From NCBI GenBank assembly GCA_050118535.1, contig JASFKR010000002.1, positions 11,652 through 75,651 on the forward strand: a stretch of DNA of 64,000 nt, read 5' to 3'. The notes under the pieces are model-generated. The model did no database searches. It was given only the letters and a program-made list of their open reading frames with translations, and was not told where the DNA came from. Positions 1-64,000 of the stretch are shown in pieces (position 1 is the stretch's first letter; each line of letters begins with the position of its first letter). Source of the stretch: Myxococcales bacterium (GTDB lineage: Bacteria > Myxococcota_A > Polyangia > Polyangiales > JAFGIB01). Position numbers and translations under genes: made by a program.

Positions 1-3000
1 GTCGGTCTCGAGCGCGCGCTGCTGCAGGGCGATGAGGGCCTCCCGGTCCTCGCGGATCTGCAGCAGCTGCTCCCAGGCGGTCGCAGCGCCCTCCGCATCG
101 TCGCAGCGCTCGCCCAGGATCCGAGCGATGCGGCGGAAGAGCTCGACCTTGGCTTCGTCGTGGGTCTCCACGAAGGTGCGCTCGCGCAGCAGCTCCACCA
201 GCTCTTCGAATCGCCCGTCACGCTCGTAGAGCGCGCACAGGGCCTGCAGGTGGCCCGGCTCCTGCGGCGCCAGGTCGACGGCGCTCGCGAGCAGGTCGGC
301 GGCCCGTTGCGAGTCGCCCAGTTGGCGATCGGCGATGTCGGCCATGTGCGCCCGGACTGCGGCCGCTTCGGCCCCGCTGGCGGCGGTGGCTTGCCGTTCG
401 AGTGTGGAGAGCAACCGCTCGGCGTTTCCCGTCGCCTCGTCGAGCTTCACCATGTCCTCGAGCACGTCGGCGTCGGCCGGCTTGAGCTCCAGCATTCGCT
501 CGTAGTTCGCGAAAGCCGCGTCGGGGTCGTCGAGCGCGTCGCGGTGCAACTCGGCGAGCTGTCGCAGGATCGGCAGCTTCTGGCTCTTGGCCCGCGTCTC
601 GTTCAGCTTCTGCTCCAGCAACGGCACCGCGTCGGCGTGGCGGCCGAGGGTGAGCAGGTCGGCCAGCAGGGTGTCGCGCGCGGCCCGGTCGTCGGGGCGC
701 AGCGCGACCATCTGCTCGAGCGCCGCGGCGGCCGCGGCCACGTCCTTCCGCTTGTCGCGGTGGATGCTGGCCAGGCGACGCAACAGCGGCAGCTTGGCTT
801 CGGCGTCGGCTGCGACGACGATCTCTTCCTCGATGGTGTCGGCCAGCTCCTCCCAGGCGCCGGTGCGCTCCAGCAGGCGCTTGATGGCGCGGATGGCGTC
901 GGAGCTTTCAGGATCGAGCGCCGCGATGGCTCGCCACACGTGCACCGCGGCGCGCGCGTCCTTGACCCGCGCTTCGTACACGCTGGCGGCTTCACGCAGC
1001 CGCGTCAGCCGCGTCTGCGCCGGCAGGTCCTCGAGTCCGGCGCTGTCGAAGAGGAGCGCGGCCCGTTCGGCGTGGCGCTGGGTGCGCCGGTAGTGACTGT
1101 CCAGGAACGCGAATGCTTCGCGATCGTCGGGCTCCAGGCGAAGCACTCGCCGCCACAGCTCGGCGGCTTCGTCGTTGCGTCGCTCGCGCGCCATGGCCGA
1201 CGCCTGACGACGCAGATCGCCTGGGGCCTCGGTCTCGGTCTCGGCCTCGGCCTCGGCCTCGGCCTCGGCCTCGGCCTCGGCTTCATCCGCTTCACTGGCC
1301 AGCGCTGCCACGGGGTGCAGTTCGCGGTGCGTGTCGTAGGCCGAGCCGTCTTCTTCGGTGGGCTGCTCGGGGACGGGGCGCGCTCGGGTGGGGTGCGCCT
1401 CTTCGGGTTGCGCCTCTTTGGGTTGCGCCTCTTTGGGTTGCGCCTCTTTGGGTTGCGCCTCTTCGGATTGCGCCTCTTCGGATTGCGCCTCTTCGGGGTG
1501 CGCCTCTTCGGGGTGCGCGGCGCCCGCGGGGGCATCCGAGGCTTGCCGCGAGGTCTCCTTGCGCAGGGCGTCGATCACCGGGGCCTCGCCCACGTACGTC
1601 TTGACGTCGTCGAAGTCGGTGGTGTCGCGCGTGTGCTGGTCGGGTGCGGCGTCATCCGGCTGGGCTTCCGTCTGCTGTGCCTCCGATTCGCCCGTGCGGC
1701 GCTTGCGACCCATGTCACGGGTCGAACGCGACGTGGCGCGCGCGGGAGCCGACCCGGATGGTGGTTGTGATGCGGGACGCTGCGCCCCGGAGTCCGCTGC
1801 CGTTTCGGGCTGCGCCGCGGGCGGGTCCAGAGGCCGCTCGGAGTCGAGCTCTTGCACGTCCTCGTCGCCGAGCTCGACCTCTTCCACGGCTCCGGCCACC
1901 CCGCCCGTGGTGGCTCCGGCCACCCCGCCCGTGGCCTGCGGCTCGACCGACTCCGCCACCTCGGTGAGCGTGTCGGGGTAGTCGCCGATCTCTTCCAGCA
2001 GCTCGGCGGCGGCGGCGTAGCGCCCGACAGCCGGATGCAGCGTGAAGGCCGCATCCTGGGGCTGCCCCGCGTCGAGGTACGCGCGCGCGAGCTTCACGCG
2101 ACGCCGGTCGGCGCTGCGCCCTTCGGGCGCGGCCGCCAGATAGGCGACCCAGCGCTCGGGCAGCTCCACCGCGCGCGGGCCGCCCTCCAGCAGGCGCTCG
2201 AGCTCGGCCAGGGCCGCTTCGTGATCGGGCGCGTACCCGAGAGCGCTCTCCAGGTAAGGCGCCGCCTCGTCGGGTGGCAGCGCCGCGGCGATCTCGCACA
2301 GCAGGTCGGCGACCTGCCCGTAGTCGCCACGCGCGGTGCGCTCGTCGAGTCCCTCGGCGCGGCGTCCCAGCAGCGTCGCCAGCTCGTAGGCGAGCCCCAT
2401 GTCGCCGGGCTCCAGGCTGCGCGCTCGCTGCAGGGCGGAGATGGCCCCGTCCAGGTCCCCCAGCTGGTCGCGATACAATTCGGCCAGCTCGGTCAGCAGT
2501 GTCATCTTGCGCTGGGGGTCGGGTTCTGCCGCCACTTCGCGGTCGTAGAGGTCGGCCGCGCCCCGCAGGTCGCCCTCCGCCAGCAACAGCTCCCGCGCCT
2601 CGTACAGCGCCCGCACGAGCGACGGGTCGAGCTCGTAGGCGCGCTGGTAGTGGTGCAGCGCCTCGCCCACGGCGGCGAACTGCTTGTTCCAGAGCTCGCC
2701 CAGGCGATAGCGCAGCAGCGCCAGGGTCTCGGCGGGGGCGGAGAGCTGGGTCAGGGTCTGGACGTGCTGCTGCAGGAAGTCGGTGAGCTGTTGAAAACGC
2801 TGTCGGCCCTCGAGCAGGGCCTGCAGGGCTTCGGAGGCGTCGAAGTTGAGCGGGTCTCGCCTCAGCGCCTCCAGGTAGAAGGCCTCTGCCTGCTCTGGAT
2901 CACCGAGCCGCTGCGCTAGCAGGTCGCCCACCTCCAGATATGCCTGCGCAGCCGCCGCGTCATCCGGGGTCCAGCCGGCCCACCCGGCGATCAAGTTCAC

Positions 3001-3111
3001 CAGCGAGGCAAAATCCTCCTGCTGGCGATAGAGCGCCTTGAGTGAATCGTAAGCCTGCTGATCGCCCGGGTTTTCCCGCAAGCGTGCGGCGAGATCCTCC
3101 GCCGTTCCCAT
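1..3111 (-). CDS. TPR-repeat protein with central acidic low-complexity region; its 3' end runs off the window, which is why it is absent from the ORF track
   Basis: My own translation from the ATG at 3111-3109 gives MGTAEDLAARLRENPGDQQAYDSLKALYRQQEDF... The frame stays open to position 1 (1037 codons). It contains many TPR-like helical repeats (AEAFYLEALRRDPLN, ALHHYQRAYELDPS, AFANYERMLELKPAD). Plus-strand ORFs 160..1770 and 1852..2919 are antisense shadows of it. Confidence 0.8.
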   Translation of the reverse strand, partial: MGTAEDLAARLRENPGDQQAYDSLKALYRQQEDFASLVNLIAGWAGWTPDDAAAAQAYLEVGDLLAQRLGDPEQAEAFYLEALRRDPLNFDASEALQALLEGRQRFQQLTDFLQQHVQTLTQLSAPAETLALLRYRLGELWNKQFAAVGEALHHYQRAYELDPSLVRALYEARELLLAEGDLRGAADLYDREVAAEPDPQRKMTLLTELAELYRDQLGDLDGAISALQRARSLEPGDMGLAYELATLLGRRAEGLDERTARGDYGQVADLLCEIAAALPPDEAAPYLESALGYAPDHEAALAELERLLEGGPRAVELPERWVAYLAAAPEGRSADRRRVKLARAYLDAGQPQDAAFTLHPAVGRYAAAAELLEEIGDYPDTLTEVAESVEPQATGGVAGATTGGVAGAVEEVELGDEDVQELDSERPLDPPAAQPETAADSGAQRPASQPPSGSAPARATSRSTRDMGRKRRTGESEAQQTEAQPDDAAPDQHTRDTTDFDDVKTYVGEAPVIDALRKETSRQASDAPAGAAHPEEAHPEEAQSEEAQSEEAQPKEAQPKEAQPKEAQPEEAHPTRARPVPEQPTEEDGSAYDTHRELHPVAALASEADEAEAEAEAEAEAEAETETEAPGDLRRQASAMARERRNDEAAELWRRVLRLEPDDREAFAFLDSHYRRTQRHAERAALLFDSAGLEDLPAQTRLTRLREAASVYEARVKDARAAVHVWRAIAALDPESSDAIRAIKRLLERTGAWEELADTIEEEIVVAADAEAKLPLLRRLASIHRDKRKDVAAAAAALEQMVALRPDDRAARDTLLADLLTLGRHADAVPLLEQKLNETRAKSQKLPILRQLAELHRDALDDPDAAFANYERMLELKPADADVLEDMVKLDEATGNAERLLSTLERQATAASGAEAAAVRAHMADIADRQLGDSQRAADLLASAVDLAPQEPGHLQALCALYERDGRFEELVELLRERTFVETHDEAKVELFRRIARILGERCDDAEGAATAWEQLLQIREDREALIALQQRALETD
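1225..1284. repeat. Hexanucleotide tandem repeat (ggcctc/ggtctc) x10 inside the TPR gene; encodes (EA)n/(ET)n on the minus strand
   Basis: Read directly: ggcctc ggtctc ggtctc ggcctc x6 ggcttc. It lies in frame within CDS 1..3111. Confidence 0.9.
1394..1513. repeat. 15-nt tandem repeat x8 inside the TPR gene; encodes pentapeptide repeats HPEEA/QSEEA/QPKEA
   Basis: The unit tgcgcctcttcgggt occurs with 1-3 substitutions, 8 contiguous copies. The minus-strand translation is AHPEEAHPEEAQSEEAQSEEAQPKEAQPKEAQPKEAQPEEA. Confidence 0.9.
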
Positions 3112-3212
3112 GAACCCCTATCCATAGGAGAGCCGGATGTGCAGATCAATCACATCGGAGCCCATTACTGCACACATTAGGTTACATCAGATCACGTCCC
3201 GAACGTTGGACG

Positions 3213-3256
3213 CGGAAGAAAAGGAAACGGGCGCGCCGCCGAAGCAGCGCGCCCGT
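3213..3256 (-). terminator. Rho-independent terminator downstream of lipoprotein gene 3283..4620
   Basis: Perfect 10-bp stem acgggcgcgc (3227-3236) / gcgcgcccgt (3247-3256) with a 10-nt loop. On the minus strand it is followed by the U-rich tract TTTCCTTTTCTTCC. Confidence 0.6.
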
Positions 3257-3282
3257 CCCGAGCGCCAGGGGGGCCTCGCTGG

Positions 3283-4620
<1,338 letters not shown>

Positions 4621-4740
4621 CCATTTCCTCCGAGAGTCACCGGACCCGGTTTTCACCGGGCCGCCTCGCGCGACCTCACCCAGCATCGCGGCCAGTCGGG
4701 GTTTCTAGCATGAAACCCGCGGACGTTCCCACCGGGCCGA

Positions 4741-6189
4741 TCAGCGGGCGGCGCCGTCGATCTCGATGCGCAGCGTGTCGCCCTCTCGGGTGACCGAGTA
4801 GTTGGCGATGGGCTGTTGCAGGATGACCCGCAGGCGAATGCCTTTCGCGGCCGGATTGTGGCGCACGTAGCTCACCCCGCCGCGTCGCACGGGGTGGCCG
4901 CCGAGGGGCAGCGCGCTGTCGCCCCGGGGCAGGTCCAGGGCGATGGCCAGAGGCTTTGCCCAGACGCGGCTCTGCATGTCCTCGAGCGAGCCGCTGAAGG
5001 GCAGCGAAAGGCGCGTGCGCGGCCCGTCCACCTCCACCTGCAGCGCTGTGGCGGAGGGGGCCGCGCGCTCCGGGCCGGAGGCGCGGGACGCCGGCAGCGG
5101 GATCGGGCTGGCCGCCCGCTCGGATCCGGGCGCGGGCGCGGACCCAGACACGGTCCCGGTCTCGGACCCGACCACGGACTCGGACCCGGTCACAGACTCG
5201 GACCCGGCCCCGGTCCCGGACCCGGGGTCGGTCGCGGTCCCGGTCTCGGACCCGGCCCCGGACTCGGACTCGCGTTCGGATTCGGATCCGGACCCCGCCA
5301 CGGTGACGGACTCGGGCTCGGTCACGTTCTGGGGCGCGGACTCGGACTCGGATCCCGGCTCGTCGGGCCACGCGCCTTCCGGCAGGACCACGTGCGCGGG
5401 GGCTGCGGTGCTCGGCGTCGCCGACCACCAGGCGACGCCCGCTCCGAGCGCGGCCGCCGCCGCGATGGCCGTGGCCAGCACCGGCGCGACCCGGCGCACG
5501 CCAGCGGGCTTCAGGGGCGGTGGCTCGGCGAAGCCGCGCACGCCTGGCTCCGAGCGGCGCACGCCTCGCAGCTCGCCGGGGGTGCCGTAGAGGGTGCGCC
5601 TGCGATGGCGGCTCGCCTCGGGCGTGATGGCCCCGATGTCGACCTCGATGTGGCGTTCGCCGTCGACCTCCCGCACCCGCACTTCGCCCACACGACCCGT
5701 CGTCAGCGGTCCGTCGTGCCCCACGCGATAGGACAGCGCGACGTCGCGGTTGAGCACGGGCAGCGCTGCCGACAGACGCACGCCGCCGTCGACCTCCTGC
5801 CCACGCGCCACCACGGGCAGGCTGTGCTCCCCGAAGAAGAGCTCCACGCGGTGCTGGCCGCCCGTGGCCCGATCGAGCTGCTGGTTGAGTGCTCCGAGCT
5901 CCCCTGGCGGCAGTTCCTCGAAGCGGATGCCGATGCCGTGGCCGTCGTCTGGATGGGGCCGCACCCAGGCGACCCGACCGCGCAGGCGGGAGGCGCGGCC
6001 GTCGAGCTCGAGCTGGCAGGTCACCTCCTCGCCCACGCCGAGGCGCTCGTGGCTGTGCACGCCCATCCCGCCCCGGCTCAGGTCGATGGTTTCGGCCGAG
6101 AGCTTGCGTGGCCCGTCGTCACCCATGCCGAGCAACTCGACGGGCGCGCGGTAGTCGATCCGCGTGTGCTGTCTGCCGGTTTGCTGCAT
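4741..6189 (-). CDS. PilZ-domain protein with one TM segment, an S/G/E/T low-complexity spacer and an AMIN-like C-terminal domain
   Basis: The PilZ motifs RxxxR (RIDYR) and DxSxxG (DLSRGG) sit at the N-terminus. A hydrophobic segment reads VAPVLATAIAAAAALGAGVAWW. The C-terminus ...IRLRVILQQPIANYSVTREGDTLRIEIDG resembles an AMIN beta-sandwich. Confidence 0.7.
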   Translation of the reverse strand: MQQTGRQHTRIDYRAPVELLGMGDDGPRKLSAETIDLSRGGMGVHSHERLGVGEEVTCQLELDGRASRLRGRVAWVRPHPDDGHGIGIRFEELPPGELGALNQQLDRATGGQHRVELFFGEHSLPVVARGQEVDGGVRLSAALPVLNRDVALSYRVGHDGPLTTGRVGEVRVREVDGERHIEVDIGAITPEASRHRRRTLYGTPGELRGVRRSEPGVRGFAEPPPLKPAGVRRVAPVLATAIAAAAALGAGVAWWSATPSTAAPAHVVLPEGAWPDEPGSESESAPQNVTEPESVTVAGSGSESERESESGAGSETGTATDPGSGTGAGSESVTGSESVVGSETGTVSGSAPAPGSERAASPIPLPASRASGPERAAPSATALQVEVDGPRTRLSLPFSGSLEDMQSRVWAKPLAIALDLPRGDSALPLGGHPVRRGGVSYVRHNPAAKGIRLRVILQQPIANYSVTREGDTLRIEIDGAAR

Positions 6190-6257
6190 CGTGAGGAACC
6201 ACCCCGCCCCGGGGCCAGCCTCCCCCGGGCGCCACTTGCTGGCAAGTTATCCGATGA

Positions 6258-6707
6258 TCAGGGGGACTTTGGGTCGAACGTGCAGAGGAAGGTGACCCAG
6301 GTATCGCGCGGCTCCGGCTCGCCGATGGGCGCGTGGTGTCCGCCCTCGACCATGTCGAGGCACATCTGGACGAAGTCCGGATGGGTCGCACCGATCACCA
6401 CCGGGCAGTCCACGTCGCCGTTTTGGCGGATGACGAGGCGCAGACGGACTTCGACCGGCCACGCGGTCGGGTCCTCTGGAGACAGCAACTCGAACTGCCG
6501 GGCGAGCTCCGGATCCGGGGGACAGGTCGGGTCCTCCGGGCGTGGCAGCGGATCGGGGACCGCCGGCGCATCGACGGTCTCGGCACTCGGTGCGGTGCCC
6601 GAGGGACCGCCTCCCAGGGAGGCCACCTGCGGCTCCGGCGAGGCCGCCGGGTGGGTGCACGCCGAGACCGCCGCTGCCAACCACCACGCATGACCCCGTG
6701 GATGCAC
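6258..6707 (-). CDS. Small lipoprotein, unknown function
   Basis: The N-terminus MHPRGHAWWLAAAVSAC is signal/lipobox-like. Third codon positions are G/C as expected for coding sequence. I recognise no motif. Confidence 0.55.
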   Translation of the reverse strand: MHPRGHAWWLAAAVSACTHPAASPEPQVASLGGGPSGTAPSAETVDAPAVPDPLPRPEDPTCPPDPELARQFELLSPEDPTAWPVEVRLRLVIRQNGDVDCPVVIGATHPDFVQMCLDMVEGGHHAPIGEPEPRDTWVTFLCTFDPKSP

Positions 6708-6747
6708 CCGGTAAGCTTAGCGGTACCCGGGAGGGGAGAGGCGATCG

Positions 6748-6796
6748 ATTCCTATAGGAATAGCTTCAAGTAAACCTATTCCTATAGGGAATAGGT
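6748..6796. promoter_or_regulatory. Two AT-rich palindromes sharing a TTCCTATAGGAA core, lying between the kinase stop and the start of lipoprotein gene 6258..6707
   Basis: ATTCCTATAGGAAT (6748-6761) is a perfect 14-bp palindrome. ACCTATTCC-TATAG-GGAATAGGT (6774-6796) has 9-bp arms. Both stand out in a GC-rich background. Confidence 0.4.
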
Positions 6797-6813
6797 ATGG
6801 CCAGTCCCGCGCA

Positions 6814-8325
<1,512 letters not shown>

Positions 8326-8527
8326 CGTGGACTCCCGGGGGATTACCCCCTCACGTTTCTAGCATCGAAGGCTAGCCCAACGCAGGGGGGAAGGCTGCGA
8401 ACCGCGTCACAGCCGCCCAAATTCCCGAGATCACGACGGTCGTCGCCGGGGGCGCCGAGCCCGGGGCGCGGATCGCGCCGAGTGTCCGGCTCGCGGGGGC
8501 GTCGATGCCGAACCGGGCGGAACGCCC

Positions 8528-9649
8528 GTGAGCGCCGCGCGGCCGGTCGAGAATGCGTCGTCCGGGGCGGGCTCGGGTCATGGGTGCCGCATCTGCTCCT
8601 GGGAAGTTTCTCGCGCCCGGGTAGGATGCGCGGCCGTGGGTCTGCTTTCGAGTCGAAATGCTTGCAATGCCGCGCGGTTCACCGAGGGGGACGAGCGCGG
8701 GCACTACGAGAGTTACTTTCTGCGCGGCAACCACCCGCAGCGGCCGCTGGGGTTCTGGATCCGCTACACCGTGTTCCGCCCGGCGGGGCGCCCGCTGGAT
8801 GCGGTGGGCGAGCTCTGGGCGATCCATTTCGACGGCGAGGCGCGCGTGATCACCGCGGTCAAGGAGCGCTACCCGCTGTCGGAGTGTCGCTTCTCCGACC
8901 GGCGCCTGGGGGTGCGGGTGGGGCCGGCGAGCCTGGAGGACGGGAGCCTGCGCGGGGCCGCCCAGACCGGCCGGAGTCGCATCGGCTGGACGCTGGACTA
9001 CGCCGCCGCGGGCGAGCCGCTGCTGCTGTTGCCGGAGGACCTGTACACCGGCGGCTTTCCCAAGGCCAAGGCGCTGGTGGCGGTCCCGCAAGCGACCTTC
9101 CGCGGAGCGCTCGAGGTGGACGGGCGCGTCGTCGAGGTGGACGGCTGGCCCGGCAGCCAGAACCACAACTGGGGCGAGCGCCACACCGACCATTACGCCT
9201 GGGGCCAGGTCGCCGGCTTCGACGGGGCGGAGGATGCGTTCCTCGAGGTCTCCACCGCGCGTGTGCGATTGGGGCGGGTGGGGACGCTGCATACGCCGTT
9301 TCTGACGCCCATCGTGCTGCGCGTCGACGGTGACGAGCATCGGCTCAACAGCCTGTGGCGCTGCTTCCGAAACCGCGGCCGCTTCGACTACTTCGACTGG
9401 CGTTTTTCGGGCGCGCAGGACGGGGTGCGCGTGCAAGGTCGCATCCACGCCCCGGCCGGGTCGTTCGTGGCCCTGGCCTACGACAACCCGCCCGGCGGCG
9501 TGAAGACCTGCCTGAACACCAAGATCGCCACCTGTGAGCTCACCGTGGAGCGATCGGGCGACGCGCCGCGCCTGCTGCACAGCGAGCACCGCGCGGCCTT
9601 CGAGATCCTCACCGACGACGACGCCCACGGCCTGCCCATCGTCGTCTGA
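8528..9649 (+). CDS. Conserved-looking hypothetical protein; start uncertain
   Basis: The long ORF has coding-like composition from about ...FTEGDERGHYESYFLRGNHP onward. I recognise no diagnostic motif. The first ~40 codons of the track ORF look non-coding, so the real start may be an internal GTG. Confidence 0.55.
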   Translation: MSAARPVENASSGAGSGHGCRICSWEVSRARVGCAAVGLLSSRNACNAARFTEGDERGHYESYFLRGNHPQRPLGFWIRYTVFRPAGRPLDAVGELWAIHFDGEARVITAVKERYPLSECRFSDRRLGVRVGPASLEDGSLRGAAQTGRSRIGWTLDYAAAGEPLLLLPEDLYTGGFPKAKALVAVPQATFRGALEVDGRVVEVDGWPGSQNHNWGERHTDHYAWGQVAGFDGAEDAFLEVSTARVRLGRVGTLHTPFLTPIVLRVDGDEHRLNSLWRCFRNRGRFDYFDWRFSGAQDGVRVQGRIHAPAGSFVALAYDNPPGGVKTCLNTKIATCELTVERSGDAPRLLHSEHRAAFEILTDDDAHGLPIVV

Positions 9650-9669
9650 TCGGCGTGCCGTGCGCGGGT

Positions 9670-10455
9670 TCAGGCCGAGGCGCCCGAATAGTGGCGCAGG
9701 CCCAGCTTCCAGAAGGCGCGCGAGCCCGCGACGGCCGCCACTGCCAGGGCCGTGGCGAGGGCGAAGTTGCCCGGTTGCAATCGCCCGGTCAGGGCCTCGG
9801 CAGGAACGGTCACGGCGAAGGCGATGGGGACGATGAGCGTCAGCGCCCAGCGCATCCAGCCAGGGTAGATGTCCACCGGCCAGCGCCCCGCGCCATAGAC
9901 CATCCAGAAGATCCACAGCAGGTTCTCGATGCGGATGAACCAGAAGGCCAGCGTGGCCAGCGCCATCCAGAAGCCGTAGACGATGGCGCTGCCCAGCACG
10001 AGCGTGGCGAGCAACGACATGGCGGCGCCCGTACCCACGCTGGTGCCCAGACGCAGCGCCGCGTACACCACGACCGCGATGCCCAGGCCCACGTCGATCA
10101 GCTTGAAGACGTGGAACTGCGAGACGCTGACCAACAGCTGGGCGTCGCGTGGCTTGACCAGCGTGTAGTCGAGCTTGCCGTCGCGCACGTCTTCCATGAA
10201 CTGCGAGAGGCTCGGCGAGATGACCAGGTTGATCAGCCCCAGCATGACGAAGTAGATGCCCACCAGCGCCGTCAGCTCGTCGGGGCTCCAGCCGCCCAGG
10301 CTGTCGGTCTGTCCCACCACCACCGCCACCACGCCCAGCACGCTGCCGATGGACAGCAGCGACTCCACGAGCTGGATCAGGAAGTTGGCGCGGTAGGCCA
10401 GCTCGCCCATCGCGCCCAGACGCACGAAGACCGCCATGAGCCGCAGGGCGCTCAT
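9670..10455 (-). CDS. ABC-2 type transporter permease
   Basis: I trimmed ORF 9670..11127 to the ATG at 10455 (MSALRLMAVFVRLGAMGELAYRANF...). It has about 6 hydrophobic segments. An ATGA overlap joins it to the upstream permease. Confidence 0.8.
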   Translation of the reverse strand: MSALRLMAVFVRLGAMGELAYRANFLIQLVESLLSIGSVLGVVAVVVGQTDSLGGWSPDELTALVGIYFVMLGLINLVISPSLSQFMEDVRDGKLDYTLVKPRDAQLLVSVSQFHVFKLIDVGLGIAVVVYAALRLGTSVGTGAAMSLLATLVLGSAIVYGFWMALATLAFWFIRIENLLWIFWMVYGAGRWPVDIYPGWMRWALTLIVPIAFAVTVPAEALTGRLQPGNFALATALAVAAVAGSRAFWKLGLRHYSGASA

Positions 10456-11252
10456 GAGCCCACCGCCGAGAAGCGCCGCACGGCGCGGCCCCAGACCACC
10501 GCCATCAGTCCCAGCGCGCACGCTACCCAGAAGAGCTGAAGGGCGATGCCCCTCGTCGCCTCCTGCGGCGACAGCCGTCCCAGGGCCAGCTCCACGGGAA
10601 AGCCCAGCGCCGCGTAGAAGGGCAGGTGGCTCGCGGCGGCACCAAGCCAGTCCGGCAGGACGGCGATGGGCGCGGCGCGCCCCGAGAGGAAGAGGTTTAC
10701 CGAGTAGTAGGCGCGATTGACCGCGCTGGTGCGGGTGGTCCAGAAGGCGCTGAGGGCCACCGACCACTCGATCAGAAAGCGCGACACGAACGCCAGCGGC
10801 AGCGCGACCGGCAACAGCGCGAGCGCCCACGGCTCGGGCGACAGCCGCGGGTCGAAGTAAAGCGCGATGGCGAAGGCGACCGGCACCAGCACCACCAGCA
10901 TCACCAGCTTGTAGGCCACGTTGGCGACGATGTCGGCGTGGATCGGGTGCAGCGGCCGCAGGAGCTCGAAGGACAGGGCTCCCTCTTGGATGCGATACTG
11001 GAAGACCTCCATGACCCAGGTGAAGGTGAGGTGGTTGGCGACGAAGAAGCCCAGGTAGTAGGCCGCGAAGTCGCGCGCGTCGTAGCCCGCCACGGCCTGG
11101 CCGCGTGACTCGGCCACCGTCGACCACACGACCAGGTAGATGATGGGCTCGAGGATCATGCCCAGCATCCAGACCAGCGCCGAGGCGCGATACTGGATCT
11201 GTTCGGCGATGGCGACGCGCAGCAGCGCCGCGTAGGTGCGCGCCAGGGCCAT
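10452..11252 (-). CDS. ABC-2 type transporter permease
   Basis: I trimmed the track ORF to the ATG at 11252 (MALARTYAALLRVAIAEQIQYRASALVWMLG...). It is a multi-pass membrane protein. An ATGA overlap joins it to the stop of the ATPase gene. Confidence 0.8.
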   Translation of the reverse strand: MALARTYAALLRVAIAEQIQYRASALVWMLGMILEPIIYLVVWSTVAESRGQAVAGYDARDFAAYYLGFFVANHLTFTWVMEVFQYRIQEGALSFELLRPLHPIHADIVANVAYKLVMLVVLVPVAFAIALYFDPRLSPEPWALALLPVALPLAFVSRFLIEWSVALSAFWTTRTSAVNRAYYSVNLFLSGRAAPIAVLPDWLGAAASHLPFYAALGFPVELALGRLSPQEATRGIALQLFWVACALGLMAVVWGRAVRRFSAVGS

Positions 11253-12247
11253 CACGGCGCCTGCTCCGCGAAGACCCGCTCGATCACCTCTTCGATGGGC
11301 GGATCCTCCACCGTCAGATCCTTGACCGGCAGCTCCGTGAGCAGCCGCGCCGTGGCACCCGGGGTCTCGTCCTTTTCGATGCGCAGGGTCGCCCGCACGC
11401 CCGAGGCGCTGACCACTTCGCCGAAGCGCTCGAGCGACTCCTCGAGCGTGCCGTCGGGCGGGCGCTCGAGCTCGAGGTTGACGGTCTTGTGGCTGGCGAA
11501 GCGCCGCACGAGCCGCTCCAGGTCGCCGTCGTAGAGGATGCGCCCGTGGTGGATCACGATCACTCGCCGGCACAGTGCCTGCACGTCGGCCATGTAGTGG
11601 CTGGTCAGCAGGATGGTGGCGCCGGTGCGGGCGTTGTGGTCGGCGACGAATTCACGGATGCGCCGTTGCATGGTCACGTCGAGGCCGATGGTGGGCTCGT
11701 CCAGAAACAGGATGCGCGGCCCGTGCAGCAGGGCCGCGGCCACCTCGCACTTCATGCGCTCGCCCAGCGAGAGGTTGCGCACGGGCTTGTCGAGCAGCGC
11801 GCCGAGCTCCAGCAGCTCCACCAGGCGGTCGAGCCGCTCGCGATACTCGCCGGCCTCGACGCGGTAGATCGCCCGGTTGCGCTCGAAGGAGTCGGCCACG
11901 GGAATGTCCCAGACGAGCTGGTTGCGCTGCCCCATGACGAGGGTGATCTGCCGCAGAAATTCGCGCTCCCTGCGCTGGGGCGAAAAGCCCAGCACGCGCG
12001 CCTCGCCCGAGGTGGGGTGCAGCAGCCCCGACAGCATCTTGAGCGTGGTGGTCTTGCCCGCGCCGTTGGGCCCCAAAAAGCCCACCACCTGTCCCGGCTC
12101 CACCTCGAAGCTCACGTCCGCTACCGCGTGCACTGGACGCGTCTGGCGGCGGAACAGGCTGCGCACGGCCTCGCCCAGCCCCGCGCCGCGCACGGGCACG
12201 TCGTAGGTCTTGCGCAACGCGCGCACCTCGATGGCCGGCCCCGACAT
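11252..12247 (-). CDS. ABC transporter ATP-binding protein
   Basis: Start is MSGPAIEVRALRKTY. Walker A GPNGAGKTT, signature LSLGERMK, Walker B LFLDEPTIGLD and H-loop TSH are all present. Confidence 0.9.
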   Translation of the reverse strand: MSGPAIEVRALRKTYDVPVRGAGLGEAVRSLFRRQTRPVHAVADVSFEVEPGQVVGFLGPNGAGKTTTLKMLSGLLHPTSGEARVLGFSPQRREREFLRQITLVMGQRNQLVWDIPVADSFERNRAIYRVEAGEYRERLDRLVELLELGALLDKPVRNLSLGERMKCEVAAALLHGPRILFLDEPTIGLDVTMQRRIREFVADHNARTGATILLTSHYMADVQALCRRVIVIHHGRILYDGDLERLVRRFASHKTVNLELERPPDGTLEESLERFGEVVSASGVRATLRIEKDETPGATARLLTELPVKDLTVEDPPIEEVIERVFAEQAP

Positions 12248-12260
12248 GGGCGCAGCGTAC

Positions 12261-13457
12261 CTAGCGGGTCGGCACTTCGCAGCCGGAAAGCAACCGCGGC
12301 CGGGCGCCACTGTCTCGGATGGCTTCGCAGCTCTGGGGGCAGGGGAAAGCCCAGCCCGGGGCGTCCGGGTCGTCGAAGTAGAAGCCGGCGTCACCACCGC
12401 ACGCGTCGGCGCCCGACACGCGCGGCAGCGGCTCGCCGGAGCCCGTGACCGACAGCGCCAGGGTGTCGGGTGCGGCTGCGAGATCGGCGGGCACGGCGTA
12501 CTCACAGGGCTCCGCCTCGACCTGCACCGCCAGCAACGCGTCGACGATGTCCTCGGAGGGCGCCTGCAGGTCGATCTGATGGGCGCTCTCGGTGCCACCG
12601 GAGGCCGCGATGGCGTCCAGCGGACCGATACGGTCGGTGGGATCGAAGGGGTTGGGAATGTTGGGCGTGGCCAGGGCGATCACGTGCGTCTCGATCGACG
12701 GGAAGTTCAGCAGGCCCTCGGCGGCCACCGATTCCAGGCTGTCCGGCGTGGTCAGGCAGCTCAGGTCGGTCGAGAAGCCGTCGGTCACGAACACGACCGC
12801 CTGCTTGGTCGTCGGGTCGGCGTTGGCCTGGGAGCGGGCGTAGATGATCGCGCCCTCGAGGGCCGGCAGCATGGGCGAAAACTGGAAGGGCAGCGGCAGC
12901 TCCTCGGCGATGCGGTCGGCGTTGCCCGGCAGTGGTCCCATCGGCACGGTGGGCGCCGCGTAGCGCATGGGTTCACATTCGATGCCGAAGTAGCGGACGC
13001 CAACCCGCGTTCCCGCCGCCCGCGGGTGCTCCGCGTAGCCCACCAGCGCGCTGGTGAGGTTGTCCCAGCCGGCGGTGAAGGGCAGCGTGATGTTGCTGTC
13101 GACCATCAGATAGAGGCCCAGCTGCCGGTTGGTCGCCTCCTGCGCCCGAAAGGCGCACTCGCCGGACGGCGTGGTGATGGGCGGCGCGCTGTCGCCGTCG
13201 GCGGCGTCGCTGCCCACCGGTCGCGTGGGCGAAGCCGTACCGCTCGTCGCGGTCCCGCCGGAGGGGCTCGGCCCGCCGTCGCCCGCGCTGCCCCGGGTCG
13301 GGGCAGGGACCATGTCGGCGGCGTCGCTTCCGGACCCGCCCGGCTGCTCGAGGGGCGCCTCCATGTCCACGGTGCCCACCGTGTGCTCCACGTCTTGGCA
13401 GCCGAAAGCGGCGAGCAGCGCGAGCGCCAGCAGACGGCCAGCCGTCTGCCGGGCCAT
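12261..13457 (-). CDS. Lipoprotein with a vWA-like domain; first gene of the ABC-2 operon
   Basis: I trimmed ORF 12261..14120 to the ATG at 13457, which follows GGAGAG. The signal/lipobox reads MARQTAGRLLALALLAAFGC. A vWA-like beta strand reads AVVFVTDGFSTD. It ends 14 nt before the ATPase start. Confidence 0.7.
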   Translation of the reverse strand: MARQTAGRLLALALLAAFGCQDVEHTVGTVDMEAPLEQPGGSGSDAADMVPAPTRGSAGDGGPSPSGGTATSGTASPTRPVGSDAADGDSAPPITTPSGECAFRAQEATNRQLGLYLMVDSNITLPFTAGWDNLTSALVGYAEHPRAAGTRVGVRYFGIECEPMRYAAPTVPMGPLPGNADRIAEELPLPFQFSPMLPALEGAIIYARSQANADPTTKQAVVFVTDGFSTDLSCLTTPDSLESVAAEGLLNFPSIETHVIALATPNIPNPFDPTDRIGPLDAIAASGGTESAHQIDLQAPSEDIVDALLAVQVEAEPCEYAVPADLAAAPDTLALSVTGSGEPLPRVSGADACGGDAGFYFDDPDAPGWAFPCPQSCEAIRDSGARPRLLSGCEVPTR

Positions 13458-13608
13458 CCAAAAGCTCTCCGAATCGCTCGCGATTCTCACCCTTCGCCAC
13501 CTGCCGGACGCCACCCGGCGCCGCGATCCGTTGTAGCATGGCCCGACCGAGGCTTCCCCTCTCCCGGGCGGCGGTGGACCGGCCGACCGCGCCTGGGCTC
13601 TCGCGGGT

Positions 13609-14709
13609 GTGATGCGCGTATATCGACAGGGTCGCGGCGTGGTGCTGGCGACGGTGCTTTGGCTTGGGGTGGCTCCCGCGGCCGCCCAGCAGCCGTCCCG
13701 GACCGACGGGACGGATCCCGGGGCGGCAGCCCTCGCGCGGGCGCCGTCCCAGCCGCCCACCGCGGATTCGGCCCCGCCGCCGGCGCCGGTCGAGCCGCAG
13801 CACCCGCAGGTTCCGCTGCACGAGCGGATCGCGGTCGAGCCCGGGGCCACCTGCCTCGACCGGCGCCGGTTGATCCGGCGCGTGGCCCGCTGGCTGGAGC
13901 GCGACCGGATCGACGCCCGCATCCACGTTCGGGTGCGAGGCGACGAGGAGCGCGCATTCGGCGTCACCTTCACCGTCGAGCGCAGCGCCGACCACGAGCG
14001 CGCGGCCGTGCGCACCATCCACGACGCTCCCCACGACTGCGACCAGCTCCACTCGGCGCTCGCCCTGTCCATCGCGCTGGCCATCGATGCCACCTTGCTG
14101 GAGATGGCCACCGCCGCCAAGGCCGAGCCGCTGCCCGACGACGAGGAGCTGTTGGGCCCGGCGGAGCCCGAGCAGCCGCGCTACCTGCGCCTGGCCGCGG
14201 CGCTGCTGGGGCAGGCGGGCTCGGGGGTGCTGACCGGCGTGTCGCTGGGCTTCGGAGCACGCTTCGAGCTCGGACCGGCCCCGTGGCTCGACCTGCGCCT
14301 GGGCGCGTTCTACACGGGCGTCAGCGGCCAGGAAATCGGCTCCCTGGACGGCCAGTTTTCGGCCGACGTGCTGGCCGGGCGGCTCGACGTGTGCGGCGTG
14401 GTGCAGCCGGCCGACGAGCTGCGGATGCTCGTGTGCGGCGGCGTCGGCGCGGGGCGCTTCCACACCCGCGGCGAGGGCTTCAGCCCTTCGACCGAGCAGA
14501 GCGAGCTGTGGGTGGCCACGATCTTCGGGCTCGAGGCCCAGATCCGGGCCGCCGACTGGCTGCACGTGGCCGTCGGCGTGGATCTGCTGCTGCCCACCGC
14601 CCGCCGGCGCATCCAGGCGGTATCCCCAGGTGGGGAGGTGGCGGACGATGTCACCGTGACCTCCGCCGGGATCGTGGTAGGCGTGGGGCCCGTTTTCCGG
14701 TTTTTCTAG
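13609..14709 (+). CDS. Secreted protein with a beta-barrel-like C-terminal half (putative outer-membrane protein)
   Basis: The signal peptide reads ...VVLATVLWLGVAPAAAQQ. The C-terminal half has alternating hydrophobic/Gly-rich strands and ends ...GVGPVFRFF, a terminal aromatic typical of OM barrels. Confidence 0.55.
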   Translation: MMRVYRQGRGVVLATVLWLGVAPAAAQQPSRTDGTDPGAAALARAPSQPPTADSAPPPAPVEPQHPQVPLHERIAVEPGATCLDRRRLIRRVARWLERDRIDARIHVRVRGDEERAFGVTFTVERSADHERAAVRTIHDAPHDCDQLHSALALSIALAIDATLLEMATAAKAEPLPDDEELLGPAEPEQPRYLRLAAALLGQAGSGVLTGVSLGFGARFELGPAPWLDLRLGAFYTGVSGQEIGSLDGQFSADVLAGRLDVCGVVQPADELRMLVCGGVGAGRFHTRGEGFSPSTEQSELWVATIFGLEAQIRAADWLHVAVGVDLLLPTARRRIQAVSPGGEVADDVTVTSAGIVVGVGPVFRFF

Positions 14710-14778
14710 CTTCTGGGCTTGCGAATTCGCACTTCGCTCGCGTTTGGCCCTCGAGGCGTGAACAATTGGGGCCACCGC

Positions 14779-15396
14779 ATGACGGATCGGCGCGCGCCAA
14801 GCATTAAGGGAACAGGAGGAGCTACCTCGCCGGTGGCGGAAGATGGACACCTCAGCGCGGCAGACCTGTTCAAGCAGTATGCGCGCTTCGTGGCCAGTTT
14901 CCTGATCCGGATGGGAATCTCGCGCTCCGACCTGGACGACGTCATGCAAGAGGTCTTTCTCGTGGCCCACAAGATGGGCGGATATACGCCGGGGCCGGCC
15001 AAGCCGACCACGTTTCTGGCGAATATCGCTTTCCGGGCCGCCACGACCCATCGCCGCAAGGGCAAGGTCCGCTCGTTCGTCTATGCCAACGACGAGCTGG
15101 TGGGGGCCGCCCCCGGGGACGATGCGAACCCGGAGCGCAGCGCGGACAACGTCCAGCGTCTCGAGCTGCTGCAGCGCTGCCTGGATGAGCTCGACGATGA
15201 CAAGCGTGCCATCTTCGTGATGGCCGAGATCCAGGGCGAGACGGTCGTGTCGATCGCCGAGGGCCTCGGCATCCCGGTGGACACCGCCTACTCGCGGCTG
15301 CGCGCCGCCCGCAAGCTGTTCAAGCAGGCAGCCCAGAAACTCTCTGACGAGGAGCCGTCGGCGCTCGCACCGAGCGTCCAGCGGGCCGGATCATGA
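14779..15396 (+). CDS. ECF-type RNA polymerase sigma factor (sigma-70 family); start uncertain (14719, 14779 or an internal GTG)
   Basis: Region 2 reads DLFKQYARFVASFLIRMGISRSDLDDVMQEVFLVAH. Region 4 HTH reads SIAEGLGIPVDTAYSRLRAARKLF. Confidence 0.85.
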   Translation: MTDRRAPSIKGTGGATSPVAEDGHLSAADLFKQYARFVASFLIRMGISRSDLDDVMQEVFLVAHKMGGYTPGPAKPTTFLANIAFRAATTHRRKGKVRSFVYANDELVGAAPGDDANPERSADNVQRLELLQRCLDELDDDKRAIFVMAEIQGETVVSIAEGLGIPVDTAYSRLRAARKLFKQAAQKLSDEEPSALAPSVQRAGS

Positions 15397-16541
15397 CCAA
15401 GCGTCTGCAACCCCTCATCGACGATCCCAACGAGCCCGAGCTGGTTCGCGATCTGGTCGCGGCCGGGCGGCAGGACGTCGTCGAGGACTACGACTACAAC
15501 GGCGGTCTGGTCGCCCTGCTGGCGAACATCGAGGCCGGCGCGCCGATGCCCGACTGGGCTCAGGACATGGTCGGTCCGGGAGCGGGCACCGGCGGCGGAG
15601 CGGGCGCAGGCGCCGGCAGCACGGGCGCGACCGCGGGCGGCGCTGCCGCTGGCGGTGCGGCCGCTGCGGGGGGCGCCGCGACGGCCGCCAGCACGATCCT
15701 GGGTTGGGTCGTGGCGCCGCTCGTCGCCGCGGGCGTGGCCGCCGTGGCCGTGCTGGGCACGGGCGAGGCGCCAGCCGAGCAGCCCCGCGGGCCCCGGACC
15801 CCGTCGGAAGCCCCGGCGGTTGCAGTGCAGCGGCCCGAGGCAGCCCCGAACGAGGAGGCCCGCCCCGAAGAACCGGCCGAGCCAGTCGAGGTCGAGCCCG
15901 AGGCCACCCCGACCGATGCGCGCCAGGCGGTTCGCCAGCCCGAGCCGCGCCCCGAGTCCGCGAGCGAGCCGTCGGTCGAGCGGCCCGCGCGCGCCCATGC
16001 CGAGACCCGGGAGCCGGCGCAGCCGCGGGCCCACCAGATGGCCAAGGGAGCGCAGGGCAAGGCGGCCCCGTCCGGGAAGGCGATGAACCTGGACGCCCTG
16101 ATGGCCGCCCCCGTGGACGACGACCGCGCCGAGCAGCGGGTCAAGAGCCCGTCGGAGCGCGCCCTGTCTCGCGCGGATGAGCCCGAGTCCGCCGCCGAGC
16201 AGCCGCCCACCGAGGAGCCGGCGCCCGAGGTGCGCGGCGAGCCCACACGCCCGGCCTACGACGATGCCCGACTCGAGCGCGAGATGCGCATGCTCAAGGT
16301 GGCCGAGTCGGTGCTGCGCACGAACCCCTCGCGCGCGCTGCGTCTGGCGCGGCAGGGTGAGAAGGAGTTCCCTGGGAGCATGTTCACCCAGGAGCGGCAG
16401 CAGGTGCTTCTGCTCGCGCTCGTCGAGCTCGGGCGGATGGACGAGGCCCGGCGTCTGGCCAAGTCCTACCTGCGCAAGTACCCGAAGGGACCGTTCAGCG
16501 ATCGCGTGCGACGCGCGCTCGCGACCGGGACGGTTCGCTGA
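15393..16541 (+). CDS. Anti-sigma-like membrane protein (A/G/P/E low-complexity region plus a TPR-like C-terminus)
   Basis: An ATGA overlap joins it to the sigma gene. A TM segment reads ILGWVVAPLVAAGVAAVAVLG. The C-terminus reads ...EARRLAKSYLRKYPKGPFSDRVRRAL. The function is inferred from position only. Confidence 0.55.
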   Translation: MTKRLQPLIDDPNEPELVRDLVAAGRQDVVEDYDYNGGLVALLANIEAGAPMPDWAQDMVGPGAGTGGGAGAGAGSTGATAGGAAAGGAAAAGGAATAASTILGWVVAPLVAAGVAAVAVLGTGEAPAEQPRGPRTPSEAPAVAVQRPEAAPNEEARPEEPAEPVEVEPEATPTDARQAVRQPEPRPESASEPSVERPARAHAETREPAQPRAHQMAKGAQGKAAPSGKAMNLDALMAAPVDDDRAEQRVKSPSERALSRADEPESAAEQPPTEEPAPEVRGEPTRPAYDDARLEREMRMLKVAESVLRTNPSRALRLARQGEKEFPGSMFTQERQQVLLLALVELGRMDEARRLAKSYLRKYPKGPFSDRVRRALATGTVR

Positions 16542-16607
16542 CGGGCTTACGACCCCCATCCCCGGTCGACTGCGGTGCTGTACCCGCGTGCCGGGAAAGG
16601 AGCACCC

Positions 16608-17894
16608 GTGTCTCTTCGAGCCTTCCTCATCTTGATCCTGTGTCTGGCCCCGACCGCGGCCTGTGATTCCAGCTCCGACTCCGACGACCCCTCCGCGGGC
16701 GACGGGAGCGCCACGGGCGATGTGGCGGGGCCCGACGGCTCCACCAGCGAGGGCGGCGCCGCCGGTGGTGAGGACACCGGGGGCGGCGACGGCGGCGACA
16801 CGGGTGCGGCTGGCAGCAGTGGCGGCGATGGTGACGGCGCTGCGACCGGCGCGGGCGGAAGCAGCGCTTCGGGCACGGCGGGCAGCGGTGGCGACCCGGG
16901 CGCGTCCATCACCGTGCCGCTCGACGAGCTTCCGGGCGCGTTCGCGACGGCGGTGTGCGATGCGCTCGAGGACTGCATCGGTTCGTCGGCGCTGCGCGAG
17001 CTGATGCGCCGCGAGGACTGTGACGCGCGTCTGGGCGCCGAGCTCGAGGCCTCCGACTTCGCCTACCTGGGCATGGCCGTAGACGCCGGCGGCATCCTCT
17101 ACGATCCGACCAAGCTCGCCGCCTGCCAGGCGGGCATCCGCGAGATGGGCTGCAGCGTCCTGCGTGACAGCTTTCCCCAGCCCTGCGTGGACGTGCTCGT
17201 GGGTAATGTGCAGCCGGGCGAGGAGTGCGCGATCAGCGCCGAGTGCGCGGGCACTGCTTTCTGCGCGGGCGCCGACAGCTGCCCCAGCACGTGCACCGAG
17301 CTGCTGGAGGAAGGCGCCACGTGCGATGCCGACAGCCAGTGCGCCGATGGCCTGCGATGCGTGGTCGACGTCTGCGGGGCGCCCTCGGCAAACGGCGAGG
17401 ACTGTGGCGGTGACAGTGGCAAGGTCTGCGAGCTCGGGCTCAGCTGCAGCGGAGGCGGCGAGACCGAGGTCGGAAACTGCGTGCCCAACGCCCAGGTGCA
17501 GGTTGGCGACGCGGGCGACGTCTGCGAGCCAGGTGGCGACCTCTGCCAGGACGGTCTGTCCTGCGTCTTCGACGGCGCCACCGGTTTCGTGTGCGAGGGG
17601 ACCGTAGAGCGGGACGGTGCCTGCCATCTCGGCCTGCCCAGCCAGTGTCCGGCCGATCAGTACTGCGACACGACCGAAGTTACCGAGGAGAGCAATTGCG
17701 CCGACCTTCCGGGAGATGGCGAGGCCTGCGTGTTGAGCGGCCTGTGTGCGGGAGGCCACGCGTGCGTCGTCGAGGATGGCTCGCCCGTGTGCCGCGCCCT
17801 GCAAGACAACGGCGGAAGCTGCGGCAGCGCGGCCCAGTGTCGCAGCGGCTTCTGCGAGGGGGGCGAGTGCGTGCCTCCGCCCACATGTCTCTGA
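16608..17894 (+). CDS. Cys-rich repeat lipoprotein
   Basis: The GTG at 16608 follows AAAGGAG. The signal/lipobox reads SLRAFLILILCLAPTAAC, followed by a D/S/G linker. Repeated CxxxxxC...GLxC modules follow (e.g. CDADSQCADGLRC, CEPGGDLCQDGLSC, CGSAAQCRSGFC). Confidence 0.7.
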   Translation: MSLRAFLILILCLAPTAACDSSSDSDDPSAGDGSATGDVAGPDGSTSEGGAAGGEDTGGGDGGDTGAAGSSGGDGDGAATGAGGSSASGTAGSGGDPGASITVPLDELPGAFATAVCDALEDCIGSSALRELMRREDCDARLGAELEASDFAYLGMAVDAGGILYDPTKLAACQAGIREMGCSVLRDSFPQPCVDVLVGNVQPGEECAISAECAGTAFCAGADSCPSTCTELLEEGATCDADSQCADGLRCVVDVCGAPSANGEDCGGDSGKVCELGLSCSGGGETEVGNCVPNAQVQVGDAGDVCEPGGDLCQDGLSCVFDGATGFVCEGTVERDGACHLGLPSQCPADQYCDTTEVTEESNCADLPGDGEACVLSGLCAGGHACVVEDGSPVCRALQDNGGSCGSAAQCRSGFCEGGECVPPPTCL

Positions 17895-17920
17895 GTTAGA
17901 TTCGCGCGTAGCGCGTCCAG

Positions 17921-17961
17921 AGGCCCGCCTTCGAATCGGAGGCGGGCCTTTCGCTTTCTTG
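17921..17961 (+). terminator. Rho-independent terminator after the lipoprotein gene
   Basis: Perfect 10-bp stem aggcccgcct (17921-30) / aggcgggcct (17940-49) with a 9-nt loop, followed by ttcgctttcttg. Confidence 0.65.
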
Positions 17962-18031
17962 AAAAGCCGGTGCGAAAAAGTTGGCCAATCGATCACAGAT
18001 GGGACGGCCCGCCGCATTAAGTGAGTACAAC

Positions 18032-18075
18032 CCGTCGGCGACACGAACCGCGTTCCCCACGTGACTCGCCGACGG
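18032..18075. promoter_or_regulatory. 10-bp perfect inverted repeat in the leader/promoter region of the GG-peptide gene
   Basis: ccgtcggcga (18032-41) pairs with tcgccgacgg (18066-75) across a 24-nt spacer. It is followed by aactttttc and lies 64 nt upstream of the peptide ATG. Confidence 0.35.
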
Positions 18076-18138
18076 AACTTTTTCGGGTGGCCTGAGCGGT
18101 CACCAACCAGCAAGACCGAGCCACCAAGGAGCAATACG

Positions 18139-18399
18139 ATGAACGACTTCGAGATGATTGATGACGCGGCCCTCGACAACGTCACCGGCGGTTTGAGCCT
18201 CAGCTTCGGCAGCCTCAGCGTCGACGCGACCCTCGGCGACGGCCTCTCGGTGGAGAGCGACCTGGGCTCGCTGTCGGTGGAGAGCCCCATCACCATCGCC
18301 GAGAACGTCTTCAGCACGGCGACGGGCGCCATCAGCGACCTGCTGTCCGGCTTCGGCACCGCGCTGACGGACCTGGGCAACCTGTTCATGTTCTCCTGA
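18139..18399 (+). CDS. Double-glycine-leader precursor peptide (18-aa leader plus 68-aa acidic Ser/Leu/Gly-rich core)
   Basis: The ATG at 18139 lies 8 nt after AAGGAG (18125-30). The leader is MNDFEMIDDAALDNVTGG, with hydrophobic residues at -4, -7, -12 and -15 and GG at -2/-1. The gene sits directly upstream of a C39-peptidase ABC exporter. Track ORF 18061..18399 is the same frame with an implausible upstream GTG. Confidence 0.75.
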   Translation: MNDFEMIDDAALDNVTGGLSLSFGSLSVDATLGDGLSVESDLGSLSVESPITIAENVFSTATGAISDLLSGFGTALTDLGNLFMFS

Positions 18400-18407
18400 A
18401 TCCGACC

Positions 18408-18440
18408 GGCGGCGCCGCGGCTTTGACCGCGGCGCCCGCC
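18408..18440 (+). other. GC-rich hairpin immediately after the peptide stop codon
   Basis: ggcggcgccgcgg (18408-20), loop ctttga, then ccgcggcgcccgcc (18427-40). This gives a 13-bp stem with one bulged C. Confidence 0.6.
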
Positions 18441-18456
18441 TCTTGGACTCGAGGGT

Positions 18457-18493
18457 CAGGTACGGCAGTAGCGTACCTGGCCCTTTCTTTTTG
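18457..18493 (+). terminator. Rho-independent terminator between the peptide gene and the export genes
   Basis: Stem caggtacg (18457-64) / cgtacctg (18472-79) with loop gcagtag, followed by gccctttctttttg. Confidence 0.6.
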
Positions 18494-18530
18494 CCGGCGA
18501 CCATCCCGGTTGACTAGAATTGACGGATAC

Positions 18531-19445
18531 ATGAACGAGAGCCGTATCGTCGCGCTAGCCACCCTGCCCATGCTGGTCGGCGCCGTGTTGCTGATCGGGC
18601 TGCGGCGTCCCGACCCCGCGGTGCGGCACTCGGGCGGGCACGTGAAGCAGCGGGCGGCGTCCGATGATGGACCGGGCGGGGGCGGGGACGCGCAGGACGG
18701 ATACCTGGGTGTGATCGTGTCCGGGTACAGCGCCGACGTCGGCGTCGAGTTCGGCGGCAGCGTGGTAGAGGTCTGGGACAGCGTCGGCGCGCGCGTTTCC
18801 GAGGGCGACCGGCTGGTCAAGATCGATCCCCGCAGCGCCGGCAGCGACGTGAAGGTCGCCCGCGCCCAGCTGGCGCAGCAACGATCGGCGCTCGAGCGCG
18901 CTCGGGTCGAGCTCGCCGAGGCGCGCGACGTCCTCACGCGCCTGTCCGCCATGAAGGACGGGGTCTCGGAGCGCGCGCTGGTGGCTGCCCGCGCCCGCGA
19001 GCAGCGCGCGCTGGCCGCCGTCGAGGAAGCCGAGGCCGGCATCGGCATGCAGCAGGCACGACTGGGGCAGCAGGTGAGCCGCAGCGAAAAGCACGTCATC
19101 CGTGCACCCTTCGACGGCATCCTGGTGGCGCGCTTCGTCGACCCGGGCGATGTGGTGGTGCCCGGGCAGGTGGTGGTGCGCGTCATTACCGAGGATCACT
19201 ACGTGCGCTTCGCGGTTCCGACCGACGCCGCACGTCAGCTGTCGGAGGGCGCGCGCGTGCGCGTTCGGCTCGATGGGGCGGACCGGGAGCTGCACGGGCG
19301 TGTGACCGATGTGCAGCCCGAGCTCGACTCGGCGGCCCAGATGGTCTTCGTGCGCGCGCGGCTGGAGATGGCCGCCGGGCAGGCCGCCCGGGAGCCGATG
19401 GCAGGCAGCCGCGTTCGCGTGTTTCCGGCGGGGGAGGGCGATTGA
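18531..19445 (+). CDS. Membrane-fusion (periplasmic adaptor) protein, RND/MFP type
   Basis: I trimmed the track ORF to the ATG at 18531 (MNESRIVALATLPMLVGAVLLIGL, an N-terminal TM). It has a lipoyl-like strand (GDRLVKID), a long coiled-coil hairpin (ARAQLAQQRSALERARVELAEA...) and HVIRAPFDGILV...VDPGDVVVPGQ. Confidence 0.75.
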   Translation: MNESRIVALATLPMLVGAVLLIGLRRPDPAVRHSGGHVKQRAASDDGPGGGGDAQDGYLGVIVSGYSADVGVEFGGSVVEVWDSVGARVSEGDRLVKIDPRSAGSDVKVARAQLAQQRSALERARVELAEARDVLTRLSAMKDGVSERALVAARAREQRALAAVEEAEAGIGMQQARLGQQVSRSEKHVIRAPFDGILVARFVDPGDVVVPGQVVVRVITEDHYVRFAVPTDAARQLSEGARVRVRLDGADRELHGRVTDVQPELDSAAQMVFVRARLEMAAGQAAREPMAGSRVRVFPAGEGD

Positions 19446-20389
19446 AGGTGGCGGAGCAGTCCCTGTTTCGCAGCGAGGCCCTCGAGCACCACCGGCGCGG
19501 CGGGGCGCGCGGCGACGTCCTGCACCTGACGCCGCGCGCCATGTTCTGGACGCACTGGCTGCTGCTGCTCGCGCTCGCAGCCGCGGTCTACTACGCCTTT
19601 ACCGCCGAGATCGACGAGTACGCCACGGGGCCCGCGGTGGTGCGCATCGACGGCCTGCGCGAGCTCGCCGCCCAGCGGCCGGGAGTGGTCGCAAGCGTGT
19701 CCGTGGACCCGGGCCAGCGCGTGGCCGAGGGGCAGCTGCTGCTGCGCATGCACGCGGCGTCGGAGACCGCCGAGCTGGAGTCGGTCGAGAAGGAGCTCAG
19801 CGACCAGCTCGCCAAGCTGCTGCGCGATCCGGCGGATGCGACCGCCCGGGCCGCCATCGTTTCGCTGCGCTCGCGGCGGGACCTGGCTCGCGCCAACCTG
19901 GCCCGCCAGGAGGTCCGGGCGCCGGAGGCCGGCGTGGTGGGTGACGTGCGCGTCCGCCCGGGACAGCTGGTGGAGCCGGGCATGCCCGTGATCACGTTGA
20001 TGATCGGCGGTGGCGGTGCGCGCGTCACCGCGATGCTCCCGGGTCACCACCGCCCGCGGCTGTCGCCGGGCATGGACCTGCGCTTCGTGGCCGACGGCTT
20101 CGAGCGGGTACCGCAGATGCTGACCATCGAGCGCGTGGGCGACCAGATCGTCGGCGCCTCGGAGGCGGCGCGCTTTCTGGGGCGGGACCTGGCGGCATCG
20201 CTTCCGATGGCCTCCGGATCGGTGGTGCTGGTGCACGCGCGGCTCGATCGGCTCGAGTTCGAGAGCGATGATCAGGTCTATCGCTTCCATCACGGCATGC
20301 ATGGTCGCGCCGAGACCTCCGTGCGTCACGAGAGCCTGGCCTACACCTTCATCCCCGGTCTGAAGCAGGTCATCGACAATGTCCGCTGA
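19442..20389 (+). CDS. HlyD/CvaA-type bacteriocin secretion accessory protein
   Basis: The TTG start overlaps the upstream stop (TTGA). The N-terminus ...SLFRSEALEHHRRG matches the LFRxEALE opening of CvaA/LcnD-type accessory proteins. A TM segment reads FWTHWLLLLALAAAVYYAF. It also has EVRAPEAGVVGDVRVRPGQLVEPG. Confidence 0.8.
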   Translation: MKVAEQSLFRSEALEHHRRGGARGDVLHLTPRAMFWTHWLLLLALAAAVYYAFTAEIDEYATGPAVVRIDGLRELAAQRPGVVASVSVDPGQRVAEGQLLLRMHAASETAELESVEKELSDQLAKLLRDPADATARAAIVSLRSRRDLARANLARQEVRAPEAGVVGDVRVRPGQLVEPGMPVITLMIGGGGARVTAMLPGHHRPRLSPGMDLRFVADGFERVPQMLTIERVGDQIVGASEAARFLGRDLAASLPMASGSVVLVHARLDRLEFESDDQVYRFHHGMHGRAETSVRHESLAYTFIPGLKQVIDNVR

Positions 20390-22610
20390 CGAGGCGCCGA
20401 ACACGCCGTCGCAGCGCCGCGTTTCGCGCTTCGAGGCCTTCAAGCAGCTCACGCCCGGAGGCAAGGACGAGGTGCCGGTCATTCTGCAGCTCACGCCCAC
20501 CGACTGCGGCGCGGCCTGCCTGGCGATGACGCTCGAGCACCACGGCAAGAAGCTGCCGATGGAGGACGTGCGCAGCGCGGTGGGCTCCGGCAAGGCCGGG
20601 ATCAGCGCGCGGCAGATCCTGGAGGGTGCGCGCATCTTCGGCCTGCGTGCGCGCGGCGTGAAAGTCTCCCCCGAGAAGCTCGCATACCTGCCCGCCGGCA
20701 CCATCCTGCACTGGGAGATGAACCACTTCGTGGTGCTGGAGTCGGTCCGTGGCGACACCGTCCGCGTCGTGGATCCGGCGGTGGGGCATCGGCGCATCCC
20801 CATGGAAGACGTGGAGCGCATGTTCACCGGCGTGGCGCTCACGTTCGAGCCCGGGCCGCGCTTCGTGGCCGAGGACAAGCGGCCCAGGACGCGCATGGGG
20901 CGCTACCGCCGATGGATCTTCGGGATCAAGGGCTACTGGCCCCGCATCCTGATCGCATCGCTCTTCCTGCAGGCCATCGCGCTGGCCATGCCGGGTGTGA
21001 TGGGCGTGACCGTGGACAAGATCGTCCCGCGGCAGGACTACCACCTGCTGAGTCTGGTCGCCGCCGGCCTGCTGATGGTGCTGTCGCTGCACTTCCTGGC
21101 CACCTTCGTGCGGGGCCACCTGCTGCTTCACCTGCGCACCTACATCGACATGGAGATGACGCTCGAGTTTCTCGAGCACCTGCTGGATCTTCCCTACGCC
21201 TTCTACCAGCAGCGTTCGGTGGGCGACATCGTCATGCGTCTGGGCAGCGGCTCACAGATCCGCGAGCTGCTGACCTCGGGTGCCATGGCTGCCGTGCTCG
21301 ACGGCACGCTGGTGGTCCTCTACTTCGGCCTGCTGACGGCGGCGGCACCCAAGCTCGGGTTGATCGCGCTGGGGGTGGCCGTGGTGCAGGGGCTGCTGTT
21401 CTGGCGTGCCGGCAAGCGCAACGCCGAGCTGCAGGCCGAGCAGCTCGCCACCCAGGCCAAGCTCTCGGGTTTCCAGGTGGAGATGCTGGCGGGCATGGAG
21501 TCGGTCAAGTCGATGGGGGCCGAGCAGCGCATGGCGTCGCGCTGGTCGGAGCTGTTCGTCGACGTGCTCAACATCAGCCTGAGCAAGGGCCGGCTGATGG
21601 CCAGCTTCGGCTCGCTCGTGGGCGCCATCGCGTTCATCGGGCCCATCACGCTGGTGCTGATGGGTGCGCGAATGGTGCTCGACGGAGAGCTCTCGCTGGG
21701 CACCATGCTCGCCCTGTCGTCGCTCGGGGCGGGCTTCCTGGGGCCGGTCAACGCCCTCGTCAACACGGCGATGCAGCTCCAGCTCCTCAAGGGTTACATG
21801 GCGCGCATCGAGGACGTGCTCGACCACGACACCGAGCGCAACTACCGGGCCCAGGGACGCGCGCACGAGCTGCAGGGCGCCATCGAGCTCGACCGCGTGA
21901 GCTTCCGTTACGCGCAGGACGGCCCGCTGACGCTGGATGACATCAGCCTCGGGATCGCGCCGGGCGAGTTCCTGGCCATCGTGGGCGCGTCGGGCTCGGG
22001 CAAGTCCACGCTGGCGCGGCTGCTCGCGGGGCTTTACCGCCCCATGTCGGGCAGCATCGCCTACGACGGCATCGCCCTCGCGCAGTGGGACCCGCCCGAG
22101 CTCCGCAGGCAGCTGGGCATGGTCACGCAGGACACGCGGCTGTTCGCGGCCACCATCCGAGACAACATCGCCATGCTCGACCCGGAGGTGCCACTCGAGA
22201 AGGTGGAGGCCGCCGCGAGGAAGGCTCACATCCACGACGACATCGCGCCGCTGCCCATGGGCTACGACACCGTGCTGGCCGATGGCGGTGCCTCCCTCTC
22301 GGGCGGCCAGCGCCAGCGGCTCGCCCTGGCGCGGGCGCTCCTCGACGATCCCGCGGTGATGATCCTGGACGAGGCCACCAGTGCGCTCGACACCGTCACC
22401 GAGCGCCGCATCCAGGAGGAGCTGGCGCAAATGCGTTGCACGCGGGTGGTCATCGCGCATCGGCTGAGCACCGTCGCCTCGGCCGACCGCATCCTCGTGC
22501 TCGAGCGCGGCAAGGTGGTGGGGCTCGACACCCACGCCGGGCTGCTCGAGAGCTGTCCCGTCTACCAGGAGCTGGTGGGCGCCCAGTCGACACCCGGCGA
22601 GCCCGGGTGA
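20379..22610 (+). CDS. Peptidase-C39-domain ABC transporter (PCAT; bacteriocin/GG-peptide cleavage-export)
   Basis: The C39 catalytic signature reads QLTPTDCGAACLAM ... HWEMNHFVVL ... VVDPAVG. Six TM helices are followed by Walker A GASGSGKST, LSGGQRQR, Walker B ILDEATSALD and IAHRLST. Confidence 0.95.
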   Translation: MSADEAPNTPSQRRVSRFEAFKQLTPGGKDEVPVILQLTPTDCGAACLAMTLEHHGKKLPMEDVRSAVGSGKAGISARQILEGARIFGLRARGVKVSPEKLAYLPAGTILHWEMNHFVVLESVRGDTVRVVDPAVGHRRIPMEDVERMFTGVALTFEPGPRFVAEDKRPRTRMGRYRRWIFGIKGYWPRILIASLFLQAIALAMPGVMGVTVDKIVPRQDYHLLSLVAAGLLMVLSLHFLATFVRGHLLLHLRTYIDMEMTLEFLEHLLDLPYAFYQQRSVGDIVMRLGSGSQIRELLTSGAMAAVLDGTLVVLYFGLLTAAAPKLGLIALGVAVVQGLLFWRAGKRNAELQAEQLATQAKLSGFQVEMLAGMESVKSMGAEQRMASRWSELFVDVLNISLSKGRLMASFGSLVGAIAFIGPITLVLMGARMVLDGELSLGTMLALSSLGAGFLGPVNALVNTAMQLQLLKGYMARIEDVLDHDTERNYRAQGRAHELQGAIELDRVSFRYAQDGPLTLDDISLGIAPGEFLAIVGASGSGKSTLARLLAGLYRPMSGSIAYDGIALAQWDPPELRRQLGMVTQDTRLFAATIRDNIAMLDPEVPLEKVEAAARKAHIHDDIAPLPMGYDTVLADGGASLSGGQRQRLALARALLDDPAVMILDEATSALDTVTERRIQEELAQMRCTRVVIAHRLSTVASADRILVLERGKVVGLDTHAGLLESCPVYQELVGAQSTPGEPG

Positions 22611-22633
22611 GCCGCCGGCGTCAGCCGGCGCTC
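22609..22633. terminator. Hairpin between the convergent PCAT and TetR genes
   Basis: gccggc (22614-19), loop gtca, gccggc (22624-29), plus flanking pairs. It spans the 10-nt gap between the two stop codons. Confidence 0.4.
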
Positions 22634-23247
22634 AGGTAGCGCCTGGCCATGGATTTCCAGACCTCGAACAGTCGCCGCCGCTCGCGGTCGTCGTCCTTGA
22701 GCAGCTGCTGCACCGCCATGCCGCGCACCAGGTGAATGGTGAGCGAGACCAGGTCGTCGAAGCGTGCGCGCTCCGCGGGGCTCGAGCCTGCGATGCCCTC
22801 GCCCACGCCCGCGTAGGCCTGGCGGATGATGCGGCCCATGGATTGCTCCGCCGGGTAGAGCGCGGCGTGCAGCTCCGGGTCGCTGCGCGCCGCGACCCAC
22901 AGCTCCAGGGCAGCATGGAAGAGGGGCCCCGAGAAGAAGGCCGACCAGACGCTCTCGAACGCCGCGTCGAGCGGGTCGTCGGCGTCGGTCACCCGGGCGC
23001 GCGGCGCCATGTCCTCGGCGCGCTTGCGGGCCAGGTGGGTGACGGCGTCGATCACCAGCTCGGCCTTGGTGGGGAAGTGATGCAGCAGCGCACCGCGCGA
23101 GACGCCCGCCCGGCGGCACACCTCGGGCGTGGAGGTGGCCGCGTAGCCCTGCTCGATCAGGCTGTCGACGGTCGCGTCCAGGATCTTGGCGCGCGTCTCG
23201 GCGCTCCGCATTTCCTGCGTCCGGCGGGGTGGGGAACTGTCGCCCAT
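22621..23247 (-). CDS. TetR family transcriptional regulator
   Basis: The N-terminal HTH reads TRAKILDATVDSLIEQGYAATSTPEVCRRAGVSRGALLHHFPTKAEL. Confidence 0.9.
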   Translation of the reverse strand: MGDSSPPRRTQEMRSAETRAKILDATVDSLIEQGYAATSTPEVCRRAGVSRGALLHHFPTKAELVIDAVTHLARKRAEDMAPRARVTDADDPLDAAFESVWSAFFSGPLFHAALELWVAARSDPELHAALYPAEQSMGRIIRQAYAGVGEGIAGSSPAERARFDDLVSLTIHLVRGMAVQQLLKDDDRERRRLFEVWKSMARRYLSAG

Positions 23248-23362
23248 GCTCCGGCTAACTTAGCAGTAATGTCGACGACTTCGCAGGGGGGGGTGGGGCG
23301 GTCTCGGCGAGCGCGCGCGGTTGCCGCGGAACGCACCATGGTCTAGAACGCGGCAACTCCCG

Positions 23363-23845
23363 ATGCCTCGCCCCAACCCGCGATGTCGCCGGCCCGTGTC
23401 CCTCGGATTGCTGCTGGCCCTGGTCCCGATGCTTCAGGCGGCGTGGGGCTGCGACGCCTTTGACGAGGCGCTGCTCGAGGACGCCCGCAACGGCGATATC
23501 GACGGCGCTGTGGTCATGGACGGCGGCGGGGAGCCCGGCGCCGACGCTGCCATGGACGGGGCGTTGGACGTATGCATGGCGATGGACGAGGCCTGCAACG
23601 GCGAGGATGACGACTGCGACGGGCGCGTCGACGAAGACACGCGGCGGGTGTGCGAGGAGATCGTGCTCAACGCCGACACCGGCTGTTTCGTCACGCGCGA
23701 CGGACCGCGCTGCGTACGCATCGCCTGCTACGAAGGCTTTGCCGATCTCGACGGCAACCCCGCCAACGGTTGTGAGCCAATCCCCTGCGAGGGGGACGCG
23801 TGCGATGACGCGGGTGCCGATGACGACGCGGGTGCTACACCCTGA
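23363..23845 (+). CDS. Lipoprotein with a MopE-like putative metal-binding motif
   Basis: The signal/lipobox reads ...SLGLLLALVPMLQAAWGC. The CNGEDDDCDGRVDED motif is typical of myxobacterial putative metal-binding proteins. The start could be 23363 (ATG) or 23321 (TTG). Confidence 0.7.
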   Translation: MPRPNPRCRRPVSLGLLLALVPMLQAAWGCDAFDEALLEDARNGDIDGAVVMDGGGEPGADAAMDGALDVCMAMDEACNGEDDDCDGRVDEDTRRVCEEIVLNADTGCFVTRDGPRCVRIACYEGFADLDGNPANGCEPIPCEGDACDDAGADDDAGATP

Positions 23846-24290
23846 CGGTGAGCACCGGGCAAGCGGAGAGGCGCACCACCCGCTCGGCGACGCTCCCGAG
23901 CAACAGGTGGTCCAGCCCCGTGCGACCGTGGGTGCCCATGACGATCAGGTCCACGCCGAGGTCCTGCGCGTGCTCTACGATGGACTGGGCGACCGGCCCC
24001 TGGATCAGACGTGTCGACAGCTCCAGGCCCTCGGAGTCGACCTGGCTGGATAGCTTGTCGAGGCGGCTCTGCAACTCGCTCTCCACCGCCTCGCCGAAGT
24101 CGTAGGCCTCGCCCGGCTCGCCGGCTTCCGTCGCGATGCCGGTGGGCACGTTGTAGAGCGGCATCTCGTAGACGTGCACCACGTGCAATGCGGCGCCCAG
24201 GGACTTGGCCATGTCGATGCCATACTGAAGCGACTTGTCGGAGCCGGGGGAGAAGTCCACCGGGCAGAGGATTCGCGAGATGTTCGGCAA
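23835..24290 (-). CDS. Universal stress protein (UspA family)
   Basis: The TTG start at 24290 lies 6 nt after GGAGA. The protein reads PNISRILCPVDFS...LIVMGTHGRTGLDHLLLGSVAERVVRLSACPVLTV. Confidence 0.85.
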   Translation of the reverse strand: MPNISRILCPVDFSPGSDKSLQYGIDMAKSLGAALHVVHVYEMPLYNVPTGIATEAGEPGEAYDFGEAVESELQSRLDKLSSQVDSEGLELSTRLIQGPVAQSIVEHAQDLGVDLIVMGTHGRTGLDHLLLGSVAERVVRLSACPVLTVRV

Positions 24291-24339
24291 GTGAGGTCTC
24301 CGGATGGAAGCGCTGGGTCGCTGTGGTTGGGGTTGTCGT

Positions 24340-24819
24340 TCAATGCGCGCCGGGAACCACCGCTTGCGAGGGCTCATCGTTGGCGTGCCCCGGCGACGCG
24401 GTGTCGAGCGCCCGGGACAACGCCTCCAGCGCGTTGGTCGTCGTGAACACGCCCAGGATGCGGCTGCCCTCGACGACCACGGCGGAGCCAAGCTTACGCG
24501 AAGCCATGTGCCGCGCCACATCCGCGATGGGGGTGTCGAGGCTGACACAATAGGGGACGCCCGTCATGGCCTGCTCCACGGTCAGATCCTTCAGCTCGGT
24601 GCGGTCCACGGCGTCGACCAGGGCGATGTCGCGCTCGCTGATCACGCCGACCAGGCGATCGCCGTCGACCACGGGTAAATGACGCACGCCGAGCTCATCC
24701 ATACGATGGGCGGCCGATTCCAGGGTCCGGTCCATCGAGATGGTGTGGGGGGCGGGTGCCATGCATTTCCCGATCGTGGTGGGGGGCACGGGGGGCTCGG
24801 GGGCGGTAGGGCCGTCCAT
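24340..24819 (-). CDS. CBS-domain pair protein
   Basis: Two CBS repeats are present: HLPVVDGDRLVGVISERDI and GSAVVVEGSRILGVFTTTNAL. Confidence 0.85.
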   Translation of the reverse strand: MDGPTAPEPPVPPTTIGKCMAPAPHTISMDRTLESAAHRMDELGVRHLPVVDGDRLVGVISERDIALVDAVDRTELKDLTVEQAMTGVPYCVSLDTPIADVARHMASRKLGSAVVVEGSRILGVFTTTNALEALSRALDTASPGHANDEPSQAVVPGAH

Positions 24820-24823
24820 GGTG

Positions 24824-25693
24824 CTAGCGCTCCTCCGCGGCGGCGTCTGCCCGCGTGGCCGCGTGGTCGCCGGTTTGCTCAGGGGCTGCGGTGGGGCGAG
24901 ACGGCGGCATCACATAGCCGTCCTGCTGTGCGATCCAGCGCAGGATGTCGAGGGACGCCACGACGCCCAGCGGCCGGCCGTCCGCCGCCGTGACCACGAT
25001 GCGGTGCACCCCCTCGTAGGACATGAGGGCCGCGGCTCGGCTCAGCGACGCGTCCCGCATCAAGGAAAAGACGTGATGGGTCATCACGTCGCGCACGGTG
25101 GCCGACTTGATGTGGTCGCGATCGAATCCGCCCAGGTCGACGGGGTAGTGGATGGCGCCCTGCAACTCCACGGCCGCTTCGCCCTCCGCGTCACCGGCCT
25201 CGTAGTAGCGCTGCAACAGGTCGGTCTTGCTCACCAGCCCGATCGCCCGCTGCCCGTCGTCGACGACGGGGACCGCGCTGATTCCGCGCGACAGGAAGAT
25301 GCGGGTCAGATCCTCGATGGGCGTCTCCGGGGTCACGCACTGCACGGGCGTGGTCATGACCTCCTCGAGCAGCGTTTCCCGCGCGGACCGGGGCTCCACG
25401 GCAGGGGTCGGCCGGGCTCGCCTGCGGTCACTCCCGGACTCGGTCGCCTCGGACGTGCCGGCGGCGGTGCTCCAGGTACAGCGCAGGAAAGTCTCGCGGT
25501 CGGTCTCGTCGACGCACAGGCCCCGGCAATGTTCGCAGCCGCGGCATTCCTTCAGGGCGACGGCTCGGGTCCGCCGTGGGCAGAACACGGCGAGCACGCG
25601 AGCGTCGTCGGTTCGCTCGCTGCGCACACGCCGAAAGGTCACCCTCAGCTGGCGCGCACTATCGGAGTCTGTCGTCACTGCGTGTGCTCCCAT
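24824..25693 (-). CDS. Cys-cluster (CxxCxxCxxxC) N-terminal domain fused to a CBS pair
   Basis: KECRGCEHCRGLC is followed by two CBS repeats (ISAVPVVDDGQRAIGLVSKTDL, VHRIVVTAADGRPLGVVASLDIL). Alternative starts are the GTG at 25678 (8 nt after GGGAG) or the GTG at 25723. Confidence 0.75.
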   Translation of the reverse strand: MGAHAVTTDSDSARQLRVTFRRVRSERTDDARVLAVFCPRRTRAVALKECRGCEHCRGLCVDETDRETFLRCTWSTAAGTSEATESGSDRRRARPTPAVEPRSARETLLEEVMTTPVQCVTPETPIEDLTRIFLSRGISAVPVVDDGQRAIGLVSKTDLLQRYYEAGDAEGEAAVELQGAIHYPVDLGGFDRDHIKSATVRDVMTHHVFSLMRDASLSRAAALMSYEGVHRIVVTAADGRPLGVVASLDILRWIAQQDGYVMPPSRPTAAPEQTGDHAATRADAAAEER

Positions 25694-25744
25694 CCCGGAC
25701 GGGCGTGCCCGAGGCCCTGCCACCCGCCACCGTTGTCACGAGGT

Positions 25745-25760
25745 TGCAAGGGGCGTGCCG
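25745..25760 (-). promoter_or_regulatory. Candidate sigma-54 (-24/-12) promoter reading toward the CBS/USP genes
   Basis: The minus strand reads CGGCACG-CCCC-TTGCA, against the consensus TGGCACG-N4-TTGCW. GG and GC are correctly spaced. It lies about 50-80 nt upstream of the candidate starts. Confidence 0.5.
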
Positions 25761-25910
25761 GTCGCAGGGATGCCGTGACGGCCCGCTCTCCGAGGCGTTT
25801 CGCCACGCGCGAGGCCGGGTGCCGCGCATAAATTGCGCCGGTGGCTTGCGTGCGCGCAAAGCGATCGCCGGAGGGGCGGCGGATCCGCAGAAAGCCACGG
25901 AATTCGGGGT

Positions 25911-25926
25911 TGGCACGGGCCGTGCT
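25911..25926 (+). promoter_or_regulatory. Candidate sigma-54 (-24/-12) promoter upstream of the RpoH-like sigma gene
   Basis: TGGCACG-GGCC-GTGCT has one mismatch to TGGCACG-N4-TTGCW. It is followed by the RBS GAGGAGGG (25941-48) and the GTG at 25956. Confidence 0.55.
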
Positions 25927-25955
25927 CCAGCTCCAAGGGCGAGGAGGGATTGCCC

Positions 25956-26777
25956 GTGAAGCGAGACAATCGTGAGCTGGGACTGGAGTCCATGTTGAAG
26001 GCGGCCAAGGCGGCACCGATGCTTTCGGCGGAGGAGGAGCTGCGGCTGGCCAAGAAGGCGGCGAAGGGTTGCAGTCGATCCTTCGAGCTGCTTCTCAAGT
26101 CGCATCTGCGCCTGGTGGTCACCATTGCGCACGAGTTTTCCGCCTACGGCTTGCCCCTCGACGAGCTGGTCAGCGAGGGGTTGCTCGGCCTGGTGGAGGC
26201 GGCCCGCCGCTTCGACCACGGACGCGGCGTGCGTCTGGCGGCCTACGCGGCCTGGTGGATCCGCGCATACATGCGGCGCTACACCATTTCCAACCGCCGC
26301 ATCGTCCGCACGCCGTCGTCGCGCAGCGGGCGCAAGCTACTGGCGAACCTGCGCCGGACTCAGCGTGAGCTCGCGCAGCAGAAGGGCGAGCGCCCCGACA
26401 CGGAGACCGTCGCCAAGACGCTCGGCGTGGAAGTGCGGGACGTGGAGGAGATGGAGGCGGCCCTCAGCGGCCGCGACATTCCCTGCGGCTACGACCCGGA
26501 GGGACGCGCCGTGGATGTGGCCTCCGGCGGGCCCTCTCCCGAGGTCGAGGTGGCCGAAGCCGAGGAGCGGGCCTGGTCCATGAACGCCGTCAAGGGCGCC
26601 ATGCAGACCCTCTCCGAACGCGAGCAGCACATCCTGCAGATGCGCTATCTGACCGACGAGACCAACAGTCTGGCCTCGATCGGGCGCGGCATGGGCCTGT
26701 CTCGCGAGCGGGTACGCCAGCTGGAGCACCAGGCCCAGGCCAAAATGCGTAACGCCATCATGGCGTCGGTGGCCTGA
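25956..26777 (+). CDS. Alternative sigma factor, sigma-70 family, RpoH-like
   Basis: Region 2 reads LVVTIAHEFSAYGLPLDELVSEGLLGLVEAARRFD...AAYAAWWIRAYM. An RpoH-box-like segment reads GRKLLANLRR. Region 4 reads SLASIGRGMGLSRERVRQLEHQA. Confidence 0.85.
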   Translation: MKRDNRELGLESMLKAAKAAPMLSAEEELRLAKKAAKGCSRSFELLLKSHLRLVVTIAHEFSAYGLPLDELVSEGLLGLVEAARRFDHGRGVRLAAYAAWWIRAYMRRYTISNRRIVRTPSSRSGRKLLANLRRTQRELAQQKGERPDTETVAKTLGVEVRDVEEMEAALSGRDIPCGYDPEGRAVDVASGGPSPEVEVAEAEERAWSMNAVKGAMQTLSEREQHILQMRYLTDETNSLASIGRGMGLSRERVRQLEHQAQAKMRNAIMASVA

Positions 26778-26854
26778 GCCCCGCCAGCCCGGGCGGACGG
26801 TGGGGCTCGGAGTCTCGCGCCTCGAGCCCGCCGCCGTGCTAGCCTCCGCAGCCC

Positions 26855-28252
26855 ATGGGAGAAGCGCACACCCAGGCCCGGCAGGGCCGCGTGCTCGTCG
26901 TCGATGACGAGGCCAACGCCCGCGAGGCGCTGGTGGAGCTACTCGCCGACGAGGGCTACGAGACCGCCTCCGCCGCCGATGGCAGGCGGGCGCTGGAGGC
27001 CATGCATGACTTCGCGCCCCAGGTCGTCCTCACCGACCTGAAGATGCCCGGTCTCGATGGCATCGGCCTGCTGCAGAAGGCGCGCGAGCGCTACCCCCAC
27101 GTGGCCTTCGTGGTGATGACCGCCTTCGGCAGCATCGACACCGCCGTTGAAGCGATCAAGTCCGGCGCCGAGAACTACCTGACCAAGCCCGTCGATCTCG
27201 ATGCGCTCAGTGCCCTCGTGGCACGGGCGATGGAGAAGGCGAAGCTCTCGGAGGAGACCGCAAGCCTGCGCGAGCGGCTCGAGGCTCGCTTCACCCTGGG
27301 CAACATCGTGGGGGACCACCCCTCGATGCAGCGCCTCGCCAAGCTCGTTCACCAGGTGGCGCGCAGCCGCGCCTCGGTCCTCATTCACGGCGAGACCGGC
27401 ACTGGCAAGGAGCTGATCGCGGCTGCGATTCACCAGAGCTCGCCAGTGAGTCACGGGCCATTCGTTCGCCTCAATTGCGCCGCGCTGGCGGAGAACCTGC
27501 TCGAGTCCGAGCTCTTCGGTCACGAGAAGGGGGCGTTCACCGGTGCTGTCGGGCGCCGACAGGGCCGCTTCGAGCAGGCCGACGAGGGGACCCTCTTCCT
27601 GGACGAGGTCAGCGAGATCCCCGCGGCGTTGCAGGTGAAGCTGCTGCGCTTCCTGCAGGAGAAGGAGTTCGAGCGGGTCGGGGGCAACGAGACCATCCGG
27701 GTGCAGGTGCGCATCGTGGCCGCCACCAACAGGGATCTGGCCGAGCTCGTGGAAGCGGGCGAGTTTCGGGAAGATCTCTACTACCGCCTCAACGTGGTCC
27801 GGCTCGACGTGCCGCCGCTTCGGGCGCGGCGCAGCGATATCCCGCTGCTGGCTCACCACTTCATGCGCGAGCACGCCCGGGAGAACGGCTTCGACATCAA
27901 GGGCTTCACGCGGGAGGCACTGGACCTGCTGATGGCCTACCCCTGGCCCGGCAACGTGCGTGAGCTCGAGAACGCCATCGAGCGCGCCGTGGTCATGACC
28001 ACCGACGAAACCATCGGCGTCGAGCAGCTCCCCGAGCTGAGCACCACGCGGTCCGGCGATGACCTGCGCCTGCTGGTGCCCGGGGTGACCCTGGCCGAGC
28101 TCGAGCGCACCGCCATTCAACAGGCCCTGGACGCCTGCGCCGGCTCGACCAAGCAGGCCGCCGAGATGCTGGGCATCTCCCGGCGCAAGATCCAGTATCG
28201 TCTCAAGGAGTGGGAAGAGGACCCACCCCACGAGAGCAGCGAGAGCAGCTGA
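26855..28252 (+). CDS. Sigma-54-dependent response regulator (NtrC family: REC + AAA+ + Fis HTH)
   Basis: REC domain with VLTDLKMPGLDG; Walker A GETGTGKE; intact sigma-54 contact loop ESELFGHEKGAFTGA; C-terminal HTH TKQAAEMLGISRRKIQYRL. Confidence 0.95.
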   Translation: MGEAHTQARQGRVLVVDDEANAREALVELLADEGYETASAADGRRALEAMHDFAPQVVLTDLKMPGLDGIGLLQKARERYPHVAFVVMTAFGSIDTAVEAIKSGAENYLTKPVDLDALSALVARAMEKAKLSEETASLRERLEARFTLGNIVGDHPSMQRLAKLVHQVARSRASVLIHGETGTGKELIAAAIHQSSPVSHGPFVRLNCAALAENLLESELFGHEKGAFTGAVGRRQGRFEQADEGTLFLDEVSEIPAALQVKLLRFLQEKEFERVGGNETIRVQVRIVAATNRDLAELVEAGEFREDLYYRLNVVRLDVPPLRARRSDIPLLAHHFMREHARENGFDIKGFTREALDLLMAYPWPGNVRELENAIERAVVMTTDETIGVEQLPELSTTRSGDDLRLLVPGVTLAELERTAIQQALDACAGSTKQAAEMLGISRRKIQYRLKEWEEDPPHESSESS

Positions 28253-28258
28253 GGCAGC

Positions 28259-28705
28259 ATGTCCCAACTCAAGAAGATTCTGGTCGCGACCGACTTTTCC
28301 GACGTCTCCGAGCGGGCCCTCGCGCAAGCGGTTTCGCTGGCCCGGACGCTCGGCGCGAGCATCGACGTGGTCCACGTCTACGACGTGCCCGCCTTCAACC
28401 TCCCACTCGAGGGCGCCGTCATGTCGACCGCGGCCCACGAAGCAGAGCTGTCGGACCAGGCCCAGGCCTCCCTCGACGCGGTCATCGAGCGGCACGCCCA
28501 GGACGGGGTGGCCATGCACGGGACCCTGCGGCGCGGCGTGCCCTATCAGGAGATTGCGGCCTTCGCGGAGGCCGAGGGCGCGGATCTGATCGTCATCGGC
28601 ACCCACGGTCGTCAGGGTGCGTCCCACGTGCTGCTCGGCAGCGTGGCCGAGCGTGTCGTGCGCATCGCGAGTTGTCCGGTCATGACCGTCCCCGTCCGGG
28701 ACTGA
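28259..28705 (+). CDS. Universal stress protein (UspA family)
   Basis: The protein reads KKILVATDFSDVSERAL...LIVIGTHGRQGASHVLLGSVAERVVRIASCPVMTV. Confidence 0.9.
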   Translation: MSQLKKILVATDFSDVSERALAQAVSLARTLGASIDVVHVYDVPAFNLPLEGAVMSTAAHEAELSDQAQASLDAVIERHAQDGVAMHGTLRRGVPYQEIAAFAEAEGADLIVIGTHGRQGASHVLLGSVAERVVRIASCPVMTVPVRD

Positions 28706-28748
28706 CGCCGGGTCAGCGCATGCGGCCCGCCTCGGGCCGACCGCCGGG

Positions 28749-29882
28749 CTACTGCGCCTCCGCGCCGCTCTGCCGCACCGGGACGTTGGCGGGGCGCTCG
28801 ATGTCGCCCTCCTTGATGGTGAAGCGGATCAGGGCCTTGAGCAGCACGTTGCGCTCCACGTTGCCCAGCACCGTCTTGAGATCCTCGTAGACCGAGGGGT
28901 CCACCACCAGCCCGCCCAGGGTGCCGCGTCCCTTCTCCACGTGCTCGACGATACGGTTGACGCGGGTCGCGGCCGTGTGGAGCTCGTCCAGGATCTTCGC
29001 CTCCTCCTCCTCGAAGATCAGGTCGTGCAGCAGCCCGTCGCCCTCGCGGACTTCGTGGACCACGGCGGCCAGCTCGGTGGCGGCCTTGCGCAGCTCCGCC
29101 ACGGTCGCCTTGCCGGTGTCGCCGTAGACCATCTCGTGGAGCATGCCGTCGCCGTGCTCGATCGCCGCGACGGTCTTGTCGATGCGCTCGGTGGCCGCGC
29201 GCATGCGCACGATGGCGATGCGCGTTTCCACCAGGATGCCTTCGATCTCGTCGGCGTACTTCTCGTCATACACGAGTCGATGGGCGACGCCGTCGCCCTC
29301 TTCCACCTCTTGCAGGATGTGGGCGACCGACTTGACGATTCGACCCACGTCGGTCCGGACCTCTTCGGTGGCCAGCTCGGCGATGGTTGCCTCCGCCGTA
29401 TCGGTCACGCGCTTGACCGCGGCCAGCGTGTCTTCGACCTGGTTGGCCAGGTGTTCCATGGATGGCGATTTGCGCGTGCCCAGGGTGGCGCCCTCCTCGA
29501 CGGGACCTGCATTGGCGCTGCCCAGGGTGATGTTGATCAGCTTGTCTCCGAGCAGGCCCTTGGAGTCGATGAAGGCCACCGAGTCCTGCCGGATGCGGCC
29601 CATGTAGCGCGACTTCACGGAGATCGTGACGCGCGCCTCCTTGCGCTGGAGCTGGTCGGGGAATTCGATGTGCGACACCGTGCCCACGTCCAGGCCGGCC
29701 AGGCGCACGGGAGCGCCTTCTACGAGGCCGTTGATGTTGTCGAAGTAGACGTAGAGCGTGGTCTTGCCCTCGAACAGGCCGCTCTTTTCTCCGATGGCGA
29801 AGATCGCCATACCGCCGATGAGCAGGGCCACAGCCAGGAAAATCCCGACGCGAATGGAGGTCTTTCGCTCGTCGGCGCTCAT
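28749..29882 (-). CDS. mlaD: MCE/MlaD-family protein with four C-terminal helical repeats
   Basis: The N-terminal TM reads IRVGIFLAVALLIGGMAIFAI. The MCE core reads YVYFDNINGLVEGAPVRLAGLDVGTVSHIEF. The C-terminus carries repeated ExGDGxLHxLVY-type units. Confidence 0.85.
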   Translation of the reverse strand: MSADERKTSIRVGIFLAVALLIGGMAIFAIGEKSGLFEGKTTLYVYFDNINGLVEGAPVRLAGLDVGTVSHIEFPDQLQRKEARVTISVKSRYMGRIRQDSVAFIDSKGLLGDKLINITLGSANAGPVEEGATLGTRKSPSMEHLANQVEDTLAAVKRVTDTAEATIAELATEEVRTDVGRIVKSVAHILQEVEEGDGVAHRLVYDEKYADEIEGILVETRIAIVRMRAATERIDKTVAAIEHGDGMLHEMVYGDTGKATVAELRKAATELAAVVHEVREGDGLLHDLIFEEEEAKILDELHTAATRVNRIVEHVEKGRGTLGGLVVDPSVYEDLKTVLGNVERNVLLKALIRFTIKEGDIERPANVPVRQSGAEAQ

Positions 29883-30646
29883 GCGGCCCTCGGATCGGTC
29901 TCCATCGCGGAGAGGAAGTCCCGCACGACCTGGTTATCGGAGTTGCGGAAGGCGGCGGTGTCGGCGACCTCGACGATGTGCTTGTCGGCGATCATGGCCA
30001 TCCGGTCGCTGACCATGAACGCGCTCGCCAGGTCGTGGGTGACCACGATGCTGGTCACCTCCAGGCGCTGATTGAGCTCGAGGATGAGCTCGCTGATGCG
30101 GCGGACGTTGATCGGGTCGAGGCCGGTCGTGGGCTCGTCGTAGAGCAGCACCTTGGGCGCCTCGGCGATGGCGCGGGCGAGGGCCACGCGCTTGCGCATG
30201 CCGCCCGAGAGCTCGGCGGGCATCTTGGCCTCGATGCCCGGCAGGCCGACCATCTCGAGCACCTCGGCGGCACGCGACGTGATCCGTTCCTCGTCGTCGA
30301 TGCCACGCTCGCGCAGGGGGTAGGCGATGTTGTCGTAGACCGTGAGCGAGTCGAAGAGGGCGCCGTTCTGGAAGACCATGCCCACCTTGCGGCGAACCGG
30401 CAGCATCTCGTCTTCCCCGTAGTTGCTGATGTCCTCGCCATCGACGGTCACGGTCCCTCGCTGCCAGCGCACCAGCCGCAGGATGGTCTTCAGCAGTACG
30501 CTCTTTCCGCAGCCGCTGCCGCCGACGAGCGTCAGCACTTCGCCCTCTTTCACGTCGAGGGTCACCCCGGCGAAGACCTGCAGCGCACCAAAGGCCAGGT
30601 GAACGTCTCGGACTCCGATGATGTTTGGCTCGCTCACTGTCCCCAT
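29879..30646 (-). CDS. mlaF: ABC transporter ATP-binding protein (MlaF-like)
   Basis: I trimmed the track ORF to the ATG at 30646 (MGTVSEPNIIGVRDV). Walker A GGSGCGKS, signature LSGGMRKR and Walker B LLYDEPTTGLD are present. Its stop overlaps the mlaD start. Confidence 0.9.
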   Translation of the reverse strand: MGTVSEPNIIGVRDVHLAFGALQVFAGVTLDVKEGEVLTLVGGSGCGKSVLLKTILRLVRWQRGTVTVDGEDISNYGEDEMLPVRRKVGMVFQNGALFDSLTVYDNIAYPLRERGIDDEERITSRAAEVLEMVGLPGIEAKMPAELSGGMRKRVALARAIAEAPKVLLYDEPTTGLDPINVRRISELILELNQRLEVTSIVVTHDLASAFMVSDRMAMIADKHIVEVADTAAFRNSDNQVVRDFLSAMETDPRAA

Positions 30647-31446
30647 CCCGTCGCGATGAAGAGCTTGGTCAGGAAGAAGTCGCTGACCAGGGTCACCACC
30701 GAGGTGATGACCACCGTCTTCGTCGTGGATCGCCCCACGCCCACGGTGCCGCCACGCGTGTTCATGCCCAGATAGCACGCCACGATGGCGATGTTGAACG
30801 CGAAGAAGACCGTCTTGGTCATGCCGGAGATGAAGTCCTCGACGGTGGTGGAGCGCAGGGCTGCGTTGATGAAATAGCTCGCGCGGACATCCGGCTCGAG
30901 AGCCGCCACGCCGGCGCCGGCGAAAACGCCCAGGACCACCGCCAGGGAGCTCATCAGCGGCAGGACCAGCACGGTGGCCAGCACGCGCGGCACGACGAGC
31001 TTCTTGACCGGATCGGCGCCCAGCGCTCGGATGGCGTCGATCTGCTCGGTGACCTTCATGGAGCCGAGCTCGGCCGCGATGCCGGCGCCCACGCGCCCGC
31101 CCACCATCAACGCCGTCATCACCGGGCCCAGCTCCCGGGCCAGCGTTACGCCGACCGCGTTGCCCACCCACTCCTTGGCGCCGAAGCGGGCGAGCTGCAC
31201 CGTGAACTGCACGGTGATCACCATGGAGGAGAAAATCGCCGTCAGGATGACCACGCTCATGGAGCGCACCCCGATCGACTCCATCTGTTCGATCAGCGTG
31301 CGCAACCCCAGTGGTCGGCGCAGGGTCTGGCGCACGACCTGGGCGCTGAGGACTCCCACCCCGCCGAGGGTCTCCACGGCGGTGACCGCACGCTCGGCCA
31401 GGAGCGTGGGCGAAAAGAGGTCGGCAAGAGCGCTCGGTCGGCTCAT
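30634..31446 (-). CDS. mlaE: MlaE-family ABC permease
   Basis: I trimmed the track ORF to the ATG at 31446 (MSRPSALADLF...). Conserved MlaE stretches are ARELGPVMTALMVGGRVGAGIAAELGSMKVTEQIDAIRALG. Confidence 0.9.
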   Translation of the reverse strand: MSRPSALADLFSPTLLAERAVTAVETLGGVGVLSAQVVRQTLRRPLGLRTLIEQMESIGVRSMSVVILTAIFSSMVITVQFTVQLARFGAKEWVGNAVGVTLARELGPVMTALMVGGRVGAGIAAELGSMKVTEQIDAIRALGADPVKKLVVPRVLATVLVLPLMSSLAVVLGVFAGAGVAALEPDVRASYFINAALRSTTVEDFISGMTKTVFFAFNIAIVACYLGMNTRGGTVGVGRSTTKTVVITSVVTLVSDFFLTKLFIATGWGQ

Positions 31447-31535
31447 CGGGAAGGCCCTCGAGCGGATTGTGGCACGGCGCGGTGGCGGCGCACGAATCGA
31501 CTGGTTGCAGTCACATGGTAACTTTGCGAATGGGG

Positions 31536-33035
31536 TTAGCCGGCGCGCTCGAGGGTGACCCGCACCCGGGTGCCGACGCCGGGCTCGGAGCTGACCTGGA
31601 TGCTTCCGCCATGGCGATCGACGATGCGCTTGACGATGGTGAGGCCCAGCCCGCTGCCCGCTTCCTTCGAGGTGACGAAGGGCACGAACAGTCGATCGGC
31701 CACCTCCGGCGGGATGCCCGGACCGTCGTCTTCCACGCTCAGCTCCACGCGAGCGCTGCTGGTCGGCTCGCAGGCCAGCTTGATGCGCCCGTGTCCGCGC
31801 GCCCGCATGGCATCGAGGGCGTTCATGATCAGGTTGACCAGCACCTGCTTGAGCATCGAGCGGTCGCCGCGCACCGCGAGCTCCTCGTCGCTGATCCGAC
31901 GCGTCAAGCGGACCCCGGCGGCGCTCGCGGCGGGCTCCTCGAGCGCGATCACCTCGTCGACCAGCGCGCACAGGCGCACGTCCTTGAGCTCCAGCTTGCG
32001 TGGTCGAGCCAGGTTGAGGAAGTCGTTGAGCAGGTTGGTCAGCCGGTCGAGCTCCTCGCGAACGATGCGTGCGCGGCCCTCGATTCGTTCACGCGCGTCG
32101 GCGTCCTGCAGCTTGCGCGCCCCGCGGCTGAGCAACTCGAGCTGCAGGGCCGCTGCGTTGAGGGGGTTGCGTATCTCGTGCGCGAGTCCCGCGGTCAGGG
32201 TCGCGATGGAGGCCATGGCCTCCGCCTCCGCAGCGCGCCGCTCCAGGTCGAGCTGATCGGTGAGATCCTCGCCCACGGCCAGCAGAGTGGGCGCGCGCAC
32301 ATCGGCGGCCGTGGAGCGGGTGATGTTCCAGCGCACCGTGCGCGTGGTGCCCTCGCGCGTGCGCAAGGGCAGCTCGATGCCGGTGACCGCCTGGTCGTTG
32401 CGGGCCTTTTCCAGGGCCTCGTCCAGTCTTTTCCGGGCGGCGTCCGATCCCAGCAGCTGGATCAGCGGTCGGCCGAGCACCTCGTGGGGTGGCCAGCCGG
32501 TGCAGGCGGCGGCCGAGCGGTTCCACATCCGGACCTCGCCGGCTTCATCGAGGGCCACGATATACGCCTCCGAGCTGTCGACGACGTTGCGGTGGAGGGC
32601 CTCGGAGCGGGAGAGCTCGCGCTCCAGCCGGGTCCGGTCGCGACGCAACTGCACCTGGCCCAGGGCGCGCTCCCCCAGCGACAGCAGCTCTGCCGGGTCG
32701 AAGGGCTTCTGCACGTAGGCGAAGGCCGCCTGACCGACGGCGGCGATCGCCGTATCGAGCGTGGCGTTGGCGGTCATCAGAATGATCTCGGCGTCCTCGC
32801 AGCGCGCCTGGAGTCGGGCGGCGATGTCCACCCCGCTCTCGTTGGGTAGGCGGATGTCGACCACGGCCAGGTCGAATGGGCGCTGCTCGGCGGCGGCGCA
32901 GGCCCCATCGCCGTCGCGCTCCACGTGGGTCGAGTATCCGGCGCCAGCGAAGAGCTCGGCCACGTTCTCGGCCAGATCGGCGTTGTCGTCGACCACGAGC
33001 ACGTGCTGGGGGCCAGGCGGTACGCTTCCTGCCAT
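31536..33035 (-). CDS. Hybrid sensor: N-terminal receiver + PAS + histidine kinase
   Basis: ATG at 33035 (MAGSVPPGPQHVLVVDDN). REC domain with FDLAVVDIRLP; PAS region ...YIVALDEAGEVRMWNRSAAACTGW; H-box HEIRNPLN; ATPase G-boxes DDGPGI and GSGLGL. Confidence 0.9.
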   Translation of the reverse strand: MAGSVPPGPQHVLVVDDNADLAENVAELFAGAGYSTHVERDGDGACAAAEQRPFDLAVVDIRLPNESGVDIAARLQARCEDAEIILMTANATLDTAIAAVGQAAFAYVQKPFDPAELLSLGERALGQVQLRRDRTRLERELSRSEALHRNVVDSSEAYIVALDEAGEVRMWNRSAAACTGWPPHEVLGRPLIQLLGSDAARKRLDEALEKARNDQAVTGIELPLRTREGTTRTVRWNITRSTAADVRAPTLLAVGEDLTDQLDLERRAAEAEAMASIATLTAGLAHEIRNPLNAAALQLELLSRGARKLQDADARERIEGRARIVREELDRLTNLLNDFLNLARPRKLELKDVRLCALVDEVIALEEPAASAAGVRLTRRISDEELAVRGDRSMLKQVLVNLIMNALDAMRARGHGRIKLACEPTSSARVELSVEDDGPGIPPEVADRLFVPFVTSKEAGSGLGLTIVKRIVDRHGGSIQVSSEPGVGTRVRVTLERAG

Positions 33036-33100
33036 CCGCCTATCAAAGCACACCGGAGGCCGGCGCGGCAGCACCCTTTCACGGCCCTTGCAGCCCGGTG

Positions 33101-33112
33101 CCCACCGGTGGG
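33101..33112. promoter_or_regulatory. Perfect 12-bp palindrome in the 94-bp divergent intergenic region between the two sensor kinase genes
   Basis: CCCACCGGTGGG read directly. It overlaps a second inverted repeat, CCGGTG-cc-CACCGG. Confidence 0.35.
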
Positions 33113-33129
33113 ATTCTCGGCGTGCAGGC

Positions 33130-34287
33130 ATGGACGAAGAGCTCTTCGACGAGATGAAGCGCTACGTGGGCTTCGGGGGCGACGACGAGGCGCTTCTGCG
33201 CGATGCGGGACCGCTACTCGAGCCCCATTTCGCACGCGTGGTGGACGACTTCTACGGGCGCGTCGAGCGCCACCCGGGGGCGCTGGCGGTGATCCGGGAG
33301 GGGCAGGCGCAGGTGGATCGCCTCAAGAAGACGCTGATCCGCTGGCTTCGGGAGTTCTTCGAGGGGCCGTGGGATCAGGCCTACTTCGAGCACCGCGAGC
33401 GCATCGGACGCATGCACGTCCGCATCCAGCTCCCGCAGCAGTACAACTTCACCGCCATGAACGTGATTCGCGGCCATCTCACGGACCTGGTCGCACGGCT
33501 GACCCCCGACTCGTCCCTGGCGGCGCGCAGGGTCCGCGCGATCGATCGGCTGATGGATCTGGAGCTGGCGATCGTGCTCCACACCTACCGCGAGGATTAC
33601 GACTCCCAGCTGCAGCGGACCGAGCGGCTCGCCACCTTCGGCCAGATGACCTCGACCATCGGGCACGAGCTGCGCAACCCGCTGGGGGTGATCGAGTCGT
33701 CGGTCTACCTGCTGCGCCGCCGCGTGGGCGAGGACCCGGCGGTGGTGCGGCACCTGGACAAGATCCAGGGCCAGGTGGCTCGCTCCAACCGCATCATCGG
33801 CAGCATGCTCGACATCGTGCGCGACAGGCCGCCCAACCGCGGGCGGGTGCTACCCGTCGTGGCTGCCGATCGTGCGGTGGCCGACGTGCTCGAGCGCCGC
33901 GGCTTCGGCGTCGAGCTGGTGGCCGAGGCGAAGGTCGCCCCCGTGCTCGTCGACCCGCAGCAGCTCCACCAGGTGCTGGTGAACCTGCTGGACAACGCCG
34001 TGGACGCCATCGGCGGGGAAGGGCGCGTCCGCGTGCGCGTCGGCGCGGCGGGCGCAAGCCGCGTGGCGCTGGTGGTGAGCGACTCCGGACCCGGCATCCA
34101 CCCCGACGTCCGTGCGCGGCTCTTCGAGCCCCTGGTCACCACCAAGGACGCGGGGGTGGGGCTGGGCCTGGCACTGTGCCGCAAGCTGGTGGATGCGGCT
34201 GGCGGGACGCTCGACGTGGTGTCCCCTGGGCAGGACGATCTCCCCGGCGCGGTCTTCCGGGTGACGCTGGAGCGGGCGCCCGAGTAG
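33130..34287 (+). CDS. Globin-coupled sensor histidine kinase
   Basis: ATG at 33130. The N-terminal sensor-globin pattern reads VVDDFYGRVERHP...RLKKTLIRWL...HRERIGRMHVRIQLPQQYNFTAM, with a distal Tyr and a proximal His candidate. H-box HELRNPLG, then DSGPGI and GVGLGL follow. Confidence 0.8.
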   Translation: MDEELFDEMKRYVGFGGDDEALLRDAGPLLEPHFARVVDDFYGRVERHPGALAVIREGQAQVDRLKKTLIRWLREFFEGPWDQAYFEHRERIGRMHVRIQLPQQYNFTAMNVIRGHLTDLVARLTPDSSLAARRVRAIDRLMDLELAIVLHTYREDYDSQLQRTERLATFGQMTSTIGHELRNPLGVIESSVYLLRRRVGEDPAVVRHLDKIQGQVARSNRIIGSMLDIVRDRPPNRGRVLPVVAADRAVADVLERRGFGVELVAEAKVAPVLVDPQQLHQVLVNLLDNAVDAIGGEGRVRVRVGAAGASRVALVVSDSGPGIHPDVRARLFEPLVTTKDAGVGLGLALCRKLVDAAGGTLDVVSPGQDDLPGAVFRVTLERAPE

Positions 34288-34372
34288 AGCCATCGCGCGA
34301 TTCCGTGCGAGCCGACCGGCATCCTGGCCCGGAGGGTGGCAAACACCGTGCGGGCGGTTACGTCCGCATCAG

Positions 34373-34786
34373 ATGACCGAAGCCCGGGACGACACCGTCG
34401 GCGCGTGGATGACGCCGTGCCCCGTGACCGTCGCCTTCGACGCCAGTCTGGCGGAGGCGGCGGAGCTGATGGGAGAGCATGCCGTGCGGCATCTGCCCGT
34501 GGTCCGGGATGGGCACGCGGTGGGCGTCCTGTCGGATCGGGACATCGCGGCGGTGGAGAGCCTGCCCATCCAGGGGGATCGGGAGGTGCGCGTGGCGGAG
34601 GCGATGACGCCGGTGCCCTACGCCGTGCCCGCCTCCATGGCCCTGTCGCGCGTGGCCCGGATGATGGCTCGGCAGCACTACGGCTGCGCCGTGGTCACCG
34701 GCGCGGACGACGACCGGGTGCTCGGGGTCTTCACGGTGACCGACGCGCTTCGGGCCCTGGCCGAGGTGGCCGTGGGCAGGCGCTGA
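34373..34786 (+). CDS. CBS-domain pair protein
   Basis: Two CBS repeats are present: VRHLPVVRDGHAVGVLSDRDI and GCAVVTGADDDRVLGVFTVTDAL. Confidence 0.85.
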   Translation: MTEARDDTVGAWMTPCPVTVAFDASLAEAAELMGEHAVRHLPVVRDGHAVGVLSDRDIAAVESLPIQGDREVRVAEAMTPVPYAVPASMALSRVARMMARQHYGCAVVTGADDDRVLGVFTVTDALRALAEVAVGRR

Positions 34787-34819
34787 GCCCGGCTCGGCGA
34801 GTCGGCAGCCGGCGCGGGC

Positions 34820-35542
34820 TCACATGGTTTCGAGGCCGGCGCGGTCGACCAGGGCCACGCCCTCGGGGGTCTTTTCGACCAGCCCCTGCTTGCCGAAGTC
34901 GCGCATCACCCGGCAGACCGATTCGTGGCGGATGGACAGCAGGGCAGCGAGGTCGCGCTGCAGGAACTCGGCGGGGATGATCGTGGTCTGCTCGTCGCCG
35001 GGCCGCAGGGTGTCGGACAGGGTGCAGAGCAGTGCCGCCACCTTGGCGGCCGCGCCCGAGCGCCCGCGGGCGTCGGCCAACCGCTCCATGCGGCTGATGG
35101 CTTCGCTGTCGAGCTGATGGACCTGCACCGCCGTGGGGCCGCCTTCGTTCAGGCCCCGCTCGATGGTCGCGTCGTCGCACAGGCAAACCAGGGCGCGCGT
35201 GACGGCGTAGCCCGATACGCTGCTCTCTGCGGCGCTCGACGAGTCGAGCGGGAAGCAGCACCCCGGTCCGACCGCGTCGATTGCGGTGGTGCGGCCGGCG
35301 GCGTCGGTGCGCTGCCGGATCAGGTAGCCTCGGCGGACGATCGCGAATCCGTAGCGGCCGAGCCAGGAGGCGGGCAGGTCGGAGCGCGCCTCCACGGCCA
35401 GGGAATCAAAACCGCAGGCCGCCGAGCCTTCTCCGAGCAGGCCTTCCAGCACGTTCCGACCCAGCGCCGGACAACCGACGCAATGTTGCGATGAGGTGTG
35501 CTTGTGAAGAACTCGACCGGCTTCGCTGCTGTTGATGTCCAC
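34820..35542 (-). CDS. Crp/Fnr-family transcriptional regulator with N-terminal Cys residues
   Basis: The GTG at 35542 lies 8 nt after GGGAGG. The C-terminal HTH reads QRDLAALLSIRHESVCRVMRDFGKQGLV. The N-terminus carries QHCVGCPALG plus further Cys (AACGF, GPGCCF). Confidence 0.7.
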   Translation of the reverse strand: MDINSSEAGRVLHKHTSSQHCVGCPALGRNVLEGLLGEGSAACGFDSLAVEARSDLPASWLGRYGFAIVRRGYLIRQRTDAAGRTTAIDAVGPGCCFPLDSSSAAESSVSGYAVTRALVCLCDDATIERGLNEGGPTAVQVHQLDSEAISRMERLADARGRSGAAAKVAALLCTLSDTLRPGDEQTTIIPAEFLQRDLAALLSIRHESVCRVMRDFGKQGLVEKTPEGVALVDRAGLETM

Positions 35543-35579
35543 GGCGTGCACCTCCCACTGGTGTGAGATCAGGTAGACA

Positions 35580-35601
35580 CCAGTTGCCTCAGCGCAACTG
35601 G
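35580..35601. promoter_or_regulatory. 8-bp perfect inverted repeat upstream of the Fnr-like gene
   Basis: CCAGTTGC-ctcagc-GCAACTGG lies 38 nt upstream of the proposed GTG start, in the divergent intergenic region. Confidence 0.3.
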
Positions 35602-35696
35602 CGGTGGGCCGATTGCGCGGCCGCACCCGGGAGTTACGTGGCTGAAGCCGGGGGGGCCCCAGCCGGGCCCCCGATGGCCGCGCCAGGGGACGAAAG

Positions 35697-35912
35697 ATGA
35701 GTGTTTTCAAGCTGGTGAACGAACATGTGGATGCGCTCCTGAGCGCTGCGCAACAGGCTGGGCACGATCGTGAGGCGGTGGCCCGCGCCCTTCTGGATCG
35801 GGTCATGGGGATCTACAGGGAGTCGCGCGGGGTCGCGGACATCCGCTGCGAGCTCGACTTCATCTCCGAAACCCTCGATGACGACGAGGAGTATCCGTTC
35901 ATGAGGCCTTGA
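35697..35912 (+). CDS. Small acidic hypothetical protein (71 aa)
   Basis: The ATG follows GGGGACGAAAG. The composition looks coding, but I recognise no motif. Confidence 0.4.
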   Translation: MSVFKLVNEHVDALLSAAQQAGHDREAVARALLDRVMGIYRESRGVADIRCELDFISETLDDDEEYPFMRP

Positions 35913-36009
35913 TCATCGTCTCCTGCGCCTGCGATCGAGGCATTTTTCCCGGATTTTCAGTGGTTTAGCTTGCATGCCGGGAGGGAGGCCTTAGGTTGAT
36001 CTCAGACAA

Positions 36010-36858
36010 ATGAAGTGGTCGTACCGAATCGGCACGTTTTTCGGCATCGACGTGCGCGTGCATCTGACGTTCCTGCTCCTGTGGGCCTGGCTCGGCTGGG
36101 GAGCGTACGCCGACACGGGCAGCATGGTTTCGGCGATGCTCGCCATGGGGTTCGTGGCTGCCCTCTTTCTGTTCGTGACCATGCACGAGTACGGGCACGC
36201 GCTGACGGCCGCCCGGTTCGGGATCAGGACGCGCCAGATCACGCTCTATCCGATCGGCGGCGTGGCCATGCTCGAAAGCATGCCGCGCTCGCCCCGTGAG
36301 CAGTTGCTGGTCGCCCTCGCAGGCCCCGCCGTTAATTTCGTCCTCGCGGCCCTGATCGCGGGGCTGATGGTGGCTCTCGGCGTCGATCCGTTCAGCCCGG
36401 AGCTGGGCTCCGGCTCTCGCGGCCTGCTGGGGGCGCTGCTGTGGGCGAACCTGGTGATGGGCACCTTCAATTTGTTGCCCGCGCTGCCGATGGACGGCGG
36501 GCGCGTGCTGCGAGCGCTTCTCGAGCTGCGCATGGGGCCCCTGCGCTCCACTCAGGTTGCGGGCCGCGTGGCGGGGTGGCTGGCCCTGGTCATGGGCCTG
36601 TTCGCGCTCTACTCGGACCACATGATGCTGCTCGCCATCGCCGCCATGGTCTGGATGATGAGCCGCATGGAGGTGGCCATGGCGCAACGGCAGGCCGCGG
36701 CCCGGGCCATGTCGCAGCAGTTCGACCACGCGCTTTGGGGCAGCGCCCCCGGGGGCCCGGTGCCGCCCGCGCGGTCGCCGTCGACGACCCAGGGGATGCG
36801 CGTGGTGGCCGAGGTGGTCGACACCCCGGACGGACCGCGCATCCGCTACCTGCGCTGA
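36010..36858 (+). CDS. Site-2 protease family (M50) membrane metalloprotease
   Basis: The HExxH motif HEYGHAL lies in a TM helix. The downstream NLLPALPMDGG motif is present. It is a multi-pass membrane protein. Confidence 0.85.
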   Translation: MKWSYRIGTFFGIDVRVHLTFLLLWAWLGWGAYADTGSMVSAMLAMGFVAALFLFVTMHEYGHALTAARFGIRTRQITLYPIGGVAMLESMPRSPREQLLVALAGPAVNFVLAALIAGLMVALGVDPFSPELGSGSRGLLGALLWANLVMGTFNLLPALPMDGGRVLRALLELRMGPLRSTQVAGRVAGWLALVMGLFALYSDHMMLLAIAAMVWMMSRMEVAMAQRQAAARAMSQQFDHALWGSAPGGPVPPARSPSTTQGMRVVAEVVDTPDGPRIRYLR

Positions 36859-36862
36859 CCGG

Positions 36863-37444
36863 TCAGCTCTCGAGGTCGTCGGCCAGGGCCTCTCGCATGC
36901 CCTTCGGCAGGTCCAGCGACACCTGGTAGAGCGAGTGCGTGACTTCCAGCGCCGCGGGCACCGCCTCGTCGCGCAGGGCCGCGGCCTGGTCCGCCCCCAC
37001 GTCGAAGGTCAGGTAGTTCACCGCCGGGATGCGATCCATCTCCTCGCCGTGGTGCACGTAGAAGCTCGCGGTGAAGCGCCGGTCGCCGATTCGGAGATGC
37101 AGGTGCTCGCGCACGTCCGCGAGCTTCGTCAGCATCTGCCGCCGCTCGTCGGGGTCGTCGTACTCGATGAAGTGGGTCGCGGAGAGCTGGCCCGGCTCGG
37201 GAATCAGCTCGTTGTAGGTCTCGAGCTCGTGGGCGATGGCCTTCTCGTCGCTGATGCGCTCGGTACGCAGCATCTCCTGGATCTGCAGCAGCATCGTGTC
37301 GTGATTCTCGAACGTGATCGACATGTGCGCGCCCAGGTTGGCGCGCCGATTCTTCTTCATCTCGATCACGCGTGCACGGAAGTGGTTGCGGATCTGCTCG
37401 TAGCCACCCAGGTCGAGCAGCTCCGAACGGTCGACTTTCTTCAT
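36863..37444 (-). CDS. DUF3501-like protein
   Basis: The ATG at 37444 ([34 protein letters not shown]...) shares an ATGA overlap with the upstream Fe-S gene. From memory, this family co-occurs with rubrerythrin and HdrD-like genes. Confidence 0.65.
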
Positions 37445-38811
37445 CGCGATTCTCCTGGGGCGCCGGCTGCCAGCTCCGGAGGGCGCTTCTTTTCGGGGGA
37501 CGCGGGGGTGACTTCGGGCAGGCCGTAGGCGCGGTTGAGTAGCTCGATGGGATGGTAGGCGGCGGTGCCCAGGTCCTGCGCGATGCGCTGGCCCGAAAGG
37601 GGGCAGTCGGTCGCCACCGCGGTGTATTGCACGTCGCGCAGCCCGCCGATCAGCTTGCGCGCATACTGCTCGCCCAGCTCGTAGAACTGGGCCTTCATGC
37701 CCCAGGTGCCGTCGACCGCGGAGCACTCCTCGACCACGTCGACCTCCGTGTCGGGAACCTTGGACAGCAGGATGCGTCCCGGCGCGCCGATCTTTTGGGC
37801 GCGCAGGTGACACGCCGCGTGGTAGGCGACGTGTCCCAGGGGATTGACGAACTCGCGGTTGAGCGTCTTGTCGCGCCACTTCATCCGCAGAAACTCCATC
37901 AGGTCGAACGTGCTCTCCGCCACGTTGCGCGCAGCTTCGGTGCCGAGCAGCTCCGGGTACTCCTTCTTGATCACGTAGCTGCAGGTGGGGCCCGGGACCA
38001 CGATCGACATGCCTCGCTCGACGAAAGGCAGTAGGGTCTGCACGTTTTGTCGGGCCTTGTCCTGGGCCGCCGCCACGTCTCCGCCGTCCATGTTGGGCAT
38101 CCCGCAGCACGTCTGCTCGGCGGGGTAGTGGACGGCCAGGCCGTTGTGCTCCAGCACCTGCACGGCCGCGATGCCCGTGGTGGGCATGTTGTAGTTGCTG
38201 GTGCAGGTGGAGAAGAGCACCACCTCGCCGTGCTCGCCGGCGTTCGGATCTGGTTCGTGTCGGTCGAACCACTCACGCAGCGGTGTGCGGGCGAATGGGG
38301 GCAGGTTGAAGTCGGCGCTGATGCCGGTGACCGCCTGTTGCACCTTGCGCAGCAGGCGCGACTCGCTGACGAAATTCATCAGCGGCGCCATGGGACCGCT
38401 GGCCATCTTGCCCAGTTTTTGGGGCTCCCCGAGCAGACGGTCCTGCAGCGGGATGCCGTCGCGGCGGGCGCGCTGGGCCTTGTGCCGGAGCATCAGGCGC
38501 GGGAAGTCGAGCATGAAGGCGTGCTCGTCATCCGGCGTGTAGGGGCACTTGATGTAGCAGAGCTTGCACTGGTAGCAGAGGTCGTTGACCGCTTCGTAGT
38601 CGAGCTTTACCAGGGCCTCGACCTCGCCTCTGCCGGCCTCCTCGGCCTCGTCGATGGCGCCAAACATGCGCGGAAAGGAAGGGCAGTACCCCACGCACAT
38701 GCGGCAGCCGTGGCAGATCGTGAAGACTCGTTCGAGCTCCTGCTCGAGGTCACCCTCGTCCCAGTAGCGGTCGTCATTGGGGTCGAAGCAGGGCGTTCGT
38801 TCGGGTCGCAT
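37441..38811 (-). CDS. (Fe-S)-binding, heterodisulfide-reductase-D-like protein with CCG domains
   Basis: ATG at 38811 ([17 protein letters not shown]). Two 4Fe-4S motifs are present: [12 protein letters not shown] and [16 protein letters not shown] motif reads EQTCCGMP. Confidence 0.8.
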
Positions 38812-38918
38812 GACTCGCTCCAGGCTGCCCGTCGGAGGGGGGCAGCTCGAGGAGGGTGCCGGCGCAGCGAGCCCGCCCCGGAGCGCATCCGGGACAGGCC
38901 CACCGCGACGCCGTCGTC

Positions 38919-39338
38919 TCAGTCGAGGTCGTCGAGGGCCTTCTGGAACCGGCCAGCGTGGGACTTCTCGGCCTTGGCCAGGGTCTCGAACCACTCGGCC
39001 ACGTCGTCGAAGCCCTCCTCGCGGGCGGTCTTGGCCATCGAGGGGTACATGTCGGTGTACTCGTGGGTCTCGCCCGCCACCGCGGCCGCCAGGTTCTTGT
39101 CGGTCGTGCCGATGGGCTTGCCGGTCGCCGGATCGCCCACCTTCTTGAGGTAGTCGAGGTGACCGTGGGCGTGACCGGTCTCACCGTCCGCCGTGTCGCG
39201 GAAGAGGCCCGCCACGTCCGGGTAGCCCTCCACGTCGGCGATCTTGGAGAAGTAGAGGTAGCGACGGTTCGCCTGGGACTCGCCCGCGAACGCGTCCTTG
39301 AGGTTCTGCTCGGTCTTGGAGCCCTTCAAATCAGCCAT
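38919..39338 (-). CDS. Rubrerythrin-family (ferritin-like diiron) protein without a rubredoxin domain
   Basis: The ATG at 39338 follows GGAGAG. The protein reads [30 protein letters not shown]...GETGHAHGH...[14 protein letters not shown]...AEKSHAGRF, carrying the E...ExxH pairs. Confidence 0.85.
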
Positions 39339-39372
39339 TGGGATCTCTCCTGTTCGTGTCAGCGCATACTGC

Positions 39373-39810
39373 CTACACTCGCGCGGCCCGCGCGCACTGC
39401 GCGCACAGCCCACGGAAGACTCGTTCCACGCGGCGCACCCGAAACCCGCTGGGCCCGCGCGCCTCCGGCGCTGCCGCCGCGTTGCTCACGGGTGGCGCGA
39501 CGTCCTGCACGCAGCCGCAGCCATCGCAGACCGCGTGGTCGTGGGGCGCGATGTTGGGATCGAAGCGGCTGGAGCCCCCCAGCTCCAGGCGGCGGCAGGC
39601 CCCGATGGCAGTCAGGGCGCCCAGCGTGTTGTAGACGGTGGCCAGCGCCACGTCCGGGAACCGTGCTTCCAGTCGCTGGTGCAGCTGCTGGGCCGTCGGG
39701 TGGCTCGGGTCACCCGCGAGGCAATCCACCAGAGCCAGCCGCTGCCGGGTGAGCTTCAGCCCCGCGCTGCGCAGCGCACCGACCAGCCGGTCCTGGGAGC
39801 ATTCCGACAT
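39373..39810 (-). CDS. Fur-family regulator, PerR-like by context
   Basis: The protein has [14 protein letters not shown]...[18 protein letters not shown] and a C-terminal CAQC (two CxxC pairs). It sits immediately upstream of rubrerythrin. Confidence 0.85.
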
Positions 39811-39813
39811 GCG

Positions 39814-39836
39814 TAGATTGGAACGCTTCTAATCTA
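39814..39836. promoter_or_regulatory. AT-rich inverted repeat directly upstream of the Fur/PerR-like gene (candidate auto-operator)
   Basis: TAGATTGGAA-cgc-TTCTAATCTA matches 9 of 10 arm positions and starts 4 nt upstream of the ATG at 39810. Confidence 0.4.
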
Positions 39837-39875
39837 AGTGATGCGGAAGTCAACCCCATCAGTCACCGTGGCCAC

Positions 39876-40739
39876 TCAGGGCGCCACGGGCGCGATGGAC
39901 GCGCTCACCGTGTACTCCTGTAAGAAGAGGGGGCCGGCCGGTGTGCTGCAATCGATGCTGCCGGAGGTGACATCCCTGAGGTCGGGCCTGCAGGGGTAGA
40001 TGAGATCGTCGTCGTCGGGGTCGTCTGCGTCCCATACCTCGAACAGCAGGATGTCGCCCTCGCGCAAGCTCACCGGGAACGGCGGATCGTCGAAGCTCGG
40101 CATGAGCCCAGGCTCGGCAGTCGTGGTGCGACCGATCTCGGTCGAGACGCCGTCGCGCAGCCGCAACACCCGCACGTAGACCGAGGGCCGGCACGTGCAC
40201 GCGGAGAAGGGCGCCGAAACGACGCTGCAGAAGATGTCGTAACACTGCTCGACGTGGTCCTTGATCGGCACGGTCGCGCCGCTCACCGTGACCAGAAACA
40301 TCCCGTCGGAGGTTGCGCCCACCGGCTGGCAGACCTCCCCGACGCAGCGCAAGTCGTCGGGGCAGCCACCACAGGCGTCGGGCGGGGTGATGACCACGTC
40401 GTCGGCGCCGGCGTCTTCGTCCGCGGCGCCGGCGGAGGCGCCGGCGTCCGGGACCGGCGAGGCGACCGAGGGGGGCGGGTCGTCGCCAGTCGGTGCGCCG
40501 CTGCCGTCGTCCGAGCCCACGCCGTCGTTCATACCCGCGCTTTCATCGGGTGACTGGTCGGTCAAGGGCAGGCGGCATTGGGCGAAGCCCTGGCAATCCG
40601 GGTTGCTGCAATTCATCTGGCCGTCATCGCCGAGGCAGGCGGCAAAGGCCGTGTCTCCGACCGACACCGAACCGCAGCCCCACGCGCACGCGAGCGCGCA
40701 AACGATAGAAATCCCGCCGATGTGGCTGCCCACGGTCAC
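39876..40739 (-). CDS. Secreted/lipoprotein with an acidic linker and a C2-like C-terminal beta-sandwich; start uncertain
   Basis: The N-terminus ...HIGGISIVCALACAWGC is signal-like. The C-terminal pattern reads FLVTVSGATVPIKD...PSVYVRVLRLRDGVSTEIGRTTT...PFPVSLREGDILLFEVWDADDPDDDDLI. The 40919 start in the track would overlap the divergent gene. Confidence 0.5.
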   Translation of the reverse strand: MTVGSHIGGISIVCALACAWGCGSVSVGDTAFAACLGDDGQMNCSNPDCQGFAQCRLPLTDQSPDESAGMNDGVGSDDGSGAPTGDDPPPSVASPVPDAGASAGAADEDAGADDVVITPPDACGGCPDDLRCVGEVCQPVGATSDGMFLVTVSGATVPIKDHVEQCYDIFCSVVSAPFSACTCRPSVYVRVLRLRDGVSTEIGRTTTAEPGLMPSFDDPPFPVSLREGDILLFEVWDADDPDDDDLIYPCRPDLRDVTSGSIDCSTPAGPLFLQEYTVSASIAPVAP

Positions 40740-40906
40740 GCCGATCCCGAATCCACCCTGAAACGAAGCATAGCGCGAACTGGCACGCGCGCAGTGCGCA
40801 AAACCAATGCCCCCAATCTGCGTGTCTGCGCCTGCATGACCCCGGAACACATCGGCGCCCGAGGTCGCGTTGACGCCCCTTTCCGCTCCGCCGTAGCCTC
40901 TCGCAC

Positions 40907-43255
40907 ATGCTCGATGCACCGCGGCGAGTCCTTCGCCTGCTCCTCATCGCGTCGCTGTCCACGGCGTGGGCCTGTTCCGGGAAGGTCTCTGGCGATGAAG
41001 ACGAAACGCCGGGTGGAGACGGGTCGGGCGGCGATGCCCAGGACGGCTACATCGGTGCAGACGGATGCGTGTCGCAGCGCAACTTCTTCGCGCAGCGCCT
41101 GTGGTCGCCCGTGCTCGACCGCGTCTGCATGAATTGCCACGCGCCCGACGGCATCGCCACCGAGCAGAATGCAGCGTTGCAGCTCGTTTCGTCGGGGTAT
41201 CCGGGCTTCATCGAGTCCAACATGGAGAACATGGCGACGGTGGCGCGGCTCGAGTTCGACGGCAGGTCGGTGCTTCTGCGCAAGCCGCTCGGCGAAATGG
41301 ACCACGGCGGCGGCGCCGTGTTGCAGGAGGACAGCGAGGAATACGCGGCGCTGGTCGAATTCGTCGACCTGCTCGACAGCGAAAACGTGTGCGAGAGCGA
41401 CCCCGTCCCCACCTTCGATGACGTGGAGCTGCTCGACGCCCACGCCACCTTCCGCAAGGCCACGCTGCAGCTCGGCGGGCGACTGCCCGACGGGGACGAG
41501 CTCGACCGACTCGATGAGGAGGGAGAGGACGCGCTCTCGCCGCTGCTCGACGGCCTGCTCGAGGAGCAGGCGTTTCTCGAGCGCCTCAAGGACATCTACA
41601 ACGACCGCCTGCTGACCGACCTCTACCTTCGCTACAACGGCGCGGCCACCAACCTGCTGAACGCCAGCGATTACCCGGCGAGGGAAGACGAGATGTACGA
41701 CATGCTGGCCGAGGACGTCCGGCTCGAGGCCAATCGGGCGCTCGCCCGGGAGCCGCTCGAGCTGATCGCGCACGTCGTGCGCAACGACCGCCCCTTCTCC
41801 GAGATCCTCACCGCCGACTACACGGTGGTGAATCCGTTTTCGTCGCTGATCTACGGCGTCTACCCGGAGTTTTCCGATCCGGACGACCCGGACGAGTTCG
41901 TGGAGGTCCAAATCTCCATCGATCGTGACGGCGAGGCGATCCAGATCCCCCACGCGGGCGTGATGACCACGCCCGTGTTCCTCAACCGCATGCCGACCAC
42001 GCCGACCAACCGCAATCGGCACCGGGCGCGCAAGCTGCTCGAGATCTTCCTGGCCACCGACCTGCTGCGAATCAACACCCGCCCCATCGATCCGGAGGCG
42101 TCGAGTGGCTTCAACAACCCCACCCGCGACGACCCGCAGTGCACGGGCTGCCACCGCCAGCTCGATCCCATCGCGGGCGCCTTCCAGAAGTGGGACGAGC
42201 GCGACCAGGAGCGCTATTTCCCCGATCGCGAGTGGTATCCAGAGGTCTTCCCGCCGGGCTTCGGCAAGGAGGTCATGGCCACCAGCGACTTCGACAGGGC
42301 GCAGGCCTGGCTCGCCGAGCGCATGGTCGCCGACCCGCGCTTCGTCATCGCCACCGTGCACACCCTCTACACCGGGATCACCGGCCACCAGCCCCTGCTC
42401 TACCCGGAGGACTCGGACGCGGAGGACTTCACCCAGCAGCGACGCGCCTGGGAGGCCCAGGATGCGGTCTTCCGCGAGGTGGGCGACGCCTTCGTCGCCG
42501 ACGACATGAACCTCAAGACCCTGGTGCGCGAGCTCGTGCTCACGCCGTATTTTCGGGCGGCCAACGCGTCGGAGGAGCTCTCGGGCGCGCGCGAGAAGGA
42601 GCTCGTCGAGGTGGGGACTGGGCGCTTCTCCATCCCGCGCGTGCTCGCCGACAAGATCGAGGCGGTCACGGGCGTGTCCTGGGCGAGGGGTTGGGACTCG
42701 CGGCCCTATCTCACCAGCGACTACCGCATCCTCTATGGCGGCATCGACAGCGACAGCGTGACGGATCGGCTCACCGTGCCCAACGGCATCATGGCCAATC
42801 TGGCGTGGCGCATGGCCAACGAGGTGGCTTGCAACGTCACCGCGGCCGACTTCAACCAGTCCCGCGAAGACCGCCTGCTGTTTCCCGAGGTCGACCCCTC
42901 CGACGCGCCAGCCACGCTGACCGGCGACGAGATCCCGGCGGCCGTGGAGCGTATCAAGGCCAACATCCGCCACCTGCACCAGCGCGTGCTCGGAGAGCGG
43001 CTGCCGGAAGGAGACGCGGAGCTGGAGCGAACCTACCAGCTCTTCTTCGAGACCTGGGACGAGGGCGCGCGCGCGGTGGAGGATGGCGAGCTGCCGGGCC
43101 GCCTGACCTGGCAGTGTCAGGCCCGCGTGGACCCGGACACCGGCGAGGACCTGCCCGACGAGGAGCGCCTCGTGGATGACGAGGGCTACACCGTCCGCGC
43201 GTGGATGGCCGTCATGACCTATCTCCTCGCCGACTACCAGTTCCTCTATGAGTAG
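40907..43255 (+). CDS. Large lipoprotein with a CxxCH heme-binding motif (DUF1592/PSCyt-like family, from memory)
   Basis: The signal/lipobox reads MLDAPRRVLRLLLIASLSTAWAC. The heme motif reads LWSPVLDRVCMNCHAPDGIA. It is paired with a downstream DUF1501 gene. Confidence 0.7.
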   Translation: MLDAPRRVLRLLLIASLSTAWACSGKVSGDEDETPGGDGSGGDAQDGYIGADGCVSQRNFFAQRLWSPVLDRVCMNCHAPDGIATEQNAALQLVSSGYPGFIESNMENMATVARLEFDGRSVLLRKPLGEMDHGGGAVLQEDSEEYAALVEFVDLLDSENVCESDPVPTFDDVELLDAHATFRKATLQLGGRLPDGDELDRLDEEGEDALSPLLDGLLEEQAFLERLKDIYNDRLLTDLYLRYNGAATNLLNASDYPAREDEMYDMLAEDVRLEANRALAREPLELIAHVVRNDRPFSEILTADYTVVNPFSSLIYGVYPEFSDPDDPDEFVEVQISIDRDGEAIQIPHAGVMTTPVFLNRMPTTPTNRNRHRARKLLEIFLATDLLRINTRPIDPEASSGFNNPTRDDPQCTGCHRQLDPIAGAFQKWDERDQERYFPDREWYPEVFPPGFGKEVMATSDFDRAQAWLAERMVADPRFVIATVHTLYTGITGHQPLLYPEDSDAEDFTQQRRAWEAQDAVFREVGDAFVADDMNLKTLVRELVLTPYFRAANASEELSGAREKELVEVGTGRFSIPRVLADKIEAVTGVSWARGWDSRPYLTSDYRILYGGIDSDSVTDRLTVPNGIMANLAWRMANEVACNVTAADFNQSREDRLLFPEVDPSDAPATLTGDEIPAAVERIKANIRHLHQRVLGERLPEGDAELERTYQLFFETWDEGARAVEDGELPGRLTWQCQARVDPDTGEDLPDEERLVDDEGYTVRAWMAVMTYLLADYQFLYE

Positions 43256-43264
43256 GAGTCAGCC

Positions 43265-44599
43265 ATGGACCGCCGCACATTCCTGAAAGCCTCCGCGATC
43301 GCCGGCCTGGCCTCCTCCGCGCCCTGGGTCTTCCGCTCTGCGCGCGCCCAGGACGGCGGCCAGGGCACCTTCGACGGTCCGTACTGGATCTTCGTCAGCG
43401 CCGCAGGCGGTTGGGATCCGCAGTTCATGTTCGACCCCACCGAAGACCCCGAATACAACCGCATGTACCAGGGGACGGGTCAGGTGGGAAACATCCCGTA
43501 TGCACCGATCGGCATCGACTACGAGCGTCTGGACTGGGATCCGGCGGCGGGCATCGAGGCGCACGTGCTCACGCCGGAGCAATTTCTGAACGCCCACGGC
43601 GGTCGGTTGACCGTCATCAACGGCGTAGACACCACGACGAACAACCACGACGGCGGCGCCCGCGCAATGGCGAGCGGCAAACTCGGGCTGGGCTACCCGG
43701 CGCTCGCGGCCCTGATCGCGGCCAAGGAGGCGCCCTCCATGCCCATGTCGTTCTTCAGCGGCGGGGGCTACGACGTGACCGGCGGCCACATCCCGCTGAC
43801 CCGTGTGTCCAACGCCGGCTCGTTCAACCGCATCGCCCGCCCCAACGAGATCAGCGCGGGCGAGCCGGATACGGCCCTCTATCACACGCAGGAGACCTGG
43901 GAGCGCATCGCCCGGTTTCAGCGCGAGCGAAACGAGGCGCTGCGCGAGCGGCAGCGCCTGCCCGCCCTGCGGACGGCCATGCGCGAGTTGCTGGAGGCCC
44001 GCGTCAGCACCCGCGTGCTCGACCAGCTGCAGATGCCCGACGAGCTCATCGACCTGGCACCCGGTGAGCTCAACGCCCTGGAGGGGTTCATGCGGCAAGG
44101 GCAGATGGTGCTCGCCGCGTTCCGCTCGGGCCTTTCAGCGACCGGCAGCATCAACTACGGCGGCTGGGACACCCACGGCAACCACGACCGGGACCAGACG
44201 CGCAAGGTGCTCGAACTGCTCGGTGGCCTCGACTTCCTGGTGGCAGAGGCCGATCGCCTCGGGCTGGGCGACCAGGTCAACATCGTGGTCACCTCCGATT
44301 TCGGCCGCGGCCCGCATTACAACGGCGAGAACGACAACGCCGGCAAGGATCACTGGCCGATCACCAGCGTGCTTGCGATGGGGCCGGCGTTCGAGGGTGA
44401 CCGCCTCGTCGGGGCGACCGACGACCGACAGCTCGCTCGCAACGTGGATCCCGACACCCTGGAGGTGGTCTCGGAGGGGGGCGTGAAGATCGGTCCCGAG
44501 CACGTGCATCACGCGCTGCGCGAGTTGGCCGGGCTCGACGACCACGAGCTCACGGCCGGCTACCCCTTGCCAGGCGAGCCGCTGCCGCTCTTCGGGTGA
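43265..44599 (+). CDS. DUF1501-family Tat-exported protein (sulfatase-like fold)
   Basis: The twin-arginine signal reads MDRRTFLKASAIAGLASSAPWVFRSARA. The conserved GGWDTHGNH motif is present. Confidence 0.8.
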   Translation: MDRRTFLKASAIAGLASSAPWVFRSARAQDGGQGTFDGPYWIFVSAAGGWDPQFMFDPTEDPEYNRMYQGTGQVGNIPYAPIGIDYERLDWDPAAGIEAHVLTPEQFLNAHGGRLTVINGVDTTTNNHDGGARAMASGKLGLGYPALAALIAAKEAPSMPMSFFSGGGYDVTGGHIPLTRVSNAGSFNRIARPNEISAGEPDTALYHTQETWERIARFQRERNEALRERQRLPALRTAMRELLEARVSTRVLDQLQMPDELIDLAPGELNALEGFMRQGQMVLAAFRSGLSATGSINYGGWDTHGNHDRDQTRKVLELLGGLDFLVAEADRLGLGDQVNIVVTSDFGRGPHYNGENDNAGKDHWPITSVLAMGPAFEGDRLVGATDDRQLARNVDPDTLEVVSEGGVKIGPEHVHHALRELAGLDDHELTAGYPLPGEPLPLFG

Positions 44600-45111
44600 C
44601 CTCCGGGCGCCTTCCCGCCCGCCAGCCGCTGCAACTCGGCGCGATGGCGGGCGGCGATGATGTCGAGGGTGCGGAGCAGCGAGCGGAAGGCGCGCCGGTC
44701 GAAGTTGGTGTCGGTGGCCAGCACCGCCGACAGGCGCACCTCGCCCGTGGTCGGGCTCCATTGGAACTTGCCGACGAGCAGCTCCCAGTTCAGCTCCATC
44801 AGCCGGGCCAGGACGGCCGGTGTGCCCGGCGCATCGGCGGGCGCCTTCAGGTAGCGCTCCACGTAGACGTGGACGGTGTCGGTCTCATCGTCGTACACGG
44901 CGTGCGCACGTAGCCCACGCTCGGAGAGCGAGCTGCGCGCGGCGTAGGTGCAGTGATGGCGCGTGGGCGCCTCCGTGCGGCACCGGGGCGACAAGCCCAG
45001 CGCGCGCAGCTCGGCTTCCATGATCTCGGCGTAGCGAGGGAGCGCCGCGGGCTGGGCCGCTGCCAGATGCGTCGACAGCAGGGCGGCGAGGCCGACCGCG
45101 AAGCGCTTCAT
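44560..45111 (-). CDS. Secreted hypothetical protein
   Basis: The signal peptide reads MKRFAVGLAALLSTHLAAAQP. An ATGA overlap joins it to the upstream S26-like gene. Its 3' end overlaps the convergent DUF1501 gene by 40 nt. Confidence 0.5.
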   Translation of the reverse strand: MKRFAVGLAALLSTHLAAAQPAALPRYAEIMEAELRALGLSPRCRTEAPTRHHCTYAARSSLSERGLRAHAVYDDETDTVHVYVERYLKAPADAPGTPAVLARLMELNWELLVGKFQWSPTTGEVRLSAVLATDTNFDRRAFRSLLRTLDIIAARHRAELQRLAGGKAPGGHPKSGSGSPGKG

Positions 45112-45731
45112 CGGATGAGGTCCAGCGGGGCGTTGTCGAGGTCGTCGCCGGTGGGCTCGGCCGCCTTCCAGCGCATGAAGACCTGACCCAGGCAGTGCTC
45201 CGGTTGCACTTCGCCGAACTTGCGGCTGTCGGACTGGCGCTCCATGCGGTTGTCCCCCAGCAGGTAGACGCCGGTCTTCACCCTGTATGGGCGGATGCGC
45301 AGCTTGGTGCCGCGCTCCTGGAAGTACATGTGGTCGTGTCGTCCGAAGAAGTCGATGTGCCGCATCTGCATGTCGAACTGCTTCTTGCGGGTCACGTCGT
45401 AGAACAAGACGTCGCGTCCGCTTCCAGTGGTGGTCTGGTCGTCTCCGATGTAGAGCTGGCCGTTGTAGTCGGTCCGCACCGTGTAGCCCGCCTTCGCGAT
45501 CACGCGCCCGAAGACCAGCTCGCCCTTCCGGTAGGGGTGCTCGCAGACCATGACGTCGGTCACGTCGGCGTGTGCGCCTTTCCAGACCAGCACCTCGTCG
45601 CCGTAGACCAGGGTGGGGGCCATCACGTTGGTGTTCACGCGCACGACCTCGATGAAGAACATTCGCATCAGGACGCCGCCGATGACGACGATGGCGGCCA
45701 CGTTGGCCAGGAGCTTGCCGGTGTCACTCAT
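45108..45731 (-). CDS. Signal peptidase I (S26) homologue that appears to lack the Ser/Lys catalytic dyad
   Basis: ATG at 45731 (MSDTGKLLANVAAIVVIGGV, a TM segment). Box B reads TNVMAPTL where SM-PTL is expected. Box D reads VFGRVIAKAGY where KRVIGLPGD is expected. Box E, LGDNRMERQSDSRKFG, is intact. Confidence 0.7.
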   Translation of the reverse strand: MSDTGKLLANVAAIVVIGGVLMRMFFIEVVRVNTNVMAPTLVYGDEVLVWKGAHADVTDVMVCEHPYRKGELVFGRVIAKAGYTVRTDYNGQLYIGDDQTTTGSGRDVLFYDVTRKKQFDMQMRHIDFFGRHDHMYFQERGTKLRIRPYRVKTGVYLLGDNRMERQSDSRKFGEVQPEHCLGQVFMRWKAAEPTGDDLDNAPLDLIR

Positions 45732-46389
45732 CCGTCGATCCGAGGGTACGCGAACGTGCCGTGGCCGCAATTTGTCGGCGTACGCGGTCGACTTCGGACA
45801 GCAGCGCAGCGGTCGCCGCGGCCGGGTCGGGGGCGCCGGCCACGTGGCGCAGGGCCGCCACCGCGGAGGCGCCGGCGTGCAGGGCTGGTCCGACCCGCCC
45901 CGGTCCGATGCCGCCGAGGGCCACCACCGGCGCCCGCACGGCCGCGGTCAGACGCTCGAGCCCGGCCTCGCCCAGCCCCTCGCCCTTGCCGGGCACCTCG
46001 AAGACGGGGGCCAGCAGCAGGAAGTCGGCGCCGGCCCGGGCGGCCGCCTGCGCTCCCGCCAGGTCGTGGCGCGACGCGCCGATGAGCCCGTGGTCGCCCA
46101 GGATGCGCCGCGCCTCGGTCACCGACGGGCCGCGCTCGGGCAGTTGCACGCCGTCGGCGCTGACTTGCAGCGCCAGCTCGGGGTCGGCGCTGATCAACAA
46201 CGGCGCTCCGGCTCGGGCCGTGATCGTGCGCAGGCGATGAGCCAGCTCTCGCCGCCCGGAGCCCCGCGAGGCCGGGCTGCGCAGCTGCACGGCGACGCGC
46301 CCCGGCGGCGCCGCAGTCAGGGCACGCTCGATCATCGCGCACAGGCGTCCGGCTTCTCCGTCCGGGGTGATCAGATACAGGTCGAACAC
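45724..46389 (-). CDS. thiE: Thiamine-phosphate synthase
   Basis: The protein reads MFDLYLITPD...VQLR...ADGVQLP...GASRHD...ADFLLLAPVF...GGIGP. The gene follows thiS-thiG. Confidence 0.8.
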   Translation of the reverse strand: MFDLYLITPDGEAGRLCAMIERALTAAPPGRVAVQLRSPASRGSGRRELAHRLRTITARAGAPLLISADPELALQVSADGVQLPERGPSVTEARRILGDHGLIGASRHDLAGAQAAARAGADFLLLAPVFEVPGKGEGLGEAGLERLTAAVRAPVVALGGIGPGRVGPALHAGASAVAALRHVAGAPDPAAATAALLSEVDRVRRQIAATARSRTLGSTDE

Positions 46390-46406
46390 CAGCAGCCGGG
46401 CGCCGA

Positions 46407-47189
46407 TCAGTGCTTGGAGCCGATGACGCCCGCGAGCGGGCTCGACGCAGTGGCGTAGAGCTTGCGAGGGATGCGACCGGCGAGAAAGGCATCGCGGCCG
46501 GCCTGCACCGCGAGCTTCATCGCGCGCGCCATGCGCACGGGATCTTCGGCGCCGGCGATGGCCGTGTTCATGAGCACGCCGTCACAGCCCAGCTCCATGG
46601 CCTCGGCCGCATCGCTCGCGGTGCCCACGCCCGCGTCGACGATCACCGGCACCGAGACCTGATTGCGGATGATCTCGATGTTGTAGGGATTGCGGATGCC
46701 CAGTCCGCTTCCGATAGGCGCCGCCAGGGGCATCACGGCCGCGCAGCCGATGTCCTCGAGCTTCCTGGCCGTGATGGGATCATCGGTGGTGTAGGGCAGC
46801 ACGGTGAACCCCTCCTTCACCAGGATGCGCGCCGCCTCGAGCGTCTGCACCACGTCGGGAAATAGCGTCTTTTCGTCGCCCAGGACCTCCACCTTGACCA
46901 GGCCGGACATGCCCAGCTCGCGGGCCAGCCGACAGGTTCGCACGGCGTCGTCCACGGTGTAGCAGCCGGCCGTATTGGGCAGCAGCGTGTAGCCCTTCTC
47001 CTGCAGGTAGCCGATCAGGGAGTCGCCGCCCTCGGCCTTCAGGTCCAGGCGGCGCACAGCCACCGTCACCATGTCGGCTCCGGAGGCCTCCAGCGCCGCC
47101 CTCGTCTGCTCCAGGCTCGCGTACTTCCCCGTGCCCACGATCAAGCGCGAGCCCAGCTCGAGCTCGCCAATTCGCAATCCGTCCGTCAT
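46407..47189 (-). CDS. thiG: Thiazole synthase
   Basis: I trimmed the 669-aa track ORF to the ATG at 47189. The protein reads [23 protein letters not shown]...LLPNTAGC...[15 protein letters not shown]...[14 protein letters not shown]...[14 protein letters not shown]. Confidence 0.95.
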
Positions 47190-47239
47190 CCGCTCGTGGC
47201 TCCTGCTTGCCGATTGGTCGGTGTTTGAGTGCTGGCGCC

Positions 47240-47440
47240 TCAGCCGCCACCCACGAACTGCACGACCTCGACCTGGTCGCCTTCCGACAGGTGGGTGCTG
47301 GCGTGTTCGGCGCGCGGCACGATCAGGGCGTTGCGCTCCACAGCCACCGGCCCCTGCTGCACGCCCAGGCTTACGAGCAGGTCGGCCACCGTGAGGCCGT
47401 CGCTCACCTCCCGTGGCTCGCCGTTGACTTCGATGCGCAT
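47240..47440 (-). CDS. thiS: Sulfur-carrier protein ThiS
   Basis: A 66-aa protein, [12 protein letters not shown]...[10 protein letters not shown], with the C-terminal GG. An alternative ATG lies at 47452. Confidence 0.85.
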
Positions 47441-47600
47441 GCTGCAGGTCATAGCGTGCCGGCGGGGCAATTCCCAGCCGCGCGGCGGCTCGCGACCGAG
47501 GCCCGTGATTTCCAGGGGTTGGCGGTTCCTGGTGAGCGCCCGGATCGGGCGCGGGGGGCGTTTCCTTGACCGCCGGTGGGCGGCCGGGTAGCCATCGATC

Positions 47601-48788
47601 ATGCAGGTCCAGCTGCCCGCCGCGGCCGACCCGTCGGCACCCACGCCGGAAGGCCCCGGCGCGGGCCAGTCGCCGCCACCGCGGCCGACGCGCGCCCAGA
47701 TCGACCTCGACGCGCTGGCCCACAACCTGTCGGTGCTGCGGCAGGTGGCTCACGGCAGCCGGGTCTTCGCGGTGGTCAAGGCCGATGCCTACGGCCACGG
47801 ACTGGTGCCTGTGGCGAAGCGGTTGGAGCGGGAGCGCGTGGACGGCCTGTGCGTGGCCCTGGCCGAGGAGGGCTTGACCCTGCGGGCAGCCGGTGTGACC
47901 ACGCCCATCCTGGTGCTCAACGGGGCCTACGGCGATGCCCATGCTCGCGTGGTGGCTGCCCACCTGCTGCCCACGGTCTACTCCCTCGACCAGATCCGGG
48001 CATTCGACCGGGTGGCGGTGGGCACGCCAGTGGGCGTGCACTTGAAGGTGGACACGGGCATGGCCCGCCTGGGTGTGCCACTCGACGAGCTCGGCGCCGT
48101 CCTGGACGGGCTCGAGCACATGCGCGGGGTGCGCATCGACGGTGTCATGACGCACCTGTCGAGCGCCGACACCGACGCCCGCGCCACCGAGGAGCAGCTC
48201 GAGCGCTTCGCTGCGGCGGTGGCCATGGTGCGCGACCGCGGCCACCGCCCACGCCTCGTGCACGCCGCCAACAGCGCCGGCACCTACGGCTATCCGCACG
48301 CCCGCGAGGACCTGGTGCGCGCCGGCATTTCCCTTTACGGCGTGACCCCGGAGCATCCCGAGGGCGGCCCCATGCGCGTCGACGCGCCGGCATTGCGGCC
48401 GGTGATGAGCGTCCACACCGAGGTCATGGCCCTGCGCACCCTGCCTCCCGGTGCTCCCGTGGGCTATGACCAGACCTTCCGCGCGAGGCGCACCACGCGC
48501 GTGGCCACGGTTCCGATTGGCTATGGCGACGGGCTGATGCGCGCAGCGAGCAACCGCGGGGCCATGCTCGTGGGTGAGCGTGTGTGCCCGATCATCGGCC
48601 GCATCTCCATGGATCTGACCACGCTCGACGTCACCGAGGTGGAGAGCTGTCGGGTGGGTGACCCCGTCGTGCTCCTCGGCAGCCAGGGAGGTGCCAGTCT
48701 GGATGCCACCGATCTGGCCCGCGCCTGCGACACCATCGCTTACGAGGTGCTCACCAGCATCTCACCCCGCGTTCCGCGCAACTACTGA
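47601..48788 (+). CDS. alr: Alanine racemase
   Basis: The PLP-lysine motif reads [13 protein letters not shown]. The protein also has ...[12 protein letters not shown]...THLSSAD...RISMDL. Confidence 0.9.
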
Positions 48789-48810
48789 GCGTCACCGCTC
48801 AGTAGTTGCG
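48777..48810. terminator. Perfect 15-bp-stem palindrome spanning both stop codons of the convergent alr and dam genes
   Basis: cgcaactactgagcg (48777-91), loop tcac, cgctcagtagttgcg (48796-810). Because of this symmetry both proteins end in R-N-Y-stop. Confidence 0.6.
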
Positions 48811-49671
48811 GACCACCACTTCGGGCACCGGGCCGCGGCGCTTCGCGTCACAGTTGATCGCTCGCGGCGCGGCCACCACGTCGATGCGGAACCCGTCGTA
48901 GAGGTCGCGGATGAACGGCACGTCGCTGTTGCTGAGCATCAGTTTGCAGCCGCGACGGTCGAGGGCCACGTAGACGTCACGCAGTCGCAGCTGGTCGTCG
49001 CGCCGGAACCCGTCCCGGGCGTAGGCGGTGAAGCTCGCAGTCTCCGAGACAGGCTCGTAGGGCGGATCGAAGTAGATGAAGTCCCCGGGCTTGGCCGTGG
49101 ACAGCAGCTCCTCGAAGCCGCCGCGACGAATCTCGGCCGCCTGCAGCTGCGCGCTCGCGGCTCGCAAGCCGAGCTCGTCCAGGATGCGAGGGTTCTTGTA
49201 GCGCCCGGCCGGCACGTTGAACTCGCCGCGGCGGTTGACGCGGTGCAGGCCGTTGAAGCACGTCTTGTTCAGGTACACGAACATCGCGGCGCGCTCGGCT
49301 TCGCTGACCTTGCGCGCCCGGTTGTAGCGCTCGCGGACGCGATAGTACTCGGCCTGGTCGTGGCGCGCGGCGAGTCGGCGCAGGTGCTCGATGATCTCGT
49401 CGACGCGGTCGCGCACCGTCGTGTAGAGGTTGATCAGGGCCGGATTGATGTCGCACAGCATCGCGCGCGGGGGGCGCCGGGCGAAGAACAGGGCCGCGCC
49501 ACCCACGAAGGGCTCCACGTGCCGCATCAGCTCCACGCCCGGCGGCAGAAGCGGCTGCAGCTGCGTGAGCAGGCGCCCCTTGCCGCCGACCCACTTCACG
49601 ATGGGCGCGGGCTCGGGGAGGGCGGCGGGAGTCGTCGGCTGAAGGATCCGGGCGGCGCTGGATGTAGGCAC
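48799..49671 (-). CDS. dam: DNA adenine methyltransferase, Dam/D12 class
   Basis: The N-terminal motif reads VKWVGGKGRLL. The protein also has EPFVGGAALFF and the catalytic motif FIYFDPPY. Confidence 0.9.
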   Translation of the reverse strand: MPTSSAARILQPTTPAALPEPAPIVKWVGGKGRLLTQLQPLLPPGVELMRHVEPFVGGAALFFARRPPRAMLCDINPALINLYTTVRDRVDEIIEHLRRLAARHDQAEYYRVRERYNRARKVSEAERAAMFVYLNKTCFNGLHRVNRRGEFNVPAGRYKNPRILDELGLRAASAQLQAAEIRRGGFEELLSTAKPGDFIYFDPPYEPVSETASFTAYARDGFRRDDQLRLRDVYVALDRRGCKLMLSNSDVPFIRDLYDGFRIDVVAAPRAINCDAKRRGPVPEVVVRNY

Positions 49672-49792
49672 GAATGCGACATTATCCGACTCAAACTTAC
49701 CGTCGAAAAAACTGACAAGCGCTCGCGGTCGTGTCGGATTGGGCCGCGATCTCCAAACCTTGGACCCGCTGCATGTATGATCGGGGACAGCC

Positions 49793-51481
49793 GTGTCTGA
49801 AGGCCCGCCCCGGATCGAGGAAATCGAGGACCGCCTGCAGGATCTGACCGATGCTCTGCGGGAGGCCGGCGCCGACGACGTGGCCGATCAGCTCGAGGAT
49901 CACGCGCGCCACTTCACGGACAAGAACCTCGTGCGGCGGGCGGTCAACGACATCCGCATGCAGCTCGAGCGCTGGCGTGAGTTCCCCGAGGAGAGCCTCG
50001 ACACGGCCAAGATCAACCTGGCTTCCAACCGCCTCGAGGACGTGTGCATCGAGGCGCTGGACGGGGGGATCATCGAGCCGGCGGCGCTGTCGGTCTCAGC
50101 ACAGGCGCGGCGCAAGCTCGGGATCGTCTTCGGGACCTTTCTCGCGGTCGCGGCGGCCCTCCTCGTTCCCATTCTGCTGATCGAGGCGGGCGTGGACTTC
50201 TCGGACGTGGACGCTGAGCGGGAGTTGCCGCCGCTGGCCATCCCGCGCGGCGAGGAGCGTCAGGTCGAGGTGACCGTCCTCGCGGAGGCGCTGGTGCCGC
50301 ACGCCGCCCACGGCGTGGAGCTCGCCCCCCGCGACGGGTGTCGCGACGCGGCGCCCGGGGCGAGCTGTCGGCCGACCCAGCAGCGGCTATGGCCTTCGGG
50401 CCGCCTCGACACCTTCGAGTTGCGCCTCGAGAACCAGGCCTACGGGTTGCTGTTCGCCTTCGGGGAGTCGCGCGTGCGGGGCGGCGTCGGCGAGGTGCAG
50501 GTGTTGCTCGCCGCGACCAACGATACGCCGGAGGGGCGCTATCGCATTCCGCTCACCGCGGCCTACCTGGGCTACACGCCGCAGCGGTGCGAGCTGACCG
50601 ATCGTCTGCTCGGCAGCTGTCCCAAGCCGCGCACGGGCGAGGGTGAGCGACACGGGGGCCTGCCCGTTCCCGTCATCGTGGTCGACGTGATGCCGGGCGA
50701 TGCGGCCAGTGCGAGCGGCGACCGGCGCGTGGCGCAGGCCGAGGAGGCAGAGCGCAGGGAACGGGCGCGCGAGCGCGCGGAGCAACTCGCCGCGGCCATC
50801 GACGAGATCGATGCTGCCATCAAAGAGACCGGACGGCTCATACGGCGCCGCAAGTGGGACGACGTGCGGGAGCGGCTCGACAAGCTGGCGCGGCTCTTCG
50901 AGCCCATCGACGCCATCAGCCTGACCGAGGTGGCCGAGGAGCTGCCGGTCGAGGTGAGCGAGGTGCGCGCGCGCTACGGCGAGCTCCGAGAGCGACTCCA
51001 GAGATTCGAGCAACAGGTATTCGAGCGCACCTTCGACACGCTCACCGCGGAAAAAAACCAGAAGGTGGCCGAGGAGAAGCTCGTGGGGCGCGTGGCGCGG
51101 AAATTCCGGATCTCACCAGCCTACGTGCAGGACATCTACACGGAGCGCACCGACGAAATCCAGCGGCGGATGGCCGAGCGGGAGCGTGCGAAGAAGGAGG
51201 CGCTGCAGGCCGCCCAGGAGGCGCTCGAGCAGCGCTGCGGTCCGCTACCGGGGGGGGCCTGGGGGGCGGTCAAGAAGTACCTGGAGGAGCTGAACGCGGG
51301 CGTGGAGGTGGAGCTCGGCGAGTGCATGACGCCGCGCCTCACCCAGGAGCATTGCTGGGAGATGCGCTGCGACTATGTCCGCCGCGTCGAGCTCAGCGTC
51401 GAGCAGCCCAAAGTCGTCACCCGCCACCGCGCCACGTTCTACCTTCAGCGGGGGCGCGTCACCGCTCACCACGGCGGCTGA
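49793..51481 (+). CDS. Hypothetical membrane protein with a long charged coiled-coil region
   Basis: The GTG start follows GGGGA. A single TM reads LGIVFGTFLAVAAALLVPILLI. An E/R-rich helical region reads AEEAERRERARERAEQLAAAIDEIDAAIKE... I recognise no motif. Confidence 0.55.
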   Translation: MSEGPPRIEEIEDRLQDLTDALREAGADDVADQLEDHARHFTDKNLVRRAVNDIRMQLERWREFPEESLDTAKINLASNRLEDVCIEALDGGIIEPAALSVSAQARRKLGIVFGTFLAVAAALLVPILLIEAGVDFSDVDAERELPPLAIPRGEERQVEVTVLAEALVPHAAHGVELAPRDGCRDAAPGASCRPTQQRLWPSGRLDTFELRLENQAYGLLFAFGESRVRGGVGEVQVLLAATNDTPEGRYRIPLTAAYLGYTPQRCELTDRLLGSCPKPRTGEGERHGGLPVPVIVVDVMPGDAASASGDRRVAQAEEAERRERARERAEQLAAAIDEIDAAIKETGRLIRRRKWDDVRERLDKLARLFEPIDAISLTEVAEELPVEVSEVRARYGELRERLQRFEQQVFERTFDTLTAEKNQKVAEEKLVGRVARKFRISPAYVQDIYTERTDEIQRRMAERERAKKEALQAAQEALEQRCGPLPGGAWGAVKKYLEELNAGVEVELGECMTPRLTQEHCWEMRCDYVRRVELSVEQPKVVTRHRATFYLQRGRVTAHHGG

Positions 51482-51502
51482 GCTGCCAGCGGCGCCGCTT
51501 GC

Positions 51503-53116
51503 TCAGAAGTCGAGCTTGCGCAGCACCGCCGGGGGCTTCTTCTTGGTCCGCGGGCGGGGGGTGGTGCGTTGCGGGCGCCGCGCCTTGCGGCGCGGTGCCG
51601 GCTTGGGGGCGTCCACCAGCATCACCTCATAGGTCGCGTTGGCCGAGGCGTGGTGCACGACCTGCCACGGTGCCTTGCCGTCGGCCAGGACTTTGATCAC
51701 GCGGTTGCGGCCGTCGCGGGGAAGCTCCAGGACGTCGCCCTCGGTGGGGGTGCCATCGATCTCCACGCGCGCGCCCTCGGGGACGTCCTCGAGGGTGACG
51801 GTGATGATCGTGGGCTCGGGCTCGGCTTCGGGCGCGGGCGCGGGCGCGGGCTCGGCTTCGGGCTTGGGCTCGGTGGTCGGGGTCCGCGGTGGCTGGGCGG
51901 CGCTGGCGGAGGGGCCCGCGGCCCCGTCGCCCCCGTCGCTCGAAACGGCCCAGGCGCCCACCGCCACGGCCAGCACCAGGCCGGCCCCCGCGAGCAGCGG
52001 CCAACGCCGGCGGCTGCGATATGCCGCCATGTCCACGTCCAAGTCATCCGGGTCGTGGGGGGCGATGCCCACGTCGGGGGCGTCGCCGTGCAGGTCCAGC
52101 TCCATGGACTCGCCTTGCTCGTCGAGCAGCGGGAACTCCAGCGTCCGCAGCCGGTTTTGCGACACGCGGACGGCCGCATCCGTGGCGCCGGCCGGGGGCG
52201 GGGCCGGCGGCAGGTCCGACAGCACCTCGGTGCGAGCGGTGGGGTCGCCGCGACCCAGGGCCGCGTGCAGGGCCTCTCGCATGGACAGCGCGTCCTGATA
52301 GCGTTGATCGGGGTCCCGTTGCATGGCCTTGCTGACCACGTCGGCCAGGGCCTCGGGCACGTGGGGGTTGAGCTCGCGCACCGAGGGCGCCGTCCCGGTC
52401 ACGATCTGGATGATCAGATCCCCCACGTTCTCCGAGACGAACGGCAGCTTGCCGCCCAGCGCCTCGTAGAGGATGACGCCCATGCTGTAGATGTCGGTGC
52501 GGCGATCGATGGTCTTCACGCCACGCGCCTGTTCCGGCGACATGTACTCGGGCGTGCCGACGATGATGCCCTCTTTCGTCGTCAGTGCCGAGCGCCTGCC
52601 GCTGCGCGGTTCCACGCTCCGCGAGATGCCGAAGTCCAGAATCTTGGGGAACAGGGCGCCACCCGAGTCCTGCATCAGATAGATGTTGTCCGGCTTGAGG
52701 TCGCGATGGACGATGCCCGCCTCGTGCACCGCCTCGAGGCCGCGGAGGGTGAGGCTGGCCACGTGCACCAACTCCTCCATCCGGAGACGGCGCTCGGACT
52801 GGAGCCGCTGGGCCAAGCTCTCGCCCTCGAGCAGCTCCATGACCATGTACGGCTGCTGCTCGTCGGTGGTGCCGAAATCGACGATGTGGATGACGTTTCG
52901 GTGTTGCACCGAGGCGGCGATGCGCGCCTCGCGCACGAACTGCCGAACCAGGGCTTCCTTGTCGCGCTCGTCGCGCGCGTACAGGAGCTTGACCGCGACA
53001 GCCCTTTCCAGGGTGAGGTCGCGCGCGCGCCAGACGCTGGCCATGCCCCCTTCGCCGATCAGGGACTCCAGCTCGTAGCGCCCGGCGATGAGGCGGGGCT
53101 TCTCGGGCACTTCCAC
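51503..53116 (-). CDS. Ser/Thr protein kinase with a TM segment and a PEGA-like C-terminal domain
   Basis: Kinase motifs are GEGGMASVW, AVK, HRDLKPDNIYL, DFGISR and SPEQ. The TM reads WPLLAGAGLVLAVAVGAWAV. The C-terminus reads TVTLEDVPEGARVEIDGTP. Confidence 0.9.
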   Translation of the reverse strand: MEVPEKPRLIAGRYELESLIGEGGMASVWRARDLTLERAVAVKLLYARDERDKEALVRQFVREARIAASVQHRNVIHIVDFGTTDEQQPYMVMELLEGESLAQRLQSERRLRMEELVHVASLTLRGLEAVHEAGIVHRDLKPDNIYLMQDSGGALFPKILDFGISRSVEPRSGRRSALTTKEGIIVGTPEYMSPEQARGVKTIDRRTDIYSMGVILYEALGGKLPFVSENVGDLIIQIVTGTAPSVRELNPHVPEALADVVSKAMQRDPDQRYQDALSMREALHAALGRGDPTARTEVLSDLPPAPPPAGATDAAVRVSQNRLRTLEFPLLDEQGESMELDLHGDAPDVGIAPHDPDDLDVDMAAYRSRRRWPLLAGAGLVLAVAVGAWAVSSDGGDGAAGPSASAAQPPRTPTTEPKPEAEPAPAPAPEAEPEPTIITVTLEDVPEGARVEIDGTPTEGDVLELPRDGRNRVIKVLADGKAPWQVVHHASANATYEVMLVDAPKPAPRRKARRPQRTTPRPRTKKKPPAVLRKLDF

Positions 53117-53221
53117 TGATTTTAGTATAGTCGGATTTTTAGTGGAAAGTGACCTTAAGTGGGCGATCGAAGCGGGAAAACCCTTCGCGATATCCGTAAA
53201 TTAGGACGAAACTGGGCCGAT

Positions 53222-53737
53222 CTAGTGGCCCGCGTCTCTGTCCGCGGCCGGATCGGGATCGTCATCGCCGCACCGGCGACCCTTGCTGCCGGTCGCGTAG
53301 AAGCATCCGAACGGCGCCAGGGTTTCCAGGCTCCCGCAGAACCCCTCCGCCGTGCAGCAGCCCCGCATGGTGATCCCGCCGCCGATCGGCTGCTGGGGAG
53401 GGCAGCCGGGGTCCGCCTCACCGGGCTGCTGCAGCTCGATGCAGACGCCGGCGATCCCGGGAGCCAGATCGCCCAGGTCCGCTCCACAACGATCCGGTGC
53501 GCGGCCGGTGTTCTGCAGGATCTCGCCGGGCGAGCCCGTGCCCGGCGCGGTGCAGCACGCCGTGCCCAGACCCGGCTCGGGGCAGAGCCGGCCGTCGCAG
53601 CGCAGGCCCGGCGCGGTCGCGCCGTCCTCGCCGGCGTCCATTGCGACGTCCTGTTCACCGACCTCGGCCTGGCACGCGCAACAGAGCACCGCGAGGAATA
53701 GCGGACAGCCGGTCCAGTTCACCGCCGTCGCGGCCAC
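53222..53737 (-). CDS. Cys-rich secreted protein (probable lipoprotein); last gene of the GT operon
   Basis: The N-terminus reads ...CPLFLAVLCCAC, and the mature part has many Cys. It starts 1 nt after the upstream methyltransferase stop. Confidence 0.55.
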   Translation of the reverse strand: MAATAVNWTGCPLFLAVLCCACQAEVGEQDVAMDAGEDGATAPGLRCDGRLCPEPGLGTACCTAPGTGSPGEILQNTGRAPDRCGADLGDLAPGIAGVCIELQQPGEADPGCPPQQPIGGGITMRGCCTAEGFCGSLETLAPFGCFYATGSKGRRCGDDDPDPAADRDAGH

Positions 53738-53738
53738 C

Positions 53739-54359
53739 TCAGCAACGCCTCAGCACGCCCAAGGTCTTGGTGGTCGGCAGCTCTTCGAAGAGCCCGGACG
53801 CCAGCGCCTTGCGGTAGATCTCGATCGGAGCCTGGCCGCCCTCGCTCGGGTCGGGAAAGAGGTCGTGGATCGCAAGGATACCCCCGGGCGCGACCTTGTG
53901 GGCCCAGCCGTCGTAGTCCGCGTGGGCGGCTTCGTGGCTGTGGCCACCGTCGATGAAGCACATGCCCAGGGGCGTGCTCCAGGCCTGCGCCGCCTGGGTG
54001 CTGCCGGCGACCAGGATCATGGCGGTGTCCTCGAGCCCCGCGAGCCGCAGGTTGCGCCGCAGCTCGTAGAGGCTGTCCATCTTGCCGGCGCTGGCGTCGA
54101 ACAGATCCGGGTCGTGATACTCCTCGCCCGGCTGGTGCTCCTCGGAGCCGCGGTGGTGATCCACGCAGACCAGCGCGCCGCCCGCCGCCTTGACGCCGGT
54201 GCCCAGATAGATGGCCGACTTGCCGCAGTAGCTGCCGACCTCCAGCACCGGCCCCAGGGTCGCGGCCTCGCGGGCCAGGGCGTGCAAACGCAGCCCCTCC
54301 GCGTCGTCCAGGAAGCCCTTGCAGCTCAGGGCCAGCTCGTGTGCCGCGGGGTCCATCAT
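53739..54359 (-). CDS. Class I SAM-dependent methyltransferase
   Basis: ATG at 54359 (MMDPAAHELA...). SAM motif I reads VLEVGSYCGKSAIYL. A second conserved stretch reads MCFIDGGHSHEAA. Confidence 0.8.
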   Translation of the reverse strand: MMDPAAHELALSCKGFLDDAEGLRLHALAREAATLGPVLEVGSYCGKSAIYLGTGVKAAGGALVCVDHHRGSEEHQPGEEYHDPDLFDASAGKMDSLYELRRNLRLAGLEDTAMILVAGSTQAAQAWSTPLGMCFIDGGHSHEAAHADYDGWAHKVAPGGILAIHDLFPDPSEGGQAPIEIYRKALASGLFEELPTTKTLGVLRRC

Positions 54360-54427
54360 CGCGCTCCGTGGGTTCGGTTCGTGGCGTGCAGGCGCGGGCT
54401 TCGGCGTGCTCGCGCGCCCGCCCGTGC

Positions 54428-55585
54428 TCATTCTGCGGGGGTGGAGATCTCGCCGACGCTGCCTGCTACGGGGCGCTCCACGGGCCGTTCGGGACGCGGA
54501 CGCTCGATGCGCGGCCTCGCGGGTGCCTCCATCAAATCGCCGCCGCACAGCTCACGAAAGAACTCGCTCGTCCGGGTGTCCCGGTGCAGCGTGTCGTGGG
54601 CGATCAGCACCGCGGCTGCGGTCCAGGTCGTCTGCTCGCCCTCGGGAAAGATCTCGCCGGCCGGATAGGTGGCGCCGGTCCAGTAGGCGCCGCTGTCGTC
54701 GCAGCGCTGCCAGCGGGTCCAGGAGAAGACCTCCCGCGCGCGCTGCCGCAGGCCGCAGGCGTCGAGCGCAAGCACCAGCTCGCAGGTCTCGGCGATCGTG
54801 TACCAGGGGTGGTCCTTGACGCAGCGGCAACCCACGCCCTCCTCGATGAAGGCGTCGGTGAGCTCGGCGTCGAGCAGCCTCGTGCGACCCGCCTCGCCCC
54901 GCAGGGCGCCGCCCAGGACCGGGTAATACCAGTCCATGGAGTGGCGCCCGGGCTTTTCGGGCAGGTCGGTGTCGGAAAACACGCGCTCGTCGTGACGCAG
55001 GGTGCGCTGCAGTCGCTCGTGGGCGCGTCGCCAGCCCGGCCGGTCGTGGCCCAGCCGCTCGGCGATGCGGATGGCGCACACCAGGCTGCCGTGGATCGAC
55101 GACGAACCCGTCACCAGCGGCGCCCGCCACACCTTGCCGTTCTTCTGGGCCCAGGCGATGGCGCCGCTCGGCAGTTGCATGGATACGACCAGGTCGATGG
55201 CGCGCTCCAGCGTCGGCCACATCTCGACCAGGAAGTCGGGGTCGCGCTCGTGGCTGTATTGGTGCCAGAGCCCCGTCGCCAGGTAGGCCGCGTGGTTGCT
55301 CTCCTGGGTGATGCGCGTGGCCTTGCCGCCTCGACGCTCGGCCGCCCAGCCGCCGTTGGGGTCCTGGGTCTCGGCCATGAAGCGGTAGGCGGCGCGAGCC
55401 TCGGCCGTGTGCCCCACCGCGCACAGACCCATGGCCGAGTGCACGTGGTCCCACGGATCCATCTTCGCGCCCTGGCCCCAGGGAATCTCCCCGCTCGGAC
55501 GCTGCTGCGAGCGCAGCCACTCGGTGGTGGCGCGGATCTCCCGGTCACTCAGGGGCTCGTGGCGGCTTGGCTTGCTTGAACTCAC
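54428..55585 (-). CDS. Prenyltransferase/terpene-cyclase-like alpha-alpha toroid repeat protein
   Basis: The GTG at 55585 overlaps the upstream stop (GTGA). Repeated QW-like units are present: LRSQQRPSGEIPW, ETQDPNGGW, SMQLPSGAIAW. The N-terminal 375 aa of track ORF 54428..56710 is an out-of-frame read-through of upstream genes. Confidence 0.65.
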   Translation of the reverse strand: MSSSKPSRHEPLSDREIRATTEWLRSQQRPSGEIPWGQGAKMDPWDHVHSAMGLCAVGHTAEARAAYRFMAETQDPNGGWAAERRGGKATRITQESNHAAYLATGLWHQYSHERDPDFLVEMWPTLERAIDLVVSMQLPSGAIAWAQKNGKVWRAPLVTGSSSIHGSLVCAIRIAERLGHDRPGWRRAHERLQRTLRHDERVFSDTDLPEKPGRHSMDWYYPVLGGALRGEAGRTRLLDAELTDAFIEEGVGCRCVKDHPWYTIAETCELVLALDACGLRQRAREVFSWTRWQRCDDSGAYWTGATYPAGEIFPEGEQTTWTAAAVLIAHDTLHRDTRTSEFFRELCGGDLMEAPARPRIERPRPERPVERPVAGSVGEISTPAE

Positions 55586-56310
55586 ACCTTCACTCCGTAG
55601 AACACCACGCTCTTGCCGATGAAGGGGACGAGCAGGTGCTCCAGCGCGCGCGTGAGCACGGGCCGGCGCATCATGTCCCAAACCAGGAGGCGGTGGTAGA
55701 GTTTGACCACCGAATTGTCCTCGTCGTCCACCCCGAAGGCGCACTTGAGCCACCAATATGGGGAGTGCAGGCCGTGGGCGAAGTGGCTGCCGACGATGTC
55801 GTAGCCGCTCGAAGCGATCATCTGGCGCAGCTTGCGCCGTTGGTAGATGCGCACGTGACCGCCGGGCGTGTTCCGATATTGTTTCGACAGGGCCCAGCAC
55901 ACCGCTTCGGGTCCCTCGCGCGGCACCGATACGGCCAGCGTGCCGCCGCGCTTGAGCACGCGCGACAGCTCCTGCAGCGCGCGCTGGTCTTCGTGCAAGT
56001 GCTCGAGCACTTCCGAAATGATCACGCAGTCGAAGGTCTCGTCGGCGAACGGCAGCTCGTAGACGCTGCCGCGCATGCTCATCCAGGGACCCGCACCCGG
56101 CACCGTGCCGCCGAGTTCGGGTGGCAGCGAATCGAGCTCGCGCAGGGTGTCGGCCGTCTCGCGCACTTCCTTTTCGCCGAGGTCGAGGCCCACGGCGTGG
56201 ACGCCGGGGATGCTGCGTGTCTGGCGGATGTGGCGGCCGCCGCCGCAGCCCACGTCGAGTACACGGTCGCCGGGCTTCAGGCCCAGCCTGTCGAATCGCA
56301 TCGTCAGCAT
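55582..56310 (-). CDS. Class I SAM-dependent methyltransferase
   Basis: SAM motif I reads RVLDVGCGGGRH. The protein also has FDCVIISEVLEHL and LKRGGTLAVSVP. Confidence 0.85.
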   Translation of the reverse strand: MLTMRFDRLGLKPGDRVLDVGCGGGRHIRQTRSIPGVHAVGLDLGEKEVRETADTLRELDSLPPELGGTVPGAGPWMSMRGSVYELPFADETFDCVIISEVLEHLHEDQRALQELSRVLKRGGTLAVSVPREGPEAVCWALSKQYRNTPGGHVRIYQRRKLRQMIASSGYDIVGSHFAHGLHSPYWWLKCAFGVDDEDNSVVKLYHRLLVWDMMRRPVLTRALEHLLVPFIGKSVVFYGVKV

Positions 56311-57593
56311 GCCGTCCTCCGGGACACGCGCTCGCGCTCTTCCAGCACCTCGCGATACACCTCGACCGTGCGCTCGGCAGCGCGCCTCCAGGTGAACTGC
56401 TCCAGCACCCGGCGTCGGCCCGCCTCTCCCATGGCGCGCCTGCGCTCCGGTGCGTCCAGCAGCTCACCGATGGCGCGCGCGAGCGCGACGCCGTCGCGTG
56501 GCGGCACCAGCACCCCGCACCGGCCCTCGCGGCCCACGACCTCGGGCAGCGCTCCCGCGTTGGTGGACACCACCGGAACCTGGCAGGCCATCGCCTCGCC
56601 GGCCGGGAATCCAAACCCTTCGTACAGGGACGGAACGACGGCCACGCTCGAGCCCGCGTAGTAGCGGGCGATGTCCCGATCCGCCACGTAGCCGGTGAAC
56701 TCGACGGCATCCTGCAGGCCCAGGCGTCGGATGCGCTCCTCGGTGTCGGTCTCGGTTCCGGGACGCCCGATCACCGTGAGCCTGACTTCGGGGCGGGTGC
56801 GGCGCAGCTCGTGCAGCGCCTCGACCATGAAGCGGAAGCCCTTCAGCGGCGAGTCGGCCGACAGGGTCGTGATCAGGCGGTTGGGATCCCGGCGCTGCTC
56901 CGCCTCGGCGTCTCCGGGTGGGTGGAAGACATCGAGGTTGATGCCGTTGCCCACGACCCGCATGCGGTTCGGGCGTACGCCGTACTCGCGTGCGATGTCG
57001 CGCAGGCTCGCTTCCGAGACGGTCATGATGCGCTCGAGGCGCCGCGAGACTTTGAGCTGCGTCGGCAGGAAGCTGTAGAAGCGCTTGAGGCCGAAGATCT
57101 TCTTGGCGTCGGTCGTGTTCTGGAAGGCGATGCGGCGATCCACGGTGACCGGGTGGTGGATGGTTGCGACCACGGGCAGACGTTGTTGCAGCGCGAGCAG
57201 CCCGGGGCCCAGGCATTGGTTGTCGTGCACCACGTCGTAGGCGGGAGCCAGGCCGCGCTTGAAGCGGCGCGCCACGCGCTGTGAGAAGGTCAGCGGCTCG
57301 GGGAAGCCCCCGGTGCGGGTGCTCGCCCACTCGCCCAGGTTGATGGGATCCCTCAGCTCACGCAGGCTGGGCGTGCGCAGGAAGGCTTCCTCGTTCCAGA
57401 GGTCCAGGCTCGGCACGCGCACCAGGCGTGCGCCATCGAGCAACTCCGGGTAGGGCTGGCCGCTCCACACGTCCACCTGGTGTCCCAGCTCCACCAGCGC
57501 GTGGCTCAGCAGGCGCGCGTAGATGCCCTGACCTCCGGAGCGGGGGTTGCCACGATAGGTGAGCAGGCAAATCCGGAGCGCGTCTTCTGCCAT
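56304..57593 (-). CDS. Glycosyltransferase, GT-B fold, family-4-like
   Basis: ATG at 57593 (MAEDALRICLLTYRGNPRSGGQGIY). The C-terminal EX7E region reads PSLYEGFGFPAGEAMACQVPVV. Confidence 0.9.
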   Translation of the reverse strand: MAEDALRICLLTYRGNPRSGGQGIYARLLSHALVELGHQVDVWSGQPYPELLDGARLVRVPSLDLWNEEAFLRTPSLRELRDPINLGEWASTRTGGFPEPLTFSQRVARRFKRGLAPAYDVVHDNQCLGPGLLALQQRLPVVATIHHPVTVDRRIAFQNTTDAKKIFGLKRFYSFLPTQLKVSRRLERIMTVSEASLRDIAREYGVRPNRMRVVGNGINLDVFHPPGDAEAEQRRDPNRLITTLSADSPLKGFRFMVEALHELRRTRPEVRLTVIGRPGTETDTEERIRRLGLQDAVEFTGYVADRDIARYYAGSSVAVVPSLYEGFGFPAGEAMACQVPVVSTNAGALPEVVGREGRCGVLVPPRDGVALARAIGELLDAPERRRAMGEAGRRRVLEQFTWRRAAERTVEVYREVLEERERVSRRTAC

Positions 57594-57809
57594 ACGGGCA
57601 ACCGAGGCCGCGGGACCCGGCGCTGGCGAGATCGATCGGCCTCGTGTGCCTGAACGGATCTGCAGGGTCACGCGTGTCAAATGTGGCGGAAGTACCTACA
57701 CGCTTGTACGTAACTTTGCAATTGCCGGCGGGTTTGTGGCGCTCCGACGGGGCTCGGGTGCCTGGCTCGGGCATGCGGCCCCCGCGTCAGGTGTGATAGG
57801 GGGCGGGGC

Positions 57810-58526
57810 GTGAGACGGGATCACCGCCCCCTGTGGCTCAAGAACGCCCTGTCCGCCTACCACAGGGCCTGGGCGCGCCACTTCCTGCACCCCCAGTTCG
57901 ACGCCGTCGGCGAGGGGTTGGTGGTGTTCGGACCGCAGCACGTGGAGGTGTGGGGCGAGGGGATTCGCCTGGGCCGCGACGTGCACATGATGGCCAACGC
58001 CGACTCCCGGATCCGGTTGACCACCTATCCGGATCCTGGCGGCCGCATCGAGATCGGCGACTTCAGCATCCTGCTGCCGGGGGTCCGTCTGGCTTCCGCC
58101 GTGTCGATCCGCACGGGCAAGAACTGCATGTTTGCCGGCCACTGTTACGTCACAGACGCCGACTGGCACGACCTCTACGACCGCACGGCGGCCCCGGGCG
58201 CCGCCCGCCCGGTGGTGCTGGGCGACAACGTGTGGGTGGGCGACAGCGCGCTGGTGATGAAGGGCGTGACCATCGGTGACAACAGCGTGGTCGGCGCCGG
58301 TGCCGTGGTGCGGCGTGACGTGCCGGCGAACGTGGTCGTCGCCGGCAACCCGGCGACCGTGGTGCGGGAGCTGGACCCGGAGCGTCCGCTCGTGGGGCGC
58401 GAGAGCCTGTTCACCGGGGACGTGAGCTACGCCGCGTCCCTGGAGGCCTTCGAGCGCTGGGTGCTCACGCCCAACACCTTCCGCACGTGGCTGCGCAGCA
58501 AGCTCGCCCCCACACGCGACCTCTGA
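57810..58526 (+). CDS. Hexapeptide-repeat (left-handed beta-helix) acyltransferase
   Basis: The hexapeptide region reads VLGDNVWVGDSALVMKGVTIGDNSVVGAGAVVRRDVPANVVVAGNPA. It is a paralogue of 58537..59256. Confidence 0.8.
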   Translation: MRRDHRPLWLKNALSAYHRAWARHFLHPQFDAVGEGLVVFGPQHVEVWGEGIRLGRDVHMMANADSRIRLTTYPDPGGRIEIGDFSILLPGVRLASAVSIRTGKNCMFAGHCYVTDADWHDLYDRTAAPGAARPVVLGDNVWVGDSALVMKGVTIGDNSVVGAGAVVRRDVPANVVVAGNPATVVRELDPERPLVGRESLFTGDVSYAASLEAFERWVLTPNTFRTWLRSKLAPTRDL

Positions 58527-58536
58527 ACGGAGCTGC

Positions 58537-59256
58537 TCATGACCGTTCGTCCGGCCACAGCAGGGCCTTCATCCAGCCGCGAAAAGTGTTGCCGGCCAGG
58601 CGCTGGCGGTCGTATTCGTCCTTGAACTCGCGGTAGGGCCGGCCCCCGGCGAAGAGGTGCTCGCGCAGGCTCCTGGGTTTGTCGGGATCGATCTCGCCGA
58701 TGACCCGCGCCGGGTTGCCGGCCGCGATCGAGTTTTCGGGGATGTCCTTGACGACCAGCGAGCGGGCGCCCACCACACTGTTGTCACCGATGGTCACGCC
58801 CTTCATCACGTGGGCGCTCTCGGCCAGCCATACGTTGTTGCCGATGCGCACCGGTTTGCGGGTGCCGGGGTAGATGCGGTGGTAGAGGTCGTGCCAGTCG
58901 GCGTCTGTGACGTAGACGTTCTCGGCCAGCATGCAGTTGTCGCCGATGCTGACGCCGACGGCCGATCGGATGCGGACCCCCGAGGAGATCACGCAGTAGT
59001 TGCCGATGTCGATCGCCCCCTCCCCGCCGTCGTAGGGGTTGACGCTGAACGACACGGGGCTGCTCGCGGTGCCGAAGGCGTGGAAGTGGTCGCCGACGCG
59101 GATGTTGGGGCCTTGCAGGATGATGTGCCTGGGGCCCTGGAAGCGGGGCTCGGCGCCCACTCGATCGAACATGGGCAGCAGAAAGTGCTCGGCATACAGC
59201 TCGCTGAAACGTCCCAGCAGCTTCTCGGCCCAGTAGGGGTGGTGCTCGCGCCGCAC
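58537..59256 (-). CDS. Hexapeptide-repeat (left-handed beta-helix) acyltransferase; paralogue of 57810..58526
   Basis: The GTG start is supported by the paralogue alignment (MRREHHPYWAEK versus MRRDHRPLWLKN). Both share YVTDADWHDLY and VMKGVTIGDNSVVGA. Confidence 0.8.
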   Translation of the reverse strand: MRREHHPYWAEKLLGRFSELYAEHFLLPMFDRVGAEPRFQGPRHIILQGPNIRVGDHFHAFGTASSPVSFSVNPYDGGEGAIDIGNYCVISSGVRIRSAVGVSIGDNCMLAENVYVTDADWHDLYHRIYPGTRKPVRIGNNVWLAESAHVMKGVTIGDNSVVGARSLVVKDIPENSIAAGNPARVIGEIDPDKPRSLREHLFAGGRPYREFKDEYDRQRLAGNTFRGWMKALLWPDERS

Positions 59257-59314
59257 GGGGCCAGCTCATATCACCGGGTTGGGGGCGCGTCGAGCGCACC
59301 CCGCCGGGACCATA

Positions 59315-59400
59315 CCGGGTCGTCCTCTCGGACGCCTGGTCTATTCCGGGTCGTCCTCTCGGACGCCTGGTCTATTCCGGGTCGTCCTCTCGGACGCCTG
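59315..59400. repeat. 31-bp tandem repeat, 2.8 copies, each unit carrying a short hairpin; it overlaps the stop codon of the AbfD/HpaB-like gene
   Basis: The unit ccgggtcgtcctctcggacgcctggtctatt occupies 59315-45 and 59346-76, with a partial copy at 59377-59400. The internal hairpin is cgtcc-tctc-ggacg. Confidence 0.9.
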
Positions 59401-60826
59401 CGAGCTTCTTCGCCAGCGCCTTCTTCTCGTCGACCTTCATCAGGCGGGCGATTTGTACGCGCTGGGCCTGGGGCGAGCCGGCGCCGTGCATGGACTCGGT
59501 CAGGTAGCCCACGGCGTTGCGGCCCAGGGTCATGTTCTCGATCAGTCGCAGCACCCGCCGGCGGTTGTCCACCGACACCCCGGGACGGGCCTTGAGGTAC
59601 TTGCGCAGGATCGGTCCCGTGGTCTCGCTGTCGAATTCCGCGTCCGAGGGCAGGGTGACCATCAGGCCGCCGGCCAGGTCCTGGGCCAGGCGCGACAGCT
59701 CGTAGGGGAAGCGGGTGACGTTGTGCTTGCACACGTTGGCCAGCATGTCGTCGCACTGGTAGTTGCCCGCCGAGGTGGGCTTGCTCTCGTGGGAGGCGGC
59801 GATGCCGGCGCCGTAGATGGTCTCGTTGAGGTGGGCCATCTCCACCAGTTTGTCGCGCACGTGCGAGGCCTTCGCGACGCCATTGTAGTCGGCGATGGTG
59901 GCCGCGGCGCCGATGATCACGTCGCCCAGGCCCGTCTTACACACGTAGCTGCGGCGATGGAACGCGGTGAAGCGCTCCACCAGCGGCGCGGCGTGCTCGT
60001 ACTCGCCGTCCATGAAGACGTGGTCGGCCGGGATGAAGACGTCGTCGAAGATGATCGCCGCTTCCTGGCCACCGAACTGCGCGTTGCCCTGGTCCACCTC
60101 GCCCCCCTCGAGGGCGCGGGCGTCGCAGCTCTGGCGCCCGTAGATGTAGCTGATCTGCGGATGGTCCACCGGCACCGCCACCGAGATGGCGTAATCGCGG
60201 TCGTCCTCGGACAGGCGCATGGTGGGCATCACCAGAAGCCAGTGGGAGTTGATGCAGCCCGTCTGGTGCATCTTGGCGCCGCGGATCACCACCCCATCGT
60301 CGCGCCGCTCCACCACCCGCACGAAGAGGTCCGGGTCTTCCTGCTGAGACGGGGGCTTGCTGCGGTCGCCCTTGGGATCGGTCATGGCGCCGCCGATGAC
60401 GAAGTTCTCCCGTTGCATCCGCTTGACGAACGAAAGGAAGCGCTCGTGGTAGCCGGTGCCGTGGGCCCGGTCGATGTCGTGGGTGACCGAGTACAGCGAG
60501 TTGATCGCGTCCATGCCCACGCAGCGCTGGAAGCAGGTGCCGGTGCGCTGGCCGAGGCGACGCTGCATGCGGTTCTGCATCACGACATCGTCGGCGCTGC
60601 CGGCCACGTGCAGGAAGCGGTTGACCCGCAGCTGCGTCAGCGGCGACTGCACCGAGCCGAGCTCGGGCTCCTCCTCCGCCAGGCGGTAGGTCTCCGCCAC
60701 GGCGTTGATCGATGGCCGGATCACCGGGTGATCCAGCGGCTCCTCGACGCGCTCCCCGAAGAGGTAGACGCTCAGCTTGCGGCCTCGCAGGCTCTCCAGA
60801 TAGTCCTCGGCAGTCCGGATCGGCAT
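59372..60826 (-). CDS. 4-hydroxybutyryl-CoA dehydratase / HpaB-family protein (AbfD-like)
   Basis: The protein opens MPIRTAEDYLESLRG. TGTCFQRCVGMD carries the CxxxC pair I recall as Fe-S ligands in AbfD. The length and overall pattern fit the HpaB/AbfD family. Confidence 0.8.
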   Translation of the reverse strand: MPIRTAEDYLESLRGRKLSVYLFGERVEEPLDHPVIRPSINAVAETYRLAEEEPELGSVQSPLTQLRVNRFLHVAGSADDVVMQNRMQRRLGQRTGTCFQRCVGMDAINSLYSVTHDIDRAHGTGYHERFLSFVKRMQRENFVIGGAMTDPKGDRSKPPSQQEDPDLFVRVVERRDDGVVIRGAKMHQTGCINSHWLLVMPTMRLSEDDRDYAISVAVPVDHPQISYIYGRQSCDARALEGGEVDQGNAQFGGQEAAIIFDDVFIPADHVFMDGEYEHAAPLVERFTAFHRRSYVCKTGLGDVIIGAAATIADYNGVAKASHVRDKLVEMAHLNETIYGAGIAASHESKPTSAGNYQCDDMLANVCKHNVTRFPYELSRLAQDLAGGLMVTLPSDAEFDSETTGPILRKYLKARPGVSVDNRRRVLRLIENMTLGRNAVGYLTESMHGAGSPQAQRVQIARLMKVDEKKALAKKLAGVREDDPE

Positions 60827-60945
60827 GCTGTCTATCTAGCCTCGACTTCGGCGGTTTTTCAAACTTGCCCTTGCCCGGCCCTCCAGCTCGGCGACGCGGG
60901 GCGGGGTTGCGTCGACGCTCGCCCTGACCGAGGCTGCTCGGAGCC

Positions 60946-61602
60946 ATGGCGGACAACACTTCTCGTTCCGGGGTGCGCTACGCGGACTCCGACATCGTCG
61001 CCTTCGTCGACCGGGTGCACGCCGGGCACGACGCCGCCCTCACACGCGCTTTCGCGGCCCCCGACCACCACGGGATGCCCGCGATCCAGGTCTCGCCATC
61101 CGAGGGCCGCCTGCTCGAGCTCTTGCTGCGGCTCGCGTCGGCCCGGCGCGTGGTCGAGGTGGGCACGCTGGCCGGTTATTCGGCGATCCGCATGGCCCGC
61201 GCGCTGCCCGACGGCGGGCGCCTCTACACGCTGGAGAGCGATCCGCGCCACGCCCGGGTGGCGCGCGACAATCTGCGCTCCGCCGGCCTCGACGATCGGG
61301 TCGAGGTGCGTCAGGGGCCGGCCATCGAGAGCCTGGGCGGGCTCGAGCGGGAGGGACCGTTCGACGTGGTCTTCCTCGACGCGGACAAGGGCGGCTACCC
61401 CGACTACGGGCGCTGGGCCGAACGTCACCTGCGTCCAGGGGGCCTGTTGCTGGCCGACAACGCCTATCTCTTCGGGAACCTGATGAAAGGCTCGGAGGAG
61501 GCCCGCGCCATGCGGCGCTTCCACGAGCAGACCGCGGCCGCCTTCGACAGCGTGTGCGTGCCCACCCCGGACGGTCTGGTGGTGGCCATCAAGCGCGGCT
61601 GA
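60946..61602 (+). CDS. Class I SAM-dependent O-methyltransferase (family 3, caffeoyl-CoA OMT-like)
   Basis: Conserved stretches are RVVEVGTLAGYSAIRMA, FDVVFLDADKGGYPDY and LRPGGLLLADN. Confidence 0.85.
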   Translation: MADNTSRSGVRYADSDIVAFVDRVHAGHDAALTRAFAAPDHHGMPAIQVSPSEGRLLELLLRLASARRVVEVGTLAGYSAIRMARALPDGGRLYTLESDPRHARVARDNLRSAGLDDRVEVRQGPAIESLGGLEREGPFDVVFLDADKGGYPDYGRWAERHLRPGGLLLADNAYLFGNLMKGSEEARAMRRFHEQTAAAFDSVCVPTPDGLVVAIKRG

Positions 61603-61857
61603 CTCGCCGTTTCCCGCTGCCTGGTGAATAGTGGTCGACTGGCCGTTTTTTGCGCCGTTCCGGGCGCTTCCGCGGTGCTTGACCCCCCTCCGGCCCACCG
61701 CTACTTTCCGACGAACCTCGGCATTGGCACACCGCGATAATTCCAGGGCAGACAGTCCCCCGCGGGCGCGGCTAGACTCCCGGCCCTTCGCCCCGTGCTG
61801 CGGACCCACTGCGGGCGCACCCGGGCGCACGGCCACGTGGCACATCGAGGACCCCTT

Positions 61858-64000
61858 TTGAGCGCTCAATTTCCGATTCGACGCCTCGCCATCGTCAACC
61901 GCGGAGAGGCCGCCATGCGGTGCATCCGGACGGTCAAGTCGTTGCGCGCGCTGGAGGGGACGGACCTGACCGTCATCGCGCTGTACACGGACGTGGACCG
62001 CAGCGCGCCCTTCGTGCGGCACGCCGACCTCGCCGTGCGGCTCGCTCCCCGCGCGACGGCGGTGGCGAGCTATCTGGATCACGAGATGCTGCTGTCGACG
62101 CTGCAGCGCGTGCAGGCCGACGCGGTGTGGCCGGGCTGGGGCTTCGTCGCCGAGTCGCCCGCCTTCGTGGACCGGCTCGACGCGGCGGGGATTCGCTTCC
62201 TGGGCCCGACCGGCGACACCATGCGCCGCCTGGGAGACAAGATCGCTTCCAAGGAGCTGGCGGAGAAGGTGGACGTACCGGTCACGCCCTGGAGCGGGGG
62301 CGCGGTCCCGGACGTGGAGGCCGCTCGAGAGTGTGCGGAGCGCATCGGCGTGCCCGTCGTCGTCAAGGCGTCGGCGGGCGGCGGCGGCCGCGGCATCCGC
62401 ATGGTGCACGAGCTCGCCAGCCTGGCCGGACACTTCGAGTCCGCTGCGTCCGAAGCCCGCAACGCGTTCGGCGACGACCGTCTCTTCATCGAGAAGATGG
62501 TTCGCGGCGGGCGCCACGTGGAGGTCCAGATCGTCGCCGACCAGCACGGTTTCGTGCGCGCGGTGGGATGCCGCGACTGCTCGGTGCAGCGGCGCCACCA
62601 GAAGGTGATCGAGGAGGCTCCGCCGGTGGGGCTTTCGGAGGCGACCCTGGCTGCCATGCGCGCCGCCGCCGAGCGGCTCGCGCGCGAAGTGGGTTACCAC
62701 GGCGTGGGCACCGTGGAGTTCCTGGTCCGCGGTGAGGAGTTCTTCTTCCTGGAGATGAACCCCCGCCTGCAGGTCGAGCACGGCATCACCGAGGAGATCA
62801 CGGGTCTCGATCTGGTCGAGCAACAGATCCGGATCGCACGCGGCGAATCGCTCGCGGGCCTGGACGCCACCGAGCAGGGCTTCTGCATCGAGGCGCGCGT
62901 GTGCGCCGAGGATCCGGACCACGGATTTTTGCCGGCGCCCGGCGACATCGTGCGCTTCGACCCGGCCCTCGGCCCCCACGTGCGCGTGGACACCGGCGTG
63001 GTGGTGGGCAGCACCGTGCCCCCCGACTTCGACTCCCTGATCGCCAAGGTCATGGCCCGCGGCGAGACGCGGGAGCAGGCGCGCGCCCGGTTGCTCGCGG
63101 CCCTGCGCGATTTCGATCTCGTCATCGCCGGCGGCGCCACCAACAAGGGCTACCTGCTGGAGTTGCTTCGGGCGGACGAATACGTGGCCGGTGGCGTGGA
63201 CACCACGTGGCTCGACCGGTGGAACGAGCAGCGAACCGGCACCGCGGAGTGCGCCGCCCAGGCGCTGGTGCTCGCCGCCATCCTGGCCTACCGATCGGGC
63301 TGGCAGGCGGAGCGCCGCAACTTCTTCTCCGACACCAGCAACATCACGCCGGACAAGATCCCCGCCCTCGAGGGCCGCGAGGTGGACCTGGAATACCGCG
63401 GGCAGCAATATCGCCTGCAGGTCTTCTCCGTCGGCGCCCTGCGCTATCGGGTGCACCTCGACGGGCGCGTCGTCAGCGCCCGATTCGGTGAGACCGGCGC
63501 CCACACCGCCCGCATCGTCATCTCGGGCCGGTATCACCGCGCGACCTACGACCTGAGCCCGACCCACGTTCGCCTCGAGGTCGAGGGCGCCGTCCATCGA
63601 TTCGGCCGCCAGACGGCGGGCCAGGTGCGGGCCGGCGCGCCGTCCATGGTGGTGTCCATCGACGTGCAGCCCGGTGACCGGGTGGAGGCCGGGGCCACGC
63701 TGGGGCTGCTCGAGGCGATGAAGATGGAGATCGCCTTCGCGGCGCCGGTGGCCGGCGTCGTCACCGAGGTGCGGGTCAACAAGGGGCAGCAGGTGGCCGC
63801 CGGCGAGGTGCTGCTGGTGCTCGACGCCACCGGCGAGGACGGCAACGGCGACGCCGGCGAGCGCCTGACGCTGCCCGACGAGGATGATCTGCTCGCCCCC
63901 CTGTTCGCGCCGGTCGAGGGCGGCTGGCTGGGTGAGCCCGATCTGCTCGCGGCCCAGGACGCCGCCCCCGAGGCCCTGTCGAATGCCATCTTCGCGGCCA
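61858..64000 (+). CDS. Multidomain biotin-dependent carboxylase (biotin carboxylase + biotinyl/BCCP domain, continuing beyond the window)
   Basis: My own translation from the TTG at 61858 (or the GTG at 61837) gives ...RRLAIVNRGEAAMRCIR...GDKIASK...KASAGGGGRGIR...EMNPRLQVEHGITE, the biotin carboxylase part. The biotin attachment motif is LLEAMKMEI. The frame is still open about 80 aa after that motif at 64000. It is absent from the ORF track because it is truncated. Confidence 0.9.
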   Translation, partial: MSAQFPIRRLAIVNRGEAAMRCIRTVKSLRALEGTDLTVIALYTDVDRSAPFVRHADLAVRLAPRATAVASYLDHEMLLSTLQRVQADAVWPGWGFVAESPAFVDRLDAAGIRFLGPTGDTMRRLGDKIASKELAEKVDVPVTPWSGGAVPDVEAARECAERIGVPVVVKASAGGGGRGIRMVHELASLAGHFESAASEARNAFGDDRLFIEKMVRGGRHVEVQIVADQHGFVRAVGCRDCSVQRRHQKVIEEAPPVGLSEATLAAMRAAAERLAREVGYHGVGTVEFLVRGEEFFFLEMNPRLQVEHGITEEITGLDLVEQQIRIARGESLAGLDATEQGFCIEARVCAEDPDHGFLPAPGDIVRFDPALGPHVRVDTGVVVGSTVPPDFDSLIAKVMARGETREQARARLLAALRDFDLVIAGGATNKGYLLELLRADEYVAGGVDTTWLDRWNEQRTGTAECAAQALVLAAILAYRSGWQAERRNFFSDTSNITPDKIPALEGREVDLEYRGQQYRLQVFSVGALRYRVHLDGRVVSARFGETGAHTARIVISGRYHRATYDLSPTHVRLEVEGAVHRFGRQTAGQVRAGAPSMVVSIDVQPGDRVEAGATLGLLEAMKMEIAFAAPVAGVVTEVRVNKGQQVAAGEVLLVLDATGEDGNGDAGERLTLPDEDDLLAPLFAPVEGGWLGEPDLLAAQDAAPEALSNAIFAA

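Follow-up and report, generated by a model that had tools for sequence, protein, structure and literature searches.

A clade-conserved gene block around a predicted Nmp-like oxygen-sensing relay, and an adjacent peroxide operon, in a Myxococcales genome

Is the 16-kb stretch between positions 23835 and 39836 of the window (the whole 64,000-nucleotide stretch of DNA analysed), which is crowded with sensing and defence genes, a single coordinated unit, as the initial annotation proposed? More probably it combines two distinct units: Part A (~24.8-35.6 kb), an Nmp-like supra-operon, and Part B (36.9-39.8 kb), a peroxide operon that adjoins it in this genome only. Part A is marked by its domain content, catalytic residues, synteny and conserved operators and promoters, all observed directly, and its homology is to the NmpRSTU system of Myxococcus xanthus (Bretl 2018, PMC6211767; McAllister 2025, PMC11841059).

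Gene content, borders and composition

The existing gene inventory was right almost gene for gene, with each listed gene located where expected by GC3 frame plot, Pfam and NCBIfam. Domain searches confirmed two universal stress proteins (USPs) and three CBS-pair proteins, one with a C-x2-C-x2-C-x3-C cluster; an RpoH-like sigma factor; a REC-AAA+-HTH_8 sigma-54 activator; a REC-PAS-HisKA-HATPase kinase and a Protoglobin-HisKA-HATPase kinase; a Crp/Fnr-type regulator; an M50 protease; DUF3501, a GlpC/HdrD-like CCG Fe-S protein, rubrerythrin and a PerR-like Fur-family regulator; and MlaE/F/D, the lipid-transport operon described as embedded in the cluster. Sensing or defence domains occur in 14 of the 19 genes within the block and in none of the ~38 outside it in the same window (Fisher p = 1.5e-9, post hoc); the density of such genes within the window exceeds chance.

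Sharp functional borders, together with a rubrerythrin/RFO/DUF3501 trio that is present here, absent in relatives and proposed to spread by horizontal gene transfer (PMC5114695), would suit a horizontally acquired genomic island with stress-defence cargo. GC content (0.67-0.70) is, however, flat over the block borders, GC and skew run without discontinuity, neither tRNAs nor Rfam matches were found, the scanned genes contain no integrase or transposase domain, and the C39 ABC exporter of the left flank keeps its synteny in the related locus L098. These observations argue against the label of island and make such an origin very unlikely; local acquisition could involve at most the 3-kb perR-rbr operon.

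Conservation of the gene neighbourhood

From the left border to the M50 protease, the stretch contains the following genes:

23835-24290, minus strand: USP1 (Pfam Usp, E=1e-33)
24340-24819, minus strand: CBS1, CBS-pair protein (Pfam CBS x2, E=3.5e-22)
24824-25723, minus strand: CBS2x, CBS-pair protein, Cys-rich at the N-terminus (Pfam CBS x2)
25956-26777, plus strand: RpoH-like (group 3, sigma-32-type) alternative sigma factor, ~273 aa (Pfam Sigma70 r1_2/r2/r3/r4)
26855-28252, plus strand: NmpR-like NtrC-type sigma-54 activator, EBP (Pfam)
28259-28705, plus strand: USP2, single-domain USP (Pfam Usp, E=1.6e-35)
28749-31446, minus strand: ABC lipid-transport operon of MlaD (28749-29882), MlaF (29879-30646) and MlaE (30634-31446) (Pfam MlaD, ABC_tran, MlaE)
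31536-33038, minus strand: REC-PAS-HisKA-HATPase hybrid kinase, NmpS analogue (Pfam)
33130-34287, plus strand: globin-coupled histidine kinase (GcHK), NmpU/AfGcHK homologue (Pfam Protoglobin, E=7e-37)
34373-34786, plus strand: CBS3, CBS-pair protein, encoded downstream of GcHK (Pfam)
34820-35542, minus strand: FnrL, divergent CRP/FNR-fold regulator, 240 aa (Pfam HTH_Crp_2 only)
35697-35912, plus strand: 71-aa ORF upstream of M50, transcribed divergently from FnrL, missed by the initial annotation
36010-36858, plus strand: M50-family intramembrane metalloprotease (Pfam Peptidase_M50)

Neighbourhoods were surveyed in 63 Myxococcota loci anchored on GcHK, 17 control loci from other phyla and a set of FnrL-anchored loci. 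Within 10 kb of GcHK, an EBP 51-72% identical to that of the window is found in 37 of the 63 Myxococcota loci, a USP in 23-30 and a CBS pair in 18-20, and unbiased clustering returned these three as the only broadly recurrent neighbour families; the controls hold no EBP, one USP and no CBS protein. Gene order and orientation of the ~24.8-35.6 kb block, from CBS2x to FnrL, are identical in at least two further genomes of uncultured Myxococcota, L094 and L095 (~11 genes, ~70% protein identity), and partially kept in two more; the same gene set is re-associated in rearranged form in L081-L085. The typical related layout (GcHK > 2xREC > REC-HisKA-CA > EBP<) equals the published nmpU-T-S/nmpR, and further recurrent neighbours in related loci, namely cbb3 oxidase genes, the CcoI P-type ATPase, HemN, USPs and Crp/Fnr regulators, match the published NmpR regulon (PMC11841059). 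In L003 and L014, a REC-PAS-HK occupies the nmpS position. The synteny looked for in relatives thus holds in L094 and L095 for the left ~11-12 kb, whose genes are not scattered there, and fails for the perR operon, which is missing from related loci.

Since Myxococcota encode very many histidine kinases, EBPs, USPs and CBS proteins (PMC11841059) and the arrangement is variable outside the clade, functionally unrelated signalling genes, abundant in large myxobacterial genomes, might have come together by accident. This explanation is already disfavoured, and highly improbable, in view of the ~11 genes that keep their order and orientation at only ~70% protein identity, the re-association of the gene set elsewhere, the conserved operator and promoters described below, and controls from other phyla that offer next to none of these neighbours.

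In the leftward operon, USP1 is the last gene, on the same strand as both CBS genes and separated by short gaps; CBS1 has a homologue at the equivalent position in L013. The Cys-rich domain of CBS2x (FCPRR...ECRxCxxCRGLCVD...LRC, where C60/63/66/70 form the C-x2-C-x2-C-x3-C cluster) is kept in L094 and L095 and absent in L013. On the rightward side, the sigma gene, preceded by the RBS GAGGAGG (25942-25948), most likely starts at GTG 25956; its product, called at 261-280 aa in other assemblies, scores 207-213 bits against NCBIfam sigma-32 models, under their equivalog cut-offs. The 77-bp gap to the EBP gene is 82% GC and might contain a terminator or a separate promoter, and USP2, which has the equivalent position in L094 and L095, starts 7 bp behind the EBP gene. 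The EBP contains a receiver D61, the Walker A motif GETGTGKE, a GAFTGA loop and HTH_8, with an HTH signature (GST..AA..LGIS.RKIQYRL) that is common to the NmpR-like cluster and differs in outlier EBPs; synteny, identity and this signature suggest orthology to NmpR.

GcHK (distal Tyr42, proximal His96; H-box His179) matches the globin domain of AfGcHK, the Anaeromyxobacter homologue (PDB 5OHE), with E=3e-41; the haem ligands Tyr45 and His99, whose roles have been described (PMC8697598), are aligned and, like the H-box, conserved. The divergently oriented REC-PAS kinase, called at 488-499 aa in other assemblies, has predicted phosphoacceptor residues D92 and H318, and the Mla operon lies 90 bp downstream of its gene. 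The latter operon is found at the corresponding place in L001, L094 and L095 and adjoins FnrL in L083, L085 and L097; CBS3 is beside GcHK in L004, L033, L094 and L095 and upstream of it in Anaeromyxobacter-type and Nannocystaceae-type loci. FnrL, CBS3 and MlaEFD thus all belong to the conserved block. The 71-aa ORF, which gene calling also recovers in two further assemblies, has a 58%-identical homologue beside FnrL in L033/L084, and the M50 protein, which has HExxH and lacks PDZ and CBS domains, is encoded close to FnrL only in L001 and L095.

FnrL truly starts at GTG 35542; the earlier 328-aa ORF was over-extended, so the first four of its cysteines are spurious, whereas the true N-terminus does have conserved Cys. 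Four cysteines (C21, C24, C43, C120) co-vary in a family of 136 clusters, one sub-group of which has none of them, and the recognition helix reads RHESVCR. An AF2 model (pLDDT 87.7) has only CRP/FNR proteins as its best Foldseek matches and shares the β-roll, dimerisation helix and winged HTH of FNR, the [4Fe-4S] O2-sensing CRP-family regulator of E. coli and Aliivibrio fischeri. FNR has comparable cysteines, at positions 20, 23, 29 and 122, and a comparable recognition helix, with E-T-V-S-R where FnrL has E-S-V-C-R. In contrast to FNR, FnrL spaces the third Cys differently, is only ~16% identical (Foldseek) and has no cNMP-binding domain detected by Pfam. It is a candidate second Fe-S O2 sensor of the Cys4 CRP/FNR fold.

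Operators of the divergent region and the separate peroxide operon

The intergenic region between the leftward and rightward operons contains three elements:

25745-25760, minus strand: sigma-54-type -24/-12 promoter CGGCACGCCCCTTGCA, facing the CBS2x-CBS1-USP1 operon
25824-25868, no strand: predicted enhancer, sites S1 and S2, with the NmpR operator pattern
25911-25926, plus strand: sigma-54-type promoter TGGCACGGGCCGTGCT, facing the sigma-EBP-USP2 genes

By the published operator definition and 14-15 bp pair spacing rule (PMC11841059), S1 (GCGCATAAATTGCGC, 25824-25838) is a perfect GCGCA-N5-TGCGC site and S2 (GCGCAAAGCGATCGC, 25854-25868) lies 15 bp beyond it; the 3' half-site of S2 (ATCGC) deviates from the M. 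xanthus consensus, and this variant is itself conserved. The leftward promoter has one mismatch to TGGCAC-N5-TTGCW, a level reached by only five sites in the 64 kb, and the TGGCAC-N5-GTGCT form of the rightward one is also found in L094, L095 and L013. Both operators and both outward promoters are kept in these three genomes and the window, and none of 400 Markov simulations produced such a two-sided configuration. Moreover, the operator geometry (+87/+57) resembles that of L047 (+86/+56), and in related loci the NmpR operator is 2.4-fold denser in intergenic than in genic DNA. As judged from these elements, region 25745-25926 should drive the RpoH-like sigma/activator/USP operon as well as the CBS/CBS/USP operon, of which CBS2x should be the first gene.

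The search for shared operators suggested at the outset was therefore rewarded only in part, as the NmpR operator and sigma-54 elements are confined to this one of ~12 intergenic regions. No operator linking FnrL or MlaEFD to the relay was found, nor any FNR box (TTGAT-N4-ATCAA) in the locus, and the sole tie of Mla, FnrL and M50 to the relay is conserved position.

Part B consists of four genes (Pfam, NCBIfam), spanning 36863-39810:

39373-39810, minus strand: perR
38919-39338, minus strand: rubrerythrin, aerobic-type
37441-38811, minus strand: RFO, GlpC/HdrD-like CCG Fe-S oxidoreductase
36863-37444, minus strand: DUF3501

The PerR ligand residues can be read from the sequence, and the corrected start of rubrerythrin (39338) gives a 139-aa protein without a rubredoxin domain. 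Adjacency on one strand of a rubredoxin-less rubrerythrin, a COG0247 GlpC/HdrD-like CCG Fe-S protein and DUF3501 reproduces a cluster published from 185 genomes (Cardenas 2016, PMC5114695), in which 'some few members' of Deltaproteobacteria are named for the rubrerythrin group and Myxococcota are not mentioned; unlike that cluster, for which PerR is unmentioned, a PerR-like Fur-family gene here heads the same operon. Part B is this known, independent peroxide-reduction operon, probably PerR-controlled.

A single regulon for oxygen and oxidative stress, governed by the EBP, the alternative sigma and Fnr/PerR and covering the whole 16 kb with perR-rbr-RFO-DUF3501, M50 and Mla, would have in its favour a coherent functional theme, the strong enrichment in the window, the M50 gene near FnrL in L001 and L095, and an RpoH-like sigma that, under EBP control, could in principle reach more genes. 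It is nevertheless unlikely, considering the restriction of the operators to one region, the lack of FNR boxes, and the dedicated regulator and independent, HGT-involving history of the rubrerythrin trio (PMC5114695). Above all, the perR operon is missing from all 63 GcHK-anchored loci and every FnrL-anchored locus, including L095 with its 10 kb of sequence on the relevant side, so its placement here looks incidental.

A proposed Nmp-like relay

The locus had been likened to the mycobacterial DosS/DosT-DosR system, a haem-based sensor kinase pathway that induces many USPs and the CBS-pair protein HRP1 under hypoxia. Both combine a haem-sensor kinase with USPs and a CBS-pair protein; however, DosS/T bind haem in a GAF domain and not a globin, and DosR is a NarL/LuxR-type regulator of sigma-70 promoters rather than a sigma-54 EBP. 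No homologous DosR/S/T component is present in the window, and the likeness, of which the USP link is also drawn in PMC11841059, is one of analogy and not of membership.

The homology is instead to NmpRSTU, in which hypoxia activates the EBP; a CBS protein and a USP are among the members of its regulon, as defined by experiment (PMC11841059). The two systems share a protoglobin histidine kinase, identical in its haem ligands, a REC-HisKA-CA hybrid kinase and an NtrC-type activator whose HTH signature is common to both. In each, sigma-54 promoters are preceded by operators paired at 14-15 bp, and, by prediction for the window, CBS-pair and USP genes are controlled directly and the activator governs the operon that encodes it. 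By contrast, the window has no NmpT (2xREC) gene; its NmpS analogue carries an added PAS domain and is divergent from, not downstream of, the sensor gene; the first gene of the activator operon encodes the RpoH-like sigma instead of a CBS protein; the CBS target bears an Fe-S-type Cys domain; no NmpR operator was detected ahead of GcHK, unlike nmpU of M. xanthus, which has one upstream; MlaEFD and the Cys4 CRP/FNR-fold regulator are embedded; and the locus lacks cbb3 oxidase and hemN. Homology and conserved regulatory elements thus bear out the suggestion that USPs, CBS proteins, haem-sensor kinase and sigma-54 activator form a coupled low-oxygen module, and Part A appears to be a clade-conserved supra-operon around a variant NmpRSTU haem-based O2-sensing phosphorelay.

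With NmpT missing and the NmpS analogue altered in domains and orientation, the phosphoryl-flow logic could differ from that of M. xanthus. The relay might sense redox state, NO or CO, as AfGcHK is active also as Fe(III) and Fe(II)-CO (PMC8697598), or be ON with O2, if GcHK passes its signal straight to the EBP and no hybrid kinase inverts it; these options seem rather unlikely, given that genetics and biochemistry in M. xanthus support inverting NmpU-NmpS logic and hypoxic induction (PMC11841059) and that the REC-HisKA-CA core and distal Tyr are conserved in the window.

The M. xanthus and Anaeromyxobacter experiments suggest which way phosphoryl groups would flow, that hypoxia would turn the relay ON and which genes would be co-transcribed. 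On this basis, O2-bound GcHK would autophosphorylate on His179, as its homology with AfGcHK and NmpU suggests, and phosphorylate receiver D92 of the REC-PAS kinase, holding the latter off. A drop in O2 would switch GcHK off, allowing the REC-PAS kinase, whose PAS domain may add a second input, to autophosphorylate on H318 and pass the phosphoryl group to D61 of the EBP. The activator would then bind the two operators at 25824-25868 and open both divergent sigma-54 promoters, yielding the Fe-S-type CBS protein, the second CBS protein and a USP on the left, and the RpoH-like sigma and, probably by read-through, the EBP itself and USP2 on the right. The rightward output would thus include positive autoregulation of the activator and a cascade from sigma-54 to the sigma-32-like factor.

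Genes and borders of the block

Since the window is about 70% GC throughout, genes were called by third-position GC and annotated with Pfam and NCBIfam. Every gene named in the initial annotation, which had described 23835-39836 as a 16-kb island of oxygen-, redox- and stress-sensing functions, is recovered by gene calling, Pfam and NCBIfam; its Fnr-like ORF was 88 codons too long, and a 71-aa ORF (MSVFKLVNEHVDALL...) had been overlooked.

Genes of the block (window coordinates, strand, product)
23835-24290, minus: universal stress protein (USP; Pfam/NCBIfam)
24340-24819, minus: CBS-pair protein (Pfam/NCBIfam)
24824-25723, minus: CBS2x, CBS-pair protein with an N-terminal C-x2-C-x2-C-x3-C domain
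~25956-26777, plus: RpoH-like sigma factor
26855-28252, plus: EBP, REC-AAA+-HTH_8 sigma-54 activator
28259-28705, plus: USP
28749-31446, minus: MlaD/F/E
31536-~33038, minus: RecPasHK, REC-PAS-HisKA-HATPase kinase
33130-34287, plus: GcHK, Protoglobin-HisKA-HATPase kinase
34373-34786, plus: CBS-pair protein
34820-35542, minus: FnrL, Crp/Fnr-type regulator
35697-35912, plus: 71-aa ORF between FnrL and M50
36010-36858, plus: M50 protease
36863-37444, minus: DUF3501 protein
37441-38811, minus: RFO, GlpC/HdrD-like CCG Fe-S protein
38919-39338, minus: rubrerythrin
39373-39810, minus: PerR-like Fur-family protein

Sensing or defence domains are carried by 14 of the 19 genes in the block and by 0 of 38 outside it (p = 1.5e-9, post hoc test), which, together with the recovery of all named genes, confirms the observation. 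Among the ~38 genes of the flanks and remaining window, which encode a C39 ABC exporter, a TetR regulator, DUF1592/DUF1501 proteins, Ser/Thr kinases, glycosyltransferases and others, no domain of the USP, CBS, HK/REC, EBP, sigma, Fur, Crp or rubrerythrin families occurs. The 71-aa ORF matches no Pfam family; two other assemblies have a gene model for it, and a 58%-identity homologue adjoins FnrL in L033/L084, two of the numbered comparison loci from other genomes or metagenome contigs.

A compositional or mobile island was considered and rejected on the basis of flat GC, zero tRNAs, the lack of any integrase domain and the existence of syntenic relatives; the synteny extends over the block and its left flank. 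An Rfam scan of the window gave no match, and a scan for terminator consensus and sigma-70 promoters returned chance-level counts, so that it says nothing about operon borders.

Cys-rich, apparently secreted proteins lacking a clear Pfam family lie on both borders (23363-23845, plus; 39876-40919, minus), and a further one upstream (16575-17894, plus) has a weak Dickkopf_N-like match. Directly to the right of the block (40907-44599, plus), a DUF1592/DUF1588 (PSD/PSCyt-type) protein is followed by a DUF1501 protein, a gene pair best known from Planctomycetota. In the left flank, a C39-peptidase bacteriocin-type ABC exporter (20379-22610, plus) has a counterpart beside the RpoH-like sigma gene of L098 (7396-9588), which points to synteny of the chromosomal neighbourhood on a larger scale.

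The relay and its conserved neighbourhood

In Myxococcus xanthus, the protoglobin kinase NmpU, active with O2 or haem, phosphorylates the REC-HisKA-CA hybrid kinase NmpS and thereby turns it off; under limiting O2, NmpS phosphorylates the NtrC-like activator NmpR (PMC11841059, PMC6211767), and the 2xREC protein NmpT is a proposed accessory phosphosink (PMC11841059). NmpR binds the motif GCGCA-N5-TGCGC, which upstream of sigma-54 promoters is typically paired at a spacing of 14-15 bp. The validated NmpR regulon consists of a CBS protein whose gene opens the nmpR operon, a USP, the cbb3 oxidase together with a P-type ATPase, hemN together with a hemerythrin, nmpUTS and pilR (PMC11841059).

Judged by sequence, the locus at ~24.8-35.6 kb is largely homologous to NmpRSTU and is predicted to work like it. 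GcHK has an N-terminal protoglobin haem domain (Pfam Protoglobin, E=7e-37) that matches the AfGcHK globin crystal structure (PDB 5OHE, E = 3e-41) and keeps its haem ligands, Tyr45 of 5OHE aligning with Y42 (distal) and His99 with H96 (proximal); its H-box histidine is H179. RecPasHK (D92, H318) has an N-terminal receiver and a C-terminal HisKA-CA module as in NmpS, plus an additional PAS domain that is likewise found in the kinases at the nmpS position of L003 and L014. EBP combines REC, AAA+ and HTH domains, with a distinctive recognition-helix signature common to the cluster of NmpR-like activators. Phospho-acceptor and ATPase motifs are intact in all three proteins, including the GAFTGA motif of EBP.

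The locus departs from NmpRSTU in several respects. It has no NmpT gene, which would lie between nmpU and nmpS; the gene is likewise missing from L001, L004, L013, L094 and L095, and typical loci, L019 among them, do have it. Furthermore, the hybrid kinase has a PAS domain and its gene is divergently oriented, an RpoH-like sigma gene heads the EBP operon, and the CBS target has an Fe-S-type domain with six cysteines (C-x2-C-x2-C-x3-C included), kept in L094 and L095 and not in L013. Finally, an Mla transporter and an FNR-like regulator with four cysteines (Cys4) are added and co-conserved. The mycobacterial DosR regulon, to which the block had initially been likened, is an analogue only: its defining components are the GAF-haem kinases DosS/DosT and the NarL-type regulator DosR, and Pfam detects neither a GAF domain nor a LuxR/NarL-type HTH in any block gene.

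Conservation was first examined around GcHK, with each GTDB species represented by one genome. In 63 Myxococcota loci the relative is full-length (40-67% identity), and these loci were set against 17 control loci from other phyla that match the kinase domain only. Two comparisons of neighbours, by tblastn of all window proteins and by unbiased all-against-all clustering of called ORFs, agree that only three families recur broadly, namely NtrC-type EBPs linked to the sensor in 37 of 63 loci (51-72% identity), USPs (23-30 loci) and CBS pairs (18-20 loci); the corresponding control counts are 0, 1 and 0. In the commonest layout, GcHK > 235-aa protein > 360-390-aa protein > EBP<, the middle genes encode a 2xREC protein and a REC-HisKA-HATPase hybrid kinase (Pfam), and the Anaeromyxobacter-type L050 (USP > CBS > GcHK > 2xREC > REC-HK > EBP<) fits the description of Anaeromyxobacter in PMC11841059. 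Further recurrent neighbours are CcoNO, CcoP, CcoG/FixG, a CcoI-type P-type ATPase, DsbD_2, HemN, a canonical Crp/Fnr regulator, triple USPs, DksA and cytochrome c'. By gene content, the recurrent set is the M. xanthus NmpR regulon in physically clustered form. In L005-L012, L017, L020, L030, L035, L038 and L044, ccoNO, ccoP, ccoG, the ccoI P-type ATPase, DsbD_2 and hemN directly adjoin the GcHK gene, and such cbb3/hemN clusters often carry NmpR-type operators.

Because the nearest GTDB relatives are on short contigs, synteny was re-anchored on FnrL, a rare family of 136 clusters among 5.8 billion proteins. The metagenome scan with the FnrL alignment returned mostly contigs of <5 kb, on which FnrL adjoins an orthologue of the second USP (L081, L082), MlaE (L083, L085) or the small ORF together with CBS and GcHK (L084). 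In the long contigs L094 and L095, whose FnrL is 69-72% identical to that of the window, gene order and orientation are identical throughout (Fe-S-CBS <> sigma-EBP-USP >< MlaD-F-E-RecPasHK <> GcHK-CBS >< FnrL), with M50 close by in L095; the series is partly kept in L001 and L013. L097/L098 (FnrL 58% identical) retains only FnrL-MlaEFD-sigma, lacking GcHK, hybrid kinase, EBP, USP and CBS genes, beside a C39 ABC exporter like that in the window's left flank. The first-pass conclusion from GTDB representatives, that only a four-family core is conserved, was too pessimistic and was corrected by these look-ups. L093, a JGI 3300042731 contig and Logan SRR11704904 represent the window's own strain (GcHK 100% identity); they were excluded as independent evidence and used only for gene-model checks. 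In L094, L095, L097 and L098, a gene for an LMF1-like membrane protein (520-533 aa; PF06762/PF25179) is divergent from FnrL, and the window has its 71-aa ORF at this position.

Genes for DUF3501, RFO, rubrerythrin and PerR occur in none of L001, L013, L081-L085, L094, L095, L097 and L098. The proposal of a single 16-kb unit stands for about 11-12 of the 16 kb, and the unity of the whole block is unsupported. The remaining perR-rubrerythrin-RFO-DUF3501 operon (36.9-39.8 kb) is probably an autonomous peroxide-defence unit. Its rubrerythrin (139 aa) matches Pfam Rubrerythrin only, with no rubredoxin domain, and is co-localised with DUF3501 (PF12007, E=6e-59) and with RFO, which has CCG and Fer4 domains and a GlpC-like NCBIfam match (COG0247 type); by its domains, this trio is assigned to the published 'aerobic-type' rubrerythrin cluster of 185 genomes (PMC5114695). 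A look at the context of DUF3501 in annotated plasmids turned up only unannotated Burkholderia chromids.

The PerR-like protein matches Pfam FUR, and its best NCBIfam match, PerR, scores 83 bits against a cut-off of 180. PerR of Bacillus subtilis has a Cys4 structural Zn site and a regulatory site made by His37, Asp85, His91, His93 and Asp104; in the window protein, counterparts assigned by eye, with the NCBIfam match below cut-off, are C95, C98, C136 and C139 for the former and H37, D84, H90, H92 and D103 for the latter. The region upstream of perR (39811-39875) is AT-rich, with 52% GC against 70% for the genome, and contains a perfect inverted repeat, TAGATT-N11-AATCTA, a candidate PerR/Fur-type operator.

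Operators, sigma-54 promoters and FnrL

Across the whole window, matches to the NmpR consensus are about as frequent as chance predicts (17 observed, 16.5 expected), so that only intergenic context and cross-species conservation give meaning to the site at 25824. This site, S1 (GCGCATAAATTGCGC, 25824-25838), is one of only two perfect consensus matches in the window and is located in the intergenic DNA from which the Fe-S-CBS operon and the sigma gene diverge. Exactly 15 bp beyond it stands S2 (GCGCAAAGCGATCGC), with two mismatches to the consensus. On either side of the pair a sigma-54 -24/-12 element faces outwards, CGGCACGCCCCTTGCA (25760-25745, minus strand) and TGGCACGGGCCGTGCT (25911-25926, plus strand); these are two of only five sites with at most one mismatch in 64 kb. 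Among 400 first-order Markov simulations, a perfect operator with at least one correctly oriented promoter arose in 0.5% of sequences and the two-sided arrangement in none (0/400).

Three independent genomes (L013, L094, L095) keep all four elements in their orthologous intergenic regions, and even the unusual -12 sequence GTGCT and the S2 half-site ATCGC are preserved. In the wider loci, operator density is 2.4-fold higher in intergenic than in genic DNA; the operators commonly form pairs at ~30-bp spacing, a sigma-54 element follows 56-98 bp downstream, and these pairs precede EBP, GcHK, CBS and USP genes. The paired GCGCA-N5-TGCGC operators upstream of a sigma-54 promoter are hence predicted NmpR-type sites, conserved in four genomes. 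The search for shared operators suggested by the initial annotation thus yielded a conserved candidate operator with two sigma-54 elements (25745-25926), in one intergenic region only, no other intergenic region of the block containing an operator or a good sigma-54 element; the suggested wiring through sigma-54 is backed by the conserved operator and promoter sequence. Two more sigma-54-like sites with one mismatch (48549-48564; 48681-48696, minus strand) lie near the end of an alanine racemase gene, with no EBP operator nearby.

In the 240-aa FnrL, Pfam detects the HTH alone. An AlphaFold (AF2) model (pLDDT 87.7, pTM 0.82) consists of a β-roll, a long helix and a winged HTH, and the top 50 Foldseek matches to it are all CRP/FNR-family proteins, including A. 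fischeri FNR (probability 1.00); the model thus predicts a CRP/FNR fold with a C-terminal winged HTH. C21, C24, C43 and C120 occur jointly in ~50 of 70 family members and are jointly lost in a sub-group. The ligands of the O2-labile [4Fe-4S] cluster of FNR are Cys 20, 23, 29 and 122, which the FnrL cysteines resemble in position; cluster binding is a candidate function of FnrL. The Cys-less sub-group includes protein P0046 from the GcHK-less L097/L098 locus, which hints that the Cys4 site co-evolves with the haem sensor.

A search for the FNR box (TTGAT-N4-ATCAA) gave 9 matches against 3.9 expected, none convincingly placed in the locus; an FNR-box-like site at 35996 overlaps the M50 ribosome-binding site. 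When the intergenic regions RecPasHK<>GcHK and RecPasHK->MlaE were footprinted, with some L095 coordinates imprecise, no element common to all genomes emerged. Upstream of mlaE, a sigma-70-like element (CGATTGAAA-N17/18-AAGAT) is conserved in L083, L097, L095 and L094 and degenerate in the window (31447-31535), where mlaE lies 90 bp behind the RecPasHK gene. In L083 and L097 this element sits inside a palindrome, CCTGCAAT-N8-ATTGCAGG, directly downstream of FnrL, which may be an FnrL operator. Mla, FnrL, the CBS gene behind GcHK and, weakly, M50 are co-conserved, yet no motif was found that ties them to the relay.

Proposed mechanism and significance

Domain architecture, catalytic residues, conserved linkage and the conserved operator with two sigma-54 promoters are established from sequence; the mechanistic steps are transferred from experiments in M. 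xanthus and Anaeromyxobacter, O2-dependent kinase activity and hypoxic induction of targets being inferred from PMC8697598 and PMC11841059. On this basis, O2-bound GcHK would phosphorylate the receiver of RecPasHK and silence it; under hypoxia, RecPasHK would phosphorylate EBP, which on S1 and S2 would activate both sigma-54 promoters. One output would be the Fe-S-CBS, CBS and USP proteins, probably concerned with nucleotide, energy and redox status, and the other the RpoH-like sigma factor, EBP itself and the second USP; the sigma factor among the outputs implies a second regulatory tier.

A further reading, which as a whole we consider doubtful, is that this uncultured clade has rewired an Nmp-type haem O2 sensor into a three-tier oxygen-sensing supra-operon of relay and sigma cascade, Fe-S CBS protein and Cys4 FnrL. 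Under this tentative scheme, a two-kinase relay with PAS input and no NmpT sink would drive a cascade from sigma-54 to the RpoH-like sigma factor, which would control a second-tier hypoxia/dormancy regulon, possibly including the co-conserved MlaEFD envelope-lipid transporter. The CBS protein with the Fe-S domain would link adenylate status to redox state, and the Cys4 CRP/FNR-fold family (136 clusters, previously unrecognised, with an N-terminal domain to which Pfam is blind) would act as another O2 sensor, based on an Fe-S cluster and evolving together with the globin kinase; the Cys-less variants of the family are those of kinase-less loci.

The Nmp system has been defined only in M. xanthus (PMC6211767, 2018; PMC11841059, 2025), and its authors explicitly left open its targets in other myxobacteria. 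The 63-locus comparison and the window indicate that a core of sensor, hybrid kinase and EBP with CBS/USP targets is widespread in Myxococcota, that in many lineages the cbb3, hemN, USP and CBS members of the regulon are physically grouped around the sensor, and that operator conservation reaches far beyond Myxococcus; nothing established is overturned. These results are of use for the annotation of MAGs and the choice of targets for hypoxia and dormancy work in soil and sediment myxobacteria. The variant described here also offers testable ideas: that sigma-54 controls an RpoH-like sigma factor, implying a cascade; that one CBS protein is of an Fe-S type; that a Cys4 FNR-like family gives up its cysteines in loci without the globin kinase; and that a conserved connection joins oxygen sensing to lipid transport at the outer membrane by Mla.

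Follow-up and report, generated by a model that had tools for sequence, protein, structure and literature searches.

A putative NmpR-type, bidirectional sigma-54 control region linked to an RpoH-like sigma gene in a Polyangiales-like myxobacterium

The region between a gene for an RpoH-like sigma factor and a divergent gene for a CBS-pair protein can be assigned, with good confidence, as an NmpR-type, sigma-54-dependent control region with promoters in both directions. The assignment is based on conserved -24/-12 promoters, a unique pair of dyads matching the NmpR site, and linkage to kinase genes. Judged by analogy with Myxococcus xanthus, the region is probably self-activating and induced by low oxygen. 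Two undescribed variations are apparent from the sequence: the RpoH-like sigma gene lies inside the putatively autoregulated operon, and the enhancer appears to be used bidirectionally. The window, by which we mean the whole 64-kb stretch of DNA analyzed, has a base composition of about 70% G+C, and it is closest to Myxococcota MAGs that carry the labels Sandaracinaceae, Polyangiales or Myxococcales.

The plus-strand arm, predicted to be read from the promoter P-plus, begins with the gene for a sigma-70 family sigma factor of 273 aa (25956..26777), whose GTG start at 25956 is preceded by the ribosome-binding site GAGGAGGGA. It is followed by the gene for an NmpR-like enhancer-binding protein (26855..28252), in which Pfam recognizes REC, AAA+/sigma-54-interaction (with GAFTGA) and HTH_8 domains, and by a gene for a universal stress protein (USP; 28259..28705). 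The USP gene starts 6 nt after the activator stop codon and is therefore probably part of the activator operon. On the minus strand, the putative operon of the promoter P-minus contains the genes for a CBS-pair protein with a conserved Cys-rich N-terminal segment (24824..25678), a second CBS-pair protein (24340..24819, Pfam) and, last, a USP (23835..24290), which has a TTG start (24290) after a GGAGA ribosome-binding site. These Pfam results agree with the gene identities proposed in a preliminary description of this DNA (sigma factor and GAFTGA activator on one side; CBS, CBS and Usp on the other). The intergenic length of 232 bp given there holds for the longest ORF of the first CBS gene, which begins at GTG 25723. 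However, GTG 25678 is the likelier start, because GGAG precedes it and the alignments of orthologs begin there, and with this start the divergent gap is 277 bp.

The sigma protein has regions 1.2, 2, 3 and 4 of a group-3-type sigma-70 family member (Pfam). Its best NCBIfam matches were RpoH models, with scores of 213.4, 212.8 and 208.4 bits against curated cut-offs of 241, 323 and 315, and these models were about 60 bits ahead of RpoS. As the scores fall under the cut-offs, the protein is RpoH-like rather than demonstrably RpoH; the name RpoH-like, already used in the preliminary description, is borne out by the best matches and is to be read with this restriction.

Two outward-facing -24/-12 elements, 166 bp apart, are present in the intergenic region, exactly where they had first been placed. 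P-plus, TGGCACGGGCCGTGCT, lies at 25911..25926 on the plus strand with a predicted transcription start near 25937, and P-minus, CGGCACGCCCCTTGCA, lies at 25760..25745 on the minus strand with a predicted start near 25735, facing the CBS-CBS-USP operon. The last base of P-plus is 29 nt before the sigma-gene GTG (30 nt in the preliminary description). Each element has one mismatch in the 11 specified positions of TGGCAC-N5-TTGCW, with GG-N10-GC intact in both; position -14 of P-plus is G (consensus T), and position -26 of P-minus is C. When this pattern was searched with at most one mismatch, 5 matches were obtained in 64 kb against 1.28 expected, and P-plus and P-minus were the only intergenic ones among them. 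The other one-mismatch sites (at 7625, 48549 and 48681, all on the minus strand) are inside coding ORFs and were set aside as chance or non-productive sites. With at most two mismatches allowed, the pattern was under-represented (15 matches, 23.8 expected).

We also scored the window with a sigma-54 weight matrix built from 42 intergenic-sense E. coli ChIP-seq sites (Table 1, PMC4591121). The two elements took ranks 1 and 2 (P-minus being 1) of about 128,000 window positions, with scores of 12.4 and 12.8 bits, which are in the lower quartile of the 42 E. coli training sites. The term near-consensus, as first applied to them, is thus appropriate for the single mismatch and the intact GG and GC, but it overstates the matrix score. 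Chance is expected to yield about two matches per 64 kb at 12.2 bits or more (a rate of 1.94 from Markov simulations, and of 2.24 from 628 kb of control myxobacterial DNA), so the matrix score alone is not above background. As neither the excess in the pattern scan nor the score is decisive, the case rests on position and conservation. The candidate CTTTCACGGCCCTTGCA (33076-33092, between the kinase genes) had a good core-column score but is without GG, and it was rejected as a sigma-54 promoter. A promoter/terminator scan, which is poorly suited to this phylum, gave no sigma-70-type promoter match in the region; the sole terminator-like hairpin from that scan falls within the CBS gene. No Rfam family was detected in 25500-26100, and no rpoN gene was found within the 64-kb window.

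Two candidate activator sites lie between the promoters. S1, GCGCATAAATTGCGC (25824..25838), has no mismatch to the NmpR consensus GCGCA-N5-TGCGC, and S2, GCGCAAAGCGATCGC (25854..25868), has two, both in the right half. They are 30 bp apart from centre to centre with a gap of 15 nt, and S1 is the P-minus-proximal, P-plus-distal dyad. Measured from the GG of P-plus, the centre of S1 is at 81 bp and that of S2 at 51 bp; from the GG of P-minus, the distances are 72 bp (S1) and 102 bp (S2). In M. xanthus, the NmpR site was defined by EMSA and lacZ assays as GCGCA-N5-TGCGC in two copies, usually with a 14-15 nt gap (PMC11841059), and S1 and S2 correspond to the rule for its regulon: two sites, here with a 15-nt gap, upstream of a sigma-54 site. 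From the published mutagenesis primers we reconstructed the M. xanthus sites as GCGCAATGCCTGCGC, 14 nt, GCGCAAAGCTTGCGC; in this reconstruction of our own, the first 9 nt of the M. xanthus S2 are identical to those of S2 in the window.

The pair is also rare. With a strict criterion (two GCGCA-N5-TGCGC matches at a distance of 28-32 bp, with no more than 2 mismatches over the pair), S1+S2 was the only pair in the 64-kb window, where 0.05 was expected in simulations, and no such pair was found in 628 kb of control loci. A loose search (at most 5 mismatches in total) gave 24 pairs in the window and was uninformative; the strict criterion and the controls were used instead. A dyad matrix derived from the other loci only likewise gave S1 as the best match anywhere in the window. 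The second-best dyad, at 38656, and a perfect dyad at 41768 are single and intragenic and were attributed to chance. Reading S1 on the minus strand as a third sigma-54 site (CGGCGCAATTTATGCG) was rejected, as the orthologous S1 sites are without GG. The preliminary description had proposed that repeats between the promoters could be enhancer sites of the linked activator, and the comparison supports this, the dyads being the validated NmpR site with an equal gap. The repeat GCGCA-TAAAT-TGCGC that it named is indeed present and is S1 (25824-25838), but its second repeat, TTGCG-TGCG-CGCAA, was mis-framed: the left half of the conserved site, S2, overlaps only the right part of that repeat.

The conservation of these elements was evaluated in related loci. 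A search of a genome collection with the sigma protein returned 11 loci (56-80% identity) and 69 paralogous RpoH-like sigma loci (33-39%), which served as controls. A relaxed -24/-12 pattern was present just upstream of all 12 orthologous sigma genes, the window included, and upstream of 1 of the 69 paralogs. When seven further activator loci were added to the 12 sigma orthologs, P-plus (TGGCAC-N5-GTGCT or a close variant) was found in 19 of 19 related loci. All 15 activator-linked loci have P-plus together with two dyads 29-32 bp apart. The distances from the S2 centre to the -24 element are mostly 50-52, 60-62 or 70-74 bp, which suggests helical phasing, with the reservation that the loci are not independent. 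The gene order USP, CBS, CBS divergent from sigma, activator, USP is kept in L001-L005, L007, L009 and L081. When eight intergenic regions were aligned (mean identity 41%), only four blocks proved to be conserved: TGCAA..GTGCCG (P-minus), CGCA-N5-TGC (S1), CGCAGA (S2) and TGGCAC-N5-GTGCT (P-plus). The spacers within both promoters vary in this alignment, and GG and GC are constant. Judged by these comparisons, the co-location, orientation and conservation of the two -24/-12 elements are far beyond chance.

The first gene behind P-plus differs among the activator-linked loci. In the window and in L001-L005, L007, L009 and L081-L084 this gene encodes the RpoH-like sigma; L085 and L086 have a CBS-hemerythrin gene there, in which respect they resemble M. 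xanthus, and in L087 the activator gene itself comes first. Since the leading gene varies and the promoter and dyad module stays with the activator, the cassette belongs to the autoregulatory loop of the activator, and the sigma gene appears to have been recruited into it in one lineage. Sigma copies without a following activator (L006, L008, L010 and L011) keep the -24/-12 element and have no NmpR dyads. Sigma-54 dependence therefore looks intrinsic to this sigma family, and the missing dyads imply that other enhancer-binding proteins act at these unlinked copies. The comparative analysis thus supports the arrangement proposed earlier, in which sigma-54 controls an alternative sigma factor together with a linked REC-AAA+ activator.

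In M. xanthus, the protoglobin kinase NmpU works in the presence of oxygen, when it phosphorylates the hybrid kinase NmpS and so holds it off; under oxygen limitation, the NtrC-like regulator NmpR is phosphorylated by NmpS (PMC6211767, PMC11841059). The targets of NmpR are its own operon, whose first gene encodes a CBS protein, a USP gene, the cbb3 oxidase, hemN-hemerythrin and nmpUTS, and its promoters require the sigma-54 site; the mxan_4236 promoter is induced by hypoxia (PMC11841059). Counterparts of both kinases are encoded in the window, 3-6 kb downstream of the control region, with an Mla transporter operon between them and the activator operon. The first is an NmpS-like hybrid kinase with REC, PAS, HisKA and HATPase domains (31536..33035, minus strand), and the second is an NmpU-like globin-coupled histidine kinase with Protoglobin, HisKA and HATPase domains (33130..34287, plus strand). 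The globin domain of the latter matches AfGcHK, the Anaeromyxobacter globin-coupled kinase (PDB 5OHE), with E = 7e-41. The two proteins share the proximal-His motif RIGRMHVRI, which is also identical to the stretch of M. xanthus NmpU that we deduced from the H96A primers. The NmpRSTU system was not recognized in the preliminary description, which covered the same window.

We propose that the activator encoded within the P-plus operon, with its REC, sigma-54 interaction and HTH_8 domains, is a homolog of NmpR, based on site identity and gene neighbourhood. It could be compared with MXAN_4240 over short primer-derived peptides only (EFSPAVVLTDVRMP versus DFAPQVVLTDLKMP, and ATFVMMTAFASVETA versus VAFVVMTAFGSIDTA). 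The best 120 activator homologs listed were all from MAG relatives with at least 68% identity. Contigs with activator homologs of 69-79% identity carry both kinases beside the sigma-activator pair, and some of them also carry genes for a 240-aa receiver-only protein, USPs, HSP20, CBS-hemerythrin and cbb3-oxidase. The linkage of both kinases to the activator holds for L081-L084 as well as for the window. By analogy with the roles described in PMC6211767, the hybrid kinase would be the direct kinase of the activator and the globin kinase its oxygen sensor. Neither the window nor L081 has, next to the kinases, a receiver-only gene that could encode NmpT, the double-receiver phospho-sink; a receiver-only gene of 240-242 aa is present in L082-L084, and NmpT could be encoded elsewhere in the genome. 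In the window, neither dyads nor a sigma-54 site was found upstream of the kinase genes.

Activator binding, sigma-54 dependence, the extents of the operons and the oxygen signal are what we infer from the computed sites, their conservation, spacing and uniqueness, the protein domains and the gene linkage. In the mechanism that we propose, the S1/S2 dyad pair between the two outward-facing promoters would be a dimer-binding enhancer. The phosphorylated activator would oligomerize on S1 and S2, contact the closed complexes of RNA polymerase and sigma-54 at both promoters by DNA looping and use ATP hydrolysis to open them. P-plus would then express the RpoH-like sigma, the activator (positive autoregulation) and a USP, and P-minus would express the Cys-rich CBS protein, the second CBS protein and a USP. 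As in M. xanthus NmpRSTU, the globin kinase would hold the hybrid kinase off when oxygen is present, and the hybrid kinase would phosphorylate the activator when oxygen falls. The RpoH-like sigma would switch on a predicted regulon of its own as a second, indirect gene tier, and the outcome would be positive feedback with a second sigma tier. More tentatively, and with slightly less than even confidence, we suggest that the NmpU-NmpS-NmpR relay of Sandaracinaceae/Polyangiales captured an RpoH-like sigma gene, and that the resulting two-tier sigma cascade widens the low-oxygen response beyond the direct targets.

It is also conceivable, though we regard it as unlikely, that the sites are real but the activator answers to something else than oxygen, the linkage to the globin kinase being coincidental or the relay conveying redox, nitric oxide or energy status, and that the sigma then has a general stress or heat-shock role and not one in a low-oxygen programme. 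The distance of 3-6 kb to the kinases with the Mla operon intervening, the missing NmpT in the window and the PAS domain of the hybrid kinase, which could take another input, are compatible with this explanation; the Cys-rich CBS protein and the CBS-hemerythrin, rubrerythrin and Fur-family genes nearby would fit redox, nitric oxide or peroxide. However, the activator gene adjoins or is near the NmpS-like and globin-kinase genes in five differently arranged genomes (the window and L081-L084), the heme pocket motif is shared with AfGcHK and NmpU, and hypoxia is the inducing condition in M. xanthus (PMC11841059). An oxygen-responsive phosphorelay is therefore the signal input that we prefer.

P-minus is less widely distributed than P-plus. 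The element (CGGCAY-N5-TTGCA) was found in eight loci (the window, L001-L004, L007, L009 and L081), all of which have a divergent CBS/USP operon, and it was absent or unrecognizable in 7 of the 15 activator-linked loci. P-minus therefore looks like a subclade feature, and a function is less certain for it than for P-plus. Accordingly, one may ask whether only P-plus works, with the minus element being a non-productive binding site or an accident of the lineage and the CBS-CBS-USP genes driven by another promoter. We consider this improbable. Its detection in just 8 of 15 loci and its absence from L005 despite a similar set of divergent genes could be explained in this way, and many sigma-54 binding sites in E. 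coli have no known productivity (PMC4591121); the M. xanthus divergent region, moreover, has been described as NmpR/sigma-54-driven on the mxan_4236 side only. Yet in the eight loci the GG and GC of P-minus are kept while the spacer varies, and the element is always aimed at the CBS/USP operon and lies at a distance of 50-107 bp from the centre of S1. In M. xanthus, genes for CBS proteins and USPs have been validated as NmpR targets (PMC11841059), and no sigma-70-type match that could take the place of P-minus emerged from the scan, with the poor suitability of that scan to this phylum to be borne in mind. Two divergent sigma-54 promoters, as the preliminary description had proposed, thus remain our reading, with comparative support from 19 of 19 loci for P-plus and from eight loci for P-minus.

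Highly improbable is the explanation that both -24/-12 look-alikes arose by chance in 70% G+C DNA and that the dyads bind a TetR-family or Crp-like neighbour at sigma-70-type promoters: about two matrix matches this strong arise by chance in every 64 kb, many GCGC-rich dyads pass loose thresholds and a TetR gene is nearby in the window, L001, L081 and L082, but the conservation (19/19 against 1/69 controls), a dyad sequence and spacing identical to an experimentally defined enhancer-binding-protein site, the uniqueness of the strict pair in the window and a module that tracks the activator gene, not the TetR gene, through rearrangements argue against it.

If the NmpR-type assignment is correct, the NmpR oxygen-response circuit, characterized recently and in M. 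xanthus only, is extended to uncultured Polyangia-type myxobacteria, with the NmpR recognition site and its two-site spacing conserved over 15 activator-linked loci. The loci also provide a case of circuit rewiring, in which the promoter-enhancer cassette stays with the activator and the leading gene encodes either a CBS-hemerythrin or an RpoH-like sigma, or is missing. With a sigma factor placed in the autoregulatory loop, a small direct regulon would become hierarchical, and the location of the sigma gene in an NmpR-type loop offers a testable handle on the roles of myxobacterial RpoH-like sigmas. The layout of two promoters sharing an enhancer may also be a compact natural part for oxygen-responsive bidirectional expression.

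Several known systems resemble parts of this region. In the DosR dormancy regulon of M. tuberculosis, low oxygen is sensed by heme kinases and USP and CBS-pair proteins are induced, a comparison drawn in PMC11841059. This is a functional analogy only, as DosR is a regulator of the NarL type, works at promoters of the sigma-70 type and is not homologous in promoter or activator.

Divergent sigma-54 promoter pairs are known in E. coli, where those of zraP/zraS are 154 bp and those of hycA/hypA 128 bp apart (PMC4591121). The zraP-zraSR and hycA-hypA regions are thus similar to the present one in having back-to-back -24/-12 promoters at 128-154 bp, compared with 166 bp here. In both pairs the activator sites lie between the promoters, and one zra arm encodes the activator and is hence autoregulatory. 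They differ in the activator family and the signal (zinc/envelope stress and formate), and neither arm contains a sigma gene.

An alternative sigma gene of the sigma-70 family directly behind a -24/-12 promoter is found at the P6 promoter of E. coli rpoH, which has a ChIP-confirmed sigma-54 site, CTGGCACAGTTGTTGCT (PMC4591121). Given the E. coli divergent pairs and this promoter, neither the layout nor the link from sigma-54 to an RpoH is unprecedented in principle. An alternative sigma gene is also located behind a -24/-12 promoter in the Borrelia Rrp2-RpoN-RpoS pathway and in flagellar cascades, in which FlrA/FleQ and sigma-54 lead to FliA. Compared with these cascades, the sigma and activator genes here share one operon that is predicted to be self-activating, and the input appears to be an oxygen-sensing phosphorelay. 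Clear enhancer dyads also distinguish the present region from the Borrelia pathway, in which Rrp2 reportedly acts in the absence of a defined enhancer.

Relative to M. xanthus NmpRSTU, the region differs in several respects. An RpoH-like sigma gene leads the activator operon, whereas the published descriptions of the M. xanthus operon and regulon make no mention of a sigma gene; the CBS genes are in a divergent operon, with a putative sigma-54 promoter of its own that would share S1 and S2; the window has no NmpT gene and no NmpR sites before the kinase genes; and the host is a Sandaracinaceae/Polyangiales-like MAG rather than Myxococcus. The two systems are alike in the architecture of the activator, in the GCGCA-N5-TGCGC pair with a 14-15 nt gap before a sigma-54 site (a required one in M. 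xanthus), in the linkage of a REC-HisKA hybrid kinase and a protoglobin kinase to the activator, and, as predicted here, in a positively autoregulated activator operon with CBS and USP genes as targets.

The distance from the centre of S2, the second predicted activator dyad, to the GG of the -24 element falls mostly into three clusters (50–52, 60–62, and 70–74 bp; 15 loci), which are separated by approximately one helical turn. This pattern hints at face-of-helix constraints on the spacing; the 15 loci are phylogenetically related, and no statistic is claimed.

Several copies of the RpoH-like sigma gene have no activator gene behind them (L006 4736, L008 459, L010 1826, and L011 4945). The -24/-12 element is retained at these copies, and none of the four carries the NmpR dyad pair, so their sequences suggest control by other enhancer-binding proteins. 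A single MAG is the source of both L005 and L006, so that genome contains two such sigma genes.

We found NmpR-like dyads elsewhere in the window at 38657–38671 (GCGCCAAACATGCGC, one mismatch) and 41768–41782 (GCGCACGTCGTGCGC, perfect), both inside coding regions and without a partner site. Being single and intragenic, they are probably chance matches. Three minus-strand matches to TGGCAC-N5-TTGCW, each with one mismatch (7625–7640, 48549–48564, and 48681–48696), are also intragenic, and their hosts are a Ser/Thr kinase gene and, antisense, an alanine racemase gene. In E. coli, sigma-54 is known to bind inside genes; nothing supports a function for these three matches.

The CBS protein encoded first in the P-minus operon (24824–25678, minus strand) has a Cys-rich N-terminus (25478–25582, minus strand) with the pattern C-x11-C-x2-C-x2-C-x3-C-x11-C, which is kept in six orthologues. 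The core spacing is the ferredoxin-type CX2CX2CX3C, and no Pfam domain covers the segment. A redox-sensing module of the Fe-S or metal type, fused to the CBS pair, is one possibility for this segment.

A separate region of the window (16542–22610) encodes, upstream of a bacteriocin-type Peptidase_C39 ABC exporter, a protein whose Cys-rich region is Dickkopf_N-like; L081 shows a syntenic arrangement, there with membrane-fusion proteins. This exporter region is unrelated to the sigma-54/NmpR finding.

Two divergent USP genes in L083 flank a stretch (18381–18500) that contains a second dyad pair, CTCGCATCGGATGCACG and GGCGCAACGCTTGCGCC, spaced 30 bp apart. TGGCACGGCGCGTGAA is present on the minus strand of the same stretch, which may be another bidirectional NmpR-type region.

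The window also contains a probable oxygen-signalling cluster (31536–35812) comprising an NmpS-like hybrid kinase (minus strand), an NmpU-like globin kinase (plus strand), a further CBS-pair protein (34265–34786), and a Crp-family regulator (34820–35812). A short way past it, redox and oxidative-stress genes on the minus strand (36863–39810) encode a DUF3501 protein, an Fe-S/CCG-domain protein, rubrerythrin, and a Fur-family regulator. The 95-bp intergenic region between the two kinase genes contains neither NmpR dyads nor a GG-containing -24/-12 site and thereby differs from the M. xanthus nmpU promoter, which NmpR regulates. In contrast, L084 (13606–13874) is similar to that promoter, with a sigma-54-like element (CGGCACGACCGTTGCG) facing an nmpU-nmpT-nmpS-like operon and two NmpR-like dyads immediately upstream of divergent USP genes.
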